Below are positions 1 to 64,000 of a stretch of DNA of 64,000 bases, one piece after another (positions within the stretch are counted from its first letter, which is position 1; every line of letters starts with the position of its first letter). Origin of the DNA: a bacterium (lineage in GTDB: Bacteria; Hydrothermota; UBA3073; JACQXS01; JAGMCI01). Below the pieces are notes generated by a model. The model ran no database searches and was not told the origin of the DNA. It saw only the letters and a list, made by a program, of their open reading frames with translations. Made by a program: the position numbers and the translations under genes. Location of the stretch: the NCBI GenBank assembly GCA_030018315.1, contig JASEGA010000003.1, positions 7,246 through 71,245 on the forward strand, read 5' to 3'.

Positions 1-689
1 CTGCTTTAGGTCAATTTGTAGCTGGTGCTGCACATGAGATAAATAATCCGTTGAGTATAATAACTATGGCTACACAGAACTTACTCTCTAAGTTTAAAAA
101 GGCATCACCTGAAGCACTTACCCAAAAAGAGCTCAATAACTTGATAGAGCACTTGGAAATGATAAACAGGCAGTGTATGAGATGCAGTGACATAACTCAT
201 AGCTTACTCACTTTTGCAGGTAGAGGAGAACAGATAGAAAAAGTTCCTATGAGTGTAAATAAAGTTATAGGAGAAGCACTCCGTATAATGGGTCATCAGT
301 TACAACTCTCTAAAATTAAAATAATAGATAAAAGAAAGCCTCTGCCTAAGGTATTAGGTAATAGTTCACGATTAACTCAGGTTTTTATGAATTTAATCTT
401 GAATGCACGTCAGTCTATGCCTAAGGGAGGAAACCTAATTATCAGGACATTTAAGATAGGAGATAAAATAAGGATTGAAATTACTGATACTGGTGAAGGT
501 ATTTCTAAAGAAAACTTAGATAGAGTATTTGAGCCATTTTTTACTACAAGGAAGACAGGAGAGGGGACTGGCCTTGGTCTATCCATTGCCTATTCTATCA
601 TTAAAGAGCATGGCGGTGATATAGAGATAGAAAGTAAATTAGGGAAGGGGACTAAAGTTATCATCACCTTACCAGTAATTCAGCCATAA
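1..689 (+). CDS. Sensor histidine kinase, C-terminal part (5' end lies off-window)
   Basis: Frame 3 reads AHEINNPLS (H-box) from nt 3. G-boxes GEGTGLGLSIAY and the HATPase_c region follow. TAA stop at 687-689. Confidence 0.85.
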   Translation, partial: ALGQFVAGAAHEINNPLSIITMATQNLLSKFKKASPEALTQKELNNLIEHLEMINRQCMRCSDITHSLLTFAGRGEQIEKVPMSVNKVIGEALRIMGHQLQLSKIKIIDKRKPLPKVLGNSSRLTQVFMNLILNARQSMPKGGNLIIRTFKIGDKIRIEITDTGEGISKENLDRVFEPFFTTRKTGEGTGLGLSIAYSIIKEHGGDIEIESKLGKGTKVIITLPVIQP

Positions 690-738
690 AAATACGAATA
701 GGATATTAATAGTTGATGATGAAGTTGACATTTTAAAG

Positions 739-1053
739 ATGCTGTCTAACTACTTGAGAGATAAGGGCTATACAGTAACCACTTGTAGTAGTGGTCGTAA
801 AGCCATTAATAGGGTAAAGAATGAATCACCCGACCTTGTCCTGATAGATATAAGGATGATAGGTCTGAGTGGTGTAGATACAATTAAGCAAATTGAGCGC
901 ATCTGCCCTAAAACGCAATTTATCATTATAACTGGCTATGCAATTACTGAAGATGTTGCCTCTCTATTAGAACAAAATAAAAGAGTGCATGGGTATCTGT
1001 TTAAGCCATTTGATTTAAATGAGCTGCTAAGCAGAATAAAAAATATACTATAA
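739..1053 (+). CDS. Stand-alone response regulator receiver domain (CheY-like)
   Basis: DLVLIDIRM...GYA...FKPFD receiver motifs. The frame is open back to ~691 and encodes ILIVDDEVDIL, so the true start is probably upstream on a non-ATG codon. Confidence 0.8.
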   Translation: MLSNYLRDKGYTVTTCSSGRKAINRVKNESPDLVLIDIRMIGLSGVDTIKQIERICPKTQFIIITGYAITEDVASLLEQNKRVHGYLFKPFDLNELLSRIKNIL

Positions 1054-1071
1054 ATTTTTGGGAAACTCCAG
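1048..1071. repeat. Copy of a 24-30 nt motif TATACTATAAATTTT(T)GGG(G)AAACTCCAG, also found at 53324-53356
   Basis: Near-identical string at the response-regulator stop codon and inside the inverted repeat at 53.3 kb. Confidence 0.6.
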
Positions 1072-1132
1072 ACATTTTCTCATTGACAACTATTATTAAG
1101 TGGGCTAACATAGTAATGTGAGGTAAAAACAG

Positions 1133-1360
1133 ATGAATGAATTTACTGGTAAGGTACACAGTGACCCAAAGATTTGTAGTGGTAAGCCCTGTATTAAGGG
1201 GACACGCATTCCTGTCCATCTTATTCTTGACTTATTGGCTGCTGGTGAAAATTATGAAGGTATAAAGAGAGCATATCCTAATCTTAAAGATGATGACATT
1301 GAGGCCTGTATAAAATATGCTGCCTTCTTAGCCGATGAGGAAGCGGGTGTGATTGTATGA
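1133..1360 (+). CDS. DUF433 domain protein (antitoxin-like partner of DUF5615)
   Basis: GKPCIKGTRIPVHLILDLL...YPNLKDDDIEACIKYA is the DUF433 signature. ATGA overlap with the next gene. Confidence 0.75.
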   Translation: MNEFTGKVHSDPKICSGKPCIKGTRIPVHLILDLLAAGENYEGIKRAYPNLKDDDIEACIKYAAFLADEEAGVIV

Positions 1361-1723
1361 ATATTATCGCTAACAAGAATGTATTTGAACCAATTATTGA
1401 GTTTCTAAAAACTGAGGGTCATAATGTAATAAATGTCAGGGGTACATCTCTTTCAGGTGCTTCAGATGACGAGATATATAAATTAGCTGTCAAAGATAAG
1501 CTTATTATTCTCACTATGGATAAAGACTTTGAGCGCATTGTTAGATTTTCGCCTGAGTGCTGTGGTAATAGTAGTTAAGCTTTACAGGATGTTAGTAGAT
1601 AAAGCTACAGATATATTTAAACGATACTTTAAATCTATGAGTGAGGATGAGATAACTGGGCGGCTTGTGATTATAACCAAGGACGGTATACGATTTAGGA
1701 CTTTAAAAGAAATAACGGAATAA
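1357..1723 (+). pseudogene. DUF5615 (PIN-like, Mut7-C-like) toxin-family gene split by a frameshift near 1560-1570
   Basis: The N-terminal part MNIIANK...LTMDKDFERIVRFSPE is in frame 1. The C-terminal part VVIVVKLYRMLVDKATDIFKRYF is in frame 2. Together they make a full-length DUF5615. Confidence 0.6.
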
Positions 1724-1790
1724 GAACATAAATAGAATACAGGAAACAGAATCCTCTTGTCCACTGTATCTTAAATTTTGGGCTTCGAAC

Positions 1791-1819
1791 TTGACATTTG
1801 GATTTGTAGAATTTATTTA
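1791..1819 (+). promoter_or_regulatory. Candidate sigma70-like promoter TTGACA-N17-TATTTA upstream of gvpA
   Basis: TTGACA at 1791-1796 and TATTTA at 1814-1819. Found by eye only. It sits ~240 nt upstream of gvpA. Confidence 0.3.
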
Positions 1820-1930
1820 CAATTTTTGTCACTATTGTGAATAATACAAGATACTAATTACTACTTAAAACTACATCACACTGTCCCAATAATCCTATAA
1901 TTTACTGACAAAATTTGTCACTTTCAGGGT

Positions 1931-1958
1931 GTAGGGGTTTGATTAATCAGACCCATAC
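1931..1958. repeat. Palindromic element A (GTAGGGGTTTGATTAATCAGACCCATAC), intergenic, diverged right arm
   Basis: Matches the 28-bp palindrome found at 8942, 28983, 34791, 49253 and 8743. Confidence 0.8.
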
Positions 1959-2056
1959 AAAATTAAAATTTTTGTTTGTAGGAATAGAGTTACGAAATTT
2001 TCTAAACTTACTGACACAAGATTTGCTGTAATATTTGATAAAGGAGGTGAATAGAG

Positions 2057-2266
2057 ATGGCTGTAGAGAAGGCAATAGCGTCTTCGAGCTTAGTCGAGGT
2101 TGTCGACAGAATCCTGGATAAGGGTATAGTCATCGATGCCTGGGTCAGGATTTCATTAGTAGGTATCGAGCTACTTGCCATTGAAGCCAGGGTAGTAATA
2201 GCTTCTGTTGAGACCTGGCTAAAGTATGCTGAAGCAGTAGGTCTATTACCAGCAGAGGCAGCATAA
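2057..2266 (+). CDS. gvpA: Gas vesicle structural protein GvpA
   Basis: [63 protein letters not shown] is near-identical to canonical GvpA. Strong SD AGGAGGTG 7 nt upstream. Confidence 0.92.
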
Positions 2267-2279
2267 GAGGTATCACCTC
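2267..2279 (+). terminator. Short hairpin GAGGTATCACCTC directly after the gvpA stop
   Basis: 5-bp stem with a 3-nt loop and no U-tract. The stem resembles element E (GAGGTGCGACCTC). Confidence 0.25.
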
Positions 2280-2532
2280 AAGCTCGAGACAAGCGGAATT
2301 TGGCAACCTCTCTACTGACAGGTAGAGATGCCCTTTGAGTGTACAAAAGTGCTTGTGCCCTTTTGTAGACCCAAGTGTGGTAAGAGCTTAAAGTGCATCT
2401 TCTGCCAAATATATAATATAAGCTAAAGCAAATGAGAAAGATACTAAAAAGTTCCTCCGATGAATCGGAGGTAGGGGTTGGTCATCCGACCCGTATGGCC
2501 GAGGAAGGTATCCCTGCCATAAGGAGGTAAAA

Positions 2533-2928
2533 ATGGATAGGAGGGCGGATGATATAAGGAATCTTGCTTCAGAGATGGCGGCTTCATATGAGGAGCGAAA
2601 GAAGGGGGTTGCCGATCTTATACAGGGGTTTAGGGCTGATAATGAAGCAGCGGCTAAGGAGTGGAGGAATCTGAGAACTCTCATGGCAAGAACGAAAGCA
2701 GGTAAGGTTGTAGGGGTGAAGCCAAAGGTAGCGAAGCCACCTGTCCCGGAAGCTGTCGGGATAGAAGATAGGATTTTGGATGTAGTTAAAAATAGACCCG
2801 GAATAACACTCAAAGAGATAGGCGATGCTTTAGGATTACACTTTGTAAGGATAGCAGCTGATACTAAGTCACTTGTTGAATCAGGCAAGCTTAGGAAGGA
2901 AGGCAAGTTATACTATTTGAGGAAGTAA
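2533..2928 (+). CDS. Hypothetical protein with a C-terminal winged-helix-like segment (possible gvp-associated regulator)
   Basis: SD AAGGAGGT upstream. The C-terminus ILDVVKNRPGITLKEIGDALGL...GKLYYL looks like a wHTH. No confident family assignment. Confidence 0.4.
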   Translation: MDRRADDIRNLASEMAASYEERKKGVADLIQGFRADNEAAAKEWRNLRTLMARTKAGKVVGVKPKVAKPPVPEAVGIEDRILDVVKNRPGITLKEIGDALGLHFVRIAADTKSLVESGKLRKEGKLYYLRK

Positions 2929-2938
2929 AAAGATAATG

Positions 2939-2982
2939 GGGAGACAAAGATAAATTGGTCCGCTTTTATCTTTGTTTCCCCT
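2939..2982 (+). terminator. Long stem-loop (17-bp stem) after ORF 2533-2928
   Basis: GGGGAGACAAAGATAAA-ttggtccgct-TTTATCTTTGTTTCCCC followed by TATTT. Confidence 0.5.
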
Positions 2983-3081
2983 ATTTAGGCTAGGAGGAGT
3001 GTGTCCAAAAACTTAAAAATCACCGCCAGGAGGGTGTTTTCAGATAGTCGGCTAGTTAGATAGGTGGGGAGATAATTATTT

Positions 3082-3279
3082 ATGGCTCAAGACATACGCA
3101 GTGTAGTTGATGATATAATTACAACTTATGAACTAAGGATAAAGGAGATAGGTGATAAATTAAAAGAAAAGGGAACTCAACTTATTGACTACTTTAGAAA
3201 CGAGCGTACTAATCTAACTCATGAGTTAGAATCTATATTAGCAAAAAAAATCATTTACGTAAAAAAGACTTTAGATTAA
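3082..3279 (+). CDS. Hypothetical small coiled-coil protein
   Basis: ORF with TAATG stop/start coupling to the next ORF. No recognisable family. Confidence 0.35.
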   Translation: MAQDIRSVVDDIITTYELRIKEIGDKLKEKGTQLIDYFRNERTNLTHELESILAKKIIYVKKTLD

Positions 3280-3689
3280 TGATGCAAGATATTGAATCAT
3301 ATCAAATGGAGAGAGAAGCTAAACTAAAGCAACTTATTGGAAGCATTAAGGGAGATGAAGTTAGACGAATTCAACGTCTAAGGGAAGCGATTGCAATAAA
3401 CCCGAACCCTAAAGCTATTGATATAATAGCATCTCCAGGAAAAGAGAAGTTAGTTAAAGAGGAGCTTGGCGAGTTTGAGAAAGAGAGAGAAGAGCTTTGC
3501 CTTAATTTAAAGCGACTGTTAGAAAAGGCTGATTCCTTAAATATAAAGGATTTTAAAAAGACATTGAAGAAACTGAAAGCTAAAAAGAATGAAACTGAGT
3601 TTAAAGAAATGACCAAGAGCATTTTATTTGAACAGCAAAAATTGCAAAAAAAGGTATCTATTATTTTATTGATAAACCATTTGGGGTAG
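3279..3689 (+). CDS. Hypothetical coiled-coil protein
   Basis: Translationally coupled to the upstream ORF. Lys/Glu-rich. Confidence 0.35.
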   Translation: MMQDIESYQMEREAKLKQLIGSIKGDEVRRIQRLREAIAINPNPKAIDIIASPGKEKLVKEELGEFEKEREELCLNLKRLLEKADSLNIKDFKKTLKKLKAKKNETEFKEMTKSILFEQQKLQKKVSIILLINHLG

Positions 3690-3773
3690 AAAAAATAACA
3701 AAGGCTATAAAAAGGTACCTTAATAAGAGAGCAAGATTTTTTAGTTAACCCGCCTACGCAGGTAAATTGATAA

Positions 3774-4361
3774 GTGAGAAAACTAATCTATGTCCCTATC
3801 ATTCATAGTGAGGATGATATGGGCTCATTAGCTGAGTTTATGAAGAAAGAATATAAGAGAAAGTATAGCCGACAAAAATGGGAAGAACATACTAAAGCTA
3901 TAAAAGAGATATGGAATAAGATTAGAGAAAAAGTTATTGGGCTTGACTTAGAATGGCAGAAAGTTAGAATATATCAAGATGGTTTACCTGTGAATGGTAA
4001 AGAGCAGTTTATTGTTAAGACATTAGCTGAAAAGGGTAATCTGAACTACAAACTTATTTTGGAGTTAGTCAAAAAGGGTGCTAGAATAGAAGGGACAGAA
4101 GATATGGAGCTTCTTAAGGCTGAATACGCTAATATATTAAGAATTGCACAAGCTAAAAATATAACTGAGAGAGATAGATTAATTGAACAATGTAATCAGG
4201 TAGCTAGTGATTTACTGGTGAAGAGAGACAGATTTATTGCAAACAGGATAAACGAAACTTTAAAAGAAGGTGAGACAGGCATACTATTTTTGGGTATGAT
4301 GCATCAGGTGCATAAGTTAATTCCGAGAGACATTGTTCTTACATATCCATTAAGTGGATGA
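3774..4361 (+). CDS. Hypothetical protein (195 aa)
   Basis: Intact ORF downstream of gvpA. I cannot place it in a family from sequence alone. Confidence 0.35.
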   Translation: MRKLIYVPIIHSEDDMGSLAEFMKKEYKRKYSRQKWEEHTKAIKEIWNKIREKVIGLDLEWQKVRIYQDGLPVNGKEQFIVKTLAEKGNLNYKLILELVKKGARIEGTEDMELLKAEYANILRIAQAKNITERDRLIEQCNQVASDLLVKRDRFIANRINETLKEGETGILFLGMMHQVHKLIPRDIVLTYPLSG

Positions 4362-4374
4362 CAGAGATTTTTTC

Positions 4375-4449
4375 TGGCGGCACCGGGATTTGAACCCGGG
4401 TCTTATGGCTGAGAACCATATGTCCTAGACCGGACTAGACGATGCCGCC
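4375..4449 (-). tRNA. tRNA-Glu (anticodon CUC)
   Basis: The reverse complement folds as a cloverleaf. Acceptor GGCGGCA/TGCCGCC. Anticodon stem TATGG/CCATA with loop TTCTCAG. T-arm CCGGG-TTCAAAT-CCCGG. No encoded CCA. Confidence 0.8.
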
Positions 4450-4545
4450 GTTATCATTGATGTAAACTGAAATCAGTCTCAGCCAGATTCAGTCTATCTC
4501 AATGATTAAATATCAAAAATGGCCTCAACAAAGCCTAAATCTGTG

Positions 4546-5847
4546 TTAATCTGTGGCTCCACTCTTTTTTATTCTTTTCTTAATTTCCTGTTCAAAGCCT
4601 AAATCCCCAGGAGTGTAATATTTACTACCCTTAAGTTTTTCTGGTAAATAGCTTTCCTTAACCCAGTGATTTTTGTAACTATGTGGATACTTGTACCCTT
4701 TACCATAACCTATGTTACGCATAAGTTTGGTTACAGGATTCCTTAAATGTAAAGGAACTGGGAGTGAGCCGTATTTTTTCACATCCTCTAATGCATGTCT
4801 GTAGGCAATGAGTGCAGTATTGCTTTTTGGTGCAGTTGCAAGATAGATTGTTGACTGTGCCAAAGGTAAAAAGCCTTCTGGCATACCTACAAGTTCAATT
4901 GCTGACTTACATGAAGTAGCAACCACAAGTGCTTGCGGGTCTGCATTTCCTATGTCCTCAGATGCAAAAATTACTAACCTACGTACAATAAATATAGGGT
5001 CTTCACCGGACTCTATCATCCTTGCTAACCAGTAAAGGGCAGCGTCGGGATCACTACCACGTAAGCTTTTTATGAATGCAGATATTAAATTATAATGCTC
5101 TTCACCCTTTTTGTCATAAAGTAAAGGACATTCTTGGATAGCTCTCTTAATTGCAGATAAGGTTACATTCTTTTTTCCATTCTTTGGGGCAGTTGTGAGT
5201 GCGACAAATTCAAGAATGTTTAATGCAACACGTGTATCACCATCGGCTACACGAGATAAGTATTCTTTTGTTGATTCTTTAATTTCTAAGTTATGTTCTT
5301 TTAGCCCCTCATCAAGTTTAATAGCTCTATTAATAATTTTGATTATCTCATGCTCACTTAGCTTTTTAAATATGTATACAGTGGTACGGGATAGAAGTGG
5401 TGGTATTAGTTCAAATGATGGGTTCTCTGTAGTTGCCCCTATTAAAATGATTGTCCCATCCTCAACATATGGCAGGAAAGCATCTTGTTGCGCTTTATTG
5501 AAGCGATGTATCTCGTCAATAAATAATATTGTCCGCTTCCCCTGACCTCTATAAAGTTTTGCCTCACGTGATACTCTTCGCACATCGTCTATACCAGAGA
5601 GAACAGCGCTGAAGCTTACAAATCTGTAATCTCTCAATTTTGCAATAATTCGTGCAAGAGTAGTCTTGCCACTTCCGGGTGGACCCCAGAAAACCATACT
5701 CGGTATCTCACCTCTCTCAATTGCTTTTCTTATAGGACCATTTGGGCCTACAAGATGGGATTGACCAACAAATTCAGTTAGAGTCTGTGGTCTTACGCGG
5801 TCAGCTAATGGGGAGCCAACAGATTGGAATTTTTCAAAAAGGTTCAT
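4546..5847 (-). CDS. rarA: Replication-associated recombination protein A (AAA+ ATPase)
   Basis: Walker A GPPGSGKTT and the conserved RarA/MgsA C-terminal domain. Confidence 0.9.
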   Translation of the reverse strand: MNLFEKFQSVGSPLADRVRPQTLTEFVGQSHLVGPNGPIRKAIERGEIPSMVFWGPPGSGKTTLARIIAKLRDYRFVSFSAVLSGIDDVRRVSREAKLYRGQGKRTILFIDEIHRFNKAQQDAFLPYVEDGTIILIGATTENPSFELIPPLLSRTTVYIFKKLSEHEIIKIINRAIKLDEGLKEHNLEIKESTKEYLSRVADGDTRVALNILEFVALTTAPKNGKKNVTLSAIKRAIQECPLLYDKKGEEHYNLISAFIKSLRGSDPDAALYWLARMIESGEDPIFIVRRLVIFASEDIGNADPQALVVATSCKSAIELVGMPEGFLPLAQSTIYLATAPKSNTALIAYRHALEDVKKYGSLPVPLHLRNPVTKLMRNIGYGKGYKYPHSYKNHWVKESYLPEKLKGSKYYTPGDLGFEQEIKKRIKKSGATD

Positions 5848-5886
5848 TAGATTATTCGCTTAGCTCAGAATGACAGTGTATGTATT

Positions 5887-6705
5887 TTATACGAATGGCT
5901 CTCTTACATGCTTTATTTGGGACCAGGTCAAGACTGGCCCATCTTTACACACATATAGCTCACCTACACGACAGTGGTTACATTGACCTAATCCACATGA
6001 CATATTTCTTTCCATTGATAAATATAAATCAGCACCTGAAAAGCCAGCCTCAAGTAATCTTTTAGTTACAAATTTCATCATTATTGGTGGCCCGCATACT
6101 ATAGCAACTGAGTTATTAAAATCAACTGGTATCTCATCAAGAATTACGGTTACAACACCAACCCTACCATTCCAAGTTTCATCCCCTACATCCACTGTGA
6201 GTAAGATGTCAACATTTTCAAGTTTATCCCATTTGGGTAAAAATTGTTTATATACAATATCTTTAGGACTCCTCGCCCCATATCTTATATATATTTTTTT
6301 GTAGTCATTAATATTATGTACAAGTGCTAAAAATAGCGACCTTAGTGGCGCAAATCCTACACCACCACCTACAATAAATACTTCTTTTCCTCTAAACTTT
6401 TCAAGTGGATACCTTTTTCCATAAGGACCACGAATGCCAACTAAATCACCTGGTTTCAAGTTAAAAAGTGCAGTAGTTACCCTACCAACTTTCATAATAG
6501 TGAATTCCAATTTATCGTTATCAAATGGTGATGATGAAGGTGTAAACGGAGCCTCACCAACTCCAGGGACAGTGAGTTCAGCAAATTGACCTGCCTCAAA
6601 ATTTATCGGCTTCGGAGATATAGTAAAAGTTTTTATCCCCGGACTCTCTTCTACAATCTCAGTTAATCTACAGGGCAGTGATTCGTAAGGATTTATAATA
6701 GTCAT
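5887..6705 (-). CDS. FAD/NAD(P)-binding oxidoreductase with C-terminal [2Fe-2S] cluster (AsrB / sulfhydrogenase gamma / PyrK family)
   Basis: 272 aa. GGGVGFAPL nucleotide-binding motif and C-terminal CGLGQCNHC...C cluster. Confidence 0.8.
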   Translation of the reverse strand: MTIINPYESLPCRLTEIVEESPGIKTFTISPKPINFEAGQFAELTVPGVGEAPFTPSSSPFDNDKLEFTIMKVGRVTTALFNLKPGDLVGIRGPYGKRYPLEKFRGKEVFIVGGGVGFAPLRSLFLALVHNINDYKKIYIRYGARSPKDIVYKQFLPKWDKLENVDILLTVDVGDETWNGRVGVVTVILDEIPVDFNNSVAIVCGPPIMMKFVTKRLLEAGFSGADLYLSMERNMSCGLGQCNHCRVGELYVCKDGPVLTWSQIKHVREPFV

Positions 6706-6709
6706 AATT

Positions 6710-7705
6710 TTACAACTTTAATAGTATTTTCCTTATATCTATTTTCCCCATACAGCCTGAGATACATCTACCACACCCTGTGCAAGCAAAGAAGCCGTGA
6801 TACTTATAAAAATAATTAAATTTGCACTCAAATCTGTTCTTAAACCTTGAAGTAAAGTCTGGCATCGGATTAGCTCCACCTCCAACTCTTGCATAAGCAG
6901 CATAGTAGCAAGCATCCCAGATTCGGACACGCTCATTCGACGGTTCATCGTAAAGTAGGAAGCAGTAACAGGTAGGACAACACATTAAACAGCCACAACA
7001 TTCAACACAACCAGAAGCCTCAGATAGGCAGAATTTTTGCTCATTGACATTGACTCTTTCATATAAGTCTTCTTTAAACCTATCTGGATTAATTTCTTTC
7101 AACTTATCAAGTGCTTTTTTTCGAGAAGCTTCCCTTTGTTCCAAATCTTCAGGAGATGTGTTTTCAAACCATATTTTGTTTTCCTCTATAATGGCTTCAC
7201 CTTTTGGTGAAAGTGGTTCAATCACATATCCACTTCTAACAGGAGTTACGTTTAAATCAGCACCTTCATCAACCCATGGATTAAGTCCTAACAAGTTACA
7301 AAAACAAGTAGGCTCTGGTTGTGGGCAATCTGCTGAAATTAGGATTGTAGTTTCCCTCCTTTTCTTATAGAATGGGTCAACAAATTCAGAATCAAGGAAG
7401 ACTTTATCGTATACCTCAATAGCTTTCAAGTCGCAACGCTTAATTCCTACAATTGCCTGTGGCTTTATTCCCTTTTCCAATGGCTTATCAAATGAGGCTA
7501 CAGACTCTATTGGTTTAAATAGAAAGTGCTTCACTGGCTCTACTGTCCGAATATGCTCGAAGCTAATTGTAGAAGTATCCTCTGAACTAAACCTGTGAAA
7601 GTGTGGTCTTTCCTGTTCAATAGTAGGGATAAAGACTTCATACTTTTCTATAAGCCGCAAGAGGAGGGGTACAAATTTATCCAGAGGCAAGAAATACGTC
7701 TCCAT
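6710..7705 (-). CDS. Fe-S protein, AsrA / sulfhydrogenase beta-like
   Basis: Multiple Cys clusters (CVECCGCLMCCPTCYC, CTGCGRCISGC). Separated by 4 nt from the gamma-like gene. Confidence 0.65.
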   Translation of the reverse strand: METYFLPLDKFVPLLLRLIEKYEVFIPTIEQERPHFHRFSSEDTSTISFEHIRTVEPVKHFLFKPIESVASFDKPLEKGIKPQAIVGIKRCDLKAIEVYDKVFLDSEFVDPFYKKRRETTILISADCPQPEPTCFCNLLGLNPWVDEGADLNVTPVRSGYVIEPLSPKGEAIIEENKIWFENTSPEDLEQREASRKKALDKLKEINPDRFKEDLYERVNVNEQKFCLSEASGCVECCGCLMCCPTCYCFLLYDEPSNERVRIWDACYYAAYARVGGGANPMPDFTSRFKNRFECKFNYFYKYHGFFACTGCGRCISGCMGKIDIRKILLKL

Positions 7706-7720
7706 ATTATTTTAAATGCC

Positions 7721-8521
7721 TCATTTTAATTTGAGTGCAGGTGTGTTTAAAACAATTTCTTTTAGATTTTGTGCAAAGTTAGTCTTTGAAAGTTTACCTA
7801 CATTTCCTATTGAGGCTTCAAGTCCTTCATCAAAATCTATCTCACCAAGTAGAGGGATATTGAATTTTTTTATTTGTAGGGATAATTCATGAATTGTCCT
7901 TACAGGCTTCATGTTCTCAATAACCCCAATAATCTCGACCTGTCTTGCCTCTTTAAGCATTTTTATCACCTTTTTGACAGTCTCCATCGTCACTTTAGAC
8001 GGTGTAGCTATTATAATGAATTCAGCTCTTTTTATCAACCGAATTACATCTAATGTTGCATCCCCAATACCCGGTGGCATATCAATAATTAGAAAATCTA
8101 ATAAACCCCACCGTGTGATACTTAGCAATTCTATCATTGCATTTGAAATATCAATGCCTCTCAGTGGCGAAGGCTTATCAGCAGCATAATAAATGATAGA
8201 TATAAACTTAATGCCATAAATTTCAGGTGGTATAACTCCTTTATCTTCTTTTGGATAAATTCCTCTTATTCCTAATATTATATCAATAGATGGACTACAA
8301 AAATCCAAATCCAGTAGCCCAACTTTGTATCCTAATTCTGTCAAAGTCAATGCTAAAGTAGATGCAATTAAACTCTTACCAATACCACCTTTACCACCTG
8401 AGACAGCAATTAACCTCTTTATATTTCGTAATCTTTCATCAATTATATTTAAGCGCGGATCCATAATCATTATTGTATGGACACGGCACGCCGTGTCCAT
8501 ACAACTATTTTGTTCCTTCAA
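7721..8521 (-). CDS. Mrp/NBP35 (ApbC) family P-loop ATPase
   Basis: GKGGIGKS deviant Walker A. MinD/ParA-like fold. Confidence 0.8.
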   Translation of the reverse strand: MKEQNSCMDTACRVHTIMIMDPRLNIIDERLRNIKRLIAVSGGKGGIGKSLIASTLALTLTELGYKVGLLDLDFCSPSIDIILGIRGIYPKEDKGVIPPEIYGIKFISIIYYAADKPSPLRGIDISNAMIELLSITRWGLLDFLIIDMPPGIGDATLDVIRLIKRAEFIIIATPSKVTMETVKKVIKMLKEARQVEIIGVIENMKPVRTIHELSLQIKKFNIPLLGEIDFDEGLEASIGNVGKLSKTNFAQNLKEIVLNTPALKLK

Positions 8522-8930
8522 TAGACTCTATAAAGATACCTCGTCCTTTTATAAATTCAAAGTCAGGACTACCACATTTAGGGCACTTAATATAGGCATG
8601 TGCGACTTCGGGGACAAAATGTATTGATTCGGATTCTTCATCATTTAATTCCATATCACCAAAAGCCCAATTATGTTCACAGACTCTACATTTTAAAATA
8701 GCTTTTTCTGTTCCGATCTCTATTTTTGCTTTTCTAAGTGGAGTAGGAGTTTGATTAATCAAACCTCTACATTGGACAATTTCCTTTAGAGCAAATCTAA
8801 ATATCTCCGTATCTATTTGCTGTAATTCGCCCATCTTAATTTTAATCTTATCAATCCTTTTAAGTTTTTCTTTTTCTGCTACCCCAAGTGCAGTAGAAAC
8901 AACTGCCTCTGCTAATGCCCATTCATGCAT
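8505..8930 (-). CDS. hypA: Hydrogenase nickel-incorporation protein HypA carrying an in-frame palindromic-element insertion
   Basis: MHEWALAEAV... start and the CPKCGS zinc motif. Element A variant at 8743-8770 encodes CRGLINQTPTPL in a loop. Confidence 0.8.
   Translation of the reverse strand: MHEWALAEAVVSTALGVAEKEKLKRIDKIKIKMGELQQIDTEIFRFALKEIVQCRGLINQTPTPLRKAKIEIGTEKAILKCRVCEHNWAFGDMELNDEESESIHFVPEVAHAYIKCPKCGSPDFEFIKGRGIFIESIEGTK
8743..8770. repeat. Palindromic element A variant (GTAGGAGTTTGATTAATCAAACCTCTAC) inside hypA
   Basis: In-frame and encodes RGLINQTPT. Confidence 0.8.
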
Positions 8931-8941
8931 ATTGAGTCTTT

Positions 8942-8969
8942 GTAGGGGTTTGATTAATCAAACCCCTAC
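8942..8969. repeat. Palindromic element A, perfect 28-bp palindrome GTAGGGGTTTGATTAATCAAACCCCTAC, intergenic
   Basis: Perfect reverse-complement symmetry. Confidence 0.85.
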
Positions 8970-8988
8970 AATAATGATTCAGTCTACA

Positions 8989-10281
8989 TCAATGCTTATG
9001 TTTCTTAAGTGCTTCTTCTACCAATTTTATAGCACAGTATTTGCCACACATTGTACAGACATCAGGCTCCTTTGGGCTACGTTCTTTACGCACTTTGCGT
9101 AAGAACTCAGGGTCTATTGCAAGCTCTATTTGCTTCTTCCAGTCGAGCTTTTTCCTTGCCTTAGACATTTTGAGGTCCCATTCCATAGCTCCTTTTACTC
9201 CCTTCACAATATCACCTGCATGGCCGGCAATCCTCGTTGCTATCACACCACGCCTTACTTCATCAAGTATAGGCAGTCCAGCATGCTCAGCCGGTGTCAC
9301 ATAGCATAGAAAATCTGCCCCTGCAGCTGCTGCTATTGCACCACCTATTGCTGATGTTATCTCATCGTATCCGGGTGCTATATCTGTGACTACTGGACCC
9401 AGAACATAAAATGGGGCATTGTGACATAACTTTTTTTCAAGTAATACATTTGATTCAACTTCGTTGATAGGAATATGGCCAGGTCCCTCTATCATGACTT
9501 GTACTCCTTTGGAGTTAGCTCTCTCTTTAAGTTCACCAAGTGTAACCAGTTCATGAATTTGAGTTCTATCAGTAGAGTCAGCAATTGAACCCGGTCTAAA
9601 CCCATCCCCAAGCGATAAAGTGAGGTCATACTTGTATGCAATATTAAGCAATCTATCAAAATATTCGTAAAGTGGATTCTCTTTATTATTTGCCAGCATC
9701 CATGTTAATAGGAATGCACCTCCTCTTGAGACCACATCCATAACCCTGCCCTCATACTTTAGCTTCTCAAATGCAGATAGAGTAACACCACAGTGGACGG
9801 TAACGAAGTCAACTCCATCTCTTGCATGTCGTTCTATGGTATCAAATATATCATCCGGTGTCATAAATATTATTCCACCTTTCTTTTGGGCTGTCTCAAT
9901 AGCTGCTTCATATATAGGGACTGTACCAAGTGGTCCTTTGAAACTTTTTCTTATAAGTCTCCTGAATTCTTTAAGGTCGCCACCAGTTGACAAATCCATA
10001 ATTGTATCGGCACCCGCTTCCTCCGATATTTTTGCCTTCAGTTCTTCAAGCTTAAGGTCTGCACAATCTGGTGAGCTACCAATATTTGCGTTTACTTTTG
10101 TTCGTAACCCCTTGCCTATCCCGACAGGACGCGCTAATTGGTAGTTTGAATTACATGGGATAACAATTTCACCATTAGCTACACCATGAATTATCGCCTC
10201 TTTTGTAACACTCTCATCGAGTGCCACCTTTTCCATCTCAGGTGTAGTCTTACCAAGTCTTGCATGTTCAAATTGAGTCAT
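8989..10281 (-). CDS. thiC: Phosphomethylpyrimidine synthase ThiC
   Basis: Conserved ThiC core and C-terminal CTMCGKYC motif. Probable true start is MTQFEHARLG at 10281. Confidence 0.9.
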   Translation of the reverse strand: MTQFEHARLGKTTPEMEKVALDESVTKEAIIHGVANGEIVIPCNSNYQLARPVGIGKGLRTKVNANIGSSPDCADLKLEELKAKISEEAGADTIMDLSTGGDLKEFRRLIRKSFKGPLGTVPIYEAAIETAQKKGGIIFMTPDDIFDTIERHARDGVDFVTVHCGVTLSAFEKLKYEGRVMDVVSRGGAFLLTWMLANNKENPLYEYFDRLLNIAYKYDLTLSLGDGFRPGSIADSTDRTQIHELVTLGELKERANSKGVQVMIEGPGHIPINEVESNVLLEKKLCHNAPFYVLGPVVTDIAPGYDEITSAIGGAIAAAAGADFLCYVTPAEHAGLPILDEVRRGVIATRIAGHAGDIVKGVKGAMEWDLKMSKARKKLDWKKQIELAIDPEFLRKVRKERSPKEPDVCTMCGKYCAIKLVEEALKKHKH

Positions 10282-10288
10282 AATTAAA

Positions 10289-10909
10289 TTATAAATGAAA
10301 AAGTTGCATCCAAATACCAGATATAATGGGGACAGACAGATTATCGTCAATTTTAATTGAGATTAATTCAACTAAAGTAGCAACTACTGCACCGATAAAT
10401 ATGATTGTCAAATTAAGTGATACTCTTGGTGAATTTAATAGAATAAGTCCAATTATAAGGCAAGCAATAAAGAATGCTAAACTGCCTTCAACACTTTTTT
10501 TGCCACCAAAAAATTTAGTTCTACCATATTTCACTCCTACAATCCCTGATGCAGCATCTCCAAATGCATTAAAAAGTAAAGCAGCGATAGCAATACCACT
10601 GCTGAAGAAAACAATAGGAATAAGTGAACCTATCAGAAAACAAGACTCACCAAGAATCTTACCGGGCTGTTTCTTGAAAATCTTACCATACCACCTTGAT
10701 GTTATGTAGGGCCAGAGACCTGGGTGTTTGTGGCGTTCTACTTCAAGAATGATTATAAGGATAAGGAAAAAGATAATTATACCTATAGGAATAAATTTGA
10801 CACCCGGAAATTTACCCATAGGGATAGGGTTTCGTGAGACAAAGTAATAGACAACCGGAAATATGCAGCCCATCACTAATCTATACCCTTTTCTTATCAA
10901 AATAGACAT
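10289..10909 (-). CDS. CTP-dependent membrane phosphotransferase, CdsA/dolichol-kinase family
   Basis: Multi-TM protein with the C-terminal FGDAASGIVGVKYGRTKF...KSVEGS family signature. Confidence 0.55.
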   Translation of the reverse strand: MSILIRKGYRLVMGCIFPVVYYFVSRNPIPMGKFPGVKFIPIGIIIFFLILIIILEVERHKHPGLWPYITSRWYGKIFKKQPGKILGESCFLIGSLIPIVFFSSGIAIAALLFNAFGDAASGIVGVKYGRTKFFGGKKSVEGSLAFFIACLIIGLILLNSPRVSLNLTIIFIGAVVATLVELISIKIDDNLSVPIISGIWMQLFHL

Positions 10910-11541
10910 TATAAACTATTAGGCTTAAGTTTTCTCTTTTCTTGCATTTCCTTAATTGTTGGTATATTAGCAATTATAGCCACAATTAAAAATACAATGA
11001 TAAATGGAGTAAGCCATATTCTTTGGGCCCAGTATATCCACACTATTAAGCTAAACACAACTGCAAATGTGGTTATTATCACCTTCGGGTCTCGTGGTTT
11101 CCTTTGAACAAAAAAATAAGCAGCTACGGCAATAGGTAATATCTTGGGTATAAGGTAAAAGAATACACCACCAGAAGTAGATACTCCTCTCCCTCCTTTA
11201 AATTTATTGAAGAGCGGCCAACAGTGGCCACAAAATGCAGCTATCCCAGTAAGACCTACAAAAAATGAGTGTAGGGGCGAGGTAACCTCGCCCCTACTAA
11301 TTATAATCCATCTCCCTGTGAGCATTTTTGCACTTATAAGCATAGCAATAGCACCCTTAGCAGTATCAAGTAACCACACAAGAACTCCATAGGGCTTACC
11401 AACTTCACGAAGCACATTGGCAGCACCAGGATTTTTTGTCCCCACCTCCATGATATTAATTCCTTTTACAAGTTTACTTATGGGTATCGCAAATAGAATT
11501 GACCCAATAATATACCCAATTATAATGCTCAAAAATTCCAT
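10909..11541 (-). CDS. plsY: Glycerol-3-phosphate acyltransferase PlsY with in-frame palindromic insertion
   Basis: GTKNPGAANVLR motif. Element B at 11271-11297 encodes SRGEVTSPL. Confidence 0.85.
   Translation of the reverse strand: MEFLSIIIGYIIGSILFAIPISKLVKGINIMEVGTKNPGAANVLREVGKPYGVLVWLLDTAKGAIAMLISAKMLTGRWIIISRGEVTSPLHSFFVGLTGIAAFCGHCWPLFNKFKGGRGVSTSGGVFFYLIPKILPIAVAAYFFVQRKPRDPKVIITTFAVVFSLIVWIYWAQRIWLTPFIIVFLIVAIIANIPTIKEMQEKRKLKPNSL
11271..11297. repeat. Palindromic element B (GTAGGGGCGAGGTAACCTCGCCCCTAC) inside plsY
   Basis: 13-bp arms around a single central base. Shares GTAGGGG/CCCCTAC termini with element A. Confidence 0.8.
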
Positions 11542-11622
11542 CTAAAAAGCAAATGTAACAAGTGACAGCGAATAAGACGAATACTTTTCCGTAGGATTCT
11601 GCGAAAATCTCATTCCACCTAT

Positions 11623-12087
11623 TTATTTTTCTGCTTTGGGTAACATTCCCTCTGGAGACGGCTGACTCTTGGATTCGTGACTACGGGGTGTGAAAATAGG
11701 AGTAGTTGACTTTATTAGCTGTTTAGCTTCTGTAGCCGCCTTTTCACTCGAGGTATCGCCTCTCATTTTGCAGTTACCATCAAATATTACCCCTTCTTCT
11801 ATTACAAGTTGTTTACATCTCATATCTCCTATGAGGATTGAGCCAGATTTAAACTCAAGCCTCCCATTTGCAAAGAGGTTGCCATTTATTTTACCACCTA
11901 TTAAGCCATCTTTTGTATGTATTTCGCCATTGACTATGCCAGATTTACCTATGATGATGGACTCTGTAATCTCTATGTTGCCATCAACTATACCATCTAT
12001 ATGAATGCTGCCCTCCACTTTTAGCTTCCCGTTAATTGAAGTCCCCTTGCCTATAATATTTGTGATTACAGCTTTTGGTTCCCTCAT
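11623..12087 (-). CDS. Bactofilin (DUF583 polymer-forming cytoskeletal protein)
   Basis: Repetitive beta-helical G-rich motifs (IDGIVDGNI, IIGKSGIVNGEI). Confidence 0.8.
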   Translation of the reverse strand: MREPKAVITNIIGKGTSINGKLKVEGSIHIDGIVDGNIEITESIIIGKSGIVNGEIHTKDGLIGGKINGNLFANGRLEFKSGSILIGDMRCKQLVIEEGVIFDGNCKMRGDTSSEKAATEAKQLIKSTTPIFTPRSHESKSQPSPEGMLPKAEK

Positions 12088-12095
12088 ACGACCTC

Positions 12096-12929
12096 CTATT
12101 TAATTAAATAACGCTCAGGGTTCTGAGGTACCCTATTTAACTGCACCTCATAATGAAGATGAGGTGCAAAACTCTTCCCCGTTGTCCCCACAAATCCTAT
12201 TAAGTCACCACGGCTAATCTTACTACTATTTTCTACATTTACTCTTGCAAGATGTCCATATACTGTAGTAAATCCATTATCATTTGTAACCTCAACTAAA
12301 TTACCAAGCGATTCATCAAACCCAACAAATTCAACAACTCCATCCATTGTTGCAAATACTGGAGTCCCAAATGGAGCAGCAAAATCAATGCCAGGATGTT
12401 CAGGTGAAAATCTCCTTGTTATCCACCCCTTCACAGGATAAATTGACGGGATTAACCTTTGCTCTTTTGCAGCTTCTTCAAGAATAGTTTTAACTTCATC
12501 ATCCGCCTCAGATGAAGGGTTTGAATACAATTCCTGCCTATTAGCAGAGGGGTCTAACGTAAATTGGGCTGTTAGTCTTTCCTCAGTTAAGTTTTGAGTT
12601 GTTTCAGTATGCTCAATACCAAGCATATTTGCTATTTTAACAGTCTTAAGTTTGAACTCGTTAAACTCACGCTCAAATGCAATTAGTTTCTCATACTCTT
12701 TACGAAGTTTTTGGTTCTCATCCTTTAAAGCTTTTATTTCCAAACTCTTCTTGAGTATATTCCCATATTCAAAAATTAGCCACCCCGCACCACCAAATAT
12801 ACAAATAAATATACCACATAATATCCAAGCAACAAGCTGTGAAATCGTATAAGTTTTTGTCCTGCCACCAGAACTTGAAACTATAAGAATAGAAAATCGC
12901 CTACGCATCCGGAACTCCAGGTGGGCCAC
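12096..12929 (-). CDS. M23 (LytM) family metallopeptidase with N-terminal TM and coiled coil
   Basis: HxGxDF...GTTGKSFAPHLHYE motif set. Confidence 0.85.
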   Translation of the reverse strand: MAHLEFRMRRRFSILIVSSSGGRTKTYTISQLVAWILCGIFICIFGGAGWLIFEYGNILKKSLEIKALKDENQKLRKEYEKLIAFEREFNEFKLKTVKIANMLGIEHTETTQNLTEERLTAQFTLDPSANRQELYSNPSSEADDEVKTILEEAAKEQRLIPSIYPVKGWITRRFSPEHPGIDFAAPFGTPVFATMDGVVEFVGFDESLGNLVEVTNDNGFTTVYGHLARVNVENSSKISRGDLIGFVGTTGKSFAPHLHYEVQLNRVPQNPERYLIK

Positions 12930-13803
12930 GCATACACTCTGATAGGTTAACCAGCTTTTTTACATAATTAATTAACCTACCATTTGTACCCAATTCTTTT
13001 GCTATTTCACTTTCTTTTAACCCACCATTAAGCCCAACTAATATAAGGTCAAGCTTTTCATAACTTAACCCAAGTGCCAATTCATCTTCTATTCCAGGGA
13101 TAAGGTCAGGGACTGAAGGCTTCTCAATAACTAATTTAGGCACTCCTATAAATTCTGAAAGCCTTCTAATCTGTGTCTTGTAAAGATTTAAGATTGGCAT
13201 AATATCAGCTGCACTATCCCCATATTTAACAAAAAAACCTGTAAGGTTTTCTGTCCGATTTGCAGTCCCCATAACCAAGTAGTTTAATTGTTCACCATAA
13301 TAATAGAGGTAAACCATCCTTACCCTATGCTTTATTCTATAGTATGCTTGAATTTTACGTTGCCAATTGAACTTCGTTCCTTTTAACCCTCCTATAAATG
13401 GGGAGAAACTCTTTGGAAAAAGTGAATACCCAAATTTTACTAATTTAGCTACTTTATCACGTTTTGAGAAAGTATCTTTAGGAATGATATCGTATATCCC
13501 AAAAGCATCAAGCACAGGTGTTATATCAATAGTCTTTGTGCGTATCCCATAAGTTTGGGCAACAAGTTTAGCATCCTCTTCACTCTTTGGGTCGCTATCC
13601 TGGTCCGGCATAATAAGTCCAAATACATTTGAAGCACCAAGTGCCATCACCGAAAGCCCACAAACACAAGCTGAATCAATTCCACCAGAAAGCCCAATGA
13701 TAGCACCATTTGTTTGAAATCTGTTAGCACTCTCTTTCATAAATGAGGATATCTTATACGCAGCATATTCTGGGTCAAAATCAATTTGCTCCCTTAATCC
13801 CAT
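12901..13803 (-). CDS. nadE: NH3-dependent NAD+ synthetase
   Basis: GLSGGIDSA PP-loop motif. Confidence 0.85.
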   Translation of the reverse strand: MGLREQIDFDPEYAAYKISSFMKESANRFQTNGAIIGLSGGIDSACVCGLSVMALGASNVFGLIMPDQDSDPKSEEDAKLVAQTYGIRTKTIDITPVLDAFGIYDIIPKDTFSKRDKVAKLVKFGYSLFPKSFSPFIGGLKGTKFNWQRKIQAYYRIKHRVRMVYLYYYGEQLNYLVMGTANRTENLTGFFVKYGDSAADIMPILNLYKTQIRRLSEFIGVPKLVIEKPSVPDLIPGIEDELALGLSYEKLDLILVGLNGGLKESEIAKELGTNGRLINYVKKLVNLSECMRGPPGVPDA

Positions 13804-13844
13804 TATTTTATAATCATTGAGATAGACTGAATATCCATGATTAT

Positions 13845-13886
13845 CTGTCTACATCAATGACATATTCACTTCAGTTTACATCAATG
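13845..13886. repeat. Two tandem copies of the short motif YCAGTYTACATCAATG, with a reverse copy at 13815-13830
   Basis: The same 15-16 nt motif recurs at 4455-4470, 4489-4505, 8980-8994, 26063-26077 and 28432-28447. Confidence 0.6.
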
Positions 13887-13928
13887 CCATAAATTGTCAA
13901 GAAAATAAAAAACGCCACTCCTTTTAGA

Positions 13929-14669
13929 CTAATGTCTCATTGCGAGGATGAGTGCGATCGCCACTATCGCTGCTGTCTCTGTACGTAGCCTCCTTTTACC
14001 AAGTGATACTGGAATTACATTGTCCATTTTAGCAAGTCCTATCTCTTCTTCTGTAAACCCGCCTTCAGGTCCAATAAAGATTGCAATGCTATTTTCTTCT
14101 TTGCCGCTCCGGATGCGGCGCTTAATTACATCCTTTATATGAGTTATATTTTCCTTCTCATGTGCGATAAGTGATAAATCAAATTGGGTTAAGTTCTTTA
14201 CGGCTTCATCAAAGCTTATTATTCTATCTATTACTGGCAAAATTGTCCCCTTGGATTGCTTCATTGCACTTATTGCAATTTTATTCCAGCGACTTAGCTT
14301 TAATTTTTCACTCTTTGGTATAGATACGGAGTGTATTGTAGTTATAGGCACTATTCTGTAGATTCCTAATTCAGTTGTCTTTTCTACAATTATATCCATT
14401 CTTCTACCTTTTGGGATTGCTTGAAATAAAGTTACCTTGCATCGCGGGTCACAGCAGCCTTCTTTTTTATCTAATATAGAACAAATTATATCATTCTCCT
14501 TATAATCTTTTATAGCCACGATATACTCAAAGCCTACACCATCTACTACTTTTATCTTATCCCCTATCCTATAGCGTAACACATTTTTTATATGATGCGA
14601 TTCCTCATCAGATATTATCAAATGGGCGGCAAAAATATTTTGAGGCGGTGTATAAAAGTAATAATCCAT
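13929..14669 (-). CDS. rsmE: 16S rRNA (uracil1498-N3)-methyltransferase RsmE
   Basis: 246 aa with the PUA-like N-domain and C-terminal SPOUT motif (FIGPEGGFTEEE). Confidence 0.8.
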   Translation of the reverse strand: MDYYFYTPPQNIFAAHLIISDEESHHIKNVLRYRIGDKIKVVDGVGFEYIVAIKDYKENDIICSILDKKEGCCDPRCKVTLFQAIPKGRRMDIIVEKTTELGIYRIVPITTIHSVSIPKSEKLKLSRWNKIAISAMKQSKGTILPVIDRIISFDEAVKNLTQFDLSLIAHEKENITHIKDVIKRRIRSGKEENSIAIFIGPEGGFTEEEIGLAKMDNVIPVSLGKRRLRTETAAIVAIALILAMRH

Positions 14670-14699
14670 CCTGTTAGACTCTTAGACTTTTAGACTGTT

Positions 14700-15323
14700 T
14701 TAGTAGCCCCATATTTCATGCAGGTAAGTTGACCTCCTGCATCTCGGGCATAGTAATCTAAGATGACCTGACCTGTAAGGGGACACTTTCAGGTGAGATG
14801 GAGGAGCTTCCCCGATAAATCGGGGTTCAATTGTACCTAATTCTTTGCTTAGTATAAGCCATAGAGTTGGGTTATCATATGCCAACTCCCCTAACTTTTT
14901 AGCAATCCATTTGAGCTGTGTTTTTGGAGCTATGACCTCACCACACTCATCGCATAAAATAAGCTCAAACTCAGTTTTAGTTTCATACCCATCTTTTGTA
15001 AGCTGTGCAATGTCATATTCCTGAGTATGCTTAAGTGCATCAGTCGGACAGTAGTCAACACATTGACCACAATAAATGCAACGTTCCTGATGGTAGATTA
15101 GCGTACGTATTCTTTTATCTTTATCATCCTGTACTTCTCTTGCCTTTGATGGACAAACTTCAACACAGGCACTACAACCAATACACTTTACCTCATCAAT
15201 TGCCATTATGCCCCTAAACTTAGCGGCTGCCGGTGAAGGTGCATATGGAAATTTAACAGTATAGGGTCCTTTGACAAGCGCCCTTATCGCCTCACCTAAT
15301 TCCCTAATTTTAGGTCTTTTCAT
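14700..15323 (-). CDS. 2x[4Fe-4S] ferredoxin subunit (NuoI/EchF/HycF-like) with Cys-rich C-terminal extension
   Basis: CIGCSACVEVCP and CIYCGQCVDYCP motifs plus extra CDECGE...CPRCRR. Confidence 0.75.
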   Translation of the reverse strand: MKRPKIRELGEAIRALVKGPYTVKFPYAPSPAAAKFRGIMAIDEVKCIGCSACVEVCPSKAREVQDDKDKRIRTLIYHQERCIYCGQCVDYCPTDALKHTQEYDIAQLTKDGYETKTEFELILCDECGEVIAPKTQLKWIAKKLGELAYDNPTLWLILSKELGTIEPRFIGEAPPSHLKVSPYRSGHLRLLCPRCRRSTYLHEIWGY

Positions 15324-15339
15324 ATCACTCTTTACACAC

Positions 15340-16521
15340 TCAGACTTTTAGACTGTTTTTCCTCTTTAATTCTTCTGTTTTTTCCCATGATAGCTTTAAT
15401 AGCTCCTTGCCTGATAATTTTTTCCCTTTATAATAAGCAGTAGCCATCCGTTCTGTACAACAATAACATGGGTCAACTGATGCAAGCACCAATACAGCGT
15501 CTGAAATAGTATAGCCTTTGACAGCTACCTCATTAGATGGCACATTCATATAACTTGGGGCACGTACCTTATATCTAACTGGTATATTTGAACCATCTGA
15601 ACGTACATAATGAAATACCTCCCCTCTCGGCGCCTCTGCCCTGCCAATCCCTTCACCAGGAGGTATGTCTTCAACTCTTGTTTGTATCTCACCATGGGGC
15701 ATCCTTTTCAAGCATTCTCTTATTATCTTTATGGATTCAATGCATTCCAAAAGTCTGACCTTTGCCTTAGCAAGTAAATCGCCTTCTTCAAACACTATAA
15801 TATTCCATGGAATAAGGTCATAAGCTGCATATGGGTCATCTTTACGTACATCAATGGCAAGCCCAGAACCACGCGCTGTAGGACCTACAGCTCCGTATCT
15901 GATAGCCTCCTCTTTGGTTAGGACTCCTACTCCTTCAAGCCTACCTGCTATTACAGGGTCATCCAGAATAGCCTTTATAAACATATCAGTCTTAGATTCA
16001 AGCAGGTTCATAACCTTATCAATCTCCTGCATATCTTTATCCTCAATATCACGCCTTACCCCTCCTACTTTCATCATCGCATAATGGTTACGGTTACCTG
16101 TAATTAATTCAAACAGCTGTAGAATAGGCTCACGATAGCGCCAAAACCACATCCATACAGTATTGTAGCCCATAAAGTGGCCAGCCAAACCTACCCATAA
16201 GAAATGTGAATGAATACGCTCAAGTTCAGCAATTATTGTGCGTATATATTTAGCACGCTCAGGTATCTCAATATGGGCTAGGTCTTCTACTGCCTGAACA
16301 CATGCAATAGGATGAGAATTTGAACATATACCACATATCCTTTCTACAAGGAATGGGATTTGTTCATATGTCATCTTCTGTGCTAGGTATTCATGACCAC
16401 GATGATTGTATCCTATGTTTATCTCCAGTCCAGTTACTTTTTCACCTTCAACCTCAAGTTTGAAGAATTCAGGCTCATCTTGGAGTGGGTGATACGGACC
16501 TACAGGTATAATAGTCTTCAT
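15340..16521 (-). CDS. [NiFe] hydrogenase large subunit, group 4 (energy-converting type, NuoD-like)
   Basis: N-terminal RICGICSNSH (RxCGxCxxxH) and C-terminal DPCYCCTER (DPCxxCxxR) Ni-binding motifs. Confidence 0.85.
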   Translation of the reverse strand: MKTIIPVGPYHPLQDEPEFFKLEVEGEKVTGLEINIGYNHRGHEYLAQKMTYEQIPFLVERICGICSNSHPIACVQAVEDLAHIEIPERAKYIRTIIAELERIHSHFLWVGLAGHFMGYNTVWMWFWRYREPILQLFELITGNRNHYAMMKVGGVRRDIEDKDMQEIDKVMNLLESKTDMFIKAILDDPVIAGRLEGVGVLTKEEAIRYGAVGPTARGSGLAIDVRKDDPYAAYDLIPWNIIVFEEGDLLAKAKVRLLECIESIKIIRECLKRMPHGEIQTRVEDIPPGEGIGRAEAPRGEVFHYVRSDGSNIPVRYKVRAPSYMNVPSNEVAVKGYTISDAVLVLASVDPCYCCTERMATAYYKGKKLSGKELLKLSWEKTEELKRKNSLKV

Positions 16522-16946
16522 TCTCCTCTCCTCAACGGATATCTGCTACTTTGCCACTCTTCTGCAGTCAGTAACGGTTTCAAATTAGGATGACCTTCAA
16601 AATTGACCCCCAATAGCTCATGTATTTCACGCTCAATCCAATTAGCAGCCGGTAAGAATGTAGCAAGTGAGTCTATTTTTAACTCATCCTTTGGAACAAT
16701 TACACGTATCGAATAAATAACTCCAAAGGAATCAAGTGAAAAGTGGTACAAAAGCTCAACCCCCCTCCTTGTATCAGTTCCAGTTACTGTAGATAGGCGC
16801 ATCCCCTTTTCTTCATACAAAAAATGAGCCATATCAGTAATTTTCTTCCTATCAATCTCAATATAAACACGCCTGGGAGAATGGGGAAGCCAACTCAAGA
16901 CTTCAAATTTTCCTCTAATTTCCTTTTCTAACTCATCCATTATCAT
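16518..16946 (-). CDS. NuoC/EchD-like 30-kDa-type subunit
   Basis: Conserved NuoC fold motifs. 4-bp overlap with the large subunit gene. Confidence 0.7.
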   Translation of the reverse strand: MIMDELEKEIRGKFEVLSWLPHSPRRVYIEIDRKKITDMAHFLYEEKGMRLSTVTGTDTRRGVELLYHFSLDSFGVIYSIRVIVPKDELKIDSLATFLPAANWIEREIHELLGVNFEGHPNLKPLLTAEEWQSSRYPLRRGE

Positions 16947-16988
16947 TTAGACTTTTAGACTCTTAGACTTTTAGACTGTTTTTCCACT

Positions 16989-17393
16989 TCATAACTTACT
17001 CAACACTTTGACAATACCCATGATTATAGCCTCAGGTTTAGGTGGACATCCCGGAATATATGCGGCTACTGGCAAGTATTTGTCATATGGACCTACTATA
17101 TTATACGAACCACAAAATATACCACCAGAACAGGCGCAACTGCCAACTGCAATCACTAAACAAGGTTTAGGTGTTTGTTCGTAAATCCTTAAAACTCTCT
17201 CTTTTGCCTTTAGGTTAAGTGCCCCTACTACAAGCAACACATCTGCATGACGAGCTGAGCCAACAAGTCTTATCCCAAAACGCTCAAGGTCATATCTTGG
17301 AGTCAGTGCATCAAGTATCTCAATATCACAATTGTTGCATGAACCACTTGATACATGGAATACCCATATCGACTTCTTTAAAGCCCAGCTCAT
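16989..17393 (-). CDS. Hydrogenase small subunit, NuoB-like
   Basis: CNNCDIE, GSCACSGG and PGCPP cluster-binding motifs. Confidence 0.8.
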   Translation of the reverse strand: MSWALKKSIWVFHVSSGSCNNCDIEILDALTPRYDLERFGIRLVGSARHADVLLVVGALNLKAKERVLRIYEQTPKPCLVIAVGSCACSGGIFCGSYNIVGPYDKYLPVAAYIPGCPPKPEAIIMGIVKVLSKL

Positions 17394-17857
17394 CTTCTCC
17401 TCAAGAACGGGAGACGAGACACAAATTTTCTCCCAACCTCAATTTTTTCAATCTCCTCATCAGTCAAAAATTTCAATGCACCAGAGACACAGGTTGCAAC
17501 ACACCTAGGCCCATCTTCTCTATCTTTACATAGGTCGCACTTTTGTGCCAAGTGTCGTATAAGTGGTGAATCTAATACTCCGAACGGGCATGCATATATA
17601 CAAGAACCGCATCCTATACAAAGGAAGCTGGCACGCCTCACAATACCAGTTTTATCATCTTTTGTAATTGCTTCTTGAGGACAAGCTTTTGCACACAATG
17701 GGTCTTCACAGTGACGACAAGCTAAAGGGAGATAAGCCATAGTCTCTATCTCACTTATCCCAATACGACCTTCGCCTTTAAATGCTGACTGGCATGCTGC
17801 TACACAACTACGGCACCCAACACAATAGTCTAAATCAAGTACTATCCTTTTTTGCAT
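17390..17857 (-). CDS. Polyferredoxin, four [4Fe-4S] motifs (HycB-like electron transfer subunit)
   Basis: CVGCRSC..., CRHCEDPLC, CIGCGSCIYACP and CDLCKDRE. Confidence 0.75.
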   Translation of the reverse strand: MQKRIVLDLDYCVGCRSCVAACQSAFKGEGRIGISEIETMAYLPLACRHCEDPLCAKACPQEAITKDDKTGIVRRASFLCIGCGSCIYACPFGVLDSPLIRHLAQKCDLCKDREDGPRCVATCVSGALKFLTDEEIEKIEVGRKFVSRLPFLRRR

Positions 17858-17891
17858 AACTCAACCGCAAATGCACGCAGATAGACGCAAA

Positions 17892-17925
17892 TTTGTAATC
17901 TGTAATTTGTAATCTGTAATCTATG
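17892..17925. repeat. Tandem heptamer microsatellite (TGTAATC)n, intergenic
   Basis: TTTGTAATCTGTAATTTGTAATCTGTAATC. The same heptamer array appears inside the hdrA-like CDS at 62294-62326. Confidence 0.7.
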
Positions 17926-17926
17926 T

Positions 17927-19618
17927 TTATCTGTGTTCATCAGCGTTTATCTGTGGTTTCAACCTATCAAGAGTAACCTCAACTGGTGGGAAGCTACAAA
18001 TACCATCATCAACAATCAACTCAAAAATAGACCTCGTCTCAGGTAATTCTGTAGGAATAACGGAAACGCCGGTAGGCACTCTATTGCTTATATTTACTTT
18101 AAGAGGACCCATTTTTTTTGTATTAGATTTCAAAATTATTGTGTCTTTTTCCTTAACTCTTAACTTCTCCGCATTAACTGGGTTAACCTTAACTTGAGGT
18201 ATAACCTCTTGCGGTTCTTTCCAGTTGGATTCAAATAAACCTCTAAACCCATAAGCAGGCTTCTCACCAATAAGATATAATTTATCAGGTTTTTTGCGCT
18301 CTGAAAAAGGAGGTATCCTATTTAAACTATTTAAAATTTTGGAAACTTCAATCTCCTTTTTATATGGGTTTTGAGGCTCTCCGGTGAGCTTAATAGACAA
18401 TTCTGTAGCCAAGCTGTTAACAATGGATTCAACAGTTTTTGTCCCACTCATTGGCTCAATAACTGGGCATATTTTCCTATTACCCAATACAGTTGAGATT
18501 GTGCCGAATTTCTCAAGATTTAAAGCAGCTGGCAAGAATAAGCCGGGCAAGTCTTTAATATTTTTATCATCTGGGTAAAAAGTTGCTGTTGAGACAAGTA
18601 AGTTAAGTTTCTTTAAAGCAGGATAAACTTGAGGATAATAAAATGGGAATAGCTCACCAAAATTTAAAAGCACTTTAACTTCGTGGCCCTGAATTTTTTC
18701 CAAAATTTCACCAAATTCAAGTTTCCCACATCCGACTACTGATTCGCTAAGAGGTAAGAATCTCTTGTCATTTGAAAGTAGTGATATAAAGTATTGTAAC
18801 GCACCTGAAAACAGGAGTGGGTCAATAACTCTACCAAATGCTGTACCCGCAATGACTACACCCTTTTGTGCTTCATTCAACGATTTAGCTACAGATTCTA
18901 ATACTGAGTGAGAAACTCCAATCTTATCAAAAAGAGAAAGCTGATGAGAGAAGACTTCAACCTGCTTACCAGAAACAATATTTGACATCTCAAGTACAGC
19001 AATAGGCTCATCACCAGGTGCTACCTGTATAAATGTATCAGCAAAGCCAGCAGTATAAGTGCATACGGAATCAATTACAAAAATACGATTATTGCGGTCT
19101 TTATATCTTGCATCAAGAATAGGTTTAGAGATGATTGGAAACTGGCTGAATATATCGCCTACAATCAAAAATACCTGTGATTCACTCACATCATCAAGAG
19201 TTGCTGTTTTTACTCTATGTAGCAAATAATTAAAATAAAATTCAGGTTCAATGTAGCTTGATGCAAGATTTTCAATTCCTAACGCTTTGCCAAATTCAAA
19301 AACAAGTGAGTATTCTTCAAGTGTAAGATTTGTATCAAATGTAATCGCAATCGGAGGTACGTTTTTCCTTTTTAATACTTTAGCAATTTTCTTAAATGCT
19401 TCAGTCCACGAGATTTTTTTACCATCCTCTATTGGTGATGTAATCCGGTTTGGGTGGTCAAGATATAGGGCTGCCCCATTGCCACGAGGACATAATCTGC
19501 CATCATTAGGCTTACTCCCCTTAATATATTCAACTTTTATCCTTGTAGCATCAGCTACAATTCCAAGTTCACACCCAAGTACACAAAATGGGCAAATAGT
19601 CTTATTAACCACCATCAT
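17927..19618 (-). CDS. Molybdopterin oxidoreductase family protein, formate dehydrogenase alpha-like (563 aa)
   Basis: N-terminal CPFCVLGC...C [4Fe-4S] motif. The MGD-binding-like VIDSVCTYTAGFAD segment. Shorter than FdhH, and the catalytic Cys/Sec is not identified. Confidence 0.65.
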   Translation of the reverse strand: MMVVNKTICPFCVLGCELGIVADATRIKVEYIKGSKPNDGRLCPRGNGAALYLDHPNRITSPIEDGKKISWTEAFKKIAKVLKRKNVPPIAITFDTNLTLEEYSLVFEFGKALGIENLASSYIEPEFYFNYLLHRVKTATLDDVSESQVFLIVGDIFSQFPIISKPILDARYKDRNNRIFVIDSVCTYTAGFADTFIQVAPGDEPIAVLEMSNIVSGKQVEVFSHQLSLFDKIGVSHSVLESVAKSLNEAQKGVVIAGTAFGRVIDPLLFSGALQYFISLLSNDKRFLPLSESVVGCGKLEFGEILEKIQGHEVKVLLNFGELFPFYYPQVYPALKKLNLLVSTATFYPDDKNIKDLPGLFLPAALNLEKFGTISTVLGNRKICPVIEPMSGTKTVESIVNSLATELSIKLTGEPQNPYKKEIEVSKILNSLNRIPPFSERKKPDKLYLIGEKPAYGFRGLFESNWKEPQEVIPQVKVNPVNAEKLRVKEKDTIILKSNTKKMGPLKVNISNRVPTGVSVIPTELPETRSIFELIVDDGICSFPPVEVTLDRLKPQINADEHR

Positions 19619-19621
19619 TAG

Positions 19622-20520
19622 ATTTTATTGTGAATAGTTGTTTTTGTCAAATAAAAATGGTGGCAATAAATTGGGAAGCGATAGATCAAATGACTTTAGC
19701 CAGAACCTCTGATAAAATACCTGCCTGCCGTCGGGCATGGTTGGTAAAATGAGGGACTGGCGATGAACGAGAGCGATTTTATTTACCATATGAGAGTGAA
19801 AATATTTGAAGAAGCTGATAAACAGGAGACTTCTATAGTTTCTCTTTGTAGGAGGTATCATGTGAGTAGGAAATGGTTTTATCTGCAGAACTCGTGAGAA
19901 GAAATATCATTGTTGGGCATACTGGGATTTACAATGTTTTGCGAAGGAGGGGACTAAATACAGCAAAAAAGCGGTTGGAATGGGTAAGAAAATTAAATGG
20001 AGAAATTGTGACTCTTGATGAACTTGCCAGAGATAAAGAGAAATCTAAAACGAACCATATAGAAGCAACTTATCCGGGGCAGTTAGTGAGTGAGAATACT
20101 TTCTATATTGGTTGCTTGTGATTGTTTTTCTTCTTTTGGTGCTGCGAAGATTTATGCTAACAAGACCGCGGATACTTCCTGTGATTTTGTGGGAAACCAT
20201 CTTATCAAAAAATTCACAGGAGTGAGAATAGAAAGACTTCTTACAGACTGTGGGACAGAATATACAACTTGGCATGAGTCTGCAAAGCCAAACCATAAGT
20301 TTGAGAAAATGTGTCATAGGCTTGGGGTTCGGCATACTACTACCAAAGTGAGGCATCCATGGACCAACGGTTATGTTGAGAGGTTAAACAAAACTCTCTT
20401 AGATGAATTTATGGACGATTATAACTATAGAAGGACCCATCAGGGGTATAAGTTAAAGGAAAATGGCTACAATATACCAGCTGAGGCACATTTATCAAAA
20501 AACCTAAAAAAGACTTGACA
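19622..20520 (+). mobile_element. Decayed IS481-family insertion sequence (transposase split by frameshifts and stops)
   Basis: HTH fragment MNESDFIYHMRV..., then the rve integrase core LTDCGTEYTT...HPWTNGYVERLNKTL...YNYRRTHQG, spread across at least 3 frames. Confidence 0.55.
20090..20518 (+). pseudogene. IS481-like transposase, integrase-core fragment
   Basis: rve-domain DDE region without a cognate N-terminus in the same frame. Confidence 0.55.
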
Positions 20521-20715
20521 AAGGAGGTGAGAGGCGATAAAATAGGAACAGATAAGATGATTCGTGGAATGCTGTGCAGAAGTAGAGGGGAGGTGATAGA
20601 AAAAACAATCCTTAGAGGAGGGAATAATTTTACCGGAAGAGGAAGTGAAAAAGAGGAGGTTCTGGCATGTCAATTTGTAACCATATCTTAAAGCCAGGAC
20701 ATAGGGAGGTGTGGA

Positions 20716-23700
20716 ATGGAACGAAGGTTTTGGTTCATTTTAGCAGTATCAACAGTTATTGGGTCTAGTGTATACGGTCAGTTTGTATCGATTGATGGAT
20801 TTGATGACCCACCCGGTAATGGCTATTTTGTGAAGGATTCTGTATGGGTAACAGGGATTGCTGATTTCTCAGCTGTAGATAAAAATGTGCAATGGGTGAT
20901 GGTAAGATTCAGGAGGGTAGATAATTCCTGGCTTGGTGCATGGCGGCCTGCCTCTCCAACTGATGGTCATTTCGATGAAGAAGTTGAGAGCTGGTATATA
21001 AATCTACCTATGGATGATACACCATTTCCAAGTGATGGCACCGAATATGTGATAGATGCATGGGCATGGGCTGGAGGCTGGCCTGGTAGCTCTGCCTCAA
21101 CCACCTATCAGCCGAGTGGTAATCTCAAGTTAGACCGAACAGAGCCCTCTACAACTATCACTATACCACAAGATACGAGTTGGGTCAATCAAGCATTTAC
21201 TATACAGGGGACAGCCACCGATAATCTTTCAGGAATCTATTATATTGAAATAACTATTGTAAGAGTATCAGATGCTACAATCTTAGTAAATCACCAACTT
21301 GTCTCCTATAGTGGTACCCCCACGGCTCGTACCTGGAAGTATACCTGGATAGTCCCTACCGATGACCCAGACAGGACAAGATACAGGATTACCATTGAGG
21401 TATGGGATGATGCCCGCTTTGACCCTTATGGTAATACCTCATCTGAATACAGGTCTGCCAATTACGCAACCCATACCATAGTAGTAAATAAAGATGATAC
21501 GGCCCCGACTTCAACTATTCTAACCCCACCCAACGGAGATACAATTACAGGCACTATTCGGCTAACTGGAATATCCGATGACAATGATATGGCAGGTGTA
21601 GCCTTAGTTGAGATAAACACGAGCGATGGCACTGGTTGGAAAGTAGTTCACCCATTATCAACCCCTGGTCAATACACAAACTGGTATTATGACTGGAATG
21701 CTGGCTTTTTGACTGATGGCAATTATACAATTCAAACACGTGCCTACGATAATTCACTCCCGCCTAATATAGAATCTTTGGGGCCAGGTATGACTCTGCA
21801 TGTCGACAATACTGCACCCACCTGGGTAGCTTTAAAGGGTCAAGATGGGGATGTAGTCTATCACAATGGGGAAACTGTGACCCTCCTTGCAACATTAGAT
21901 GCACCCGGCTACTTGTTGACTTGTGACTTTAGCAAATTAGATAACCAATGGATAGAAGGCAGTGAACAATTTACTGATAATGGTGATAACACTTATACAA
22001 TTGTGTATAGGATTAGTGAATCTAACACCCAATTGAATGGAACTTATACAATAACTGCAACTGCAAAAGACTTTGCCGGTCGTGTAACTTCAAAAACAGT
22101 TAATCTTGAACTTAGCAACAGTGGCCCTAATATTCAAAATTGCTTAGTTGAGTATCCATTTGGTCAGACAGCCGTCCGTTTATCTCAAAATATAAAAATA
22201 ACTTCTTTAGTCACCGCTACCGATGCTCCTCTAAATCCTGACTCCATCTGGGTAGATGGCACAAGTCTTAATGATATGGCTTTCATAAGAATGTGGGATG
22301 ATGGCACCCATGGTGACGCTGTAGCTGGTGATAATGTATATACGAGTGACATAACAATCTTATCCGATTCCACTGGCGTTGTGGAGTTCACTCTTCATGC
22401 AGCTGATGTGATACCTAATTTTTCATCTAGGACTGGCAAAGTAGTTCTTGACAATACCTCTCCAAAGCATAGATTGACCTGGTGTGGAGATGCTGATAAG
22501 ATATACAAAAATACTGATAGAGTTACAATTGGCACAAAATGGGATGGAATAGATTATCTGGTAACCGCTAACTTCAGTAATCTTGATTCTAATTATGAGC
22601 CTGGAATGGAGCAGGTCACAAATAATGGTGATAGCACTTATACCATTGTGTATATCATAAGCTATTGGAATACAACAGCTGATGCCTCTTCCATTCTAAT
22701 ACCTGTAACTGCTTGGGATGCGGTTGGTAATGGACCTGTGATAGACTCTTCTTATACTGTAGCACTTTATAATTCATCTAAGCCTGTTACAGTTACTAAT
22801 CCTGAAGCTGGTGCCTATGTAAAGGAAGATGCTATGGTTGAGTGTACGTGTCCTGATGTAACCTGTGCTGTCCATTTTCAGGTATCTCCTGATTCAATCC
22901 ACTGGTATAACCTAAGTGGGACACCTGATACTTCTACAATAGATTCAGATGGTGGTAATGGGTGGAATGCAATCTGGCATACTCAATTATTTGAGGACGG
23001 TCCATATTATATTTTTGCTAAAGCATATGATGAAAATGGTTATCTAATTGCAACTGGTTCATTGTATGAGACCGTCATAGTGGACAACACTCCACCAACT
23101 CTAAAAATTAGTATATCACCATTACCTCAAAATGGTGACTCTACCAATGGCGAGGTATATGTAGACGAAATTCTACTTAAAGGAGTTCATTCAGACTTAA
23201 CAAGTGGTGTAGAGAAGCTAATAATCGAGGTTAAGAATGATAGTGGTGACAATATAAATAACAGTCCAATTTTAATTCCAGCCAGTGACAGTACATTCTC
23301 GAGGTGCATCAATCTAATTGAAGGCAACAATTATATAACAGTGACTGCTTTTGATAAGATTGAGAATACCTATACTGACTCATCCTTTCTCACTTACATC
23401 TCGCCCGCCGTATCAAAAGAGATTGGCCCCGAAGGTGGTACAATTGAAGCCCCTGATGGCGCAATGCTCATAATACCCCCAAATGCGCTCCTAAGGGATA
23501 CAAAAATATCTATAAAACCTGTTCCAGCCAATGAACTTACCCCATGTTCTGATCCTGCGGTTACATTACTCAGGGTAGCGCATAATTTTACCCCTGATGG
23601 TCTTATCTTTCATAAACCAGTAACAATGATTCTTCCTTATACTGAGGCTAACTTAGATTTAGATCAAGATGGTAAGCCCAACTATCCTGAAGACTCTTTA

Positions 23701-24138
23701 TCTGTCTTCTTCTTTGATGGTATAGAGTGGCTTAAGGTGGGCGAGCCTGATAGAGATCCAGTAAATAATACTCTTACTATAGATGTAAATCACTTTACTG
23801 TGTTTGATTTGGGGGTAGATAGGAAAATTTTACCTACAAGTCTTAAAGTAGGCTTGACCAAGAATCCATTTATTCCAAAAGAAGGTACCACCATCTGGTT
23901 TTCGCTCCCAGAGCCTGGCATTGTCACTTTGGAGATATACGATTTGGCAGGTGATATTGTGGCAACAATTGTAAGAGAAAAAGAGTTTAGGGCAGGTGAA
24001 AATTCTCTCAGGTGGGATGGGTTATCCGATTTTGGTAGATGGGTAGGGAGTGGAATTTATGTCTATGTGTTGGAATACAAGAGTATTAGTAGGAAGAATG
24101 ACGCTATCATAAAGAAACCAATTGGGGTGATGAAATAG
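20716..24138 (+). CDS. Large secreted Ig-like/beta-rich surface protein with T9SS C-terminal sorting domain
   Basis: Signal peptide. Repeated domains. C-terminal LEIYDLAGDIV...WDG...GIYVYVL resembles the Por secretion CTD. Confidence 0.75.
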   Translation: MERRFWFILAVSTVIGSSVYGQFVSIDGFDDPPGNGYFVKDSVWVTGIADFSAVDKNVQWVMVRFRRVDNSWLGAWRPASPTDGHFDEEVESWYINLPMDDTPFPSDGTEYVIDAWAWAGGWPGSSASTTYQPSGNLKLDRTEPSTTITIPQDTSWVNQAFTIQGTATDNLSGIYYIEITIVRVSDATILVNHQLVSYSGTPTARTWKYTWIVPTDDPDRTRYRITIEVWDDARFDPYGNTSSEYRSANYATHTIVVNKDDTAPTSTILTPPNGDTITGTIRLTGISDDNDMAGVALVEINTSDGTGWKVVHPLSTPGQYTNWYYDWNAGFLTDGNYTIQTRAYDNSLPPNIESLGPGMTLHVDNTAPTWVALKGQDGDVVYHNGETVTLLATLDAPGYLLTCDFSKLDNQWIEGSEQFTDNGDNTYTIVYRISESNTQLNGTYTITATAKDFAGRVTSKTVNLELSNSGPNIQNCLVEYPFGQTAVRLSQNIKITSLVTATDAPLNPDSIWVDGTSLNDMAFIRMWDDGTHGDAVAGDNVYTSDITILSDSTGVVEFTLHAADVIPNFSSRTGKVVLDNTSPKHRLTWCGDADKIYKNTDRVTIGTKWDGIDYLVTANFSNLDSNYEPGMEQVTNNGDSTYTIVYIISYWNTTADASSILIPVTAWDAVGNGPVIDSSYTVALYNSSKPVTVTNPEAGAYVKEDAMVECTCPDVTCAVHFQVSPDSIHWYNLSGTPDTSTIDSDGGNGWNAIWHTQLFEDGPYYIFAKAYDENGYLIATGSLYETVIVDNTPPTLKISISPLPQNGDSTNGEVYVDEILLKGVHSDLTSGVEKLIIEVKNDSGDNINNSPILIPASDSTFSRCINLIEGNNYITVTAFDKIENTYTDSSFLTYISPAVSKEIGPEGGTIEAPDGAMLIIPPNALLRDTKISIKPVPANELTPCSDPAVTLLRVAHNFTPDGLIFHKPVTMILPYTEANLDLDQDGKPNYPEDSLSVFFFDGIEWLKVGEPDRDPVNNTLTIDVNHFTVFDLGVDRKILPTSLKVGLTKNPFIPKEGTTIWFSLPEPGIVTLEIYDLAGDIVATIVREKEFRAGENSLRWDGLSDFGRWVGSGIYVYVLEYKSISRKNDAIIKKPIGVMK

Positions 24139-24163
24139 TAAACCTAATAACCAGGAGGTCAAG

Positions 24164-25015
24164 ATGTGTAGAATAATTTCGGTCTTTTTTTGTTTCTTTA
24201 CAGGTATGGTATCTCTCTTTGCAGCGCCTATCGAGATTGGTATTGGGGCCAAATCACAAGGTATGGGTGGTGCATTTGTAGGTATAGCAAATGATGCCAG
24301 TGCCACCTACTGGAATCCTGCTGGATTATTGTGGACAAAATCAGGTGAAGCCCGCTTTATGCACTGGATATTATCTGATGTTCCAGGCATAGGTGTAGAT
24401 TGGTTTTCATTAATCCATCCAGATGGTTGGGGTATAAGCTGGCTCCGAAAGGGGGCAACCCTTGAGCAAGGTAAAGATAATGTTATTAAAACCTCAATGG
24501 CAGAGAATACTTATTCCGTCTCTTATGGAGTTCGTCTTCTAAAGATATTGAGTATAGGGATAACAGCTAACAGATTTTCAATTAACTCTGATATTAGTGG
24601 TGCGTCTGGATTTGGCTGTAATGTAGGAATTTTGTATATCCCTATACCTCGCTATCCATTTCAGGCTGGCTTCCTTATACGAAACATAAGTGCAAATATT
24701 GGAGACGAAAATTTTCCCACCACTTACAGGATAGGGGTTTCCGGTAGAGTTATAGAGAATCTAACTTTAGCACTTGACTTAAGCACTAAACATGGAGTAA
24801 ATAGGGCAAATCGTACCATAATTCACTATTTTGGAGGACTTGAATGGCAAATTGTTCCCCAATTTGCACTCCGCGTTGGTAACAATGATAATAACCCCAT
24901 TAATGTAGGATTTGGCTTTGAGCTAGGTAAAGTGCTCCTTGACTACGCATACTCAAGTATGAAGGAAGGCGGTCTTACTAATTCTCACAGGATAGAACTT
25001 GGGTACAGGTTTTAA
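24164..25015 (+). CDS. Outer-membrane beta-barrel protein (FadL/PorV/PorP-like), probable partner of upstream T9SS cargo
   Basis: Signal peptide. GMGGAFVGIANDASATYWNPAGL motif. C-terminal ...LGYRF aromatic terminus. Confidence 0.5.
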   Translation: MCRIISVFFCFFTGMVSLFAAPIEIGIGAKSQGMGGAFVGIANDASATYWNPAGLLWTKSGEARFMHWILSDVPGIGVDWFSLIHPDGWGISWLRKGATLEQGKDNVIKTSMAENTYSVSYGVRLLKILSIGITANRFSINSDISGASGFGCNVGILYIPIPRYPFQAGFLIRNISANIGDENFPTTYRIGVSGRVIENLTLALDLSTKHGVNRANRTIIHYFGGLEWQIVPQFALRVGNNDNNPINVGFGFELGKVLLDYAYSSMKEGGLTNSHRIELGYRF

Positions 25016-25306
25016 CTTAATAAGAAAATAGGCAGTTGGATCTCATTGTAGGTATACCTTCTTTTTGTGAAGCTGACGCCATTGGCTTTAAAAGGTTATG
25101 TCAGTAATTTTGTGTAAACTTGTCCTGATGAAAGGTCAGGATTCAACATAACCTTCCTTTCCCATAAATTCAAAACCTTCTCTTTGCTAGGGTGGATTAG
25201 CCCTGAACTATAAGTCCCCGCTCTCTTATCCTACATCACCCCCTTTTTGCAAAATCCTTCCACCATAGACGAAACAACCTAAAACTGAAACTATCTTAAT
25301 AATAAA

Positions 25307-25738
25307 TTGAATCCTCTACCTGTCAAGAAAAAAATTGGGCTCTGTCCCATTGTCGTGTCCACAAATTTAAGGTGTGGAAATAAGAAAGTAGTAAAGTTTT
25401 ATAATAAATGGGGCACCTGTGAACAATGGATAAAAGAAGGCAAGTATGCGTTAAACTGGACGCAGTTATCATGCCAGAAGTTTGTGGAGAACGAGGGTAG
25501 GCTGAAGTTATTTATCCTGGCATATAATCTGGGTAATTTCTTAAGGACACTCGTGTTACCTGATGGGATAAAACATTGGTCGTTAAGAACAATTCAGTTA
25601 AAGCTGATAAAGCTCGGTGCGAGATTAATAAGGCATGCCCGATATTACTGTCTATTATTAGCTGAGTCTTGTATCAGTGAGAGGCTATTTTCTTGCTTGA
25701 TGCGTAATATCAAGCGACTTTGTCCTGCGACCGGGTGA
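25307..25738 (+). pseudogene. IS4/IS5-type DDE transposase C-terminal fragment
   Basis: ...WTQLSCQKFVENEGRLKLFILAYNLGNFLR... matches the conserved C-terminal region of DDE_Tnp_1 transposases. The N-terminus is missing. Confidence 0.5.
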
Positions 25739-25799
25739 ACTTGTTAGTTTCAGGAAAAGATGGTTGGTTAGTTTGACAAAAAACACGGAGGAGTATTGT

Positions 25800-26009
25800 C
25801 TAAAAAGGCTTACCTGCACCATATGAATAAGTGGAGCCTACAATGATATAACCGCCATCAGCTGTCTGTTTGATTAAGCGTCCTTCATCACTATAAGGGC
25901 CGCCAAATGTCCTTGTCCATAGTGTATCACCACCTGTGTCCGTCTTTATAAGCCATATATCCTTTATATATATATGAGCCCGGCAAAGAAATAACCTAAT
26001 AAAAGCCAA
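25800..26009 (-). pseudogene. Fragment of a beta-propeller repeat protein (paralog of 28772-29500)
   Basis: [39 protein letters not shown] repeats. No N- or C-terminus. Confidence 0.4.
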
Positions 26010-26104
26010 GGTGCCATCTCTAATAGTAAGCTCAAGGACTCAATTAAGATACCTTTTATTTCATTGATGTAGACAGAAAACTCATTTTATTTATAACGAC
26101 CATT

Positions 26105-27601
26105 TTAATAACGGATGTAAAAAGCTAATAAGCTAGCTAACCAGAAAAACAGAAGTGAAGTCACAAGTTTTATAGACACAGCATGCTTTCTCCAGAATAG
26201 GGTCAAATTTATAGATGTCGTCCCTCTATATGATGCAGTAAATACAATTGCTAATGGAAGGATAAATCCAAAGTTGTATAAAAATAAATAAGCTAATCCT
26301 TTTAGCTTGAGTGAAGACGACTTGACCACAAACAGGATAGTAGGTAGGTAAACTTGACCCGTACATACAAATTCACATATAGATATAAGAAAACCAATAA
26401 TTGCAGCTGATAGAATATAACTTCGCATCTCCATCTTTTGACGGATGATATCATCTATCCTTTTCTTAAAAAATTTAGGTAATTTCAGTTTGGCTTCTTC
26501 ATAGTTACCGGCTCTTAGTTTAAAGTAATCGTAGATACTTAACCCGCCAAATACTACAGCTAAAATTGCTGTTATAGAAAAAATTGCCTTCCGGAATATT
26601 GGGATAAACTCGCAATTTCTTATAAACTGAAATATTCCCATACCAATAAGAAAGTATGTAATAAACACAGAAGAAGTAAAAGTTATACCTGCTAATAGTA
26701 ACTCCTTGCCCTTTTTACCAATAAATGATAGAAATGATATGAATAGAACAACTGTAGCAATAGCACACGGATTTACTCCATCAATTAGACCTGCAAATAT
26801 AACAGTTAAAACACCCATCGTATTAAACCTGTCCCTGATATCTATTTCAGATTTATCTTTAACCTCTTTAGCTTCTTCCCAGGGTATTTTTGTCCCACTT
26901 ATTTTGTATTTTTCAATAAGGTCTATTATCTTTTTTCTGTTAATCTCTTTACCTATCAAAAATTCCTCTCCAATAAAAACTGCTGGAGTGACAAGTCTTC
27001 TCTTTTTTGGTACATTGTATAATTGGCACAAGGCTTCGTTTAGCTTTTTATTCTCTATGTCTCCAATATCAAACTTTTTAATTGTAAGATTGGTATACTT
27101 ACTCTCTAAGTATTTTAGTTCATAATTTATCCTATCGCATTCTCTACACATTTTTTTATAAAAGTAGGCTATATATATCATCTTTGCAGTTGTATCTTGA
27201 GTAGGAACAGCTCTTTTCATTTCTATCTCAGGGAACTCGCACCCCGTCTCTCTATACCGCTGAATTATCTTTTCTAAATTCTTCTTTATCTCCTTATCAC
27301 CACCAAGTATATATTCTCCAACAACTACAACAGGAATTTCATTATTTGTATCTTTGTACTTTTCTTCAAGTCTTACCAGCAGTTCATAGTTATTAGGTTC
27401 AGTGATTTCAAAAGATTTCATATTAAGATTATATTTTTGTTTAAGTGGTGTAATAATCTTTTTAATCACTTCTTGACAATACTTACAATCCTCTGAATAA
27501 AAGAAATAAAACTTTATCTCAGGGGACTGTCCCCGGATGGGGACTGTCCCCGTTGTAAAAATAAATGTAAATACTAAATACTTTCTCATCAGTATCTCCA
27601 T
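26105..27601 (-). CDS. Thioredoxin-like domains fused to a CcdA/DsbD-type membrane domain (thiol-disulfide transporter)
   Basis: CKYC and CRECDR motifs N-terminally. The NPCAIATVVLF... TM core is CcdA-like. Carries element D in-frame at 27522-27551. Confidence 0.6.
   Translation of the reverse strand: MEILMRKYLVFTFIFTTGTVPIRGQSPEIKFYFFYSEDCKYCQEVIKKIITPLKQKYNLNMKSFEITEPNNYELLVRLEEKYKDTNNEIPVVVVGEYILGGDKEIKKNLEKIIQRYRETGCEFPEIEMKRAVPTQDTTAKMIYIAYFYKKMCRECDRINYELKYLESKYTNLTIKKFDIGDIENKKLNEALCQLYNVPKKRRLVTPAVFIGEEFLIGKEINRKKIIDLIEKYKISGTKIPWEEAKEVKDKSEIDIRDRFNTMGVLTVIFAGLIDGVNPCAIATVVLFISFLSFIGKKGKELLLAGITFTSSVFITYFLIGMGIFQFIRNCEFIPIFRKAIFSITAILAVVFGGLSIYDYFKLRAGNYEEAKLKLPKFFKKRIDDIIRQKMEMRSYILSAAIIGFLISICEFVCTGQVYLPTILFVVKSSSLKLKGLAYLFLYNFGFILPLAIVFTASYRGTTSINLTLFWRKHAVSIKLVTSLLFFWLASLLAFYIRY
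27522..27551. repeat. Element D: tandem GGGGACTGTCCCC hairpins (GGGGACTGTCCCCGGATGGGGACTGTCCCC) inside a CDS
   Basis: Encodes TGTVPIRGQSP. A related triple copy at 37965-38006 encodes SGTVSIRGQSP. Confidence 0.7.
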
Positions 27602-28389
27602 CTAATTGCATTACGAGGACAGACTCGCTTACATTCTGCACATCTTATACAATCAATATGATTGAGCTCATCGTATGGCTTAATTCCTGTAGGGCATACA
27701 TTAACACATAGACCACAATCATCGCAAAGCTTCTTATCTATGCGTAGCCCAATTAAGCTTATTTTATTGAAAATAGAATATATAGCACCCAAAGGACAGG
27801 TAGTAATACAAAATGGTCGCTTTGAGATTACAAATAGAAACAAAAATATACATAGAATTGCTACTTTAATCACAAAAAGACTGCCTGAGGTCGCACCTCC
27901 AACTAAACTCCTTATCTTTTGACTTGCCAACACTAATGGGACACTAGCTTGCAACGTCCCCTGTGGACACAGTTTTGAAAACCAGTATTCACCAGTAAAA
28001 TAAGGAATAAGAATAGCTACACTAACAAGCCAAATATACTTGAGATATCGACTCCAATTTGGTAGTCTAATCTTAAACGACCTTATTTTATACATCAAAT
28101 CTTGCACTAACCCAAACGGACATATAAAGCCACAAGCCATCCTACCAACTAAAGTGCCAAGTAAACCAAGCCAGCCAATAAGATAGAATGGGAACTGTCT
28201 AATAACTACAAAGTGCTGTAAGGTCCCAATAGGACAGGCAAAGACTGCGAGGGGACAAGAGTAACAATTTAAACTCGGAACACAAAATCCTTTTAACACC
28301 CCTTGATATAGCAACTTACCAGTAAATGCCTGTACATAAGTGTTAGGAATAACAGCACCAAGTATTTGTATTATCCTCCTCTTACTCAT
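27589..28389 (-). CDS. Membrane-bound ferredoxin-type protein (NapH/MauN-like), 2x[4Fe-4S]
   Basis: N-terminal TM helices and C-terminal CDDCGLCVNVCP and CIRCAECKRVCP. Confidence 0.6.
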   Translation of the reverse strand: MSKRRIIQILGAVIPNTYVQAFTGKLLYQGVLKGFCVPSLNCYSCPLAVFACPIGTLQHFVVIRQFPFYLIGWLGLLGTLVGRMACGFICPFGLVQDLMYKIRSFKIRLPNWSRYLKYIWLVSVAILIPYFTGEYWFSKLCPQGTLQASVPLVLASQKIRSLVGGATSGSLFVIKVAILCIFLFLFVISKRPFCITTCPLGAIYSIFNKISLIGLRIDKKLCDDCGLCVNVCPTGIKPYDELNHIDCIRCAECKRVCPRNAIRWRY

Positions 28390-28403
28390 TGTCTCTCTCC
28401 ACT

Positions 28404-28430
28404 CTCATTCTGAGCGAAGCGAAGAATCTC
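28404..28430. repeat. Element CTCATTCTGAGCGAAGCGAAGAATCTC (the GTCATTCTGAGCGAAGCGAAGAATC family)
   Basis: Same family at 41604-41631, 41643-41668, 41682-41700 (reverse), 49451-49474 and 49506-49533 (reverse). Confidence 0.65.
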
Positions 28431-28771
28431 AATTGATGTAAACTGAGTTCTTTATTCACTGTATTCCAATACAAGCAAGACAAATTGTAATTGCATTATT
28501 TAAAACCTCACTAATCTCCTGCCTGAAAATACCAATGATAAACACTGCAAAGAATAAAAGTAGTAAAAAGAAAGAAAATCTCCTTAAGACATGTCTTATT
28601 CTCATACTCATCTCTTAATTACATATTAAAATGCAAAATTATAAACCACAAGATTAACACAAGATTAATTCTTTCTCTCTTGTAAAAATCTGTGCAATCT
28701 GTGGTTTCTATTTGAATTTTGATTTGTCATTTTTATTTTTGATTTTTGATATTTGATATTAATTCCTACAT

Positions 28772-29500
28772 TTACCTAATTACAATTATTTTCTTTGTTA
28801 TACTGTTATCACCAGCTATAAGCTTACAGAAATATACACCGGACTCAACCTCATTCCCGGCTAAATCTGTACCATCCCAGGAAACAGCAGTGATTAGTGA
28901 TAAGTGGTTATCCGAAGGATCCTGTGGAGTGATAAGTGAGAAAGACTTAACTAATCTGCCAGTTAGGTCATAAATTTGTAGTGTAGGGGTTTGATTAATC
29001 AAACCCCTACCTAATCCCTGAGCCCTAATAACAGTTTTCTTCCTGAATGGATTAGGATAGACTTCTAATACCTCGTCATCCGGTATTCGGATTTCGGATT
29101 TTATCGTCTCTTCTACTCCCTGAGCATCAACCTTTATTAGATAAACATCAAACCCTCCTGCACCATATGAATGAGTCGCTCCAGCTATAATGTAGCCACT
29201 ATCTTTCGTCTGTGCTACTGAGTTGCCATAGTCATCATCGGTTCCACTGTATGTCTTTGTCCAGATTGTGTCACCAGTTGAATTTACCTTTATTAGATAA
29301 ACATTACCAAATCCTGCACCGAATGAGTAAGTATATCCAGTTATAATATAGCCACCATCCAATGTTTGTGCTACTGAATAGCCACGGTCAGAATCAGGCC
29401 CACCATATGTCTTTTCCCAGCCCGCTACTGCTATCTTGGATAAAAGTGGCAACCAAATTATAGCCACCACTGTCATAGCCTTAGCCATTAGTTTATACAT
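28772..29500 (-). CDS. Secreted beta-propeller repeat protein with T9SS C-terminal domain, interrupted in-frame by palindrome A
   Basis: Signal peptide. GYIIAGATHSYGAG repeats. CTD ...SWDGTDLAGNEVESGVYFCKL. Element A at 28983-29010 encodes GRGLINQTPT. Confidence 0.7.
   Translation of the reverse strand: MYKLMAKAMTVVAIIWLPLLSKIAVAGWEKTYGGPDSDRGYSVAQTLDGGYIITGYTYSFGAGFGNVYLIKVNSTGDTIWTKTYSGTDDDYGNSVAQTKDSGYIIAGATHSYGAGGFDVYLIKVDAQGVEETIKSEIRIPDDEVLEVYPNPFRKKTVIRAQGLGRGLINQTPTLQIYDLTGRLVKSFSLITPQDPSDNHLSLITAVSWDGTDLAGNEVESGVYFCKLIAGDNSITKKIIVIR
28983..29010. repeat. Palindromic element A (perfect) inside a CDS
   Basis: GTAGGGGTTTGATTAATCAAACCCCTAC. Confidence 0.85.
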
Positions 29501-29643
29501 CGTATTACCTCCTTCAGCATGACATAAATCAGAAATCCTAATTTCTAAATTCTAAACAAATCCCAATATCTAAATTCAAAACCCATTTTCTTTCATCTTT
29601 TGTTTTGGTCATTCGATATTGTTTAGGATTTAGAATTTCGTGC

Positions 29644-30102
29644 TTAGGATTTTTCATATACTTTCAAAATCTCTGTAATAACAGGTTTAAACTTTGTATT
29701 CTTAGCTATCTTGGTATTAAGTGGTTTCAAGCACAGTAAATAAGCTATTAAAAACACAAATCCACCTATTACACCAAAAGTTTCAGTCCCTATTATTCCC
29801 TTTACTACTCCAAACCCTATCCCAAAAGCAACTAATGGAAGGATAAAAAGTAAGAATGCAGAAAGCAAGGTGCTTTTAGGACTCGTCTCTATTCTCACTA
29901 ACTCATTAACCTTTATAAGTAGGGACACGCCATGGCGTGTCCCTACAACTGCCTCAACTACCATCTTATTTCCGTGAGGATTACAAAACATCCGCGCCGT
30001 ACACTTCTCACAAAAACCCTTAGGCTCAATCTCTACCTTAGCTAATTTTTCGCCAGAGGTGCAACCTCCTGATATCTCTATAACTCTACCTACTTCTTCC
30101 AT
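29644..30102 (-). CDS. RseC/MucC-family membrane protein with in-frame element C and element E
   Basis: N-terminal Cys-containing soluble domain and two TM helices. Element C at 29919-29946 encodes GTRHGVSL. Element E lies at 30055-30069. Confidence 0.45.
   Translation of the reverse strand: MEEVGRVIEISGGCTSGEKLAKVEIEPKGFCEKCTARMFCNPHGNKMVVEAVVGTRHGVSLLIKVNELVRIETSPKSTLLSAFLLFILPLVAFGIGFGVVKGIIGTETFGVIGGFVFLIAYLLCLKPLNTKIAKNTKFKPVITEILKVYEKS
29919..29946. repeat. Palindromic element C (perfect 28-bp palindrome GTAGGGACACGCCATGGCGTGTCCCTAC)
   Basis: Copies also at 37570-37595 and 54583-54610, all inside CDSs. Confidence 0.85.
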
Positions 30103-30162
30103 ATCGTTGAGTTATTATTTGCTAAATTCGCTATCATTAGGGTAATTTGTTCATATATAATC

Positions 30163-31374
30163 TTACTTTAGTGCAGTTCTAAGGTCATTTATTAAATCAT
30201 TTATATTTTCAATCCCTACCGATAGTCTCAACAGTGTATCTGTAATCCCCATTTGTATACGCTTTTCTACTGGTATTACTGCATGGCTCATTGTTGATGG
30301 ATGCTCAACAAGTGACTCAACTCCACCAAGACTCTCAGCAAGTGTGAAAACCTTAATCCTTTTAAGAAAACTCTTTACTTCATCAAGTCCGCCGCTAATT
30401 TCAAATGATACCATACCACTCATCCCCCTCATTTGCTTTTTAGCAAGCTTATATTGGGGATGTGAGGTTGCACCCTTCGCAGATTTAAGATACGGGAAAT
30501 AAACCTTTTTAACCTTTGGATGTGAGTTGAGAAACTCAGCTACCTTCATTGCATTGTTAAAATGAGCTTTCATCCTTACTGCAAGCGTTTTAAGTCCCCT
30601 CAAAACAAGCCATGAATCAAATGCTCCAGGCACTCCACCAACAGTACCTTGACAGAATTTCAATCTTTTGTAATGCTTTTCATTATTTGTTGTTATTGCA
30701 CCCCCTATTACATCACTGTGGCCACCAAGATATTTTGTTGTACTATGAACTACAATATCTATACCAAAATCAACAGGTGTCTGAAAGTATGGGGTTGCAA
30801 ATGTGTTATCAACTACAGTAATTAAGCCATATTTTTTACCTATCTTTGCTACAGCTTCGAGGTCAACAAGCCTCAGCAACGGATTTGTAGGTGTCTCAAC
30901 CCATATCAACTTGGTATTGGGTCTTATTTCTTTCACAACATTATCTAAATCAGTCGTATCAACAAAACTGAACTCAAGTCCATACTGTCTGAAAATATAT
31001 TCAAAAATTCTGTATGTGCCTCCATAGATATCCCAGGTTGAAATCACATGGTCACTAGCTTTTAAAAGATTCATCACAGTATTTATAGCCGCCATCCCAG
31101 ACGCAAATGCAAGCCCATATTTACAGTTCTCAAGACTTGCAATACACTCCTCAAGTGCCTTTCTTGTTGGATTTTGTATTCTACTATATTCATACCCTTT
31201 GTGTTTTCCTATACTCTCTGCCAGAGGTGCGACCTCTTGTGCATATGTAGAAGTCTGATAAATTGGGACCACAACAGAGCCTGTTGCCGGCTCTGGCTCC
31301 TGTCCTACATGAATAGCTCTTGTCTCAAACTCCATCATTGATGAGGTGCGACCTCGAGTAGACCGAGAATTCAT
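30163..31374 (-). CDS. PLP-dependent Cys/Met-metabolism enzyme (O-acetylhomoserine sulfhydrylase / cystathionine gamma-synthase family)
   Basis: STTKYLGGHSDVIGG lysine motif. Start set at the ATG preceded by GGAGGT (MNSRSTRG...). Confidence 0.85.
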   Translation of the reverse strand: MNSRSTRGRTSSMMEFETRAIHVGQEPEPATGSVVVPIYQTSTYAQEVAPLAESIGKHKGYEYSRIQNPTRKALEECIASLENCKYGLAFASGMAAINTVMNLLKASDHVISTWDIYGGTYRIFEYIFRQYGLEFSFVDTTDLDNVVKEIRPNTKLIWVETPTNPLLRLVDLEAVAKIGKKYGLITVVDNTFATPYFQTPVDFGIDIVVHSTTKYLGGHSDVIGGAITTNNEKHYKRLKFCQGTVGGVPGAFDSWLVLRGLKTLAVRMKAHFNNAMKVAEFLNSHPKVKKVYFPYLKSAKGATSHPQYKLAKKQMRGMSGMVSFEISGGLDEVKSFLKRIKVFTLAESLGGVESLVEHPSTMSHAVIPVEKRIQMGITDTLLRLSVGIENINDLINDLRTALK

Positions 31375-31382
31375 TTTACCTC

Positions 31383-32366
31383 CTACATAAATCCTTGTGC
31401 TTTCATCCAATCATCGTTAAAGATTTTACTCAAATACTTATGCCCGCTATCCGGTAAAATAGCAACTACAATTTGAGGTGATACCTCTTTTTCTTTTTCC
31501 AATTTTTTCGCCACTTCAATAGCTGCCCACACTGCTGCACCACTGGAGCCACCTGCAAAAATACCTTCCTCTTTTAAAAGTCGTCTTGTCATAATAAAAG
31601 AATCCTTATCCGATACCTGAATCATATCATCAATATACTCAAACTTCATAGTCTCACACAACATCTCCATACCTATGCCTTCAACAAGGTAAACTTTTGG
31701 CTCAATAAGTCTTTTATACTTAAAATAGTCACAATATACTGACCCGATAGGGTCTACACCAATTACTTTAATTTCCGGATTTTTCTCCTTTAGAAATTTG
31801 CCAACCCCTGAAATTGTACCACCTGTCCCAGCTCCTATAACTACATAATTAACTTTGCCATCAGTCTGTTCCCAAATTTCTGGTCCCGTAGTTTTATAGT
31901 GTGCTTCAACATTCTTCTCGTTGTGATATTGATTTATCAAGTAAGAATTGGGTGTTTTCTCAGCAATACGTTTAGCTACCTCATGATAAGACTCAGGTGA
32001 GTCAGGTGCAACATCAGTAGGGCAGACTATTACCTCTGCCCCAAATACTTTAAGTAAATCAATTTTCTCTTTACTCATCTTATCCGGGATAGTAAAAACT
32101 GCCTTGTACCCCTTAACAGCTGCATACATAGCTAAGCCAACACCTGTGTTGCCACTTGTATTCTCAACAATTGTGCCACCAGGCTTCAATAGGCCACACT
32201 TTTCAGCCTCCTCTACCATATAAATTGCCATCCTATCTTTCAGTGAACCACCGGGATTAAAGAACTCAAGTTTTGCTAAAACAGTCGCTTTTATACCACG
32301 AGTTACTCTATTCAATTTTATAAGCGGAGTATTACCTACAGTTTCTAAAATATTATTATACCACAT
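31383..32366 (-). CDS. Cysteine synthase / cystathionine beta-synthase-like PLP enzyme (paralog 1)
   Basis: Fold-type II PLP motifs (SVKDR, GNTG, GTGGT). Start taken at MWYNNILE, matching its paralog. Confidence 0.85.
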   Translation of the reverse strand: MWYNNILETVGNTPLIKLNRVTRGIKATVLAKLEFFNPGGSLKDRMAIYMVEEAEKCGLLKPGGTIVENTSGNTGVGLAMYAAVKGYKAVFTIPDKMSKEKIDLLKVFGAEVIVCPTDVAPDSPESYHEVAKRIAEKTPNSYLINQYHNEKNVEAHYKTTGPEIWEQTDGKVNYVVIGAGTGGTISGVGKFLKEKNPEIKVIGVDPIGSVYCDYFKYKRLIEPKVYLVEGIGMEMLCETMKFEYIDDMIQVSDKDSFIMTRRLLKEEGIFAGGSSGAAVWAAIEVAKKLEKEKEVSPQIVVAILPDSGHKYLSKIFNDDWMKAQGFM

Positions 32367-33331
32367 TAAATGAATCCTTTCTCTCTCATCCACTCATCAT
32401 TGAAAATCTTACTGAGATATCTGCTTCCACTATCCGTAAAAATAGTGATAACGACCTTATCACGAGGCAACCCCTTCGCTACTTTAAGTGTAGCACATGC
32501 CGCTGCTCCTGAAGCGCCTCCGACAAAGATTCCTTCCTCTCGTAATAACCTTCTTGCCATAAGAAATGCATCCTTATCAGAAACTTGAATTACATCGTCA
32601 ATTAGCTCAAATTTTAAAGTCCCAGGTAGTAGATGTTCACCAATCCCTTCCATCAGATAAACTTTAGGTTCTATAAATTTTCTATGCTTAGCCCAGTCAT
32701 AATATATTGAGCCTACCGGGTCTACACCTATCACTTTAATCTTTGGGTTCTTCTCTTTTAAAAATTTACTTACTCCCGAAATTGTGCCACCAGAGCCCAT
32801 ACCAATAACTACATAGTCGACTTTCCCTTCAGTCTGTTCCCAAATCTCTGGCCCTGTGGTTCTGTAGTGGGATTCAATATTTTTCTGGTTGTAGAACTCA
32901 TCTACTAAAAAAGCATTCCTCTCCTTAGCAATCCGCTTAGCAACTTCAAAATATGAATTAGGTGAATCCGGAGGAGTATCGAGTGGGCAAGCTATTACCT
33001 CTGCTCCAAGTGCTTTAAGTAAACCAATTTTTTCCTTACGTGTTTCATCAGGTATTGTAAAGATTGTCTTGTATCCTTTAACAGCTGCATATATGCCTAT
33101 ACTAATTCCTGCATTACCTGATGTGCTCTCAACAATAGTATCCCCTTGCTTCAAAAAAACCAACTTCTCAGCATCTTTAAGTATATAAAATGCCATCCTA
33201 TCTTTTACTGAGCCACCAGGGTTGAAGAATTCAAGCTTCGCTAAGATAGTAGCTTCTATACCACGAGTCACTCGATTCAATTTTACAAGTGGAGTATTAC
33301 CTACAGTCTCTAAAATATTATCATACCACAT
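32367..33331 (-). CDS. Cysteine synthase / CBS-like PLP enzyme (paralog 2, tandem duplicate)
   Basis: Roughly 60% identical to the downstream paralog by eye. Same motif set. Confidence 0.85.
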
Positions 33332-33383
33332 TACTCCTCCAGCTTCTTTATCTGTTCCTCTAACTCATAAATAAGTTCATTTC

Positions 33384-33662
33384 TTAGAGTAATCTAAAAT
33401 ACAACTGGCAAGCCCAAATCTTGCATCCTGAAAGCGTGCATTCACTATTTACTACCACTGACGCAGTATAATCTGGTATATCTGTTAATGCGGACCAGCC
33501 AAACACATTATTCCTACTCAGCGTACTTGTTGTAATAACCCCTTTCCCTGGAACATCAATCTGGACTGCTAATTCTCCCTCAATACAAATAAAGAACTCA
33601 CCACAAGAGCTACCTTCATCAACAATCTTGGTGCCCGCCTTGCAGCTCCTTTCAATTGCCAA
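33384..33662 (-). CDS. Cyclic-nucleotide-binding domain protein (short, stand-alone)
   Basis: GEFFICIEGELAV... is the cNMP-binding beta-roll signature. Only ~92 aa. Confidence 0.45.
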   Translation of the reverse strand: MAIERSCKAGTKIVDEGSSCGEFFICIEGELAVQIDVPGKGVITTSTLSRNNVFGWSALTDIPDYTASVVVNSECTLSGCKIWACQLYFRLL

Positions 33663-33741
33663 CTTTTCTACAGAATTTATCTCCTCAATAGATAGTTTTC
33701 AAATACTCTTGTCTTTTTAAGTAAGTCTGCTTATTTCATAT

Positions 33742-34776
33742 TTACCCTCCTTGCCATAGCTCCTCTTTTATTCTCAAAATATCATCTTTTTCAGGTTTGA
33801 ATGGAAAGTTTCTAATCTCATCCCCCGGTATTTCATTTGCATACGGTCTGTTGCAAGCAACCTGACCATCATTACCAGGGCAGCCAGCTGTCATAAATGG
33901 AATACCTGAATCAATAATCCTTGACAACTTATCCACAGGAAGTCCAAAATCTCTAACCCTTTCATCTTCATCAAACCCCATTTTCCAAAATGAAGAAATG
34001 CCCTCATCTATCAAATACCTTGCAATCTGTACTCGTCTGTATTGTCCAATTGGTGGTTGTGGAAAATTTGATAGCATAGAGTCTTTTTCTGGAAAGAATG
34101 AGAACAAGTGAGTCAGACCACCAATGTCATATACCTTTTGAATAGTAGCTACCATTTCTTTTTCAGTTTCACCTAATCCAACAATTAAATGCGACCCAAC
34201 CATGCGTTCCCCAAAGATTTCTACTGCCATATCAAAGCATTCCCAGTATCTATCCCACCTATGCGGTCCTTTGACATATTTACCTCTCAATCTTTCAAAT
34301 AGCATAGGTGTAGCCGCATCTATAGATATTCCAATACGGTCTGCACCACTATCTTTAAACGCTTTAAGGTCATCTTTGTTTAGTATAGTAGGTGCAATAA
34401 GTAAAGATATTGGAATATCCACTCTATTCTTGATAATTCCTGTAATCTTTACAATATCATTCTTTGCTCTTATATTTGTGACCATTGAGATACATATCCT
34501 CTTAACCCTTTCCTTTTTTTCTAATATACGCTCTATTATCTCATCTACTTTATAAGTAGGCCATTCTACTCTTATAAAACTTTTATTTTCATATTTGCCG
34601 TATCTACCCATAGAAAGGCCACAATAAGCACAGTTCCCTATGCAGCCTTCTTTATAGGTTAATAACAAGTTGATACAGTATAACTTTGCAGCCCGATAAA
34701 ACAGACCCGGCTTTAAATCTAAAGTTATCGCCGCCGCTGAACTCATCCTCAAGTATTCGGGACTCTCATTAATCAT
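33742..34776 (-). CDS. Radical SAM protein, biotin-synthase-related (LipS-type lipoyl synthase candidate)
   Basis: CIGNCAYC CxxxCxxC motif. BioB-like TIM-barrel length. Confidence 0.6.
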   Translation of the reverse strand: MINESPEYLRMSSAAAITLDLKPGLFYRAAKLYCINLLLTYKEGCIGNCAYCGLSMGRYGKYENKSFIRVEWPTYKVDEIIERILEKKERVKRICISMVTNIRAKNDIVKITGIIKNRVDIPISLLIAPTILNKDDLKAFKDSGADRIGISIDAATPMLFERLRGKYVKGPHRWDRYWECFDMAVEIFGERMVGSHLIVGLGETEKEMVATIQKVYDIGGLTHLFSFFPEKDSMLSNFPQPPIGQYRRVQIARYLIDEGISSFWKMGFDEDERVRDFGLPVDKLSRIIDSGIPFMTAGCPGNDGQVACNRPYANEIPGDEIRNFPFKPEKDDILRIKEELWQGG

Positions 34777-34780
34777 TGAT

Positions 34781-35773
34781 TTAGACTAATGTAGGGGTTT
34801 GATTAATCAAACCCACAATGAATGGGACTGAGCAACAAGTCTTTTGATATTGTATTTCTAATTCATACTCCTTTGCTTTTCTTATTGCTGCTTCTGACAC
34901 TAATGCGATTCTATTAAATCCATGCTCCACAGCTAATACATCAATCTTAGGGTTATTCCTTGGACGCGCACAGCCCAAAGCTATAGGAGTATTGGGCATT
35001 TTTATTCTAAGCGTTGCCATAATTTTAGCTATAGAGTTAAGGCTTGGTAACGCTATATTTTCCATAGGAGTTCCTAAAAGTGGCATCAACACAACTACAA
35101 CTACACAGGCTACCTTATATTTACTAACTATATTAATAGCTCTGTATTCACCTTTAATTTTGCCATAATGTAAACCAATTATGATATGAGGCACAATAGG
35201 AAGCCCAGCATTTTGTAATGCATCCAATGACTCTATTATCTTGTTTATGCCAAAATCCACATGATAGACCTTTTGCAATGTCTCATCGTCCCCTATTACA
35301 TCAATAAGGGCTTGGTCTACACCTGCATCTTTTAGTTGCACTGCTATCCCAGTGTCTATTATTCCACTATGTATTGAGATAAGTAGACTCGTTTTTTCTT
35401 TTATTTCTTTTATAGCAGGGATAAAATTAGCCCAAGGTAAACTGCCATCTTTTTGGCTTCCACCAGTAATCAGACACCCTATGTTACCATTTCTTTCTAA
35501 CTCTATGCATTTTCTTATTAGTTCAGCTGGTGTAGTCGCAAATATCATTGACTTAAGCATCTTTGAATTACAGTGGTCACAGGTAAGCTCACATTTATCA
35601 CCAGTTATTGATATAGCAGGATATTTACCCCATTCACTATCACATCTGAACATACCAGGGTGATAGAAAGTTATATTCTTGCCAAAGTTATGCCAAGATA
35701 GTTCTCTTGCTTTATTAAGCAAATCCGTTATTTCTACCTCGCCGTCGGGTAGGCGGATTTCGTCATTCGTCAT
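34781..35773 (-). CDS. Radical SAM protein, biotin-synthase-related (second LipS-type candidate) with C-terminal element A fusion
   Basis: CELTCDHC motif. Start taken at MTNDEIRL. The C-terminus ...FIVGLINQTPTLV* is supplied by element A at 34791-34815. Confidence 0.6.
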   Translation of the reverse strand: MTNDEIRLPDGEVEITDLLNKARELSWHNFGKNITFYHPGMFRCDSEWGKYPAISITGDKCELTCDHCNSKMLKSMIFATTPAELIRKCIELERNGNIGCLITGGSQKDGSLPWANFIPAIKEIKEKTSLLISIHSGIIDTGIAVQLKDAGVDQALIDVIGDDETLQKVYHVDFGINKIIESLDALQNAGLPIVPHIIIGLHYGKIKGEYRAINIVSKYKVACVVVVVLMPLLGTPMENIALPSLNSIAKIMATLRIKMPNTPIALGCARPRNNPKIDVLAVEHGFNRIALVSEAAIRKAKEYELEIQYQKTCCSVPFIVGLINQTPTLV

Positions 35774-36977
35774 TATAATACTCTTTAAATGCAACCCAGC
35801 ATTTCCTGACCACACTCCAAAAGTCATTGCGAGTCCCGACAAAGGGTGGGACGAAGCAATCTTCCATAAACTTCCTTTTTACACATGCACGTGTAAGTTC
35901 AGCACCGAATATTTTACGCCATTCGTGTTCATATTCTGATAGTATATCAAGATTACCTTCTCTTATTGACTTGGCAGCTACTCGACCTGCAATTTTGCCA
36001 CATATAACAGCTTGAGGTATTCCACCACCAGTTATAGGATGAGTCTGACCTGCAGCATCACCTACTAAAATTGTATTCTCCTTATATGTCCTCTTCAAAG
36101 GACCACCTACTGGAATTAATCCACCTGTAACTGAAAGTTGGCTACCCTTAAGTTTACCACCGCTCTTTAACTTATCAACAAAATATTCCAATAACTCACT
36201 CAATCTCTCTTGATTGCTAAGTTCAAGGCTAAAACCTTGAGTTACATCTTTTAAATTTGGAATTTGGAATTTGTAATTTGTATTTTGTTTTATTCCTATT
36301 CCTACATTTGCAATCTTACCTTTTGGAAACAGCCATCCATAACCACCAACAAATTTATGGTCAAAGTAGACTTCAGTCCAATCCATCACAGTTGTGAGTG
36401 GCATTTCATATTGCAAAGCAGTAACAAAAGTTGTATTAGTTTCACCTACCCAACTCCCAACTGTAGATTGTGGCCCATCAGCTCCAATTATCACTTTTGC
36501 ATAGAGTTCTAAGTTTTTACCGTTTTTCTTACCTGTCGGCAGACAAGTATTTACAATTATTCCATTCTTTGTTTTAGAAATACACAATGTATTAAGTAAT
36601 ACATCTACTCCAATATTTTGTGCCCTTTGTACTAATTCTTTATCAAAAATAGCTCTATTTAATATATACCCGGGGGATTGTGTCTCAAAACATTTTCCCA
36701 AAATGTCATTGCGAGTCACGACCTTTGTCGGGACGAAGCAATCGCCATCCACTATGTAAGTTTTCATTGAATTTATTTCCTGTGCAATACTATCAGCTGT
36801 AAATTTTACCTCTTGTGATAGTAATTTAGGTACAAACTCAGCACACTGGACAGGCTCACCTACAACCTTCCTCTTTTCAAGCAATAATACTTTTGTACCT
36901 AATTTAGATGCTTCATACGCAGCAGATGCTCCTGCAGGACCAGCACCTACAACCACTATATCATATCGTTTCGTCAT
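35763..36977 (-). CDS. FAD-dependent oxidoreductase, geranylgeranyl reductase family, with three in-frame repeat insertions
   Basis: VVVGAGPAGASAA Rossmann motif. V-family elements at 36705-36743 (GDCFVPTKVVTRND) and 35823-35861 (EDCFVPPFVGTRND). A hexamer repeat at 36256-36290. Confidence 0.8.
   Translation of the reverse strand: MTKRYDIVVVGAGPAGASAAYEASKLGTKVLLLEKRKVVGEPVQCAEFVPKLLSQEVKFTADSIAQEINSMKTYIVDGDCFVPTKVVTRNDILGKCFETQSPGYILNRAIFDKELVQRAQNIGVDVLLNTLCISKTKNGIIVNTCLPTGKKNGKNLELYAKVIIGADGPQSTVGSWVGETNTTFVTALQYEMPLTTVMDWTEVYFDHKFVGGYGWLFPKGKIANVGIGIKQNTNYKFQIPNLKDVTQGFSLELSNQERLSELLEYFVDKLKSGGKLKGSQLSVTGGLIPVGGPLKRTYKENTILVGDAAGQTHPITGGGIPQAVICGKIAGRVAAKSIREGNLDILSEYEHEWRKIFGAELTRACVKRKFMEDCFVPPFVGTRNDFWSVVRKCWVAFKEYYNDE
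35823..35861. repeat. V-family element GTCATTGCGAG-[hairpin]-CGAAGCAATC
   Basis: Copies at 35823-35861, 36705-36743, 38615-38656, 56234-56269 (reverse) and 61483-61508 (reverse). Confidence 0.75.
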
Positions 36978-36994
36978 TCGGCATTTGGATTTCG

Positions 36995-38605
36995 TTATTG
37001 AATTGCATCCATAACCTCTTTTAACAACCCAATGTTTAGCTCAGTTTGACTCTCAAACCTGCCTTTATATGCTTCTTCAACCTTACCTAATTCGTAACAA
37101 GTAGTGTTATCTATATCAATCAATATTCCACCTAACCCTATATCCTCAAGTTCTTCTCTATGCTTTGCATAAAATGGCTCACAACAGCACCCAATATAAG
37201 AGGTGATACCGTCTCTTTTATACCTTTTAAGGGTTGACATTAGATGCTCAAAACTTACTATTGTTGTGACCATCATAGACCGCTCTCTCCCAATCCTATA
37301 TGCCTCACCAACACTACATTTGCCACACTCAGTGCAGAAATCTTTATATCTAAACTTGCAAACTTTCAGTTTTGCACAATATGGAAGAAGTAGGGGCAAT
37401 TCATGAATTGCCCCTACATGCTGAAGAATAATTTTAGAGAATGTCCCATTAACAGTGAATACTCTATTCCCCAATGGAAGCGGGATACCAAATTTTACGA
37501 GTTCAATTTTTTCCAATGCCTCATTAATTGCGGAGATAAAATCAGACGGCTTGATTCCAGGTATCTTGGGTAGGGACACGCCATGGCGTGTCCCTTTGAA
37601 AAATTGATTGATTTTATTTTGGACAGTTATTTTATCTGCCCTTATATCTTTGAGAATAGCTTCCAAGTCAAATATTGCCCTCTTTGGATACGCAAAGAAA
37701 TCGCCTGTTATGAGTGCACTCTCTATCTGATTACGCTTCGTATTAACTACAAGTGAAGTCCTAATCAATCCACCTTCTGCTTTATAAACTGAATGTGCAA
37801 CTTGGCGAGTATACGCTGGCTCTTTAACTTTATTAATCCATTTATTTGACTTAAATTTATTTAGTTTTTGGTAAAACAGCAACTCTTCATCTTTTGTCAA
37901 CCCACCCTTAATCAATTCAATCCCAAATTCTTTTTCAAACCCCTGTTTTAGTATTTGTTTTATAGGGGACTGTCCCCGAATGGAGACTGTCCCCGAATGG
38001 GGACACCCAAGTTCCCATTTTAGACAAGTAACTCGTTCTTTAACAGAGTCAATCTCTTTATCTTTGAGCTTTTCTATAGGAATACGAAGTGCTCTAAGCA
38101 TTGTATTAACATCAAAGTCTACAAGGAGCGTACCTTGAAATAAAAATGCCTCTCCTTCTTCTGTGCCACCTGTGCCAGAAATCTTTCTACCATTGACTTC
38201 AATATCATTTCTAGGCCGAAATTTTGCATTTATCCCTAATCTCTTGAGCGCATAAATAACAGGTTGACATAAATCCTTAAAGAAAGATTCGTTTACAATA
38301 CTGGTTTTAAAAAATGACTTCTCACAGATAATCTCCCAGCCAAGCTGTGACTCATCAAAATAAATTGCACCACCACCTGTAATTCTTCTGTTCACATCTA
38401 TACCATTTTTATTGCAGAAGTCAAGTCTAACCTCTTGTTCTACGGTCTGATGATAACCAACTAATACTGCAGGTGGATAAAATTGTAAGAACCTAACAGT
38501 ATTTGGAGAAAGCTTTTTACTTTTAGTCTCAAGCAATGTCTCATCCATTGCCATATTTTCAGCCGCTGTCCTCACCCCTGTATCAAGTAACCGCCACTTA
38601 CTCAT
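36995..38605 (-). CDS. Lipoate-protein ligase A-like protein with Cys-rich C-terminal extension, carrying elements C and D in-frame
   Basis: The N-terminus matches LplA (RRITGGGAIYFDESQLGWEII...). Extra C-terminal CxxC pairs. Element C at 37570-37595 (KGTRHGVSL). Element D triple copy at 37965-38006. Confidence 0.7.
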   Translation of the reverse strand: MSKWRLLDTGVRTAAENMAMDETLLETKSKKLSPNTVRFLQFYPPAVLVGYHQTVEQEVRLDFCNKNGIDVNRRITGGGAIYFDESQLGWEIICEKSFFKTSIVNESFFKDLCQPVIYALKRLGINAKFRPRNDIEVNGRKISGTGGTEEGEAFLFQGTLLVDFDVNTMLRALRIPIEKLKDKEIDSVKERVTCLKWELGCPHSGTVSIRGQSPIKQILKQGFEKEFGIELIKGGLTKDEELLFYQKLNKFKSNKWINKVKEPAYTRQVAHSVYKAEGGLIRTSLVVNTKRNQIESALITGDFFAYPKRAIFDLEAILKDIRADKITVQNKINQFFKGTRHGVSLPKIPGIKPSDFISAINEALEKIELVKFGIPLPLGNRVFTVNGTFSKIILQHVGAIHELPLLLPYCAKLKVCKFRYKDFCTECGKCSVGEAYRIGRERSMMVTTIVSFEHLMSTLKRYKRDGITSYIGCCCEPFYAKHREELEDIGLGGILIDIDNTTCYELGKVEEAYKGRFESQTELNIGLLKEVMDAIQ

Positions 38606-38663
38606 TTCTAAAATGTCATTGCGAGCGACCCTGAACTTGTTTCAGGGGAAGCAATCTCATTTT

Positions 38664-39584
38664 TTATTGAAAAAGCCCAGTTGATAAATACCGCTCTCCA
38701 GTATCAGGTAAAATCACTACTATTAGCTTACCTTTGTTTGCATCTCTTTTTGCAACTTGTAGTGCTCCCCAAACTGCAGTACCTGATGAGATTCCTACGA
38801 GCAAGCCTTCATCCTTTGCTAACTTTCGTGTCATATTCATTGCCTCTTCATTTGTTACTTGTATTATCTCGTCAATGATATCAGTGTTTAAAACAGCTGG
38901 CACAAACCCTGCCCTTATTCCCTGGATTTTATGAGGACAGAGCTGTCCACCAGATAGGACAGGAGAGTCCTTTGGCTCAACAGCTATTGCTTTAAATTCA
39001 GGTTTTCTATTTTTAATCACTTCAGCAACCCCGGTAATAGTGCCACCAGTCCCTACACCAGCAACCAAAATATCTACTTTACCATCTGTATCTCTCAAAA
39101 TCTCCTCTGCAGTCGTCTTTCTGTGTATTTCTGGGTTAGCTGGATTCTTAAACTGTTGTGGGATGAAGTATTTTGGGTCAGAGAAAGCAAGTTCATCTGC
39201 CTTCTCAACTGCACCTTTCATTCCTCTCTCTCCTGGTGTTAAAATAAGGTCTGCCCCAAATGCCTTGAGTAAAGCCCTTCATTCAACACTCATTGTATCA
39301 GGCATTGTAAGACATAACTTATAGCCTTTAACAGCGCACACAAATGCTAATGCTATACCTGTATTACCACTTGTAGGCTCAAGAATAACAGTATCTTCTT
39401 TTATAAGGCCAGCTTTTTCGGCTGCCTCAATCATTGCTACACCTATTCTATCCTTTACTGATGACAACGGATTAAAAGACTCTAACTTTGCTACCGCTTT
39501 CGCTTTTACCCCTTTAGTTATTTTATTCAACATCACCAAAGGAGTATTGCCAACTAACTCAGTCACATCCTTAGCAATCTTCAT
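38664..39584 (-). pseudogene. Cysteine synthase (cysK-like) interrupted by an in-frame TGA at 39280-39282
   Basis: The two ORFs (39279-39584 and 38664-39221) are collinear in one frame. They read ...[23 protein letters not shown], and Arg is expected at the stop position. Confidence 0.7.
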
Positions 39585-39602
39585 TTCATTCTAATTAAAA
39601 CT

Positions 39603-41120
39603 TTACAAACTAATATTTAATTTTAATTTAAAGCCCTCAAATGGTGTAAGGTAATGGCAGACACCAGCAGAACAAACATAGCCACCCTTCTCTTTACCAT
39701 ACCAGCTATCAAAAGATACTTTATCAAGCTCAGCTCTTATTCCTATTCCATACCATTCTATACCAGGTGATTCTTCAATTACTTCTTTAGAGCGGCGTGT
39801 ATAATTTGAATACACTGTTAAAATGTCAAAGACTGGAATTCCTACAGTTAACCCAATATCAAAGAAAGGTATAGTATCCCTAAATGTTACACCTTCTATT
39901 TTTTTCATAGAAAAAGTAGCTTCAATATTTTTAAAATTGCTATAAAGTTCAGTGTCTAACTCTCTACGTTTATTAAAATGTGGGGCAACGTCACCACTTA
40001 ATGATAAAAATTTTAACGACCCATTAAAGTTTCTAAAATCAGCCCCTAAATAATATTCAAGTATTTTCTTATCTTTCTCAATTTCAGTAGTGTCTTTAGT
40101 ATCTATCTCTGAATATGAGCCCTCAAACACAACTTCTCCTATTGCCTTATTAACATTAAGCTGAAAACCAATCTCATCCCGTCCATTATTTATTGAGTAG
40201 CCACTCCTATTAAGAATAGGCATCAAGTTATATCTGTATGCCATATCACCTATCCCTAATTTATTATAATTTATGAACTGAATATTTATACCATATGGGT
40301 ATATATCTAAACTTGAATACACTCCACTACCACTTTGGGGCTCAAAATCTATCCTATCCCAGCCACTTTTTTTAGCCAATTCCAAGTAAAAGGAAAACCA
40401 ATCCTGTGAATTAAATTCAAAATCTGTCCCCCACAAGTTTGTATATAAAGTATCACCAGTCTTAAGTCGCATTCCTCTACCAGATATTAAAAATACCTCT
40501 CTCAATAATAAATTGGTTGAAACATTGACCCCAAATATAGCATCAGAAGTGTCGTTTAAAATCTTATAGTTCTTCTGTAATCTATCAATTTCATAAGGAG
40601 TCCCATAAATTTCTGATAATTTAATCCATGGTAGTTTTGTCTCAATCTTTATACCCTCAATGTAACGCTCTCTACCCATTGCTTTAATAGGTTCCATACC
40701 AAGAATAAGCCCGTGACCTAAACTACAATAAAAATCACCTATATCCACAGAAATTAAGCGGCTATCAAACCCAACATCTTTCCATACTATAGCTAATCTA
40801 CTTGTATCTTTAATATGAAATTTTTTGTCCCAATAAGTGTTATATAAGAGCCCTATTTCGCCCCTTAAATTATAGCCAGCTACTCCTATACCTGTCTGCC
40901 GACAGGCAAGATAAGTCTCAGCTTCAGTAATAGCACTGGTATCTACTTTTCCACTTATTTGCTCATACCAAGCCCCATACCAAGTATCAAGTGTCTTCCT
41001 AACTGTAACCTCAAAAGCTGAACTAAATGCTGGAATCATTGAAATTAACAGAAAAAAATTAATCCAAGCCTTCCGGCTTTTCAATAACTGACTGTATCTC
41101 TTTATAAAGTAATTCTTCAT
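39603..41120 (-). CDS. Hypothetical secreted protein (signal peptide; start probably MKNYFIKR...)
   Basis: Long ORF with N-terminal n/h/c signal-peptide regions. No family recognised. Confidence 0.4.
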   Translation of the reverse strand: MKNYFIKRYSQLLKSRKAWINFFLLISMIPAFSSAFEVTVRKTLDTWYGAWYEQISGKVDTSAITEAETYLACRQTGIGVAGYNLRGEIGLLYNTYWDKKFHIKDTSRLAIVWKDVGFDSRLISVDIGDFYCSLGHGLILGMEPIKAMGRERYIEGIKIETKLPWIKLSEIYGTPYEIDRLQKNYKILNDTSDAIFGVNVSTNLLLREVFLISGRGMRLKTGDTLYTNLWGTDFEFNSQDWFSFYLELAKKSGWDRIDFEPQSGSGVYSSLDIYPYGINIQFINYNKLGIGDMAYRYNLMPILNRSGYSINNGRDEIGFQLNVNKAIGEVVFEGSYSEIDTKDTTEIEKDKKILEYYLGADFRNFNGSLKFLSLSGDVAPHFNKRRELDTELYSNFKNIEATFSMKKIEGVTFRDTIPFFDIGLTVGIPVFDILTVYSNYTRRSKEVIEESPGIEWYGIGIRAELDKVSFDSWYGKEKGGYVCSAGVCHYLTPFEGFKLKLNISL

Positions 41121-41553
41121 CTCCCTTTCTAAACCCGATACAATGATACAAAATTTCTCTATTTTTACCAATAATAAAAGTACACGGTATTACTTGCACT
41201 TGAAAAAGTTTTGCCACTTTTTGGTCATCATCATAAAGGATTAAGAAATCCCATCCACGCGATTTAACCATTAGAGGGACATTCCTCCTGGTACGAGTTT
41301 CATCTATATTAATACCAACAAAAGTTACATCTTGAGGTGATACCTCTTTGTTTAACTTCTTAAAAGTATCAAGCTCCCTTATACACGGCTTACACCAGGT
41401 AGCCCAAAATTCAATAACTACCAGTCCTCTATTAACAAGTGAGTCAAGCACTACCTCGTTTTTATCTAAGTCATTGAGAGTAAAATTAGGGGCAACTCGA
41501 GTCCCGACAAGTTGGGACTCTGGAGCAAGTATTAATAATAAAAAAATTATAAT
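41059..41553 (-). CDS. TlpA-like periplasmic thioredoxin (WCxxC) with no canonical start codon
   Basis: WATWCKPC active site. The frame is open upstream through a signal-peptide-like IIIFLLLILAP. Only ATT/ATA codons lie behind an AGGAG SD. Confidence 0.6.
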   Translation of the reverse strand: MIIFLLLILAPESQLVGTRVAPNFTLNDLDKNEVVLDSLVNRGLVVIEFWATWCKPCIRELDTFKKLNKEVSPQDVTFVGINIDETRTRRNVPLMVKSRGWDFLILYDDDQKVAKLFQVQVIPCTFIIGKNREILYHCIGFRKGDEELLYKEIQSVIEKPEGLD

Positions 41554-41642
41554 ATGACTCCTATCTCAAATGTTAAGTTTTATGTGTTTTGTTGTTCTCC
41601 TCCTGAATGAAGTGAAGAATCGCATTCTGAGTTTTCCTTCTT

Positions 41643-41668
41643 GTCATTCTGAGCGAAGCGAAGAATCT
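41643..41668. repeat. GTCATTCTGAGCGAAGCGAAGAATCT element, one of 3 copies in this intergenic region
   Basis: Forward copies at 41604-41631 and 41643-41668. Reverse copy at 41682-41700. Confidence 0.65.
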
Positions 41669-41713
41669 ACTTTTGGAGGGGCTTCACTATGCTCAGCATG
41701 ATATTTTGAGGTA

Positions 41714-42757
41714 TCATCTCATCACAATCATCTTCTTTATTATACTTCTGTCACCTACTATAAGCTGACAAAAGTATACACCTGATTCAACAAATTTGCC
41801 AGTCCCATCTTTACAATCCCAAGTCACAGTAGTTGAGTTTGTTGAGCTCATTGAGTTTATTGAGTTAACTAATCTACCGGTAATGTCATAAATTCTAAGC
41901 AAGTAATTTGAGTCTTCAGCTAAATGCAAAATGCTAAATACTATATGCGTCTCCTTGCTGAATGGATTAGGATAGATTTCAAGTCCACAGGATTCTACGA
42001 ATTTTGAGTTTTGAGCTTTGAGGTTTGAGTTCTCTTCTATACCCAAATCCATGATATGCGATTTAGCTCCTTGATATATTTCTTTAGAACCAGCCTGAAC
42101 AAATACAACAATGTCACAGTTGTCAGCATCCCAGCCCGGATTTACTGTAAAATTCCTCGATTTATCAATTGATTCGCCTGCCTCTATTGAGATTGCCTCA
42201 CCACTTGCGTTTGGTATCATATCTCTTACAACATCAAACAAGCTATCCTCATTTTGCCAATGATATTGGATATTAGTCTCAGTAAGCACAAATTGTAGTG
42301 TCCCACTTACCTGATTTTCACTTGTATTAGTGATGTGCGCATCAACTGTACCTTGCATTGTTGCCTGATTGTAGGAGCCACTGAGTGCAATTAAGAGCGG
42401 TGATGGTATGGTTTTGCGGGTATTGAACGCATTCCGATACTGGTTATAGTTGCCTGAACCTCCACCTACATAATTGAGAACGCCATCAAACCACATGTGA
42501 GGAATACTGGAGATATTGTAATAATTTGCTCTTGCCGAAGTCTCACTTGTTGAAAACGGATCATTAAGGTGATACTCCATCACAGCCATAGAGTCGCCTA
42601 CTTCCTTTGATAACCTATGAATTGCCCTTGCTGAATAAGGACAACATCCACACCAAGTCGCAGTGAACCCTTCTGCTACTACCACTCTTTGCTCACCTCT
42701 CACATTTATAGTAAAACACAAAAAGATTGCCATCAATAAAATTTTGCCAACTTTCAT
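41714..42757 (-). CDS. Secreted protein with T9SS C-terminal sorting domain and in-frame hexamer repeats
   Basis: Signal peptide. CTD ...YDITGRLV...TWDCKDGTGKFVESGVYFCQL. TTTGAG-type repeats at 42006-42040 and 41815-41875. Confidence 0.65.
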   Translation of the reverse strand: MKVGKILLMAIFLCFTINVRGEQRVVVAEGFTATWCGCCPYSARAIHRLSKEVGDSMAVMEYHLNDPFSTSETSARANYYNISSIPHMWFDGVLNYVGGGSGNYNQYRNAFNTRKTIPSPLLIALSGSYNQATMQGTVDAHITNTSENQVSGTLQFVLTETNIQYHWQNEDSLFDVVRDMIPNASGEAISIEAGESIDKSRNFTVNPGWDADNCDIVVFVQAGSKEIYQGAKSHIMDLGIEENSNLKAQNSKFVESCGLEIYPNPFSKETHIVFSILHLAEDSNYLLRIYDITGRLVNSINSMSSTNSTTVTWDCKDGTGKFVESGVYFCQLIVGDRSIIKKMIVMR

Positions 42758-42853
42758 CTCTCCTTCCTAGTTAAAATGCTTACCATATCAGCATTACCTA
42801 CCTCCCCTCAGTCTCTATTCACCCTCATAAGCCCCACCTCCTTATCATCTTAA

Positions 42854-43948
42854 TCATCTTATCCAACCCCCTCCAATCACTGTATCATTGGTATAAAATA
42901 CAGCTAATTGACCCGGTGTTATAGCTCTTTGTGGGGTTTTGAATTTTACCAAGATTTCGTTTCCTTTATTTTGGATTATTTTAGCTTCTGCTGGCTTATG
43001 ATTATATCTTATTTTTACATAAACATCCATCTCTTTGAAGTGATACCTCTTATCAAGCTTTCTAACACTTATCCAATTCAAGTCTGTAGCAACCAAGTGA
43101 CTTGAATATAAATCAGCTTCATCTCCCACAGTAACTGTATTTGATTTAGAGTCTATCCGTGTAACATAAAACGGCTTATCACTCGGCTTCCTAATTCCTC
43201 TACGCTGTCCAATTGTATAGCCTATAATCCCATTGTGTTTACCTATAACTTTACCAGTTTTGTCAATGATAGCACCTTCCTTTAATCCCGACTTCACGGG
43301 AAAAGAAACTCTATTGCATATAAACTTAGCGTAGTCATTATCCGGAATAAAGCAAACTTCTTGTGATTCATTCTTTTCTGCTACTTTAAGTTGTAGTTGA
43401 GCAGCCATTTTTCTTACTTCCTCTTTTGTATAATTACCAAGAGGAAATAATGCCTTGCTTAAACTCTCTTGTGACAGCATAGCAAGAAAATACGATTGCT
43501 CTTTACTCTTGTCTTCACCTTTCTTCAAAATATACCTTTCAATTCTTGAATCCCATTCTACTTTTGCATAGTGGCCTGTAGCTATGAAATCTGCTCCAAT
43601 AGATTTTGCCTTCCCAAGAAGTAATCCAAACTTAATCTTCTGGTTACATACAACACAAGGATTAGGTGTCCGTCCATTTAGGTATTCATTTACAAAGTAG
43701 TCGACTACTTCTTTTTTAAAAGCCTCCTTCATATTTATCACATAATGTGGTATACCCAGTTGGGCTGCTATCCTTTTAGCATCATACACATCTTCAACTG
43801 AACAGCAGAGGTGCGACCTCAACCTTGAGCCACCATCATCCCACAGTTTCATAGTAAATCCGATAACTTCATAGCCCATCTGTTTCAAGATAGCAGCAGT
43901 AGTAGATGAATCTACTCCGCCACTCATTGCAACTACTACCCTTGGCAT
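42854..43948 (-). CDS. mnmA: tRNA-specific 2-thiouridylase MnmA
   Basis: AMSGGVDSS PP-loop and conserved catalytic cysteines. Element E inside at 43807-43820. Confidence 0.9.
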   Translation of the reverse strand: MPRVVVAMSGGVDSSTTAAILKQMGYEVIGFTMKLWDDGGSRLRSHLCCSVEDVYDAKRIAAQLGIPHYVINMKEAFKKEVVDYFVNEYLNGRTPNPCVVCNQKIKFGLLLGKAKSIGADFIATGHYAKVEWDSRIERYILKKGEDKSKEQSYFLAMLSQESLSKALFPLGNYTKEEVRKMAAQLQLKVAEKNESQEVCFIPDNDYAKFICNRVSFPVKSGLKEGAIIDKTGKVIGKHNGIIGYTIGQRRGIRKPSDKPFYVTRIDSKSNTVTVGDEADLYSSHLVATDLNWISVRKLDKRYHFKEMDVYVKIRYNHKPAEAKIIQNKGNEILVKFKTPQRAITPGQLAVFYTNDTVIGGGWIR

Positions 43949-43974
43949 AATTTTAGACTAAATCGTAAAGAGAC

Positions 43975-44196
43975 CTATACTGACTCCACTCTCTTTACCT
44001 CTGGTATCTTCTCTTTAAGCTTTGTCTCAACAACCTTAGTGAGAGTCAGCTGAGCCATAGGACAACCACCACATGCTCCTGTAAGCCTTACTTCCACTAT
44101 TCCATCCTTTACCTCAATAAGCTCAATGCTCCCACCATCCATGGCAAGCATTGGTTTTATATCCTCATTTAGCACCTTTTCTATCTTTTCTCGCAT
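43975..44196 (-). CDS. NifU-like C-terminal domain protein (Nfu-type Fe-S carrier)
   Basis: GACGGCP motif. Confidence 0.75.
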   Translation of the reverse strand: MREKIEKVLNEDIKPMLAMDGGSIELIEVKDGIVEVRLTGACGGCPMAQLTLTKVVETKLKEKIPEVKRVESV

Positions 44197-44257
44197 CTTT
44201 TCCTCCCGACCGCCTCTTTTTTAAATTATAGAAAAATATACCCTAACCCCAAAGCCA

Positions 44258-44584
44258 TTAAGAAATAACTAATAAGTAAATGCATAGAATTTTAAGCCCG
44301 AATTCCTTCCTTAAAGCCAGAATAGTTGCATAGCTTGTGACAGGGCCTGCAATAAGTAATACCATGCCTGCCCCTATATTCATTCCTTGTGAAACAAATG
44401 CATGAACTAATGGAACACTTCCAGTGGAGCACATATACATAATAAGTCCAAATATAAGTGCAAATAAATAGCCAATACCGCCGGGTAGCCAATGTTTGAT
44501 AAAATACACAACCGGTGTAATTGTGGATATAAGGGCAGCCAGTAGAATTCCTATGATTAATTCGAGCCCAATTTCTTTTGGCAT
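44258..44584 (-). CDS. Permease, C-terminal half of a split DUF318/YraQ-type transporter
   Basis: Polytopic membrane protein. Sits 1 nt downstream of its partner half. Confidence 0.5.
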   Translation of the reverse strand: MPKEIGLELIIGILLAALISTITPVVYFIKHWLPGGIGYLFALIFGLIMYMCSTGSVPLVHAFVSQGMNIGAGMVLLIAGPVTSYATILALRKEFGLKILCIYLLVIS

Positions 44585-44585
44585 A

Positions 44586-45158
44586 TCAATATTTTACTGG
44601 CTCTTTTATAAATGTAGCTTTACAGTGTGGAGAACAAAAATAGTAGCTTTTGCCATTGTACTCTGTAGTTGTAGCAGTAGCCTCTACTATATTCATTCTG
44701 CAAACTGGGTCATTCACTAACCCTTCTTTAAAAGCTGTTCTTTCTGGATTAATATTTAGAAAGTTGCCAATTGTGCCAATAACTATTCCAAGAAGAATGA
44801 CCGAGAAGAAAAGAAAACCTGTAAACCTTATACCAAGAAGACTATAGGTTACGAGTAACGCTGTTATTGAAGTAGCTGGTGTTGCTACTAAAAATGCAAG
44901 AACTGGCCCAAGTTTTGCCCCCCTTTTATATAAACCTAGTCCTATGGGAAGAGTACCTATACAACAGAGAGGGAGTAAAGTACCAACAAAAGTTGAGTAA
45001 AGAATTGGAACTATCCCACCACTACCCAAATATTTTTTTATCTGACCAATAGGGACAAACTCATGTATCAACCCACTAAGAAAGAACCCGATTACTAAAG
45101 CAGGCAGTACTTCAATAATATACTGCTTAAGAACAAGTAAAAATTGAATTCCTATCAC
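44586..45158 (-). CDS. Permease half with C-terminal YHS/TRASH metal-binding domain
   Basis: TM core plus DPVCRMNI...YYFCSPHCK. Confidence 0.55.
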   Translation of the reverse strand: MIGIQFLLVLKQYIIEVLPALVIGFFLSGLIHEFVPIGQIKKYLGSGGIVPILYSTFVGTLLPLCCIGTLPIGLGLYKRGAKLGPVLAFLVATPATSITALLVTYSLLGIRFTGFLFFSVILLGIVIGTIGNFLNINPERTAFKEGLVNDPVCRMNIVEATATTTEYNGKSYYFCSPHCKATFIKEPVKY

Positions 45159-45291
45159 TTTTTACCTATTTTCCTTCAATACTTTAGCTAGTACTTTGCT
45201 TTTTAGATAATCTTCAATTGTTGATTTCTCACTCTACCATTCATTGCACAAACTACCCTCATAGTAAAATCAAATATCAAAATTTAATTTT

Positions 45292-45684
45292 CTATTTTGC
45301 ACTTCGCATTTTGCATTTCTTCTGGTAATCTTCAATTGCTGACTTAACACCATCCTCTGCTAATACTGAGCAATGGACCTTCTCTTTAGGTAAGCCACCC
45401 AAAGCTTCTGCTATTCTCTCATTAGTTATTTTTAGCGCCTCCTCAACAGTTTTACCTTTTATCATTTCAGTCAAAATGGATGATGAAGCCACTGCTGCTG
45501 CACACCCAAAAGTCTGAAATTTAGCATCCTCAATCCTGTCATCTTTCACTTTTATATAAAGCTCCATTATATCACCACAAACTGGTGATGTAACCTTACC
45601 TACACCATCAGGGTTTTCTATCACACCCACATTTCTTGGATTCCTGAAGTGTTCTAAAACTTTCTTAGTATATTCAAAAGCCAT
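45292..45684 (-). CDS. iscU: Fe-S cluster assembly scaffold IscU/NifU-N
   Basis: Conserved Cys triad context (SPVCGD, FGCAAA, HCSVLAEDG). Confidence 0.85.
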   Translation of the reverse strand: MAFEYTKKVLEHFRNPRNVGVIENPDGVGKVTSPVCGDIMELYIKVKDDRIEDAKFQTFGCAAAVASSSILTEMIKGKTVEEALKITNERIAEALGGLPKEKVHCSVLAEDGVKSAIEDYQKKCKMRSAK

Positions 45685-45687
45685 AAA

Positions 45688-46614
45688 TTAAATATATTCT
45701 AACATCCTATCAAGTGATATCTTTGCTTTCTCTCTTATTGGCTTAGGTATTTCCACCTTATACCTCTCCTCTTTCAGTGCAAGATATACATCAAAAAGTG
45801 TAATAAACTTCATACTGCGACACATACGAGCAGGTCCTGCTGTATAAAATGTTTTACTCGGGTTCTCTTTCTTTAACCTATAAAGGATACCTTCTTCAGT
45901 CCCTACTATAATCTTATTAGCACCAGAATTCTTCGCAAACTTAACCATCCCATTAGTACTTAATACCTCATCTGCTAAATCAATAACTTGTCTCCTACAC
46001 TCTGGGTGGACAATAAGCTTTGCATCCGGATGCCACTCTTTTGCCTCTTTAACAAACATAGGTTCTATCAGCTCATGCACATAACAAAAGCCATTCCATG
46101 GTATAATCTCTTTATCTGTAAACCTTTGTACCCAGCTTGCAAGATTCCTATCAGGGACAAATATTATCTTTTTTGCATTAACATTTTTAACCACATTAAC
46201 TGCATTAGCAGATGTACAACAAACATCAGTCTCTGCCTTCACATCTGCATTTGTGTTTACATACGAGACTACTATAGCATCTGGGTGCTCTGCTTTAAGT
46301 TCCTTTAGTTCAGCTACTCCTACCATATCAGCCATAGGACAGCTGACATCACTTCTCGGAATTAAGACAGTCTTCTCCGGTGCAAGTATTTTAGCACTCT
46401 CAGCCATAAATTTGACACCACAAAAGACGATAATTTTACACTTTACACTTGCCGCCTGTCTTGACAGATCAAGTGAGTCCCCTATGTAATCAGCAATCTC
46501 CTGTATCTCGGCTCGCTGATAATTGTGGACAAGTAAAACAGCATCATTTTTTTCTTTTAACTTTATTATTTCACTTTTTATGTCCATCTTGTATAATCTA
46601 CCCTCGCCGTTCAT
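45688..46614 (-). CDS. nadA: Quinolinate synthase
   Basis: NadA three-domain pattern. Conserved cysteines and HNYQ...EIQEIADYIGDSL N-terminus. Confidence 0.85.
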   Translation of the reverse strand: MNGEGRLYKMDIKSEIIKLKEKNDAVLLVHNYQRAEIQEIADYIGDSLDLSRQAASVKCKIIVFCGVKFMAESAKILAPEKTVLIPRSDVSCPMADMVGVAELKELKAEHPDAIVVSYVNTNADVKAETDVCCTSANAVNVVKNVNAKKIIFVPDRNLASWVQRFTDKEIIPWNGFCYVHELIEPMFVKEAKEWHPDAKLIVHPECRRQVIDLADEVLSTNGMVKFAKNSGANKIIVGTEEGILYRLKKENPSKTFYTAGPARMCRSMKFITLFDVYLALKEERYKVEIPKPIREKAKISLDRMLEYI

Positions 46615-46632
46615 CGTGGAAAAGCGAGTGTT

Positions 46633-46692
46633 TTATTCTTGCTTGTCTTTTTTGTTGGGCTTAAAGAAGTCGCAATCCCTGCAAGTAGCCAT
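46633..46692 (-). CDS. Possible 19-aa Cys-containing leader peptide (MATCRDCDFFKPNKKDKQE) upstream of nadA
   Basis: Near-consensus SD GGAGGTG 7 nt before the ATG. Stop lies 18 nt before the nadA start. Confidence 0.3.
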   Translation of the reverse strand: MATCRDCDFFKPNKKDKQE

Positions 46693-46861
46693 AATTAATC
46701 ACCTCCTTTCCTTAGCTCCAGATTGCACAGATTTTTAACCACGAATATACACGAATACACACTAAATTCATAAGACTATTCTTTCCTTTATTTATGTCCA
46801 TTCGTGGTTTCATCATTTATCCGTGAAATCTGTGGCTTCATTTCTAAACATATCCTTTATA

Positions 46862-47338
46862 TTATGAGAAAAAAGTCTTAGCTAAAAGCCCTGCTATTGG
46901 TGGCAAAATGAATGTAGATGCCACCCTTATTAGCACAAATTTAGGTCCTAATATACTTATTTCAAGTGGCAGCCTACTAACAGTCCCCATTCCCCATGCT
47001 GCTATAAGGGTGACAAGACAGGACGCACTCGCCCCTATCTTATAAAAAGAAGCAAGTATCGGGAATAGTGCATAAGGACTTAGAGGAATAAGAAAGCCAA
47101 TCAACCACCCAATCATAATCCCCTTAAAGCCAGCTTCTTTACCTAACCATTTAGCAATAATATCTTTAGGAATCAAAACCTGCACCATTCCTGCAACGGC
47201 AAATGAAGCAATGAGAAGTGGTAAAACACCAAGAAAAGTTTTACCACTAAATTTAAGTCCCTCAATATATACGCCACGAGAATAAGCAAATACTGTTAGA
47301 ACTACAGCTATCCCAAACATTATAATAGTTGTAAGCAT
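46862..47338 (-). CDS. Predicted permease (polytopic membrane protein)
   Basis: Five hydrophobic segments. No soluble domain. Confidence 0.45.
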   Translation of the reverse strand: MLTTIIMFGIAVVLTVFAYSRGVYIEGLKFSGKTFLGVLPLLIASFAVAGMVQVLIPKDIIAKWLGKEAGFKGIMIGWLIGFLIPLSPYALFPILASFYKIGASASCLVTLIAAWGMGTVSRLPLEISILGPKFVLIRVASTFILPPIAGLLAKTFFS

Positions 47339-47382
47339 TTTCCCCTATTAGCGAGGCTGAAGCCTCACGCTACATATTTATC

Positions 47383-47613
47383 TTATGATTTCAATTCTTT
47401 TACGAACTTTCTCGTCTTATCACCTTCGCTGGTGATAAGGGCTTTTGTTTCTTCTCTTGTCTCCTTTATAAGTTCACTTATCTTCTCTATAAGTTCCCTC
47501 GTTTTCTTACCTTCTTCCAATATAGCTCTACCATTTTGTATAAGGAATTTGGTGAACACAATTGAAAGAAAAGCACCAAATATTACAAATATTATCGGGA
47601 TAGCTAAATTCAT
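47383..47613 (-). CDS. Small single-TM coiled-coil protein
   Basis: N-terminal TM helix then a Glu/Lys-rich helix. Confidence 0.3.
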   Translation of the reverse strand: MNLAIPIIFVIFGAFLSIVFTKFLIQNGRAILEEGKKTRELIEKISELIKETREETKALITSEGDKTRKFVKELKS

Positions 47614-47729
47614 CGCCCATCCCTTTTATAATTTAGATACATCTTATCACCTCCAGATGTACTATGCCTTCATTATATCTCCTTTATTTCTTTGATGTTC
47701 ATCCTACCTCAATGTTTACCCAGCTCATA

Positions 47730-48899
47730 TTATGGCCTGGGTTTACCAAAAGGTGATATTTCTCTAAGCCTATTAACAACACCAGGAAATACATCAATCA
47801 CTCGCTCTATATCCGCATCTGTATTATCTCTGCCAAGACTGAATCTTAAAGATGAGTGTGCAACTTGAGGTGGTATTCCCATAGATAGTAGGACATGGGA
47901 AGGCTCAAGTGACCCAGAAGTACAGGCAGACCCTGAAGATGCAGATATACCTTCATAATCCAAATTCAATAACATAGATTCACCCTCCACATATTTTACA
48001 CAAATTGATAGCGTCCCACTAAGCCTATTTTCTGGATGTCCTGTTAGAATAACATCCGGTATCTTATTCATTATACCATTATACAACTTATCCCTTAATC
48101 TTTTAAGCCTCGTATCTTCTTCGCTCATTTCACTCCCTGCTATTTCACACGCTTTACCTAGCCCTACAATGCCTGGAACATTTTCAGTACCAGCCCTACG
48201 ATTGAATTCATGATGACCACCATGGATGAGTGGGTCAACCTTTGTCCCTCTTTTAATATAAAGTGCACCTACTCCTTTGGGACCGTAAAATTTGTGTCCT
48301 GATAAAGAAAGTAAATCTACACCAAGCTTGTTAACATCTATAGGAATCTTACCCGCTGTCTGCACTGCATCTGTATGGAAATATATACCACGCTCTTTTG
48401 CAAACTTTGCAATCTCCTGGATTGGCTCAATTGTGCCGACTTCGTTGTTAGCATGCATAATAGTGATTAAAATTGTTTTATTAGTAATTGCAGCCTTGAG
48501 TTCGTCCAAATCAACAACCCCATATTTATCTACACCAACATAACTTACATTAAATCCCTGCCGCTCAAGCCACCTGCATGGGTTAATTACTGCATGATGC
48601 TCAATCTTTGATGTAATTATATGATTGCCCTTATCCTTATTTGCATAAGCAATTCCTTTAATTGCAAAATTATTTGCTTCAGTCCCACTTGCTGTGAACA
48701 CAATTTCCTTTGAATCCGCACATAAAAGTTTAGCTACTTTATCTCTTGCATCTTCAATGGCTTCACGCGCCTCACTTCCAAATTTATATATGCTTGATGG
48801 ATTACTGTATAACTCATTAAAATATGGACGCATCGCATCAATCACTCTTGGGTCAGTAGGTGTAGTAGCATTATGGTCAAGATAGATAAACTTAGCCAT
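47730..48899 (-). CDS. iscS: Cysteine desulfurase (IscS/NifS)
   Basis: SGHKFYGPKG PLP lysine motif and SSGSACTS active-site Cys loop. Confidence 0.9.
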   Translation of the reverse strand: MAKFIYLDHNATTPTDPRVIDAMRPYFNELYSNPSSIYKFGSEAREAIEDARDKVAKLLCADSKEIVFTASGTEANNFAIKGIAYANKDKGNHIITSKIEHHAVINPCRWLERQGFNVSYVGVDKYGVVDLDELKAAITNKTILITIMHANNEVGTIEPIQEIAKFAKERGIYFHTDAVQTAGKIPIDVNKLGVDLLSLSGHKFYGPKGVGALYIKRGTKVDPLIHGGHHEFNRRAGTENVPGIVGLGKACEIAGSEMSEEDTRLKRLRDKLYNGIMNKIPDVILTGHPENRLSGTLSICVKYVEGESMLLNLDYEGISASSGSACTSGSLEPSHVLLSMGIPPQVAHSSLRFSLGRDNTDADIERVIDVFPGVVNRLREISPFGKPRP

Positions 48900-49371
48900 C
48901 CTTCCCCCTCTGTTTGTATTCGTCCAAAATATCTTGCAAGCTCATATCATTAAGAATCTTGCTAAATTCCTTACTTAACCTATTCCATACAACTCTTGCT
49001 ACACAGTTATTTATTCTATCACACTCTCCGGTTGAGGTTTCACCTCTTGGCACACAGTTTGAAAGCTTAATAGGACCCTCAAGTGCATATAAAATATCGC
49101 CTACCTTTATTTTCTTAAGTGGCTTTTTAAGTTTATACCCACCACCAGGTCCTCGCACAGATTCAACCAATCCCGCTATATTAAGGTCGTGAAAAATTCT
49201 CTCCAAGTAAGCCATAGGAATACACTGTTTTTCAGATACACTCTTAACCGAAGTAGGGGCTTGATTAATCAAACCCCTACCTTGCCCATTTTTAGCTTGC
49301 CTCGCCAAGTCAAGGCGGGCAAGCTCAATCATTGCCCGTAGCCCATATCTACCTTTACTTGAAATCCTCAT
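48892..49371 (-). CDS. Rrf2-family regulator (IscR-like) with in-frame palindrome A insertion
   Basis: MRISSKGRYGLRAM... Rrf2 N-terminus and CVPRGETSTGECDRINNC ligand cysteines. Element A at 49253-49280 encodes GRGLINQAPTS just upstream of the HTH. Confidence 0.8.
   Translation of the reverse strand: MRISSKGRYGLRAMIELARLDLARQAKNGQGRGLINQAPTSVKSVSEKQCIPMAYLERIFHDLNIAGLVESVRGPGGGYKLKKPLKKIKVGDILYALEGPIKLSNCVPRGETSTGECDRINNCVARVVWNRLSKEFSKILNDMSLQDILDEYKQRGKDG
49253..49280. repeat. Palindromic element A variant (GTAGGGGCTTGATTAATCAAACCCCTAC) inside the iscR-like gene
   Basis: In-frame insertion. Confidence 0.8.
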
Positions 49372-49599
49372 ATTTTAATATTATAAAATACTCTACCATT
49401 TTTGTCAAGTATTTTTAAAAAAGGAGTGTACTGAAAAAAGTATAAAAATTGTCACTCTGAACGAAGTGAAGAGTTTCCGGATTCCGCATATTTATTTAGT
49501 AATAGAGATTCTTCGCTACGCTCAGAATGACAGTTTAATGGTATTTTTCAGCACGCTCTTGAAAAAGTACCAAAGTTTGATACCCTCATTGATAGCAAC

Positions 49600-50175
49600 T
49601 TACCTAATCAATATGAGTCCTTTAGCTGCCCTGTAACCATTGGATTCAAGATGGCAAAAATAGATACCAGCTGGTAGCATTTTACCCTCGTTATCCTTGC
49701 TATCTCAGTTTATGGTATAATAGCCGGCGAGTTGCATTGCAGATGCTAATCTTCTCACTACTCTACCCGTAATATCGTATATTCTGATGTCTACATAGCT
49801 ATCATTTGGAAGCCCGTATCTAATACTTGTCAGCCCAGTTGTAAGATTAGGATAGTTTTGTGATAGACTGTAGACAGATGGTAACAAAGAGTGTAGTAGT
49901 TGAGATTCATCAAGCCCGACAATTGGAATCATATCAAAAAATAGTAAACCACCCGATTCTATATAATTAGCACTTGCCGCTATCCCTGTCACAGATTGAC
50001 CTACAATATCGTATAACAAGAAAGAACTTGAACCCGCCTTACCACCAGCAGAAAATCCATTCTCTCGCATAATATAGTTCTGTGCTAAAATAGGAGTGGT
50101 AAGAACGAGAGATAAAAAGATAAATAAACTTGCTATTTGAGGTGCTACCTCTTTAGTCTGATTCAGTTTTTGCAC
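49600..50175 (-). pseudogene. Small T9SS cargo gene with in-frame TGA at the conserved CTD tryptophan codon
   Basis: One frame reads ...GYYTIN*DSKDNEGKMLPAGIYFCHLESNGYRAAKGLILIR*. TGA sits where paralogs have W (xxWDGxD). Confidence 0.55.
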
Positions 50176-51054
50176 CCCATACGGACTACATTTTACTATT
50201 TTACACTCTACGGCAACGGCTTAACAATCTTGTAAGTAATCCGTACAGAATGAATCCGATGACTCCCGTCATCGCTGTTAAGATAGCACCACACAAAATA
50301 TTTGTAGAGCGAGTTGCCAATGAGATAGCATTGTCCAAATTGCCGCGTAAAAGAGTTGCATTTATATTATTAGCATTGTTATCCATCACCCTTACTTCAA
50401 ATTCTGTTACCTTTGCTCCATCAGGCAGATTTACTGGAGCATACCACTCGGAATTGAGCGAATAACTGGCTAAGTAAAGGCCCCCAGTTGTTCCATAAGC
50501 ATAACTATTGGTACCTGGCATAAATGCACACGGTGGAATAGTGTAATATCTTACCACTGTATCCATCGTGATTGTGCCCTTGATAATAATCCCTCAGTTC
50601 ACTTCGAGTTTTTCCCCGGGTTACTCGTTCCGATGCCGACGTTACCGCCTCCATATGCCAATATGACCTCTCCAGAAGAAGCGTAATTGATATAAGGCTA
50701 TTTAGCATTTGTAGAGTCTTGCCAGCAAAGAATCTATTTTGACCCCCCTACTAATTTATTTCTATGTTCAAATACTCTACACTCAAGATTATTTGTGACT
50801 CCAATATAAAGAACTTTGTTAGACTTATTTGTGAGAATATACACGTAATATTGCTCGTTCATAATGTCATGCTGAATTTATTTCAGCATCTCTTTTTTTA
50901 AGATTCCGAAACAAGCCTGCCCTAAGGAGATTCTGAACCAAGTTCAGAATGACACTTTCAGGGTTCGGAATGACATTTCTAAATAGCCTCAGTCTAAATC
51001 AAAAATATCCAAAGTCAGTATAATTAATTTATAAAGATTTTGGGTGTCAACATT

Positions 51055-51978
51055 TTACTTAATTTGTTGTAGCCAGCCCCTATTTAGACCAAGTTTTGCC
51101 ATAAACTTAGTTGCTTTCTCATACTCTTTATCAGTCAATTCTCTTGCAATTTTTTTAAATTCATTTGCTCTATGTGCAGGAAAATACTGTGCCATCAAGC
51201 TTATATATGTATTTTTAGGCAACTCTTTATTGATGAACTCTAAAACTTTATAAGTAGAAGATAGGTTATTTGGTAAGATTAGGTGTCTTATAAGAAGCCC
51301 TCTTTTAGCAATCCCATTTTCTACTACAAGGTCGCCAACCTGTGAATGCATCTCCTTTACAGCAAGTTTCATTACATTAACATAGTTGCTTGCATCTGAA
51401 TATTTAGATGCAATTTTGGAGTCTCCGTACTTTGCATCCGGCATATATATATATATATCAATAATACCATCAAGTAGTCGCATGGTCTCAACCGAATCAT
51501 AGCCTCCAGTGTTATAAACAATAGGTATGTTTAACCCTTTCCCTCTTGCAATATAAATTGATTTAATTATAGGAGGTACAAAATGTGTCGGTGTGACAAG
51601 GTTTATGTTATGTGCACCCATATTCTGTAACTCTATCATCATATTTGAGAGAGCCTCTTCGTCAGTCTCATTTCCGACCCCTAACTGGCTTATTGGATAG
51701 TTCTGACAAAACACACAACGTAGTGAGCATTGTGTGAAGAATATTGTGCCTGACCCCATCGTCCCAGATATTGGGGGCTCTTCACCAAAGTGTAGATTAT
51801 AACTTGATACACAGGGTTTAGCTTTACTCCTACATATCCCATACTCTCCAATTAATCTATTTACTTTACAGTTCCTGCCACAAAGGGTACATTCTTTAAT
51901 GATTTCGTACCCAATTTCTATCTTTTCTTTAAATTTTTTTATCAGAAATTGTAAGATAAAGAGGTCGCACCTCTCGCA
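51055..51978 (-). CDS. AmmeMemoRadiSam-system-type radical SAM enzyme (AmrS-like); 5' end uncertain, no canonical start
   Basis: HFGEEPPISGTMGSGTIFFTQCSLRCVFCQNY plus an upstream CTLCGRNC...GIC Cys motif. The frame is open to 52005 with no ATG/GTG/TTG. Element E at 51960-51974. Confidence 0.65.
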   Translation of the reverse strand, partial: CERCDLFILQFLIKKFKEKIEIGYEIIKECTLCGRNCKVNRLIGEYGICRSKAKPCVSSYNLHFGEEPPISGTMGSGTIFFTQCSLRCVFCQNYPISQLGVGNETDEEALSNMMIELQNMGAHNINLVTPTHFVPPIIKSIYIARGKGLNIPIVYNTGGYDSVETMRLLDGIIDIYIYMPDAKYGDSKIASKYSDASNYVNVMKLAVKEMHSQVGDLVVENGIAKRGLLIRHLILPNNLSSTYKVLEFINKELPKNTYISLMAQYFPAHRANEFKKIARELTDKEYEKATKFMAKLGLNRGWLQQIK

Positions 51979-51988
51979 AATGGAAACT

Positions 51989-53269
51989 CTAACTAATTTT
52001 TGGTCCTACTTTTGATATTGAATAAATTTCAGGTCTAAGATAATTTTGGGCAACAGATAAGATATCTTCTTCACTCACTTTTTCAATATTTTCTGTTATT
52101 TCATCAGGTGGCACATATCTGCCAAGATGTATCTCATTTTCTAATAGGCTGACCATTCTTGCAGTTGTAGACTCAAGCCCCAACATTAAACAGCCCTTAA
52201 GGTGCTCTTTAGTGCGACTCAACTCGTCCGGCTCTAACCCATTTTTACGTAGTTTATCAAATTCATCCCATACACAATCAATTGCTTTCTCCATATTTGA
52301 TGGGTCAGTAGCGAGGTAGACACCAAAAATTCCTATGTCAGTTAGTAGTTCAAGTAAAGAAGCCACCTCATAAACAATGCCCTCTTTTTCTCGTAGCCGC
52401 TGAAACAGTCTTGAACTCATCCCACCACCTATTAGAGTGTTTAAGATAAGCCATAAATATCTATCTTTATTTTTATACTCAATAGTCCTTGTCCCAAGAG
52501 CTATATGGACTTGTAATATATCGTTTTTATGCAATTTTTTAGTAGTCGGTCCACTTACAAAAAGTGATTTCTCTCTCCCCTTTACCACCTCTTTTTCAAA
52601 ATCCAGCGATTTATGTACAAGGCCTACAAGTCTTTCATGCTTAAGGTTACCGGATGCAACCACAATTAAATTTGGGCCACGATAATGTACAGATTTAAAT
52701 TTTAAAATATCACTTATAGTAAACTTCTTAACATTTTCACTTGGTCCCATAATTGGGTAAGAAAGTGGATGCGGCTCAAACAATGCCTGTGTCAAAAGAT
52801 AAATTGACTGGTCAGCCGGTGAGTCTTCAAAACTCTTTATTTCCTCAAGTATAACACCTCTCTCTCTTTCAATTTCAGCTTTGTCAAATTTAGAATTCTT
52901 TAAAATATCTGCAATTAAATCCCACACCTTATCAAGATGCTCATCAAGAAATCTTGCATAAAAGTATGTAAACTCTTTTGCTGTAAAGCCGTTAAGTTCA
53001 CCTCCTATTGAATCTATCTCAGTTGCTATATCTTTTGCTGACCTGCGTTCAGTGCCTTTAAAAAACAGGTGCTCAATAAAATGTGAAATACCATTCTCAT
53101 TCTTATTTTCATCCCTTGCCCCTCTTGTCAAACATACTCCAAGTGATACTGAACGCACATTTTTGACACTCTCTGTTACTACCCGTATCCCATTATTAAG
53201 TATGGTCTTAGAATAAGATTTAGAATTTATCATTGTTTCTAATAATACTGTATAAAAATTGGAAGTCAA
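51989..53269 (-). CDS. M16-family zinc peptidase (insulinase-like)
   Basis: HFIEHLFFKGT (HxxEH) motif. Confidence 0.8.
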   Translation of the reverse strand: MTSNFYTVLLETMINSKSYSKTILNNGIRVVTESVKNVRSVSLGVCLTRGARDENKNENGISHFIEHLFFKGTERRSAKDIATEIDSIGGELNGFTAKEFTYFYARFLDEHLDKVWDLIADILKNSKFDKAEIERERGVILEEIKSFEDSPADQSIYLLTQALFEPHPLSYPIMGPSENVKKFTISDILKFKSVHYRGPNLIVVASGNLKHERLVGLVHKSLDFEKEVVKGREKSLFVSGPTTKKLHKNDILQVHIALGTRTIEYKNKDRYLWLILNTLIGGGMSSRLFQRLREKEGIVYEVASLLELLTDIGIFGVYLATDPSNMEKAIDCVWDEFDKLRKNGLEPDELSRTKEHLKGCLMLGLESTTARMVSLLENEIHLGRYVPPDEITENIEKVSEEDILSVAQNYLRPEIYSISKVGPKIS

Positions 53270-53276
53270 GTTTTAT

Positions 53277-53361
53277 ATATACTGGAGTTTCCCCATTTTT
53301 TGTTTTTTTTCTTAAATTATGAAATTTATACTATAAATTTTGGGGAAACTCCAGTTATATA
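53277..53361. promoter_or_regulatory. 19-bp inverted repeat (ATATACTGGAGTTTCCCC ... GGGGAAACTCCAGTTATAT) flanking a 48-nt AT-rich spacer between divergent genes
   Basis: Arms at 53277-53294 and 53343-53361. The right arm plus flank repeats the motif at 1048-1071. Confidence 0.5.
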
Positions 53362-53556
53362 CTAATAATATTATTTGTTAGAGTCGAGTATTGAGCAGTG
53401 AGAATTGGGAATCCCCGCTTCTCGCTACTCGCTTCTCCATTTAGGATTTGGTCCACCTCAGGCAGATTGACATTTGAGCTTTGGATGTGTAGTTTAGTAA
53501 ATATTTTATTTGACAAACAGGGTAATCCCTGTTATTTTACAAATCAAGGAGGTAAA

Positions 53557-54552
53557 ATGAAAAGGTGTTTACTTATTGTAGTTTTATTCCTTATTGGGTG
53601 TGCCAGTCAATATATGACTGCTGGTAAAGTTTACATGCAACAAGAGGAATATAAGAAGGCAGAGGAGCAATTTAAGCAACAACTAAGTCAAAATCCACTT
53701 GACCCTGATGCTTGGTGGTGGCTTGGCACAGCTTATGTTTACGAGAAAGAGTATGAGGAGGCATGTAAATGTTTTGATAAGATAGCAGAGATAGTACCAG
53801 AAAAAAAGGAGTTAAAAAAGGACAAGCCTTTTTTGTGGTCAGTGTATTACGATGCAGGACTACAGGCGCAACGTAATGAAGACTGGGGACTTGCCAAAAA
53901 ACGATTTAAAAAGGCTACTGAATTTGAGCCCGACTCTTCAATCGCATATGTAAACTTAGCATGGATATTCTCAAAATTAGGTGAAGAAGATACAATGATA
54001 GCATATTATAATAAAGCAATTGAACTTAATCCTAATAATTTAGAACCGTATCGGAATTTGGGTATTTATTATATAAAAGCCGAAAAATACAACCAAGCTA
54101 TTGATTATTTTAAGCAAGGTTTAGCTATAGATTCCACAGATGCGCATCTCCTGTATAGATTAGGTGTTTGTTATTTCTACAAAGAGGATTATCCAAATGC
54201 TAAGAATGCATTTGAGCGTGTAATTAGAGCTGACTCTACATTAGAGGATGCATATTTTAATCTCGGTGCTATCTTAATAAAAGAGAAAAAGTATAACGAA
54301 GCAGTTAAGGTTTTAAGTAGAGCAGTTACATTAAGACCGGACGATATCGAAGCCCTATCTCATTTAGGTGGTGTCTATCTTATTATGGGCGAATACAAAA
54401 ATGCAGTAGATACTTATACTAAAATTATCGACCTTAATCCTACAAATGTAGATGCTTATGAGGGCAGAGCCAACGCTTATTGGAAGCTTGGGATGAAGAA
54501 GGAGGCAGATGCTGATTTGAATAAGGCAAAAGAGTTACACAAAGAGAAATAG
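53557..54552 (+). CDS. TPR-repeat lipoprotein
   Basis: SD AAGGAGGT then MKRCLLIVVLFLIGC lipobox. Multiple TPR units. Confidence 0.75.
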   Translation: MKRCLLIVVLFLIGCASQYMTAGKVYMQQEEYKKAEEQFKQQLSQNPLDPDAWWWLGTAYVYEKEYEEACKCFDKIAEIVPEKKELKKDKPFLWSVYYDAGLQAQRNEDWGLAKKRFKKATEFEPDSSIAYVNLAWIFSKLGEEDTMIAYYNKAIELNPNNLEPYRNLGIYYIKAEKYNQAIDYFKQGLAIDSTDAHLLYRLGVCYFYKEDYPNAKNAFERVIRADSTLEDAYFNLGAILIKEKKYNEAVKVLSRAVTLRPDDIEALSHLGGVYLIMGEYKNAVDTYTKIIDLNPTNVDAYEGRANAYWKLGMKKEADADLNKAKELHKEK

Positions 54553-54558
54553 GAGACT

Positions 54559-55173
54559 GTGTTATCCGATAACACTATCCATGTAGGGACACGCCATGGC
54601 GTGTCCCTACTCGTAATATTATTTTGCTCTTCATCACTTTCACATTGTTTGCATAGATTGGACTTTAGGCTTTGGATTTATAGAAATATGGGTATCCGTT
54701 ATATGAATGAAAGACAATACGATAAAGCTATTAATTATTTTAAGCGTGGTTTAAGCATAGATTCAACAGATGCGAAGATTTGGCATCAGCTTGGTGTTTG
54801 TTATTTCTATAAAGGTGATTGCATAAATGCTAAAGAGGCGTTTGAGTATACAATTAAGTATGACTCTACATTAGAGGACACTTACTTCAATCTCGGTGTT
54901 CTCTTAATAAAGGATAAAAGATATGACAAAGCAGTAAAAGTTCTAAATAAGTTAGTTAAACTTAAACCGGACGATATTTCTGCACTTTTACATTTAGGTA
55001 GTGTTTATCTAATTATTGGAGAATATAAAAAGGCAGTTGATATTTATACTAAAATCATAAAATTTAATCCTGATAATTTAGAGGCTTATGAAGGTAGGGC
55101 TACTGCTTACTGGAAGCTTGGGCTTGATAATAATGCAAAAGCTGATTTAATACGAGCAAAAGAGTTACATTAA
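54559..55173 (+). CDS. TPR-repeat protein, diverged tandem duplicate of the 3' half of the upstream gene, beginning with element C
   Basis: Residues after ~50 align with the C-terminal ~160 aa of the upstream gene. The N-terminus MLSDNTIHVGTRHGVSLL is encoded by palindrome C at 54583-54610. Confidence 0.55.
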   Translation: MLSDNTIHVGTRHGVSLLVILFCSSSLSHCLHRLDFRLWIYRNMGIRYMNERQYDKAINYFKRGLSIDSTDAKIWHQLGVCYFYKGDCINAKEAFEYTIKYDSTLEDTYFNLGVLLIKDKRYDKAVKVLNKLVKLKPDDISALLHLGSVYLIIGEYKKAVDIYTKIIKFNPDNLEAYEGRATAYWKLGLDNNAKADLIRAKELH

Positions 55174-55176
55174 TTT

Positions 55177-56148
55177 TCATATTTTGAATGTATCACAAAT
55201 TAGTTCAAGTTGTTGTATCCATTTCCACTTCTTTTCACCTGGTGCAAATATATGCATATCTATCACATAAAGCTCACCCCCACTCCATAAAATATATGTC
55301 CTGAAAGGTCCGCCCATCACTTTTTTGTCATTTTGCCATATTCCGTCAAGTTTAGCAGCTTGCATATTATGAAAGCTAACCCAGTAAAATTTTGTCCTTA
55401 GAGTATCAACCTTGTCTCCCTCGTAATACTTATAACCAATCTTATCCCTTATAGCTATTGCCTTCTCTTTATTTAATTTCTCCTTTGGGCAAGTCTCCCA
55501 GTATATTGATATGATTCTATCCGGGAAATGGCGTATAAAGCTTACAAATCCAAATTCATCGCTTGCTACAACCCAGCCGCGAGGGATAGAGATTGAGAAT
55601 CCATACTTAGCTTGTAGGTTATCAGCTATCTCCTTTTGGTAGCCTCCTTTATACAAAGCTTCTTTAATTGATTTTCTCACCCCTTCTGCAAAGTAGTTAA
55701 ATATAAGGTCAGCATTACTCTCTACTACTTCAATTAGTTTATATACAGTAGGAGCAGCTATAACAAGAACACACTGGTCATCGATAAAAAGGTTAGGTGC
55801 CCCAAAAATATAGTCTTCACCTGCCATTACCTTCTTAATCGCATCTGGTGCCAGTGTGGAGTCAATGACTGGTTCACCAATAAGCCCAAAAATGAGAATG
55901 TTACGCCGATACCTAAACTCGGGTAGTTTTTTAGCTGTTATCTTTTTAGTCTCAAAAATATTCTCTGTAGTAGGAGTATATATGACATGCTCAAGTGCAG
56001 CTTTGATAATGCTATCAACTGCAGAATAATCAACATCTTCACTAACTACAACAACCTCTGTCTGCTTCCCTACAGCGTGTGGCGGTTTATACTGCTGTAC
56101 ACAGTTAGCTAATATAAGAAAAGGCAGTATTGCAAATACTTTTACCAT
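55177..56148 (-). CDS. Hypothetical lipoprotein
   Basis: Signal peptide with ...LANC lipobox-like motif. No family recognised. Confidence 0.4.
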   Translation of the reverse strand: MVKVFAILPFLILANCVQQYKPPHAVGKQTEVVVVSEDVDYSAVDSIIKAALEHVIYTPTTENIFETKKITAKKLPEFRYRRNILIFGLIGEPVIDSTLAPDAIKKVMAGEDYIFGAPNLFIDDQCVLVIAAPTVYKLIEVVESNADLIFNYFAEGVRKSIKEALYKGGYQKEIADNLQAKYGFSISIPRGWVVASDEFGFVSFIRHFPDRIISIYWETCPKEKLNKEKAIAIRDKIGYKYYEGDKVDTLRTKFYWVSFHNMQAAKLDGIWQNDKKVMGGPFRTYILWSGGELYVIDMHIFAPGEKKWKWIQQLELICDTFKI

Positions 56149-56281
56149 CCACTCACATTATACTCTGCTATATTTTAGCTTGTCAAATAAAAACCTTGAT
56201 TTTTATAGTAAACTATGATAAATTTTTACTAAGATTGCTTCGTCCCGATAAATCAGGACTCGCAATGACGGTAAAAAAGAT

Positions 56282-57091
56282 ATGAAGGCGATTGTTACCA
56301 TTCTAACAGATTTTGGCCTATCTGATTCCTATGTTGGAGTTATGAAGGGGGTTATGCTTAAGATAAATCCTGAGCTTAAATTTGTAGATATTACTCACTC
56401 AATTCCTCAAGGTAATATAAAGAAAGCCGCCTTTCAGCTTTTTACTGCCTACAAATACTTCCCAAAATCGACAATCCACCTTGTAGTAGTAGACCCGGGA
56501 GTAGGGACTAAAAGAAACCCTATAATTGTTGAGACAAACGATTATCACTTCGTAGGTCCTGATAATGGTGTTTTTAGCTGGATATATGAGAATGAGGATT
56601 TTAAAGTCTACAAAATCATGGAAATCTCATCTTTAATAAGTAATACATTTCATGGTAGGGATGTCTTTGCCCCAATAGCAGCAAAACTAAGTTTAAGGAT
56701 TAAGCCTTCAGAGTTGGGCAATTTGTTAAATCAATGGGTAAAATTCAAGCCACCTAAGCCAATAATAAAAAGTAATACAATTAGGGGTGAAGTTTTGGAC
56801 ATAGACGGATTTGGTAATATTATAACAAATGTACCCAAATCCGTATTTGAGGCTATTGCAAAAACAAACTTTAAAATTAAAATAAAAAACTGTGTAATAA
56901 AGGAGATAAAGACTTCTTACATGCAAAATCACCGATTTTGTACTCCAAAACTGGGTAAATCTCCAATTGCAATATTTGGTAGTGCTGGATTTTTGGAAAT
57001 CTCTTTACCCAGTGGAAACTGTGCAAAATTACTTAATTCAAAGGCAGGAACAAAGATTTCTATCAAATATAATCTGTATAAGAAAACTTAA
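56282..57091 (+). CDS. SAM hydroxide adenosyltransferase (DUF62, SalL/fluorinase-like SAM hydrolase)
   Basis: TDFG..DSYVGVMKGV...VVDPGVGT...FVGPDNGV motif series. Confidence 0.8.
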   Translation: MKAIVTILTDFGLSDSYVGVMKGVMLKINPELKFVDITHSIPQGNIKKAAFQLFTAYKYFPKSTIHLVVVDPGVGTKRNPIIVETNDYHFVGPDNGVFSWIYENEDFKVYKIMEISSLISNTFHGRDVFAPIAAKLSLRIKPSELGNLLNQWVKFKPPKPIIKSNTIRGEVLDIDGFGNIITNVPKSVFEAIAKTNFKIKIKNCVIKEIKTSYMQNHRFCTPKLGKSPIAIFGSAGFLEISLPSGNCAKLLNSKAGTKISIKYNLYKKT

Positions 57092-57539
57092 GGACTCTTA
57101 TTACTTCGTCACCTAAAAGATTTTTAAAGCTAAGTTCAAGTGTTATCCGGTCCTCAAATGCCCATCTTATACCAGTATTGAGTATAAAACTATCGTGTTT
57201 CACATAGCCCTCAAGTAGCAATTTTGCTTCCTTTGAAAGTCCTGTCTCTACTCCATAAAATGCTTCTAACCATTTGTAATAATTAACTCCAAAGTAAGGG
57301 ATGAATTTTCCACCCAAATCTCCACCAAATACCCCATATATCCCTTTAGATGAGTCATCGTATGGCTCTGAGTCAAATCCAACTGCAAATGAGACTCGTG
57401 GTGCTGTAATTCCAACTTTTGCCTGTACTCCTGGTGATTTATGCCAATTAGGAGTCCCAGTCCCAATGACCTTCTCTCCTCCATAGGAGATTCCAAATGT
57501 AAATCTCTCAAATGGCGAAATTCCAACCTGTCCAATCAT
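57063..57539 (-). CDS. Hypothetical beta-rich outer-membrane-like protein; N-terminus probably extends to ~57653 with ATT/ATA start
   Basis: The frame is open upstream through a hydrophobic ILIIFFLFNFGYLIDS behind GGGAGGTG. Gly/aromatic-rich body. Confidence 0.35.
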   Translation of the reverse strand: MIGQVGISPFERFTFGISYGGEKVIGTGTPNWHKSPGVQAKVGITAPRVSFAVGFDSEPYDDSSKGIYGVFGGDLGGKFIPYFGVNYYKWLEAFYGVETGLSKEAKLLLEGYVKHDSFILNTGIRWAFEDRITLELSFKNLLGDEVIRVLKFSYTDYI

Positions 57540-57646
57540 TCCACCATTTGCTACAAATCTGAATTCAATGTCGTAACTCCCTTGCGGGATAACATAAGTT
57601 GTTGGTGAATCTATAAGATAGCCAAAATTAAATAAGAAAAAGATTA

Positions 57647-60600
57647 TTAAAATGGCACACCTCCCAATTTAACTGCCCCTTCCCCAAATAATTTTTTAAT
57701 CTTTGAGCAGAGGCTTTTTTTTGGGGTTATTTTAACTCCAGTTTTCAAAGTTATTTTGTCTTGATTCTCACCTAAGAGATGTAAGAACACTTCGCAGTCT
57801 CCTGGAGCTGAATCCAAAGTTTGACGTAAATCTATTAAAGGCTTTTCATCTAATCCCAAAATTCTCACATAAATATCTATCCATTTGACAAATTCGTCCC
57901 TTACCTTTGATAACGGGATTATCTTTAAAGCTCTAACAGAAACTCTATCATCTCTTCGTGCTACTTCACCTTTAACTAAAATTCCTTCCTCAGGCTCGAT
58001 AGAGTTTGCATTGAACACATTATCAAATACCATAACTTCAGAACTGCCATCAAAATCTTCAATTGTTAGAAATGCAATATGCTTATCTCTAATCACCTTT
58101 TTCCTAACTACTATTCCTCCAACAATTACCTCTTTCTTAGTAGGCTCAGCTGCTATATCACGTGTCTTGACAGTAGTAAAGGCTTCAAGCTCATCCTTAT
58201 ATCTCTCAAGTGGATGCCCTGAGAAATAAAACCCAAATGCCTCTTTTTCCCATGAGAGTAACTCAGCTTTCGACCACTCCCCTTTTTTAACTGGCTCATC
58301 CCTAATGAACAGGCTAAGTTGAGCTGTCTCTTTTTGATTTAGGGTATCTAAAAGCTTCTCCCGATTTGGGTCAATAGAATCAAATGCACCTGCTTTTATT
58401 AAGCTTTCACATGCTTTACGATTAAGAGTTACACGATTTAAGAAGTCAGAAAACGATTTAAACGGTCTTTTATTTATGCACTCATCGGCGGCACTCTTAC
58501 CGAGATTCTTTATAGCAGCAAGTCCAAACCTTATTCCTCTATTCTCAGGTTTAAAATAAGAGTCTGCGCAATTTATATCTGGTGGCAATACCTCTATCCT
58601 CATCCTACGGCATTCATCTATAAGCAACTTTATCCGGTCTGTATCCTGTAATTCAGATGTCAAGTTACTTGCCATAAACTCTACCGGATAATGAGCTTTA
58701 AGCCATGCAGTCTGGTAAGAAAGTAGTGAATAGCCAGCAGAATGTGATTTGTTAAATCCATAACCTGCAAATGGTATCATTAAATCAAATATTTGATTAG
58801 CTAAACTTTCTGGTATCTCATTCTTTTTAGCCCCTTCAATGAATGATTTTCTTCTTTCATCCATAACCACTGGGTTCTTTTTACCCATCGCTCTCCTTAA
58901 GATATCGGCTTCACCGAGACTAAATCCAGCTATAACAGATGCTATTTGCATTACCTGGTCCTGATACAGTATTATTCCATAGGTATCACGTAGAATTGGC
59001 TCAAGTTTAGGATGCGGATAAGTTATTTTTTCCTCACCATGCTTACGATGTATAAATCTATCTTTTGTAAGCCCACCAATTGGGCCCGGTCTATATAGAG
59101 CGAGGACTGCCATTATATCATTAAACGATTCAGGAGCTAACTTTCTTAATATGTCTCTCATTCCATCTGATTCAAGCTGGAACACTCCTACAGTATCACC
59201 TTTTTTAAGTAAGTTAAAGACACGAGCATCATTTTCTGGTATCTCTCTTACTCCCTTTTCTTTGAGCATCTCTAATGTGTTATGAATGACTGTAAGGGTG
59301 CGTAGCCCAAGTATATCTATTTTAAGCAACCCTATATCTTCAAGCGACTTCATTGAATATTGAGTTGATAAAGTGCCTTCCTCAGATTTAAACAGTGGTG
59401 TAAAGTCAGTTAAATTTCCGGGCGCAATAACTATTCCAGCTGCATGTGTAGAAGCATGACGTGCTATACCTTCAAGTTTTCCTGCTATTTCAACTACTTT
59501 TTTAAGCTGTGCGTCAGCTTCTACAGCTTCTTTGAATTCATGTATCTCAACTGCTTCATTAATTGATGCTCCAAGTGGTATAAGCTTAGCTATCCTATCA
59601 ACAACTGGGTATGGTACCTTAAGAACCCTACCTACATCTCTTATTGCAGCTCTTGCTGCCATTGTCCCAAAAGTTATTATCTGACAAACATTTTGCTTCC
59701 CGTATCGCTCAGTAATATAGCGTATAACCTCGTCCCTTCGTTCATCACCAAAGTCTATATCAACATCAGGTGGTGATACCCGTTCAGGATTTAAGAATCT
59801 CTCAAAGATGAGGTTATAACGTAGAGGGTCAATTTGAGTTACTCCAAGACAATAACAAACAAGACTACCTACTGTAGAGCCCCTACCGGGCCCGATTGGT
59901 ATTTTTTTCTCTTTTGCAAAGTCTATTAAGTCCTTAATTATCAGGAAGTAACCAGAAAATCCCATCCGTTTTATAGTGTCAAGTTCATATTCAAATCTTT
60001 CACGCACCTCCTTTGATGGCTTTTTGTACCGTTCATTTAACCCTTTCTCTGCAATAGCTTGCAGATATTCATCACTTGAATCATAACCTTCAGGAAGAGG
60101 ATAAGATGGGAAGTATACTTTTGTTGGGTCAAGCTCAAGTCTTAAGTTGCACTGTTCAGCAATCTGTACAGTATTTTCTATAGCTTCAGGATGGTCAGAA
60201 AAAAGGGCTGTCATCTCATCCGGTGATTTAAAATAAAGTTCTTGTGACTCAAATCGTAGCCTTTTATCATCTTCCAAGTCTTTGCGAGTCTGTAAGCATA
60301 ATAGCACATCATGGGCTTCTGCATCTTCTGGTCTAAGATAATGGCAATCATTTGTAGCAACTAATGGGATTCCAAGTTCATCTGCAATTTTTACAAGTTC
60401 ACCATTAACAAGGTCGTTATCTTTTAAACCGAGCCTCATAAGTTCGAGGTAAAAATTACCTTCTCCAAAGATTGATAGGTATTCACTTGCTACCTTTGTT
60501 GCATGGTTAAAATTTCCCTTTTTAATCCAGTACGGGATTTCGCCCCTTAAACAGCCAGATAATGCAATAAGACCTTCAGAGTATTCTTTTAATATAGTTT

Positions 60601-60970
60601 TATCAATTCTCGGTTTATAGTAGAAACCTTCTGTATAAGCAAGGGTTGATAATTTCATAAGATTCTTGTAGCCACATTCATTCTTAACAAGCAACGTCAA
60701 GTGGAAAGCCGGTACCCCATCTACAGTTTGATGTCCAAATCTTGACCCCGGAGCTACATACACTTCTTCACCTATAATTGGCTTAATTCCAAAGTTTTCC
60801 ATAGTTTTATAGAATTCAATGACTCCAAACATATTGCCATGGTCTGTTATTGCAAGTGCTGGCAGTAAATATTGTTTAGCGAGCTCACCAAGTTTTTCTA
60901 TTTTACAGGCTCCATCAAGTAGGCTATAATCTGTATGGATATGGAGGTGAACAAATTTAGCGTGTGCCAT
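57647..60970 (-). CDS. dnaE: DNA polymerase III alpha subunit
   Basis: N-terminal PHP domain HLHIHTDYSLLDGA, a polymerase core, and an OB-fold C-terminus. Confidence 0.9.
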   Translation of the reverse strand: MAHAKFVHLHIHTDYSLLDGACKIEKLGELAKQYLLPALAITDHGNMFGVIEFYKTMENFGIKPIIGEEVYVAPGSRFGHQTVDGVPAFHLTLLVKNECGYKNLMKLSTLAYTEGFYYKPRIDKTILKEYSEGLIALSGCLRGEIPYWIKKGNFNHATKVASEYLSIFGEGNFYLELMRLGLKDNDLVNGELVKIADELGIPLVATNDCHYLRPEDAEAHDVLLCLQTRKDLEDDKRLRFESQELYFKSPDEMTALFSDHPEAIENTVQIAEQCNLRLELDPTKVYFPSYPLPEGYDSSDEYLQAIAEKGLNERYKKPSKEVRERFEYELDTIKRMGFSGYFLIIKDLIDFAKEKKIPIGPGRGSTVGSLVCYCLGVTQIDPLRYNLIFERFLNPERVSPPDVDIDFGDERRDEVIRYITERYGKQNVCQIITFGTMAARAAIRDVGRVLKVPYPVVDRIAKLIPLGASINEAVEIHEFKEAVEADAQLKKVVEIAGKLEGIARHASTHAAGIVIAPGNLTDFTPLFKSEEGTLSTQYSMKSLEDIGLLKIDILGLRTLTVIHNTLEMLKEKGVREIPENDARVFNLLKKGDTVGVFQLESDGMRDILRKLAPESFNDIMAVLALYRPGPIGGLTKDRFIHRKHGEEKITYPHPKLEPILRDTYGIILYQDQVMQIASVIAGFSLGEADILRRAMGKKNPVVMDERRKSFIEGAKKNEIPESLANQIFDLMIPFAGYGFNKSHSAGYSLLSYQTAWLKAHYPVEFMASNLTSELQDTDRIKLLIDECRRMRIEVLPPDINCADSYFKPENRGIRFGLAAIKNLGKSAADECINKRPFKSFSDFLNRVTLNRKACESLIKAGAFDSIDPNREKLLDTLNQKETAQLSLFIRDEPVKKGEWSKAELLSWEKEAFGFYFSGHPLERYKDELEAFTTVKTRDIAAEPTKKEVIVGGIVVRKKVIRDKHIAFLTIEDFDGSSEVMVFDNVFNANSIEPEEGILVKGEVARRDDRVSVRALKIIPLSKVRDEFVKWIDIYVRILGLDEKPLIDLRQTLDSAPGDCEVFLHLLGENQDKITLKTGVKITPKKSLCSKIKKLFGEGAVKLGGVPF

Positions 60971-61060
60971 TTTGTTTATTCTGTGTATTTCTGTAGCCTA
61001 AACTTAATTTTATTTAATAGTGACAAAATTGCAAGTAAAAAATATAAAAAAGTGATTTTG

Positions 61061-61470
61061 TTATGTGGTCGAAAGAGGTCCTAAGGCTATTACTTCGGTG
61101 ATAAAATCATTTACAACTTGGCAAAATTTGTTACCTTCTCCTGCTGATACCCATTCAAGTTTGAGTCTTTTAGGGTCTATACCAAGCTGTTGCATCATAT
61201 TTTTAAGTAGAAAATATCCCTTCGTGTCTTATAATTTCCATTTATATAGTGACAGTCACCAGGATGACAGCCAGCCACCATCACACCATCTACCCCCATT
61301 TTGAAGGCTGTCATGATAAATTCTGGGTCAATTCTACCTGAGCACATAGTTCTTATTATCCTAAAATACGGCTTTATCTGTAACCTTGATACTCCTGCCA
61401 GGTCAGCTCCTGCATATGCACACCAGTTGCAGCAAAAGACTATAATCTTTGGGTTAAAATCCTTATTCAT
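61061..61470 (-). pseudogene. mvhD: MvhD-type hydrogenase/heterodisulfide reductase-associated [2Fe-2S] subunit, frameshifted in an A5 run near 61197-61201
   Basis: N-terminal part [17 protein letters not shown]...CSGRIDPEF...GCHPGDCHY is in one frame. The C-terminal part [25 protein letters not shown]... is in the -1 frame. Confidence 0.7.
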
Positions 61471-61478
61471 TCAATTTG

Positions 61479-64000
61479 TTAGATTGCTTCGCTTACACTC
61501 GCAATGACCATTGCTGACAACTGCTCACTCCTAAACCCTTGTTGTTGCATGGCTCCAGATGGACAGGCAGAAGCACAGGAGCCACACCCTTTACATAGCG
61601 CCTCATTTACCTTTGAACTTCTCTTACCCTCTTTAACTACCATTTCAATCGCCTCATACGGGCATAATCCACTGCAAACACCACAACCGGCACATAGTTC
61701 TTCATTCACTTGTGAGATCGCAGCCTCAGCGGAATATTTTTTATTTGCAATGATTGTAGAAGCTCTGGCTGCAGCAGCTTCAGCCTGATTTATTGTCTCA
61801 TCAATACATTTTGGACTATGTGCCATACCAGCAACAAAGATGCCTTCAGTAGCAAAGTCAACTGGTCGCAGTTTGACATGCGCTTCAAGGAAAAAGCCTT
61901 CACTATTCAAAGGCACCTTTAACAGCTTTGCCAGTTTTTCATTCTCTTTCTCTGGCTCAACCCCATTTGAAAGGACCACAAGGTCTGGTACAATTTCGAG
62001 TTTCTCATTAAGAATCGGCTCAAATACAGAAATCATTAGTTTACCATTAGCTCTCCGCAACTCCGGTTTTGACTCATCGTCATATCTAATGAAGACAACA
62101 CCCGCCTCTCTTGCCTTTCTATAGAAATCTTCTTTCAACCCGTACGTCCTTACATCCCGATATAGGACATAGATACTTGCATCAGGGTTTATCTCCAAAA
62201 GCCTTAATGAGTTTTTCACAGCCTGAGAGCAGCAAATTCTGCTACAGTATTGATGGCTATCATCTCTAGAACCAACACACTGAATCATCACTACAGATGA
62301 TAGATTACAGATTACAGATGACAGATTTTTATCTTGTGTCTTGTTTCTGATTTCTTGCTTCTGATTTTTTGCTTCTTCAAGCAATCCTTCTAACTCTTTC
62401 TGTGTGATTACTCGTTTATCTTGACCATATAGATATTCAGTAGGCTGATACTCTTGTGCACCTGTAGCAACAATCACCACACCATGTTTAAATTTTTCCA
62501 TAGTCCCGTCTTTAAGTATAACTTCAGTCTCATAATTTCCAATATAACCTGAAATTGATTCAATCTTTGCCTCATTGAACACTTTTATCAATCTGTTAGT
62601 TTTCACCTTTTCAATAGTTCTTATCAAGAAATTTTGTACATCCCTGCCTTCAATTGTATAATAGGTATGCCTTAAATTGCCACCAAGTTCATTCTCTTTT
62701 TCAACCATGAAGACCTCAAACCCTTGCTCAGCCAGCGAGATGCTTGAAATCATTCCCGCAATTCCACCTCCAATGACCAACGCTTTCTGAGTAACATCAA
62801 TCTCAACCTGTTTTAGCGGTGCAATTAATCGTGCCTTAGCAACTGCCATTCTCACCAAATCTTTTGCCTTTTCAGTTGCTTCTTTTGGCTCTTTCATATG
62901 AATCCAACTGCATTGGTCACGAATATTTGCCATCTCAAACAAATAAGGGTTTAATCCCGCTTCCCTAATTGTGTCACGGAAAAGTGGCTCATGTGTCCTC
63001 GGTGTACAGGAAGCAACTATGACACGATTTAATTTGTGTTCTTTAATCAGCTCTACAATTCTCTTTTGTGTATCCTGTGAACAAGTATATAGATTATCTT
63101 CAGCATATACAACATTTGGTAGTGTTTTTGCATACTCTACTACAGAGGGCACATCTACATAACCGCCGATATTTATTCCACAGTGGCAGATAAATGCACC
63201 AATGCGTGGCTCTTGACCCAAGACATCCAACTCTGGTGGATATTCTTTTTTTGTGATTAATGTATTTCTAGCCTCAGTTAGAAGACACATCGCCTTAACT
63301 GCGGCAGCTGATGCCTGTGTTACAGTCTCAGGTATATCCTTTGGACCAGCAGATGTGCCACAGACATAGATGCCATCTTGAATTGTATCAACTGGCATAA
63401 ACTCAGAAGTTCGACAGAACCCGTATTCGTTAAGGGTAACACGTAATCTTTTTGCCAATTGAGCCATACCAGCTTTGGGTAAAAGACCAACTGATAGGAC
63501 AACCAGAGAAAACTCTTCATTTCTTATTTCACCAGCCTCACTTTCATAATGCACCATTAAATTCTTAGTATTTGAATCTTCATCAATCCTTGAAACACCA
63601 GCCCGAATAAATTTCACTCCATACTCATTCTTTGCCCGTTCATAATAGGATTCAAACCCTTTACCAAAAGTCCTGATGTCCATAAAAAATATTGTCGTCT
63701 CAAGTCCATTCTTTTCCACAGGATTCTGCGAAGAATGCTCCTTGGCAATGATTGCCTCTTTGATGGCATAGGTGCAACAGACTGATGAACAATAGCTTTT
63801 TCCAGACTGTGTATCCCTTGACCCAACACATTGTATAAATGCAATCCTTTTAGGTGGCTTACCATCTGATAATCTCTGAATATGGCCGCCAAACGGACCT
63901 GATGCTGAAAGTATTCTTTCAAATTCTATTGAGGTAACAACATTCTTATACCTTCCGTACCCATATTCACTCTTCTTTTTTGCATCAAATTCATCAAACC
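61479..64000 (-). CDS. HdrA-like FAD/Fe-S flavoprotein (large, multi-domain; 5' end beyond window) with in-frame heptamer array and V-element C-terminus
   Basis: The frame is open from the window edge. Repeated HdrA motifs (GAFICHCGINIGG, GVVIVATGAQEY, C-terminal CAGCGVCSGLCP and CKGCGSCASACP). The ORF-track start at 63719 is an internal GTG. Confidence 0.85.
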   Translation of the reverse strand, partial: FDEFDAKKKSEYGYGRYKNVVTSIEFERILSASGPFGGHIQRLSDGKPPKRIAFIQCVGSRDTQSGKSYCSSVCCTYAIKEAIIAKEHSSQNPVEKNGLETTIFFMDIRTFGKGFESYYERAKNEYGVKFIRAGVSRIDEDSNTKNLMVHYESEAGEIRNEEFSLVVLSVGLLPKAGMAQLAKRLRVTLNEYGFCRTSEFMPVDTIQDGIYVCGTSAGPKDIPETVTQASAAAVKAMCLLTEARNTLITKKEYPPELDVLGQEPRIGAFICHCGINIGGYVDVPSVVEYAKTLPNVVYAEDNLYTCSQDTQKRIVELIKEHKLNRVIVASCTPRTHEPLFRDTIREAGLNPYLFEMANIRDQCSWIHMKEPKEATEKAKDLVRMAVAKARLIAPLKQVEIDVTQKALVIGGGIAGMISSISLAEQGFEVFMVEKENELGGNLRHTYYTIEGRDVQNFLIRTIEKVKTNRLIKVFNEAKIESISGYIGNYETEVILKDGTMEKFKHGVVIVATGAQEYQPTEYLYGQDKRVITQKELEGLLEEAKNQKQEIRNKTQDKNLSSVICNLSSVVMIQCVGSRDDSHQYCSRICCSQAVKNSLRLLEINPDASIYVLYRDVRTYGLKEDFYRKAREAGVVFIRYDDESKPELRRANGKLMISVFEPILNEKLEIVPDLVVLSNGVEPEKENEKLAKLLKVPLNSEGFFLEAHVKLRPVDFATEGIFVAGMAHSPKCIDETINQAEAAAARASTIIANKKYSAEAAISQVNEELCAGCGVCSGLCPYEAIEMVVKEGKRSSKVNEALCKGCGSCASACPSGAMQQQGFRSEQLSAMVIASVSEAI
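62294..62326. repeat. (GATTACA/TGTAATC)n heptamer array inside the hdrA-like CDS
   Basis: Encodes NLSSVICNLSSVV between conserved domains. Confidence 0.7.

What the first reader, a model, noticed from the sequence alone, without database searches (positions are those of the whole stretch)
1931..49280. Dispersed 28-bp perfect palindrome (element A) inserted in-frame into conserved genes and encoding RGLINQTPT in either orientation
GTAGGGGTTTGATTAATCAAACCCCTAC or a close variant occurs six times, at 1931, 8743, 8942, 28983, 34791 and 49253. Two copies are intergenic. Three sit in-frame inside hypA, a T9SS beta-propeller protein and the Rrf2/IscR-like regulator. One supplies the C-terminus and stop of a radical SAM gene. 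Each intragenic copy is read in the same codon phase (AGG GGT TTG ATT AAT CAA ACC CCT) and adds a GLINQTPT loop. Because the element is a perfect palindrome, the peptide is the same for either insertion orientation. This recalls Rickettsia palindromic elements. I am not aware of it being described for this kind of genome.
Basis: seen in the sequence. Interest (0 to 1): 0.85.

Follow-up and report, generated by a model that had tools for sequence, protein, structure and literature searches.

The report
Double-foot GTAG REP palindromes inside genes
The 28-bp palindrome is real and is read in-frame inside several genes, but it is a member of a known class of tiny bacterial repeats (REP elements with a GTAG "foot" at both ends) tied to a known family of REP-associated tyrosine transposases, so it is a new member of a described kind rather than a new phenomenon.

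Summary
Observation confirmed: six copies at the stated coordinates, none expected by chance. Four are read in one phase as RGLINQTPT inside HypA, a T9SS-tail protein, a radical SAM C-terminus and an Rrf2 regulator. The shared phase is a survivorship filter, because the other two frames contain TAG or TGA. The radical SAM stop lies 7 nt beyond the element, not in it.

Identity: a "double-foot" GTAG REP (5' GTAG, GGG/CCC stem base, 3' CTAC), the type Quentin et al. 2018 describe for TnpA_REP subclass 2.4 (RAYT Group 4). That description includes in-frame REP copies inside the transposase gene. Di Nocera et al. 2013 already reported REPs inside unrelated genes.

Evidence here:
- The exact core occurs in more than 120 loci, carrying about 49 lineage labels from many phyla.
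- 19 of 120 loci carry a subclass-2.4-like Y1 transposase, usually with the element inside it just after the HUH motif.
- A prediction made for a sister palindrome of the window was confirmed in an independent collection.

No transposase lies in this window. The insertion chemistry is unresolved: 28 is not a multiple of 3, and net gains are +8, +14, +5 and +5 residues.

What I did not find in the papers consulted: near-identity of this 28-mer across phyla, its intragenic majority in this window, repeated hits in T9SS tail loops, and a transposase helix that co-varies with REP type.

The parts
1931..1958 (.). Element A copy, 2 mismatches, intergenic
   Evidence: No ORF of 60 aa or more spans it. 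The DNA hairpin is weakened to -5.3 kcal/mol.
8743..8770 (.). Element A copy, 2 mismatches, in-frame inside hypA (residues 54-63, CRGLINQTPTP)
   Evidence: +8 residues relative to most of 19 orthologs. In the AF2 model it is the lowest-pLDDT block, between helix 40-54 and strand 68-74. Both substitutions are synonymous in the reading frame (read).
8942..8969 (.). Element A copy, perfect, in the spacer between the upstream gene (ends 8989) and hypA, 11 nt upstream of the hypA ATG
   Evidence: Hairpin -11.5 kcal/mol, z = -7.5.
28983..29010 (.). Element A copy, perfect, in-frame inside the T9SS C-terminal sorting domain of a 242-aa secreted protein (residues 164-173)
   Evidence: Por_Secre_tail spans residues 147-240. 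The same loop is hit in paralogous tail domains of another MAG.
34791..34818 (.). Element A copy with one degenerate foot (3 mismatches), encoding the last residues (VGLINQTPT) of a radical SAM/BATS protein; the stop codon is 7 nt further on
49253..49280 (.). Element A copy, 1 mismatch, in-frame inside an Rrf2/IscR-like regulator (residues 31-40, GRGLINQAPT)
   Evidence: The insertion is absent from 11 orthologs and from solved IscR/CymR structures. In the AF2 model it lies in the helix1-helix2 loop, pLDDT about 72.
8505..8930 (-). Host gene hypA (141 aa)
   Evidence: PF01155, 80.5 bits. Best solved relative is Thermococcus HypA 3A43, E = 1.7e-32.
28772..29500 (-). Host gene: secreted protein with a T9SS C-terminal sorting domain
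   Evidence: PF18962, 36.7 bits.
34781..35842 (-). Host gene: radical SAM protein with BATS domain
   Evidence: PF04055, and PF06968 below its cut-off (21.9 bits against 22.2).
48892..49371 (-). Host gene: Rrf2 family regulator
   Evidence: PF02082, 115.9 bits. Identical protein in an NCBI MAG '[bacterium]'; the nearest ortholog is candidate division WOR-3 at 57%.
29919..29946 (.). Sister double-foot 28-mer, family B (GTAGGGACACGCCATGGCGTGTCCCTAC), perfect, in-frame in an RseC/MucC protein (VGTRHGVSL)
37570..37597 (.). Family B copy with one degenerate foot, in-frame in the LplA-DUF116 protein (KGTRHGVSLP)
   Evidence: +5 residues relative to 15 orthologs.
54583..54610 (.). Family B copy, perfect, at the 5' edge of a TPR protein ORF (possibly upstream of the true start)
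8475..8502 (.). Family B-like variant (GTATGGACACGGCACGCCGTGTCCATAC) between hypA and the Mrp/HypB-type ATPase gene
37390..37417 (.). Sister double-foot 28-mer, family C (GTAGGGGCAATTCATGAATTGCCCCTAC), perfect, in-frame in the LplA-DUF116 protein (VGAIHELPL)
   Evidence: +5 residues relative to 15 orthologs. The same peptide sits in the post-HUH loop of the L120 transposase.
7876..7903 (.). Family C-like degenerate copy, in-frame in the Mrp/HypB-type ATPase (VRTIHELSLQ)

Best explanation
Element A is a 'double-foot' GTAG REP. It is a 28-nt single-strand hairpin with the tetranucleotide GTAG at its 5' foot, GGG/CCC at the stem base, and the reverse complement CTAC at its 3' foot.

It is the cognate repeat of one subfamily of REP-associated tyrosine (Y1/HUH) transposases: TnpA_REP subclass 2.4, equal to RAYT Group 4.

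Shown here:
- The 28-mer has sharp, conserved ends and no target duplication.
- It occurs nearly unchanged in many phyla.
- A copy sits in-frame inside the transposase gene, in the variable loop just after the HUH motif.
- Next to that copy lies a helix (alpha-C) whose sequence co-varies with the REP type.

Inferred:
- The transposase recognises the folded hairpin and its GTAG foot on single-stranded DNA and cuts and rejoins there. This has been shown in vitro for E. coli, Stenotrophomonas and Marinomonas TnpA_REP, which belong to other subclasses.
- That activity spreads copies around the genome.
- Because the gene carries its own hairpin, horizontal transfer of the gene seeds the same REP in unrelated genomes.
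- Copies that land in genes persist only if they fall in the single stop-free frame and in a tolerant loop or terminus. This yields the recurring RGLINQTPT peptide. The peptide is a by-product, not a selected motif.

The window holds three such families (A, B, C), most copies inside ORFs, and no transposase gene.
For: 1. Anatomy. Among 126 copies fetched with only the inner 20-mer, the unsearched outer bases are G112/T105/A114/G110 ... C105/T111/A105/C109 of 126. Composition turns near-random immediately outside, so the unit is exactly 28 nt with GTAG/CTAC feet. It folds as a 12-bp DNA hairpin at -11.5 kcal/mol, z = -7.5.

2. Transposase association.
- 19 of 120 element-A loci carry one particular Y1 family.
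- Tested members pass Pfam Y1_Tnp PF01797, and their best NCBIfam match is the REP-associated tyrosine transposase.
- They show the subclass-2.4 motifs NH[IFV]H, WQ and YIxNNP.
- In about 14 loci the element lies inside the gene right after HUH; in 4 more it lies within 650 nt of it.

3. Family-wide pattern. In 120 homologs the post-HUH loop is filled with palindrome-coded peptides of about 10 types; type A occurs in 56 alone and in 2 more together with another type. One member has no insert.

4. Prediction test. The window's family-B core was scanned in an independent collection. 27 of 120 loci hold this transposase family. In 19 of its ORFs (18 loci) B lies inside the ORF; where the ORF shows the HUH motif it follows it directly. 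These members have their own alpha-C sequence.

5. Co-variation. The 32 aa before the WQ motif are 52.8% identical within a REP type and 29.1% between types. The N-terminal values are 47.3 and 47.2, the C-terminal values 51.8 and 53.5.

6. Literature.
- PMC6006769 describes double-foot REPs, the 3 G-C pairs at the stem base, and in-frame REP insertions in subclass 2.4 genes between HuH and Y.
- PMC3733652 describes intragenic GTAG REPs.
- PMC8266576 covers in vitro cleavage and strand transfer, and co-evolution of TnpA_REP with its REP.

7. Survivorship. The other two frames contain TAG or TGA (sequence). In other genomes only 33 of 117 copies lie in long ORFs, about 14 of them in the transposase gene.
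Against: - No RAYT gene lies in the 64-kb window, so the cognate enzyme is not shown for this genome.
- No subclass-2.4 enzyme has been tested biochemically, as far as the papers read here show.
- 28 nt is 1 mod 3, so a plain 28-nt insertion would shift the frame. Net length gains relative to orthologs are inconsistent: +8 in HypA, +14 in Rrf2, +5 and +5 in LplA-DUF116. The insertion event itself is therefore not reconstructed.
- The NCBIfam RAYT model is matched below its cut-off (59-61 bits against 80).
- REP type does not track the N- or C-terminal parts of the transposase for the large A group. Loop and helix could therefore be exchanged by recombination rather than inherited strictly with the gene.
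Confidence: 0.85

Rival explanations
1. It is a miniature inverted-repeat element moved by a DDE transposase that duplicates TA (Tc1/IS630-like). The mobile part would be the inner 22-24 nt, inserted into GTAC, which would give G-TA-[22 nt]-TA-C and a net gain of 24 nt (8 codons).
For: - The ends read G TA ... TA C (sequence).
- HypA gains exactly 8 residues relative to most orthologs.
- Removing 24 nt from the HypA, Rrf2 and T9SS-tail copies reconstructs TGTACT, GGTACT and GGTACA, and Gly/Cys-Thr dipeptides that resemble the orthologs' 'GT' at that place.
Against: - No association with any DDE transposase was seen, whereas the link to a Y1/HUH gene family is strong and was reproduced for a second palindrome family.
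- LplA-DUF116 gains +5 residues twice and Rrf2 gains +14.
- The same 24-nt arithmetic also fits HUH cleavage at T^A in both feet, so it does not discriminate between the models.
- There is no duplication outside the 28-mer.
Confidence: 0.05
2. It is an independent RPE-like family: a selfish palindrome specialised for in-frame insertion into genes, unrelated to REP/RAYT systems.
For: In-frame peptides sit in several conserved proteins, in loops, as for Rickettsia RPEs.
Against: - In other genomes most copies are extragenic: 84 of 117 are not in long ORFs.
- The feet are GTAG/CTAC, whereas the short R. conorii RPEs are CGTC-tagged according to PMC3733652.
- Copies sit inside or next to a RAYT-like gene in 19 of 120 loci.
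Confidence: 0.04
3. The palindrome is a host-selected functional site: a protein-binding operator, an RNA hairpin that controls mRNA stability or translation, or a selected peptide motif. In this view it is kept by selection rather than spread by transposition.
For: - The copy at 8942 lies 11 nt upstream of the hypA start, where a hairpin could affect translation.
- REPs in enterobacteria are known to influence mRNA decay and termination (background in PMC3733652).
- Both substitutions in the HypA copy are synonymous.
Against: - The same 28-mer sits at non-homologous places in unrelated genes and spacers, in loci carrying about 49 lineage labels with G+C from 30 to 58%.
- DNA-level identity exceeds what a 9-residue peptide would need.
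- Intergenic copies encode nothing.
- There is no Rfam match.
- Individual copies may still have been co-opted.
Confidence: 0.04
4. It is an assembly or binning artefact, or CRISPR repeat debris.
For: All records are metagenome-assembled genomes.
Against: - Copies are embedded in otherwise unique coding sequence that aligns to orthologs on both sides.
- An independent Logan assembly of SRR23186779 reproduces 4480 nt around the Rrf2 copy at 100% identity.
- Hits include a closed chromosome (CP070742.1) and megabase-scale contigs.
- Spacings of 199 to 20,270 nt are not array-like.
Confidence: 0.01

Closest known systems
'Double foot' REP sequences of TnpA_REP subclass 2.4 / RAYT Group 4 (Quentin et al. 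2018, PMC6006769; Bertels et al. 2017, PMC5581495)
   Same: - 5' GT[AG]G and 3' C[TC]AC feet, and three G-C pairs at the stem base.
[quoted passage not shown]
- The host enzyme carries NH[IFV]H / WQ / YIxNNP motifs.
- The distribution across phyla is patchy.
   Different: - This particular 28-mer and its peptide were not found in the searchable literature.
- It is nearly invariant across loci carrying about 49 lineage labels, many from candidate phyla that the papers read here do not list.
- In this window most copies are intragenic.
- No transposase gene lies in the window.
GTAG-tagged REPs in general, including intragenic ones (Di Nocera et al. 2013, PMC3733652)
   Same: A small palindromic repeat with a terminal GTAG. 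It is found as single units. Some copies lie wholly within ORFs of known proteins, and their termini sometimes provide stop codons.
   Different: In the passages I read, that paper describes the GTAG tag at one end only; here both ends carry it and the palindrome is perfect. There intragenic copies are a minority, with Opitutus terrae the richest; here 4 of 6 A copies, and 8-10 of 12 double-foot copies overall, lie in ORFs.
E. coli / Stenotrophomonas / Marinomonas REPtrons (TnpA_REP with cognate REP; Corneloup et al. 2021, PMC8266576; Messing et al. 2012, PMC3479197)
   Same: A Y1/HUH enzyme is paired with a hairpin preceded by GTAG. Enzyme and REP co-evolve. Perfect-palindrome REPs exist as a second group.
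   Different: Those are subclasses 2.2 and 2.5. Their REPs are extragenic and flank the gene. Biochemistry exists for them and not for subclass 2.4. The hairpin inside the coding sequence, and the co-varying alpha-C segment next to it, are specific to the family seen here.
Rickettsia palindromic elements (RPEs)
   Same: Palindromic repeats that persist in-frame inside functional genes and add surface peptide segments (analogy; background in PMC3733652).
   Different: From my own knowledge, RPE-1 and its relatives are about 100-150 bp. The short RPE-4 and RPE-6 are CGTC-tagged. No dedicated transposase is known for them. They are restricted to Rickettsia. The element here is 28 bp, GTAG-tagged and RAYT-linked.
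IS200/IS605 insertion sequences
   Same: They use the same enzyme superfamily (PF01797) and the same logic: a sub-terminal hairpin with a 5' tetranucleotide 'guide' that selects the cleavage site on single-stranded DNA.
   Different: Here the repeat is 28 nt and carries no gene, and the hairpin lies inside the transposase ORF rather than at the ends of an element. No IS-like boundaries were looked for.

Membership tests
Double-foot GTAG REP (TnpA_REP subclass 2.4 type) | 5' GT[AG]G tetranucleotide at the foot of the hairpin | tested here: met
   Outer bases not included in the search pattern: G112/T105/A114/G110 of 126 copies. Five of six window copies carry GTAG on both strands.
Double-foot GTAG REP (TnpA_REP subclass 2.4 type) | Reverse complement C[TC]AC at the 3' end (second foot) | tested here: met
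   C105/T111/A105/C109 of 126. 58 of 126 copies are the perfect 28-mer.
Double-foot GTAG REP (TnpA_REP subclass 2.4 type) | Bottom of the stem made of three consecutive G-C pairs; stable hairpin of 20-40 nt | tested here: met
   GGGG/CCCC follows the feet. The DNA hairpin has 12 pairs, -11.5 kcal/mol, and 0 of 200 shuffles fold as well.
Double-foot GTAG REP (TnpA_REP subclass 2.4 type) | Dispersed multi-copy family within a genome | tested here: met
   Six copies in 64 kb against 0 expected. Several copies per 8-kb locus in Zixibacteria MAGs.
Double-foot GTAG REP (TnpA_REP subclass 2.4 type) | Physical association with a RAYT/TnpA_REP gene (flanking it or inside it) | tested here: met
   Across genomes, 19 of 120 loci carry the gene, with about 14 copies inside it and 4 within 650 nt. 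Reproduced for family B in 27 of 120 loci. For the window's own genome this is not testable: there is no such gene in the 64 kb.
Double-foot GTAG REP (TnpA_REP subclass 2.4 type) | Predominantly extragenic location (the 'E' of REP) | tested here: inconclusive
   In other genomes 84 of 117 copies are outside long ORFs. In this window only 2 of 6 A copies, and 2-4 of 12 double-foot copies, are extragenic.
Double-foot GTAG REP (TnpA_REP subclass 2.4 type) | Binding and cleavage by the cognate Y1 transposase on single-stranded DNA | not testable with these tools
   Shown only for other subclasses in vitro (PMC8266576).
TnpA_REP subclass 2.4 / RAYT Group 4 (applies to the transposase ORFs that carry the element in other genomes) | Y1_Tnp fold with HuH motif NH[IFV]H, conserved WQ, and Y motif YIxNNP | tested here: met
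   PF01797 at 23.7-28.7 bits against a cut-off of 23. The sequences show MPNHIHGI, WQRNYYEH and YI(A/M/Q)NNP. Motif definitions come from PMC6006769.
TnpA_REP subclass 2.4 / RAYT Group 4 (applies to the transposase ORFs that carry the element in other genomes) | Highly variable insertion between beta3 (HuH) and alpha-C that contains REP sequences in frame | tested here: met
   One member without an insert (P0064) marks the base state.
TnpA_REP subclass 2.4 / RAYT Group 4 (applies to the transposase ORFs that carry the element in other genomes) | Match to NCBIfam NF047646 (REP-associated tyrosine transposase) above its cut-off | tested here: not met
   58.8 and 61.2 bits against a cut-off of 80. 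It is the only and best NCBIfam hit. The model may not represent this subclass well, but that was not checked.
Rickettsia palindromic elements (RPE) | CGTC tag (short RPE-4/6) or about 100-150 bp length (RPE-1 type); restricted to Rickettsia | tested here: not met
   The element is 28 bp, GTAG-tagged and present in many phyla. The CGTC assignment comes from PMC3733652. The RPE-1 length is from my own knowledge.
Rickettsia palindromic elements (RPE) | In-frame persistence inside functional ORFs, in surface-exposed segments | tested here: met
MITE (DDE-mobilised miniature inverted-repeat element) | Target-site duplication flanking the element | tested here: not met
   Direct repeats of 1-4 nt flanking 96 copies occur at the shuffled expectation: n=2 observed 3 against 5.5 expected; n=3 observed 2 against 1.8. 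A TA duplication hidden inside the feet cannot be excluded.
CRISPR repeat | Regularly spaced array of direct repeats | tested here: not met
   Spacings are 6812, 199, 20041, 5808 and 14462 nt.

The most novel reading that the evidence does not exclude
The copy inside the transposase gene is the master copy. Each double-foot REP family is then a self-contained unit in which the cis-acting hairpin is embedded in the coding sequence of its own Y1 transposase, directly next to a specificity helix (alpha-C) that co-varies with it.

The gene would carry its own substrate across phylum boundaries. It would seed a new genome with 28-nt hairpins that then write short peptides (RGLINQTPT, VGTRHGVSL, VGAIHELPL) into host proteins wherever the single open frame and a tolerant loop allow. 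A 24-nt core (AGG...CCT, exactly eight codons) moved between T^A cuts in the two feet would make every insertion frame-preserving.

None of the papers I read proposes any part of this. Only the co-location, the co-variation and the cross-phylum identity are shown here.
Probability: 0.25. Interest if true: 0.6.

Novelty: new member of a known kind. Interest (0 to 1): 0.35.

Why it matters
The finding itself is largely explained: a known REP type in a poorly studied lineage. It has three practical consequences.

1. Annotation. Peptides such as RGLINQTPT, VGTRHGVSL and VGAIHELPL in MAG proteins are REP footprints. They are not motifs or shared domains, and they can cause spurious word-based protein matches.

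2. A model system. One 28-mer that is almost invariant in loci from many phyla, always linked to one transposase subfamily, gives a clean and sequence-simple pair for the still-missing biochemistry of subclass 2.4. The alpha-C segment is a specific, testable candidate for the REP-recognition determinant.

3. Protein tolerance. Repeated survival of the same 8-10-residue insert in HypA, Rrf2, RseC, LplA-DUF116 and T9SS tail domains is a natural insertion-tolerance scan of those folds.

Tried and rejected
- **Transposase in the window.** phmmer and tblastn with three RAYT-like queries hit only the 9-residue peptide itself.
- **Target-site duplication or palindrome extension outside the 28-mer.** Both are at the shuffled expectation.
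- **Fixed net insertion length.** I hoped for +8 codons everywhere, which would fit a 24-nt unit at GTAC. HypA fits (+8), but Rrf2 is +14 and both LplA-DUF116 sites are +5 against 15 orthologs of invariant length. This is left unresolved. Partial half-palindrome duplications in transposase loops (P0009, P0029, P0061, L126, L205) suggest later remodelling by hairpin slippage.
- **Compensatory change in the HypA copy.** On checking the pairing register, the two substitutions are not a compensated pair: positions 6 and 24 do not pair with each other. The hairpin is simply weakened to -4 kcal/mol.
- **Co-variation of REP type with the whole transposase.** This was not seen for the N- or C-terminal parts, only for the alpha-C segment. 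The sample is biased, being the top 120 hits to an A-type query.
- **Near-identical empty alleles.** The window's proteins are singleton clusters. The only other contig carrying the Rrf2 gene is 100% identical.
- **Rfam at gathering thresholds.** It reports only a tRNA.
- **Literature search for the exact 28-mer and for GLINQTPT.** No paper was found.
- **Relatedness of the window to the fetched loci.** blastn found none closely related.

Full report
**1. Observation**

No match occurred in 100 dinucleotide-preserving shuffles.

The four intragenic copies lie in minus-strand ORFs. All sit at offset 1 mod 3 of their ORF, so all are read as AGG GGT TTG ATT AAT CAA ACC CCT, which translates to RGLINQTP(T).

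Pfam confirms the hosts: HypA, a protein with a T9SS C-terminal sorting domain, a radical SAM/BATS protein, and an Rrf2 regulator.

Two details need correcting.
- The radical SAM stop codon lies 7 nt beyond the element, so the element supplies the C-terminal residues but not the stop.
- The constant phase has a trivial cause. In the other two frames the element reads G-TAG and GTA-GGG-GTT-TGA. Only one frame is open on either strand, and any copy seen inside an intact gene must be in that frame.

**2. The inserts are real additions in loops**

- *Rrf2.* The window's protein has 14 extra residues between helix 1 and the helix-turn-helix. They are absent from solved IscR/CymR structures and from 11 orthologs. 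In the AlphaFold model (mean pLDDT 84.6) they form the helix1-helix2 loop, with block pLDDT about 72.
- *HypA.* It has 8 extra residues relative to most of 19 orthologs, and 6 relative to the rest. They also appear as a gap in the alignment to Thermococcus HypA 3A43. In the model (mean pLDDT 93.2) they form the lowest-confidence excursion, between helix 40-54 and strand 68-74.
- *Not an artefact.* An independent Logan assembly reproduces 4480 nt around the Rrf2 copy at 100% identity.

**3. The element is one of three sister families in the window**

A generic scan for palindromes with GTAG/CTAC ends finds twelve 28-mers:
- six of type A;
- four of type B (GTAGGGACACGCCATGGCGTGTCCCTAC and variants, at 8475, 29919, 37570 and 54583);
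- two of type C (GTAGGGGCAATTCATGAATTGCCCCTAC and a variant, at 37390 and 7876).

Types B and C are read in frame 0 as VGTRHGVSL and VGAIHELPL. They sit in an RseC/MucC protein, twice in an LplA-DUF116 protein, in the Mrp/HypB-type ATPase, and at the 5' edge of a TPR protein ORF. Eight to ten of the twelve copies are therefore inside ORFs.

**4. Distribution elsewhere**

The records carry about 49 lineage labels, some of them nested names for the same group. They include Zixibacteria, Aminicenantes, Sumerlaeota, Ignavibacteria, Bacteroidota, Dadabacteria, Melainabacteria/Sericytochromatia, Nitrospirota, Chloroflexota, Planctomycetota, Armatimonadota, Latescibacterota and CPR Roizmanbacteria. 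Locus G+C ranges from 0.30 to 0.58.

The eight outer bases were not part of the search pattern, yet they are GTAG...CTAC in 83-90% of 126 copies. Composition becomes near-random immediately outside, with only a modest excess of T before and A after. The unit is therefore a sharply bounded 28-mer. No flanking direct repeat exceeds expectation.

**5. The transposase link**

A phmmer probe, followed by queries taken from the loci themselves, showed that 19 of the 120 loci carry one particular Y1/HUH protein family.
- Tested members pass Pfam Y1_Tnp.
- Their only NCBIfam hit is the REP-associated tyrosine transposase, below its cut-off.
- In about 14 loci element A lies inside this gene at one fixed place, directly after the HUH motif (...MPNHxHGIIxI..[RGLINQTPT]..W.LMKNP..LGKIIRxFKA...WQRNYYEHIIRNE...YIxNNP).
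- In four more it lies within 650 nt of the gene.

A database search with one such protein returned at least 7989 relatives. In the best 120, the stretch between HUH and the next helix is hypervariable.
- It is filled with palindrome-coded peptides of about ten types, including RGLINQTPT, RGVQLNAPT, VGAIHESPL, VGAQFIAP/GAINRAPT, RGGSRTAPT and VGAKNFSPL.
- Copies often occur in tandem or partly duplicated.
- One member has no insert.

**6. This is a described system**

Quentin et al. 2018 (PMC6006769) define TnpA_REP subclass 2.4, equal to Bertels' RAYT Group 4.
- Its motifs are NH[IFV]H, WQ and YIxNNP.
- Its REPs have three G-C pairs at the stem base.
- It includes a 'double foot' type with 5' GT[AG]G and 3' C[TC]AC.
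- Its 'remarkable and unique feature' is REPs inserted in-frame within the tnpA_REP gene between HuH and Y.

The authors note the patchy, horizontal-transfer-like taxonomic distribution. They cite Di Nocera et al. 2013 (PMC3733652) for REPs inside unrelated genes. Bertels et al. 2017 report Group 4 in 17 bacterial classes.

Every sequence feature tested here matches that description. Neither the exact 28-mer nor GLINQTPT appears in the searchable literature.

**7. A prediction and its test**

If each double-foot family has its own transposase subfamily carrying it internally, then the window's family B should show the same pattern. Up to that point I had seen no transposase carrying B.

Scanning an independent collection (JGI metagenomes) for the B core returned 120 loci.
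- 71 of 129 copies are the perfect 28-mer.
- 27 loci contain the same transposase family.
- In 19 of its ORFs (18 loci) B lies inside the ORF; where the ORF shows the HUH motif, B follows it directly (MPNHIHGILILDYSLVGTRHGVSLQ...). It is followed by a B-specific helix, NSVSVVINQYKSSVKRWCN.

The prediction held.

**8. Co-variation**

Across 109 transposases with a single assignable REP type, the 32 residues preceding the WQ motif (the alpha-C region) behave differently from the rest of the protein:

| Segment | Identity within a REP type | Identity between types |
|---|---|---|
| 32 aa before WQ (alpha-C) | 52.8% | 29.1% |
| N-terminal segment | 47.3% | 47.2% |
| C-terminal segment | 51.8% | 53.5% |

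The sample is biased, being the top hits to an A-type query. Even so, the contrast between segments is internal to the same sequences. It agrees with the published conclusion that TnpA_REP enzymes co-evolve with their REPs, and it points to alpha-C as a candidate specificity element. That last step is inference.

**9. Mechanism**

Shown here:
- the hairpin anatomy;
- the link to the enzyme family;
- the internal copy;
- the cross-phylum identity;
- the single open frame;
- the location of the inserts in loops.

Taken from the literature: TnpA_REP of other subclasses binds folded single-stranded REPs. It cleaves next to them at a site selected by the GTAG 'guide' and performs strand transfer in vitro.

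Inferred:
- A subclass-2.4 enzyme spreads the 28-mer in the same way.
- Transfer of the gene carries the REP into new genomes.
- Selection removes copies in the two stop-containing phases and in intolerant positions.

In other genomes 84 of 117 A copies are outside long ORFs, and 33 are inside, about 14 of those in the transposase gene itself. The element is therefore ordinarily extragenic, and this window is unusually rich in intragenic survivors.

**10. What remains unexplained**

28 is not a multiple of three, so a plain 28-nt insertion cannot preserve a frame.
- HypA's +8 residues would fit a 24-nt unit (AGG...CCT, eight codons) placed into GT^AC. The reconstructed empty sites read TGTACT (HypA), GGTACT (Rrf2) and GGTACA (T9SS-tail protein).
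- Against this, Rrf2 is +14. Both LplA-DUF116 sites are +5 against 15 orthologs that show no length variation there.
- Partial duplications of half-palindromes in transposase loops show that these hairpins are remodelled after insertion. That may blur the original increment.
- No near-identical empty allele could be obtained, because the window's proteins are singleton clusters.

**11. Other recurrent pattern**

The loop between the first two strands of the T9SS C-terminal sorting domain carries element A in the window's protein. It also carries A in four paralogous tail domains of one unrelated MAG (L061, L096, L113, L090). Paralogs there that lack A carry other short peptides at the same place.

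**12. Verdict**

The interpretation as a mobile palindrome that writes a peptide into proteins is right in spirit. However, the element belongs to a known kind: the double-foot GTAG REP of RAYT subclass 2.4.

The phase argument and the orientation argument carry no extra information.

What I did not find in the papers consulted is modest:
- a new, very widely shared REP family;
- its intragenic majority in a WOR-3-like MAG;
- the alpha-C co-variation.

Novelty: new member of a known kind. Interest: 0.35.

Noticed in passing
window 7876-7903, 8475-8502, 29919-29946, 37390-37417, 37570-37597, 54583-54610: Two further families of 28-bp GTAG...CTAC palindromes. Family B is GTAGGGACACGCCATGGCGTGTCCCTAC and family C is GTAGGGGCAATTCATGAATTGCCCCTAC. 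Most copies are read in-frame, as VGTRHGVSL and VGAIHELPL, inside RseC, LplA-DUF116 (twice), the Mrp/HypB ATPase and the edge of a TPR ORF.
   Followed up: yes
window 5848-5885, 28401-28434, 41598-41622, 41642-41669, 49452-49476, 49505-49542, 50927-50964: A different dispersed repeat (core TGTCATTCTGAGCGAAGCGAAGAATCT), present in both orientations. By coordinates from the ORF list, all copies appear to lie in spacers between ORFs. It has no GTAG foot and may be another REP-like family.
   Followed up: no
window 35819-35861 and 36701-36743: Two copies (81% identical) of a 43-nt repeat, GTCATTGCGAGTCCCGAC...GGGACGAAGCAATC, with internal complementarity. Both lie within the region of ORF 35763-36977.
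   Followed up: no
window 27521-27552 and 37964-38012: Tandem copies of a short palindrome, AGGGGACTGTCCCC. The second site lies inside the LplA-DUF116 ORF (peptide ...GTVSIRGQSP...), so that gene may carry a third kind of palindromic insert. This may account for the rest of its 16-17 extra residues.
   Followed up: no
window 49295-49324: An imperfect 30-nt hairpin (GCTTGCCTCGCCAAGTCAAGGCGGGCAAGC) lies 14 nt from the Rrf2 copy of element A. It encodes ELARLDLARQA. About 6 of the 14 extra Rrf2 residues come from this stretch rather than from element A.
   Followed up: partly
window 7721-8930: HypA and the adjacent Mrp/MinD-type ATPase have as their best solved relatives the Thermococcus kodakarensis HypA (3A43, E = 1.7e-32) and ATPase-type HypB (3VX3, E = 1.2e-73), which form a complex (5AUN). 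This is an archaeal-type Ni-insertion pair in a bacterial MAG.
   Followed up: partly
window 28983-29010; L061 1487, L096 5981, L113 2727, L090 about 5700: Element A occupies the same loop, between the first two strands of the T9SS C-terminal sorting domain, in the window's protein and in four paralogous tails of MAG CAYWOR01. Paralogs without A carry other short peptides there (VGAGFTPA, GSESAKPLS).
   Followed up: partly
proteins P0001-P0120 and loci L122-L241: In the RAYT-like family, the 32 residues before the WQ motif (alpha-C) are type-specific for each REP family: 52.8% identity within a type against 29.1% between types. The N- and C-terminal parts show no such difference. Half-palindromes are often tandemly duplicated in the loop (for example NQTPT in P0009, P0029 and P0061; SHGMSLQS three times in L126).
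   Followed up: partly
window 36995-38605: The LplA-DUF116 fusion protein (536 aa) has more than 4600 database relatives. The closest, from bacteria and from Thermoplasmata/Euryarchaeota MAGs, are almost all 518-520 aa long.
   Followed up: no
window 31383-33331: Two adjacent paralogous genes (336 and 321 aa) share about 73-74% DNA identity over about 580 nt. A third related segment lies near 39250.
   Followed up: no
window 17883-17924, 36254-36295, 62300-62341: Short heptamer-like runs (AATTTGTAATCTGT...) recur at three places.
   Followed up: no
window 4375-4449: A single tRNA gene on the minus strand is the only Rfam match in the window at gathering thresholds.
   Followed up: no

Follow-up and report, generated by a model that had tools for sequence, protein, structure and literature searches.

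A gvpA locus that appears to retain the head and tail of a gas vesicle gene cluster without its assembly block

Introduction

All gas vesicle systems that have been dissected experimentally require GvpF, GvpG, GvpJ/M, GvpK and GvpL, and most also require GvpN (PMC9501494, PMC4982088); gvpA, C, F, G, K, L and N are common to every gvp cluster (PMC9501494). In Anabaena flos-aquae, gvpC lies downstream of gvpA on the same strand and encodes an all-helical repeat protein whose 33-residue repeat spans four GvpA subunits (PMC9994262), and in cyanobacterial clusters gvpN, J, K, F and G come directly afterwards. The GvpC of Halobacterium salinarum combines helical repeats (6–7 in haloarchaeal GvpC, of 32–40 aa each) with a globular C-terminal domain that interacts with further Gvp proteins, GvpN and GvpO among them (PMC9501494). 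In Serratia sp. ATCC 39006, gvpA1 is followed by gvpC in a 16.6-kb locus that holds all assembly genes; transcription of gvpA1 depends on sigma-54 and the NtrC-like GvrA, plus GvrB and GvrC, and GvpC strengthens the vesicles without being needed for their formation (PMC4982088).

Here, we describe a gvpA locus in a 64-kb stretch of bacterial DNA (the window), in which the order is gvpA, ORF2, ORF3, ORF4, ORF5, tRNA-Glu and rarA, with all coordinates correct on re-checking (Table 1). As in Anabaena, a helical protein is encoded after gvpA on the same strand, and the order is like that of gvpA1-gvpC in Serratia. Unlike in the cyanobacterial clusters, gvpN, J, K, F and G do not follow, and unlike in Serratia the response regulator consists of a receiver domain only and the −24 promoter element is imperfect. 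The same gene families recur in Ignavibacteria, Cloacimonetes, Bacteroidota and candidate phyla (loci L014, L006, L023, L012, L075 and L082–L084), where the order likewise runs from a response regulator through gvpA and type 1 and/or type 2 GvpC-like genes to a distal ORF5 homolog. In those loci 6–8 kb of assembly genes, encoding a DnaJ-type zinc-finger protein, GvpN, Hsp20, a CDC48-like ATPase and GvpL/F, separate the GvpC-like genes from the ORF5 homolog, whereas the gap in the window is 84 bp.

Table 1. Features of the gvpA locus and its immediate flanks, in window coordinates
Feature	Position	Strand	Basis or remark
Sensor histidine kinase, C-terminal part	51-689	+	PAS, HisKA, HATPase_c; full-length protein of 737 aa on L001
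Single-domain response regulator, receiver only, 104 aa	739-1053	+	Pfam Response_reg
27-nt direct repeat, two copies	1807-1833, 1896-1922	+	81% identity
Sigma-54-like -24/-12 element, TGACAC-N5-TTGC	2012-2026	+	30 nt before gvpA ATG
gvpA, major gas-vesicle shell protein, 69 aa	2057-2266	+	Pfam, NCBIfam and solved-structure matches
ORF2, short GvpC-like type 2 protein, 131 aa	2533-2928	+	phmmer, HMMER and profile matches
Stem-loop between ORF2 and ORF3	2938-2981	+	Arms 2938-2954 and 2965-2981
ORF3, N-terminal head of GvpC-like type 1 gene, 65 aa	3082-3279	+	Alignment to type 1 proteins
ORF4, rest of type 1 gene, 136 aa	3279-3689	+	Alignment to type 1 proteins
ORF5, member of unnamed gvp-cluster accessory family, 195 aa, GTG start	3774-4361	+	Homologs, contexts, fold
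tRNA-Glu(CTC)	4375-4449	-	Downstream boundary of the gvp fragment, outside the fragment itself
rarA (RarA/MgsA)	4546-5847	-	RuvB_N, AAA and MgsA_C domains

The gvpA gene and its surroundings

GvpA scores well above the cutoffs of both the Pfam Gas_vesicle model (PF00741; 62.2 bits, cutoff 25) and the NCBIfam GvpA model (PRK09371; NF006874; 126 bits, cutoff 100), and it matches the solved GvpA structures of Anabaena (8GBS, E 2e-29) and B. megaterium (7R1C, E 5e-26), in keeping with the first-pass annotation, which had called it canonical. The core is near-identical to that of Anabaena GvpA (PMC9994262), including helix alpha-2 where GvpC binds. When compared with 91 GvpA copies, the core contains no deviant residue, and departures from the majority are conservative or fall at variable positions; larger departures are confined to the tail, where the alignment is less certain. 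The gene is intact and has a perfect Shine-Dalgarno sequence, AAGGAGGTG.

On the downstream side, the tRNA noted earlier after the four ORFs is confirmed as tRNA-Glu(CTC), the only member of a known RNA family found in positions 1–6000. We considered it as an island integration site and rejected this, as no tRNA-derived direct repeat occurs upstream. The next AAA+ gene is indeed rarA on the opposite strand, judged by its domains, and it is the sole AAA+ gene found in the window and the 8.3 kb upstream of it. This upstream extension is provided by the Logan contig L001 (from SRR23186779), whose gene order from threonyl-tRNA synthetase through hypA is identical to that of the window. The flanks carry ordinary housekeeping genes and are continuous on an 85-kb contig. 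The remaining window ORFs also appear to be housekeeping genes, as judged by reading of their translations and by negative family searches. Disrupted genes are present elsewhere in the window, where a DUF5615 gene has a frameshift, an in-frame stop interrupts a cysK paralog, and fragments of IS elements occur.

ORF2, ORF3 and ORF4 resemble GvpC

None of ORF2–5 scores above the curated Pfam or NCBIfam cutoffs, and ten homologs scanned in the same manner matched no curated family. An iterated profile collected 93 GvpC-like proteins from 59 of 80 gvpA loci, all encoded on the same strand and within about 2.7 kb downstream of gvpA; a GvpC-like gene directly follows gvpA in 55 of the 71 comparison loci for which enough flank was fetched, across many phyla. 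Small tandem GvpC-like genes, several per locus, are seen in loci such as L029 and L015. A cyanobacterial GvpC profile, built from bona fide GvpC (Pfam PF01304, up to 176 bits), directly matches the type 2 partners of ORF2 (L003, 2e-11; L006, 6.5e-11; L075, 5.6e-8; L012, 2.8e-4), but not ORF2–4 themselves, for which E values are 0.03–0.11 even in a five-sequence search. ORF2 in turn matches gvpA-adjacent proteins in phmmer searches (L012, 2e-13; L006 3911-5011, 1.3e-10; L023, 2.8e-9), and because its L006 and L012 matches themselves fit the cyanobacterial GvpC HMM, ORF2 can be placed in the broad GvpC superfamily.

The type 1 family, to which ORF3 and ORF4 align, differs from cyanobacterial GvpC in having a period of 51 or 58 residues instead of 33, and no 33-residue period was found when ORF3+ORF4 was scanned. 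Its match to cyanobacterial GvpC is weak (hhalign probability 5.5%, E 0.007; HMM E 0.006–0.05), so we claim no PF01304 membership for the family, nor for ORF2–4, which the Pfam model PF01304 does not match. On this evidence, which we regard as strong, ORF2, ORF3 and ORF4 belong to a GvpC-like superfamily of helical-repeat outer-shell proteins. As to whether the downstream ORFs fall into known Gvp families, which the first-pass annotation had left to profile searches, GvpC is thus reached transitively, yet no curated model is matched.

ORF2 starts 266 bp past gvpA on the same strand, is intact and has a strong ribosome-binding site. It consists of one long helix (residues 3–56), a Lys/Pro-rich linker and a compact C-terminal winged helix (about 75–131), so that in architecture ORF2 and the type 2 proteins are similar to Halobacterium GvpC; the haloarchaeal protein, however, has a zinc-finger motif where ORF2 has the winged helix, and several repeats where ORF2 has one. 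Cyanobacterial GvpC differs again, since ORF2 is a single helix plus winged helix and the type 1 gene of the window is split in two. The C-terminal domain was earlier proposed to be a winged helix-turn-helix, and the family-level data bear this out. The winged-helix family profile A4 matches SlyA (1.7e-4) and 4hob (2.6e-4) in the PDB, Pfam TrmB is matched by 6 of 22 family members (best 6.5e-7), and Pfam MarR is also found among members. ORF2 alone reaches an E value of only about 0.1 against winged-helix Pfam models, and its AF2 model, of low confidence (pLDDT 65), agrees with an H-H-H-wing topology. Based on the family profile and the predicted topology, we assign the C-terminus as a winged helix of MarR/TrmB/Z-alpha-like type. 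Winged helices often end GvpC-like proteins, and one is also found on cyanobacterial GvpN.

A full HMMER scan of 1.84e9 representatives recovered 159 relatives of ORF2, aligned over their C-terminal ~125 residues, and equally short relatives occur (P0298, 136 aa; P0271, 131 aa). A word-index search of 5.8 billion proteins returned ORF2 itself and no close relative. Literature searches yielded nothing relevant on a GvpC with a winged helix or on an orphan gvpA of this kind.

ORF3 and ORF4 derive from one gene

ORF3 aligns with residues ~4–66 of ~200–230-aa proteins encoded next to gvpA in L004, L022, L023 and L052, and residue 1 of ORF4 aligns with residue 68 in L052 and residue 78 in L029 (‘MM..I..Q.ERE’). 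When fused, ORF3 and ORF4 are colinear with type 1 proteins, with exactly one residue missing at the junction. At this point the ORF3 stop and the ORF4 start overlap as TAATG, and ORF4 has no Shine-Dalgarno sequence of its own. The alignment therefore identifies them as a single gvpC-like gene, broken in two by the loss of 1 nt that created the TAATG. The earlier description of two translationally coupled proteins is right as regards the stop/start overlap, yet the alignment argues for one broken gene.

Misassembly or sequencing error could account for the frameshift, and equally for a missing middle of the cluster, and the source is a metagenome bin in which several window genes are disrupted. 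We regard an artefact of this kind as very improbable: the Logan contig has the same gene order and calls the same two genes (65 + 136 aa), two genes are also present in the deposited NCBI MAG (65 + 127 aa), and the housekeeping flanks are continuous on the 85-kb contig.

ORF5 belongs to a family found at the tail of gvp clusters

The ORF5 family comprises 1133 homologs and has no Pfam domain. ORF5 retains all 25 family-invariant residues, which include R2, P8, H11, Y67-Q-D-G70, G107-T-E109, R151, E167, G174 and H177 and comprise an invariant His/Asp/Glu/His set, and its AF2 model has an alpha/beta fold (pLDDT 89). Neither sequence nor fold searches of the PDB with ORF5 gave a match. We evaluated a TraB/PrgY/GumN (TIKI-type) hydrolase and rejected it, since ORF5 scores 14.3 bits where the Pfam model demands 26.8 (E 0.036); the TIKI-type fold is equally unsupported (best Foldseek PDB match E 0.19, TM 0.27).

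Homologs of ORF5 are found in gvp clusters (L011, L014, L072, L082–L084, L087–L089 and the P0025 contig), beside a CDC48-like ATPase (L086), and beside a kinase and response regulator (L090). Those with 77–78% identity sit after GvpK, Zn-ribbon, GvpL/F, GvpJ-like and PH/Hsp20 genes. In L014 the homolog belongs to the gvpA array, 8 kb downstream of gvpA, and is flanked by an Hsp20 gene and a gene for a GvpL/F-DnaJ fusion. A 436–443-aa protein encoded upstream of ORF5 homologs was considered as a GvpC-like counterpart and rejected, as it is a PH-like plus Hsp20 protein. Judged by these contexts, the family normally occupies the far end of a gvp cluster. In the closest relatives, ORF5 homologs are physically linked to assembly genes and not to gvpA. 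In one case (P0112) the family is fused to a response-regulator receiver domain, and ORF5 is probably a regulated enzyme.

Two proposals of the first-pass annotation can be set aside on these results. The four ORFs are not diverged GvpG/K/F-like assembly factors, ORF2–4 being members of the GvpC-like superfamily and ORF5 a conserved cluster-tail accessory. For the same reason gvpA is no orphan among unrelated genes; it is part of a genuine gvp fragment from which the assembly genes are missing.

Upstream regulators and candidate control elements

Histidine kinase and response regulator genes recur beside gvp genes, e.g. in L029, L006, L083 and L084, and 26 of 60 comparison loci have a same-strand response-regulator gene at most 1.5 kb upstream of gvpA. 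We infer that the kinase and response regulator upstream of gvpA are putative regulators of the gvp locus. Both 27-nt repeats carry a TGACAAAATTTGTCA-type palindromic core and are candidate regulator-binding (UAS) sites. In the sigma-54-like element, the spacing and the −12 part fit, and the conserved −24 GG reads GA (one mismatch). Elements of this type with at most one mismatch are found upstream of 9 of 90 gvpA copies, compared with 1.2% of random 250-nt windows. The element is a tentative candidate for a sigma-54 promoter of gvpA.

The long stem-loop reported earlier at 2939-2982 between the first two of the four downstream ORFs is present, displaced by one nucleotide. It has a 17-bp stem (−25.2 kcal/mol, z = −3.6) and a weak U-tract, and a terminator consensus scan did not call it; a repeated element was rejected, the stem-loop being single-copy in the window. 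It is possibly a terminator, an attenuator or an mRNA-stabilising hairpin.

The assembly genes are missing from 72 kb

No gvpN, gvpF/L, gvpG, gvpJ or gvpK was found in the window and the 8.3 kb upstream (72 kb in all), which extends the earlier observation that gvpN, gvpF/L, J, K and a second GvpA-type gene are absent within 2 kb. When every window ORF was compared by phmmer with the ORFs of 80 gvpA loci, no further gvp gene emerged, and the only window ORFs that match recurrent proteins of these loci are gvpA, ORF2–5, the kinase, the response regulator and RarA; for GvpG the absence is defined by this all-against-all search, without a GvpG seed. A tblastn search over the 72 kb with GvpN, GvpF/L, GvpJ/K, zinc-finger, Hsp20 and CDC48 families identified neither genes nor fragments, which also excludes by this method pseudogene remnants in intergenic DNA. 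Of the comparison loci, 58 extend 3.5 kb or more past gvpA; gvpN is present in the fetched flank of 52 of these, nearly always 0.7–3.3 kb downstream of gvpA, and only four have neither gvpN nor gvpF/L, so the view that the locus is unlike a standard gvp cluster holds.

An absence of this kind would also be expected if GvpA, the GvpC-like proteins and ORF5 worked without canonical assembly factors, either forming minimal vesicles or putting GvpA to another use. Indirect evidence in favour is that three gene types are kept intact together with their regulators while all else is absent. Against it, GvpF, G, J/M, K and L are indispensable in every dissected system, and N in most; no second such arrangement occurs in the 80 gvpA loci or in the nine fetched loci of the ORF5 family; and with 5.8 billion proteins containing no close relative of ORF2, conservation of the arrangement is not known. 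We consider a reduced or exapted system very unlikely, and give even less credence to its specific form, a self-sufficient set under two-component control that builds vesicle-like structures without GvpN, F, G, J, K or L or uses GvpA for something other than buoyancy.

The assembly genes may instead reside elsewhere in the genome, in which case the organism would make gas vesicles. The window would then hold the structural operon, strongly expressed and governed by a kinase/response-regulator pair and a sigma-54-like promoter of its own, with ORF3/ORF4 as a tolerated or evolved two-piece GvpC. The intact state of gvpA, ORF2 and ORF5, the strong ribosome-binding sites on gvpA and ORF2, the short ORF2-like proteins P0298 and P0271 and the small tandem GvpC-like genes of L029 and L015 are all consistent with such a split. 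Non-contiguous clusters have been reported (PMC10344784), and haloarchaeal gvpACNO and gvpD-M are separate transcription units (PMC9501494). Multi-locus organization also occurs in relatives, as neither GvpJ nor GvpK is encoded within 10 kb on either side of gvpA in L014. The search moreover covered 72 kb of genome, from a MAG that is possibly incomplete.

A split cluster predicts a GvpF in the source MAG. In the nearest lineage GvpF diverges about as fast as ORF5 (80% vs 83% identity), so the ortholog, presuming vertical co-inheritance of GvpF with ORF5, is expected to be ~70–75% identical to L082 GvpF and to rank in the top 5. No ortholog from the source MAG is found among the best 120 of 1240 matches (at least 52% identity), in a protein collection that contains 10 of the 10 window proteins checked. 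Two ‘[bacterium]’ matches were rejected as they come from another MAG (MDO946...), as was P0134, the one unassigned high-identity Logan match that was checked, which comes from a different sample. Furthermore, with the ORF5 homologs of the closest relatives linked to assembly genes and not to gvpA, a split would need a more complex rearrangement than a deletion, and the gvpC-like gene is frameshifted with further pseudogenes nearby. Taken together, a functional split cluster is a real possibility, but less likely than loss of the assembly genes by deletion.

Discussion

With ORF2–4 read as GvpC-like and ORF5 as a tail accessory, the locus appears to be a truncated gvp cluster, namely the head and tail of a canonical cluster without the assembly block. 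The head would consist of gvpA and the GvpC-like genes (ORF2 as a minimal repeat-plus-winged-helix form, ORF3/ORF4 as one split gene), and the tail of ORF5, a conserved accessory and probably a regulatory enzyme. The central block of relatives holds genes for a zinc-finger protein, GvpN, Hsp20/GvpH-like proteins, a CDC48-like ATPase, GvpF/L, GvpG, GvpJ and GvpK, and its loss in one internal deletion that brought ORF5 next to the gvpC-like genes, recent enough for gvpA and ORF5 to remain intact, is the origin that we prefer, at about an even chance. One deletion in an array of the L014 type yields the same head-to-tail juxtaposition, which supports a remnant, and we prefer this to a split cluster because (i) the gvpC-like gene is split, (ii) broken genes lie nearby and (iii) no GvpF ortholog from the source MAG is found among the best 120 matches. 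No studied system does without GvpF, G, J/M, K and L, and N is usually needed too, so the locus cannot build vesicles by itself.

Several observations argue against a remnant. GvpA has no sign of decay and its gene has a perfect Shine-Dalgarno sequence, ORF5 has all 25 invariant residues, ORF2 is intact with equally short relatives known, and the regulators and promoter-like elements are still present. The split gvpC-like gene need not mean lost function, because Serratia forms vesicles without GvpC (PMC4982088). In addition, published surveys report gvp genes hundreds of kb from the main cluster (PMC10344784), and 72 kb were examined here.

From homologs it is established that GvpA forms the ribbed shell by polymerisation; the helical GvpC-like proteins would run along the outer face of the ribs and make the shell stiffer. 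The winged helix of ORF2 may act as a globular docking or DNA-binding module, and ORF5 may act downstream of a two-component system. Control of gvpA by the upstream kinase and response regulator together with the sigma-54-like promoter is tentative.

Repeat periods of GvpC-like proteins include 33, 40, 51, 58 and 65 residues. A 51-residue helix would be about 76.5 Å long and so nearly match six GvpA subunits of about 12.7 Å each, which we infer by calculation and which parallels the span of four subunits by the 33-residue Anabaena repeat (PMC9994262).

Finally, on present evidence the gvpA annotation in the source organism is not readable as ‘makes gas vesicles’. Two widespread gvp-linked families, the GvpC-like proteins and the ORF5 family, are not covered by any Pfam or NCBIfam model; the latter is linked to two-component signaling. 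In acoustic reporter genes, GvpC sets the stiffness of the shell, and cluster genes that lack annotation influence yield (PMC10344784). Both families bear on the annotation of gvp clusters in uncultured phyla and on the engineering of acoustic reporter genes.

Gene content of the locus

The gvpA gene is canonical, its product, deposited as MDI6839629.1, scoring 62 bits against Pfam Gas_vesicle and 126 bits against the NCBIfam GvpA model, and aligning nearly residue for residue with the solved shells of Anabaena (8GBS) and B. megaterium (7R1C). Relative to the majority of 91 other GvpA copies, its core changes fall at variable positions or are conservative, and larger ones are confined to the tail. 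The ORF map of the first-pass annotation was borne out by the ORF coordinates (table), and the stem-loop it described is real and falls between ORF2 and ORF3 (2938–2981; 17-bp stem, −25 kcal/mol, z = −3.6). Both gvpA and ORF2 have strong ribosome-binding sites. The spacer between them (2267–2532) measures 266 bp versus ~110–130 bp in most loci, is strongly structured (z about −3), and contains a hairpin at 2454–2471 followed by a diverged palindromic element. ORF2–ORF5 gave no hit above threshold in curated Pfam and NCBIfam.

For comparison, 80 loci from many phyla were retrieved with GvpA from GTDB species representatives (GvpA identity 80–92%, flank up to 10 kb each). Where at least 3.5 kb of downstream flank was fetched (58 loci), gvpN is found in 52, nearly always 0.7–3.3 kb downstream of gvpA, and gvpN or gvpF/L in 54; since just four of the 58 have neither, the window represents a small minority type.

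Coordinates of features in the window and, where a locus is named, in the comparison loci
Feature	Position	Strand	Basis or remark
gvpA	2057–2266	+	Pfam, NCBIfam
ORF2	2533–2928	+	ORF map
ORF3	3082–3279	+	ORF map
ORF4	3279–3689	+	ORF map; TAATG overlap with ORF3
ORF5	3774–4361	+	ORF map
tRNA-Glu(CTC)	after ORF5	−	tRNA search
rarA	beyond tRNA-Glu(CTC)		MgsA_C domain
Disrupted genes	1357–1723; 38664–39584; 19873–20518; 25307–25738		
GTAGGGGTTTGATTAATCAAACCCCTAC copies	1931–1958; 8743–8770; 8942–8969; 28983–29010; 34791–34818; 49253–49280		diverged copy 2472–2498
hypA-like gene	8505–8930		in-frame GTAGGGGTTTGATTAATCAAACCCCTAC
Secreted protein	28772–29500		in-frame GTAGGGGTTTGATTAATCAAACCCCTAC
Rrf2/IscR-like regulator	48892–49371		in-frame GTAGGGGTTTGATTAATCAAACCCCTAC
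GvpN with winged-helix end (examples)	L058 11701–12966; L035 11680–13134; L051 11216–12472		
GvpN with winged-helix end (example)	L047 5970–7223	−	
DnaJ-type zinc-finger protein (examples)	L014 11568–11957; L006 5080–5472, 7192–7596; L012 1778–2134		
PH/GRAM–Hsp20 protein	L082 2923–4233; L083 2093–3424; L088 552–1862		

ORF2–ORF4 and the GvpC-like superfamily

In local phmmer searches, ORF2, ORF3 and ORF4 each match proteins encoded directly downstream of gvpA in Cloacimonetes, Ignavibacteria, Bacteroidota, Planctomycetes, Patescibacteria, Chlorobi, cyanobacteria and others. An iterated search from the fused ORF3+ORF4 collected 93 proteins from 59 loci, all encoded on the gvpA strand and no more than ~2.7 kb downstream of it; such a gene is present in 55 of the 71 loci with enough flank. 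Two forms occur. Type 1 proteins (about 200–230 aa) combine a conserved head, 'DM+.L.E.IVSSYE.R', with repeats of 51 or 58 residues ('L..F..E.EE...L+.LL.K....I+DFK'), and in type 2 proteins the head and repeats are followed by a linker rich in Lys and Pro and, at the C terminus, by a winged helix.

ORF3 matches the head of type 1 proteins, and the start of ORF4 coincides exactly with the point where type 1 homologs go on ('...KKDFDxMM..I..Q.ERE'). When fused, ORF3+ORF4 is colinear with type 1 proteins except for one residue lacking where the two meet, from which it follows that loss of 1 nt produced both the TAA stop and the ATG that overlaps it. The whole of ORF2 can be aligned to type 2 proteins, from their last repeat through the linker to the winged helix; among 1.84 billion representatives scanned in full with HMMER, ORF2 has 159 relatives, mostly of 200–340 aa, with a few as short as ORF2.

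In the iterated set, the cyanobacterial proteins are genuine GvpC, with PF01304 scores of up to 176 bits. A profile built from those seven sequences alone directly matches non-cyanobacterial type 2 proteins (L003, 2e-11; L006, 6.5e-11; L075, 5.6e-8; L012, 2.8e-4), and the similarity of type 1 to cyanobacterial GvpC is weak (HMM E 0.006–0.05; hhalign probability 5.5%). ORF2–ORF4 have no match of their own to PF01304 or to the cyanobacterial profile, and we therefore call them GvpC-like, by their position and transitive homology to GvpC and not by a curated-family match. That gvpA sits in a non-standard cluster, as the first-pass annotation had observed, is confirmed; its suggestion that the neighbors may be diverged assembly factors gives way to GvpC-like or accessory gvp genes.

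Repeat periods in the superfamily, directly after gvpA in L002–L081, are discrete and include 33, 40, 51, 58 and 65 residues; forms with repeats other than 33 residues have no model in Pfam or NCBIfam. At 51 residues, a helix would cover the length of about six GvpA subunits, compared with four for 33 residues in Anabaena. Haloarchaeal GvpC has 32–40-residue repeats and a globular C-terminal domain (PMC9501494).

The compact winged helix that ends type 2 proteins and ORF2 also forms the C terminus of cyanobacterial GvpN (~420–480 aa). This implies a gvp-specific C-terminal module common to GvpN and GvpC-like proteins, and its presence in GvpN hints at a gvp-specific docking role instead of, or besides, DNA binding. 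Separately, genes for a small zinc-finger protein of the DnaJ type (CXXCXGXG) are found between GvpC-like genes and gvpN in 23 loci, and L014 and the contig of P0025, an ORF5 relative, each carry a GvpL/F–DnaJ (J-domain) fusion; both features point to chaperone links in these clusters.

The ORF5 family

ORF5 belongs to a family of 1133 detectable members, all named 'hypothetical' and none with a Pfam domain. Its closest relatives (77–78% identity) follow genes for GvpK, a Zn-ribbon protein, GvpL/F, a GvpJ-like protein and a PH-like/Hsp20 protein, and a relative at 63% is the last gene of a large cluster that includes CDC48, five GvpL/F genes, GvpG and GvpK. In L014, the homolog is flanked by the GvpL/F–DnaJ fusion on one side and Hsp20 on the other, at a distance of 8 kb downstream from gvpA. 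Other relatives adjoin a CDC48-like ATPase (L086) or a kinase–regulator pair (L090), and one (P0112) is fused to a receiver domain. In L082, L083 and L088, a gene between the GvpJ-like gene and the ORF5 homolog encodes a 436–443-aa protein that carries two PH/GRAM-like repeats at its N terminus and an Hsp20 (GvpH-like) domain at its C terminus; this protein has no Pfam annotation on record.

The AlphaFold model of ORF5 is an alpha/beta three-layer fold (pLDDT 89, pTM 0.83) that matched no PDB entry in fold or sequence; a weak Pfam hint of TraB/GumN was likewise unsupported by these comparisons. As judged by predicted strand boundaries and sequence positions, the invariant residues H11, D69, E109 and H177 seem to be located at the ends of strands or close to them. 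We infer that ORF5 is probably a metal-dependent enzyme, serving as an output of two-component signaling in vesicle formation or turnover.

Regulatory and palindromic elements

In 26 of 60 loci, a gene for a response regulator is found no more than 1.5 kb upstream of gvpA, and gvpA copies show about 9-fold enrichment of sigma-54-like −24/−12 elements in their upstream DNA. In the window, TGACAC-N5-TTGC precedes the gvpA ATG by 30 nt, and two 27-nt repeats with a palindromic core lie ~100–200 bp further upstream. Transcription of Serratia gvpA1 is sigma-54/NtrC dependent (PMC4982088). We tentatively propose kinase/response-regulator and sigma-54-like control of gvpA.

Six copies of the 28-nt perfect palindrome GTAGGGGTTTGATTAATCAAACCCCTAC are present in the 64 kb against a chance expectation of none, one of them ~100 bp upstream of gvpA. 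Three copies are in-frame inside ORFs, encoding 'RGLINQ(T/A)PT', and resemble Rickettsia-type palindromic elements that insert into coding sequence.

Missing assembly genes and state of the locus

The window derives from a deposited NCBI MAG (85-kb contig, locus tags QMD71_02040 onward), and its proteins are singletons at 90% identity. A Logan contig from run SRR23186779 (L001) has identical gene order and 8.3 kb more upstream, a stretch with threonyl-tRNA synthetase, RecX, a PAS histidine kinase, a receiver-only response regulator and the DUF433/DUF5615 pair, and with no gvp gene; that the arrangement is an assembly artefact is very improbable. Upstream of the window's kinase there is a gene (L001 3893–4342) whose product is a 23S rRNA-intervening-sequence (four-helix-bundle) protein, and a second such gene is inserted within the gvp cluster of the nearest ORF5 relative (L082 2149–2586).

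Read from translations, the remaining 60 kb hold housekeeping and energy-metabolism genes. The only window ORFs to match proteins recurring in gvp loci are gvpA, ORF2–ORF5, the kinase, the regulator and rarA, the last by generic AAA+ similarity, and tblastn with the GvpN, GvpF/L, GvpJ/K, zinc-finger, Hsp20 and CDC48 families found no gene or fragment.

Between the GvpC-like genes and ORF5 lie just 84 bp, versus 6–8 kb of assembly genes in relatives; of an L014-type array, the locus has the head and the tail. A single internal deletion would yield exactly this order, the gvpC-like gene is split (ORF3/ORF4), and other genes nearby are disrupted: the DUF5615/PIN-like gene of the DUF433–DUF5615 pair is frameshifted, in one of several cysteine-synthase (cysK) paralogs an in-frame stop replaces a conserved Arg position, and transposase or integrase (IS) fragments are present. 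These disruptions point to gene decay still in progress in this genome, or to sequencing errors. GvpF in the nearest lineage (L082) diverges about as fast as ORF5 (80% vs 83%), so that a GvpF ortholog from this MAG would be expected at the very top of the matches to L082 GvpF; none was among the best 120 of 1240 matches, and the one unassigned high-identity Logan match looked up came from another sample.

We give a deletion remnant an even chance of being correct. Against it, however, stand the intact state of gvpA, ORF2 and ORF5, the strong ribosome-binding sites of gvpA and ORF2, the ability of Serratia to form vesicles without GvpC, the distances of hundreds of kb at which gvp genes may lie from one another (PMC10344784), and the coverage of 72 kb from a possibly incomplete MAG. 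A split but functional cluster is a possibility we take seriously while doubting it somewhat, and a reduced or exapted system seems highly unlikely. The main value of the locus lies in the caution it urges in annotation and in its pointing to two widespread gvp-linked families without curated models.

What the first reader, a model, noticed from the sequence alone, without database searches (positions are those of the whole stretch)
11271..54610. Sister palindromes B and C share the GTAGGG...CCCTAC termini and are also in-frame in core genes; one sits at a duplication junction
Element B, GTAGGGGCGAGGTAACCTCGCCCCTAC at 11271, lies inside plsY and encodes RGEVTSPL. Element C, GTAGGGACACGCCATGGCGTGTCCCTAC, lies at 29919 in the RseC-like gene, at 37570 in the lplA-like gene and at 54583. 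All encode GTRHGVSL. The shared terminal GTAGGG/CCCTAC, with different cores, suggests one mobile family recognised by a common factor. The 54583 copy sits exactly where the second TPR gene diverges from being a tandem duplicate of the first. That placement hints these elements promote or mark recombination.
Basis: seen in the sequence. Interest (0 to 1): 0.75.

Follow-up and report, generated by a model that had tools for sequence, protein, structure and literature searches.

The report
Double-foot GTAG REP palindromes inside genes
The 27-28-base palindromes are real, but they are a known kind of tiny bacterial repeat (GTAG-tagged "REP" hairpins tied to RAYT tyrosine transposases) that here often sits in frame inside housekeeping genes; the suggested link to a gene duplication does not hold.

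Summary
The window holds at least 13 copies of 27-28-nt palindromes with GTAGGG...CCCTAC ends, in five core types. Seven are exact matches to the motif, against 0.01 expected by chance. B lies in plsY. C lies in an RseC-family gene, in an LplA-DUF116 gene and between two TPR paralogs.

They match the "double-foot" REPs (5' GT[AG]G, 3' C[TC]AC) described for RAYT/TnpA_REP subclass 2.4 by Quentin et al. 2018. Intragenic GTAG REPs were already reported by Di Nocera et al. 2013.

The exact C 28-mer occurs in 75 genome loci from many phyla, and in 8 of them it sits inside a RAYT gene just after the HuH motif. The exact B 27-mer occurs in more than 120 metagenome stretches, at least 9 of them inside a separate RAYT clade. 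So B and C are sister REP families with different cognate enzymes, not one common factor.

Reading "in frame" is mostly forced, because the TAG in GTAG closes one phase. Elsewhere C is read in two phases.

The 54583 copy is 69 nt from the TPR homology boundary, and it is intact while the paralogs are 24% diverged. No RAYT gene lies in the window.

Verdict: new member of a known kind, modest interest.

The parts
11271..11297 (.). Type B REP (27 nt, GTAGGGGCGAGGTAACCTCGCCCCTAC), inside plsY, read as RGEVTSPL
   Evidence: ssDNA hairpin -14.1 kcal/mol; falls in a 14-residue gap relative to Aquifex PlsY 5xj5
29919..29946 (.). Type C REP (28 nt, perfect), inside the RseC_MucC-family gene, read as VGTRHGVSL
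   Evidence: hairpin -13.5 kcal/mol
37570..37597 (.). Type C REP with one damaged foot (ends CCCTTT), inside the LplA-DUF116 gene, read as KGTRHGVSL
   Evidence: homologs at 56-65% identity lack this segment
54583..54610 (.). Type C REP (perfect), 31 nt downstream of the first TPR gene's stop; either intergenic or codons 9-18 of a GTG-started second TPR ORF
37390..37417 (.). Type D REP (GTAGGGGCAATTCATGAATTGCCCCTAC), inside the LplA-DUF116 gene, read as VGAIHELPL
8942..8969 (.). Type A REP (GTAGGGGTTTGATTAATCAAACCCCTAC, perfect; palindrome extends to TTGTAG...CTACAA), intergenic between thiC and hypA
   Evidence: Logan contigs of the same sample break here
28983..29010 (.). Type A REP (perfect), inside a protein with a T9SS C-terminal sorting domain, read as RGLINQTPT
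49253..49280 (.). Type A REP (1 mismatch), inside an Rrf2-family regulator gene, read as RGLINQAPT
8743..8770 (.). Decayed type A copy inside hypA (RGLINQTPT)
34791..34816 (.). Partial type A copy at the C-terminal end of a radical-SAM gene (GLINQTPT)
1931..1958 (.). Decayed type A copy, intergenic, upstream of a gas-vesicle gvpA-like ORF
7876..7903 (.). Decayed type D-like copy inside the Mrp/NUBPL-type ParA ATPase gene
8475..8502 (.). Type E variant (GTATGGACACGGCACGCCGTGTCCATAC), between the hypA stop and the ATPase gene; start codon ambiguous
10909..11541 (-). plsY host gene
29644..30102 (-). RseC_MucC-family host gene
36995..38605 (-). LplA-type ligase + DUF116 host gene carrying C, D and a third palindromic insert (37952-38017)
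53398..54552 (+). First TPR gene (probable lipoprotein; likely real start at MKRCLL...)
54559..55173 (+). Second TPR ORF; residues 41-204 are 66% identical to residues 218-381 of the first

Best explanation
B and C, together with A, D and E, are GTAG-tagged REP elements of the "double-foot" type. Each is a 12-bp G+C-rich stem with a 3-4-nt loop, with GTAG at the 5' foot and its complement CTAC at the 3' foot. Both strands therefore present the same substrate.

Such REPs are the cognate DNA of RAYT/TnpA_REP enzymes. These are HuH-Y1 single-strand DNA endonuclease/transferases related to the IS200/IS605 transposases. They bind the folded hairpin, read the GTAG foot, and cut and rejoin single-stranded DNA. 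Here the relevant enzymes belong to subclass 2.4 (Bertels group 4), or are 2.4-like.

[quoted passage not shown] Copies that land in genes survive only if they keep the frame, avoid the TAG phase and fall in tolerant loops or termini. That filter is why the surviving copies look "in frame in core genes".

What is shown: the repeat family, the hairpins, the association of exact B and exact C with RAYT genes, and the frame constraints.

What is inferred: that a RAYT encoded elsewhere in this genome spreads the copies seen in the window, and the biochemical steps, which are taken from work on other RAYTs.
For: Enrichment and structure:
- 7 exact motif matches against 0.01 expected; at least 13 copies in five core types.
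- All types fold as ssDNA hairpins of -11.5 to -14.1 kcal/mol, z about -6.4 to -7.5.
- An unbiased GTAGGG..CCCTAC census over 1.23 Mb of window plus loci gives lengths almost only 27 or 28 (skewed, because the loci were fetched with the exact 27- and 28-mers). The 21 distinct 28-mers keep at least 6 of their 8 inner pairs through two-sided changes.

Link to RAYT genes:
- Exact C occurs in 75 genome loci of many phyla. It is inside a RAYT-profile ORF in 8 of them and 140 bp from one in a ninth.
- Exact B occurs in more than 120 metagenome stretches. It is inside RAYT ORFs in at least 9 and within 15 bp of one in 4 more.
- These ORFs hit NCBIfam NF047646 REP_Tyr_transpos at 9e-17 (the 61-bit score is below the model's curated cut-off of 80), Pfam Y1_Tnp weakly and PDB 4er8 TnpA_REP weakly. 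They carry NH[VIL]H, WQ and YIxNNP motifs.
- All 22 aligned homologs carry 1-5 palindrome-derived peptides right after HuH.

Literature:
- Subclass 2.4 has double-foot REPs (5' GT[AG]G, 3' C[TC]AC) and in-frame REP insertions inside tnpA_REP between HuH and Y (PMC6006769).
- Intragenic GTAG REPs are known, with Opitutus terrae the richest case (PMC3733652).
- RAYTs process cognate single-stranded REPs in vitro (PMC8266576 abstract).

DNA rather than peptide is conserved: the same 28-mer is read as VGTRHGVSL or as RDTPWRVPT inside RAYTs that are only 33-55% identical.
Against: - No RAYT gene lies in the 64-kb window, nor in the roughly 5.4 kb and 2 kb recovered beyond its two ends. The link to an enzyme in this genome is therefore untested.
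- Classical REPs are mostly extragenic. Here 9 of 13 copies are inside ORFs.
- 28 nt is not a multiple of 3, and no target-site duplication is visible. A plain insertion would shift the frame, and the net length gain relative to homologs varies (+1 to about +15 residues).
- B-type RAYTs have YIxENP, YIxYNP or similar rather than YIxNNP, so their assignment to subclass 2.4 is only approximate.
- RAYT-driven REP transposition has not, to my knowledge, been shown in vivo for any system.
Confidence: 0.85

Rival explanations
1. Cassette exchange. The elements do not mainly spread by insertion into naive sites. Instead one 28-nt REP type replaces another, or overwrites a loop, at established slots. 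The mechanism would be RAYT-catalysed strand exchange at the shared GTAG feet, or hairpin-templated conversion. Because 28 nt replaces 28 nt, the frame is automatically kept, and old sites look freshly perfect.
For: - Orthologous hypF genes carry three different 28-mers (two perfect, one with a single mismatch) at exactly the same nucleotide slot, all followed by TGGC[AG]GT. An ortholog at 63% identity has 25 unrelated nt there, a net difference of only +3 nt.
- The two internal slots of orthologous RAYT genes (L003 versus L062, 79% nt identity) hold the same two REP types in swapped order, with a colinear spacer.
- Variants differ by symmetric changes on both arms.
- An identical 28-mer sits in RAYTs that are only 33-55% identical.
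Against: - It rests on a few loci that were ascertained by searching for the exact 28-mer.
- Symmetric drift under selection for the hairpin, or repeated insertion at a hot spot followed by trimming, could give the same pictures.
- No filled/empty or type-A/type-B polymorphism was found within a population.
- No biochemical precedent was found in the papers read.
Confidence: 0.3
2. The segments are selected protein modules: short peptide loops such as GTRHGVSL or RGEVTSPL that add a function to the host proteins. The DNA palindromy would be incidental.
For: The copies in the window's genes are all read in one phase per type. The same loop of T9SS sorting domains is occupied in the window (type A) and in L039 (type C).
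Against: - The same DNA is read in two phases, giving unrelated peptides.
- Perfect copies also lie between genes (8942; many loci).
- The host proteins are unrelated (PlsY, RseC, LplA, Rrf2, HypA, HypF, UvrC, Tgt).
- Core variants keep base pairing, not the peptide.
Confidence: 0.03
3. The palindromes are recombination hot spots that generated the tandem TPR duplication.
For: One perfect C copy lies between the two TPR paralogs. Small indels occur next to REP feet in related genomes (L009 versus L007).
Against: - The element is 69 nt from the start of similarity, and there is none at the other end of the duplicated block.
- The paralogs are 24% diverged in nucleotides, while the element is 28/28 identical to copies in other phyla.
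- Another tandem paralog pair in the window (31671-33223) has no such element at its junction.
Confidence: 0.04
4. Assembly or sequencing artefact, such as adapter-like palindromes or chimeric joins.
For: The short-read Logan assembly of the same sample breaks contigs at the 28-mers.
Against: - The elements are spanned within contigs in two separate assemblies of this genome, the NCBI MAG contig and the Logan contigs; whether both used the same reads was not established.
- They keep reading frames open, and they decay like ordinary sequence in orthologs.
- They occur in hundreds of unrelated projects.
Confidence: 0.01

Closest known systems
"Double-foot" REPs of TnpA_REP/RAYT subclass 2.4 (Bertels RAYT group 4); Quentin et al. 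2018, BMC Genomics 19:475 (PMC6006769)
   Same: - 5' GT[AG]G plus 3' C[TC]AC feet on a long perfect hairpin.
- The stem bottom is made of G-C pairs.
- The cognate RAYT carries NH[IFV]H / WQ / YIxNNP motifs.
- REPs are inserted in frame inside the RAYT gene between HuH and Y.
- The distribution is scattered over many phyla.
   Different: - These particular 27/28-mers were not found in any searchable paper.
- The host is an uncultured lineage whose best protein matches among the fetched loci are Candidatus Stahlbacteria MAGs, at only 48-59% identity.
- The intragenic share is very high (9 of 13).
- At least five core types occur within 64 kb.
- No RAYT is seen in the window.
- B-type RAYTs deviate in the Y motif.
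GTAG-tagged REP families and REPtrons; Di Nocera et al. 2013, BMC Genomics 14:522 (PMC3733652); Nunvar et al. 2010 (PMC2817692)
   Same: - GTAG tetranucleotide at the hairpin foot.
- Several families can share one genome, with repeat-specific RAYTs.
- The TAG of the foot interacts with ORF ends.
- Some REPs lie inside genes that still encode functional proteins.
   Different: - In the classical families GTAG is an unpaired tag at one end only, and stems are mostly 6-9 bp.
- Most classical copies are extragenic and often form dimers (BIMEs/REPINs).
- Here the tag is paired on both ends and copies are mostly single.
Rickettsia palindromic elements (RPE)
   Same: Palindromic repeats inserted in frame in many housekeeping genes without destroying them (as summarised in PMC3733652).
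   Different: According to PMC3733652, RPEs end in CGTC and no dedicated transposase is known for CGTC-tagged repeats. From my own knowledge, RPE-1 elements are about 100-150 bp long and confined to Rickettsia.
IS200/IS605 TnpA with subterminal hairpins
   Same: An HuH-Y1 enzyme recognises DNA hairpins in single-stranded DNA. Insertion leaves no target-site duplication, and none is seen here.
   Different: The mobile unit here is the 28-nt hairpin alone, not an IS carrying its own transposase. From the literature read, RAYT genes are typically single-copy (10.1101/119735 abstract).

Membership tests
GTAG-tagged REP / RAYT system | Short G+C-rich palindrome that folds into a stable stem-loop | tested here: met
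   12-bp stems with 3-4-nt loops, -11.5 to -14.1 kcal/mol as ssDNA, z about -6.4 to -7.5
GTAG-tagged REP / RAYT system | Conserved GT[AG]G tetranucleotide at the 5' foot of the hairpin | tested here: met
   All exact copies start GTAG; variant E starts GTAT; decayed copies vary
GTAG-tagged REP / RAYT system | Dispersed, multi-copy, far above chance | tested here: met
   7 exact matches against 0.01 expected; at least 13 copies in 64 kb; 75 genome loci for C and more than 120 metagenome stretches for B
GTAG-tagged REP / RAYT system | Physical association of the repeat with a RAYT (HuH-Y1) gene | tested here: met
   Met in other genomes: exact C inside 8 RAYT ORFs, exact B inside at least 9 and abutting 4 more. 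Not met in the window or its immediate flanks. The rest of this genome could not be read.
GTAG-tagged REP / RAYT system | Predominantly extragenic location | tested here: not met
   9 of 13 window copies lie inside ORFs. Intragenic REPs are a documented minority behaviour, so this lowers typicality rather than membership.
GTAG-tagged REP / RAYT system | The cognate RAYT binds and cleaves the folded single-stranded REP | not testable with these tools
   Needs an in vitro cleavage/strand-transfer assay of the kind used in PMC8266576
Double-foot REP of RAYT subclass 2.4 | [quoted passage not shown] | tested here: met
   GTAGGG...CCCTAC in types A-D; GTATGG...CCATAC in E, compared with the definition in PMC6006769
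Double-foot REP of RAYT subclass 2.4 | [quoted passage not shown] | tested here: met
   All 22 aligned C-type RAYTs carry 1-5 copies after MPNHVHGII. B-type RAYTs carry RGEVTSPL at the same place.
Double-foot REP of RAYT subclass 2.4 | RAYT motifs NH[IFV]H, WQ, YIxNNP | tested here: inconclusive
   C-type RAYTs fit (NHVH/NHIH, WQSRF, YIINNP). B-type RAYTs have NH[VLF]H and WQRNY but YIxENP, YIxYNP or YIxGNP.
Rickettsia palindromic elements | CGTC-tagged palindromic repeats (as summarised in PMC3733652); about 100-150 bp for RPE-1 (own knowledge) | tested here: not met
   The elements here are 27-28 nt with GTAG feet
MITE | Terminal inverted repeats flanking a non-palindromic body, with target-site duplication | tested here: not met
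   The whole element is a single hairpin. No consistent direct repeat flanks the copies.

The most novel reading that the evidence does not exclude
REP hairpins may behave as exchangeable 28-nt cassettes. Once a slot exists in a gene, including the slot inside the RAYT gene itself, one REP type would be swapped for another in place through the shared GTAG feet. This would explain four things:
- Non-multiple-of-3 elements stay in frame.
- Old orthologous sites carry flawless copies.
- Three different REP types occupy the identical nucleotide slot in hypF.
- One exact 28-mer is shared by RAYT genes that have diverged to 33-55% identity across phyla.
Probability: 0.3. Interest if true: 0.6.

Novelty: new member of a known kind. 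Interest (0 to 1): 0.35.

Why it matters
It assigns a striking sequence pattern to a known system, and it removes a tempting but unsupported link to gene duplication.

The data also give an unusually clear natural example of how much in-frame REP load housekeeping proteins tolerate. PlsY, HypA, Rrf2, RseC, LplA-DUF116 and a T9SS sorting domain all carry copies within 64 kb.

B-type and C-type REPs each travel with their own RAYT clade and are embedded in its coding sequence. The exact identity of 27/28-mers across many phyla, and the re-use of one hypF slot by different REP types, are cheap leads for how RAYTs really move REPs. According to the Corneloup et al. 2021 abstract, REP dissemination mechanisms are still poorly understood.

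On the practical side, these repeats break short-read assemblies, and they create spurious "hypothetical" peptides and ambiguous start codons.

Tried and rejected
- **RAYT gene in this genome.** I searched for one with a motif regex and with an HMM built from 22 homologs. Nothing was found in the window or in the flanks recovered from Logan contigs.
- **Filled versus empty alleles.** An all-against-all blastn of the roughly 200 loci held at that point found none. The closest relatives of the window's own proteins are only about 63% identical, so insertion boundaries could not be read at nucleotide level for the window's genes.
- **Target-site duplication or a conserved target.** Flanks of 76 C copies and of the window copies show nothing consistent. 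There is only a mild excess of complementary T...A flanks.
- **Phage vectors.** Exact A, B and C have no hits in IMG/VR. D has 9 loci, none with a RAYT.
- **Rfam.** Only a tRNA reaches the gathering threshold.
- **Literature.** No paper holds the C core sequence.
- **Cyanobacterial small dispersed repeats and HIP1.** I considered these as the match, but my search returned no paper describing the former and HIP1 is an 8-mer, so neither was pursued once the RAYT link appeared.
- **Restriction-site or protein-binding palindromes (for example CCATGG).** Rejected because the cores vary while base pairing is kept.
- **Terminators.** Rejected because most copies are inside ORFs, and the flanks I read show no obvious T-run; I did not run the terminator scan.

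Full report
**1. What is in the window**

A search for GTAGGG-N(10-24)-CCCTAC gives 7 exact matches, where dinucleotide-preserving shuffles give 0.01. A palindrome scan and fuzzy searches raise the count to at least 13 copies, in five core types that share the feet:
- A: GTAGGGGTTTGATTAATCAAACCCCTAC at 8942, 28983 and 49253, with decayed or partial copies at 1931, 8743 and 34791.
- B: GTAGGGGCGAGGTAACCTCGCCCCTAC at 11271.
- C: GTAGGGACACGCCATGGCGTGTCCCTAC at 29919 and 54583, and at 37570 with a damaged foot.
- D: GTAGGGGCAATTCATGAATTGCCCCTAC at 37390, with a decayed copy at 7876.
- E: GTATGGACACGGCACGCCGTGTCCATAC at 8475.

Each folds as single-stranded DNA into a 12-bp stem with a 3-4-nt loop, at -11.5 to -14.1 kcal/mol.

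- PlsY: Pfam 4e-36, PDB 5xj5.
- An RseC_MucC-family protein.
- An LplA-type ligase fused to DUF116.

Further hosts are HypA, an Rrf2 regulator, an Mrp/NUBPL ATPase, a radical-SAM protein and a protein with a T9SS sorting domain. Nine of the 13 copies lie inside ORFs.

The LplA-DUF116 protein is longer than its nearest homologs (56-65% identity) at three places. Two are the C and D elements. The third is another small palindromic repeat.

**2. How much "in frame" means**

The TAG within GTAG closes one phase. Types A and D each have a single open phase, and C has two. Three C copies sharing one phase is therefore weak evidence.

In 75 loci from other genomes, C is read both as VGTRHGVSL and as RDTPWRVPT, and many copies lie in short open stretches that look intergenic. 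Conservation is at the DNA level.

**3. What the elements are**

The exact C 28-mer occurs in 75 stretches of GTDB representative genomes. The lineages include Bacteroidales, Ignavibacteria, Candidatus Stahlbacteria, Gracilibacteria, Terriglobia, Anaerolineae, Chlorobium, Kuenenia, Verrucomicrobiae and others.

A motif scan and an HMM built from 22 homologs give these positions:
- Exact C lies inside a roughly 200-aa HuH-Y1 ORF in 8 loci, and 140 bp from one in a ninth.
- Exact B lies inside such ORFs in at least 9 loci, and within 15 bp of one in 4 more.

With one or two 600-bp genes of this kind per genome, by my rough estimate that is an enrichment of some hundred-fold or more.

The ORFs match NCBIfam REP_Tyr_transpos at 9e-17 (the 61-bit score is below the model's curated cut-off of 80). 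They match Pfam Y1_Tnp and PDB 4er8 (E. coli TnpA_REP) weakly. JGI names several homologs "REP element-mobilizing transposase RayT".

In an alignment of 22 homologs, every member has 1-5 palindrome-derived peptides immediately after MPNHVHGII. This accounts for lengths ranging from 161 to 256 aa.

C-bearing and B-bearing RAYTs form separate clades, 27-44% identical, with different backbones.

**4. Comparison with the literature**

Quentin et al. 2018 (PMC6006769) define TnpA_REP subclass 2.4, equal to Bertels group 4. Its motifs are NH[IFV]H, WQ and YIxNNP, and it occurs in Cyanobacteria, Bacteroidetes and various phyla. They state two things:
- It has "double foot" REPs, with 5' GT[AG]G and 3' C[TC]AC.
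- Uniquely, REPs are inserted within the tnpA_REP genes between HuH and Y without breaking the frame.

Di Nocera et al. 2013 (PMC3733652) describe 24 GTAG REP families, REPtrons, repeat-specific RAYTs and intragenic REPs. Bertels et al. 2017 (PMC5581495) note that group 4 occurs in 17 bacterial classes. Corneloup et al. 2021 (PMC8266576) show that RAYTs process cognate single-stranded REPs in vitro and co-evolve with them.

The window's elements fit this description feature by feature. The exact C core sequence was not found in any searchable paper.

**5. The duplication claim**

The second TPR ORF matches the first over 54679-55169 versus 54049-54539, at 76% nucleotide and 66% protein identity. 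The C copy at 54583-54610 lies 31 nt after the first gene's stop and 69 nt before the similarity begins.

It is a perfect copy lying between paralogs that are 24% diverged, so it most likely post-dates the duplication. A site just 3' of a gene is a usual REP location.

Whether it is translated depends on a GTG start at 54559 preceded by a poorly spaced AGGAG. Otherwise the gene starts near 54688.

**6. Open points**

- No RAYT gene is in the window or in the few kb recovered beyond it. Among the fetched loci, the best protein matches to the window are Candidatus Stahlbacteria MAG loci, at only 48-59% identity. One such MAG has at least 10 exact C copies.
- 28 nt is not a multiple of three, and no target duplication is seen. 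Net length differences from homologs vary: +14 residues in PlsY, about +5 at each LplA site, and +1 in HypF.
- In hypF of Ignavibacteria-like genomes, three different 28-mers (two perfect, one with a single mismatch) occupy exactly the same slot. An ortholog at 63% identity has 25 unrelated nucleotides there, and most of the 120 listed homologs show palindrome-like peptides at that loop.
- In orthologous RAYT genes, two REP types sit in swapped slots with a colinear spacer.

The last two points suggest in-place replacement of one REP by another. I rate this as a minority but testable reading.

**7. Verdict**

The pattern is real and non-random. It is explained by a described system: double-foot GTAG REPs and their RAYTs. 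The recombination interpretation is not supported. It is a new member of a known kind and of modest interest. The cross-phylum identity of the 27/28-mers and the slot re-use are the only aspects that go beyond what I found in the papers I read.

Noticed in passing
L213, L197, L214, L215 (hypF, about 90 nt after the GYAPLP codons); L023:7414-7441: Three different 28-nt double-foot REPs (two perfect, one with a single mismatch) occupy exactly the same nucleotide slot in orthologous hypF genes. An ortholog at 63% identity has 25 unrelated nt there. Most of the 120 listed HypF homologs show palindrome-type peptides at this loop.
   Followed up: partly
L003:4231-4306 versus L062:about 6540-6618 (inside RAYT genes): Two REP types (C, and a type with core ACATCCCATGGGATGT) sit in swapped order in the two internal slots of orthologous RAYT genes (79% nt identity), while the spacer stays colinear.
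   Followed up: partly
window 37952-38017 and 27521-27552: Another small palindromic repeat (GGGGACTGTCCCC / TGTCCCCATTCGGGGACA, partly tandem). It adds about 7 residues to the LplA-DUF116 protein and recurs at 27521.
   Followed up: partly
window 5848, 28405, 41598, 41644, 41676, 49452, 49505, 50927: A further dispersed repeat, TCATTCTGAGCGAAGCGAAGAATCT and its complement, present in both orientations. Some copies form close inverted pairs, for example 41644/41676. It looks like a different REP/REPIN-like family without GTAG feet.
   Followed up: no
window 35819-35861 and 36701-36743: Two copies of GTCATTGCGAG...GGGACGAAGCAATC (81% identical). This is another hairpin-like dispersed repeat.
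   Followed up: no
window 8942-8969; L001, L212: Short-read Logan contigs of sample SRR23186779 end at the type A 28-mer, so these repeats fragment k-mer assemblies.
   Followed up: partly
window 28983-29010 and L039 (T9SS sorting domain near its C-terminus): A type A copy (window) and a type C copy (an Ignavibacteriota MAG) sit in what looks like the same loop of the Por_Secre_tail domain in unrelated proteins.
   Followed up: no
L206 (IMG/VR contig, 14.8 kb): Seven exact type D copies lie in one contig labelled viral, and no RAYT was detected there. A, B and C have no exact hits in IMG/VR.
   Followed up: partly
L009:491 versus L007:620: Two Stahlbacteria MAGs are 96% identical over 6 kb and differ by a 9-nt indel (GAGAGTAGT) that abuts the 5' foot of a C copy.
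   Followed up: no
L096/L164 and L115/L142: At orthologous sites the single unpaired centre base of B is A in one genome and T in the other. Both give Val. This could be inversion of the element in place or a simple transversion.
   Followed up: no
window 2057-2266; L212:6703-6912: A gvpA-type gas-vesicle protein gene (Pfam Gas_vesicle) lies next to a decayed type A copy.
   Followed up: no
window 31671-33223: A second pair of tandem paralogs (73-74% nt identity, spacing about 965 nt) has no GTAG palindrome at its junction.
   Followed up: partly
window 14673-14708, 15331-15366, 16954-16989: A repeated TTAGACT-rich motif (TTTAGACTCTTAGACTTTTAGACTGTTTT) lies in the short gaps between three consecutive minus-strand genes. 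It may be a shared regulatory site.
   Followed up: no
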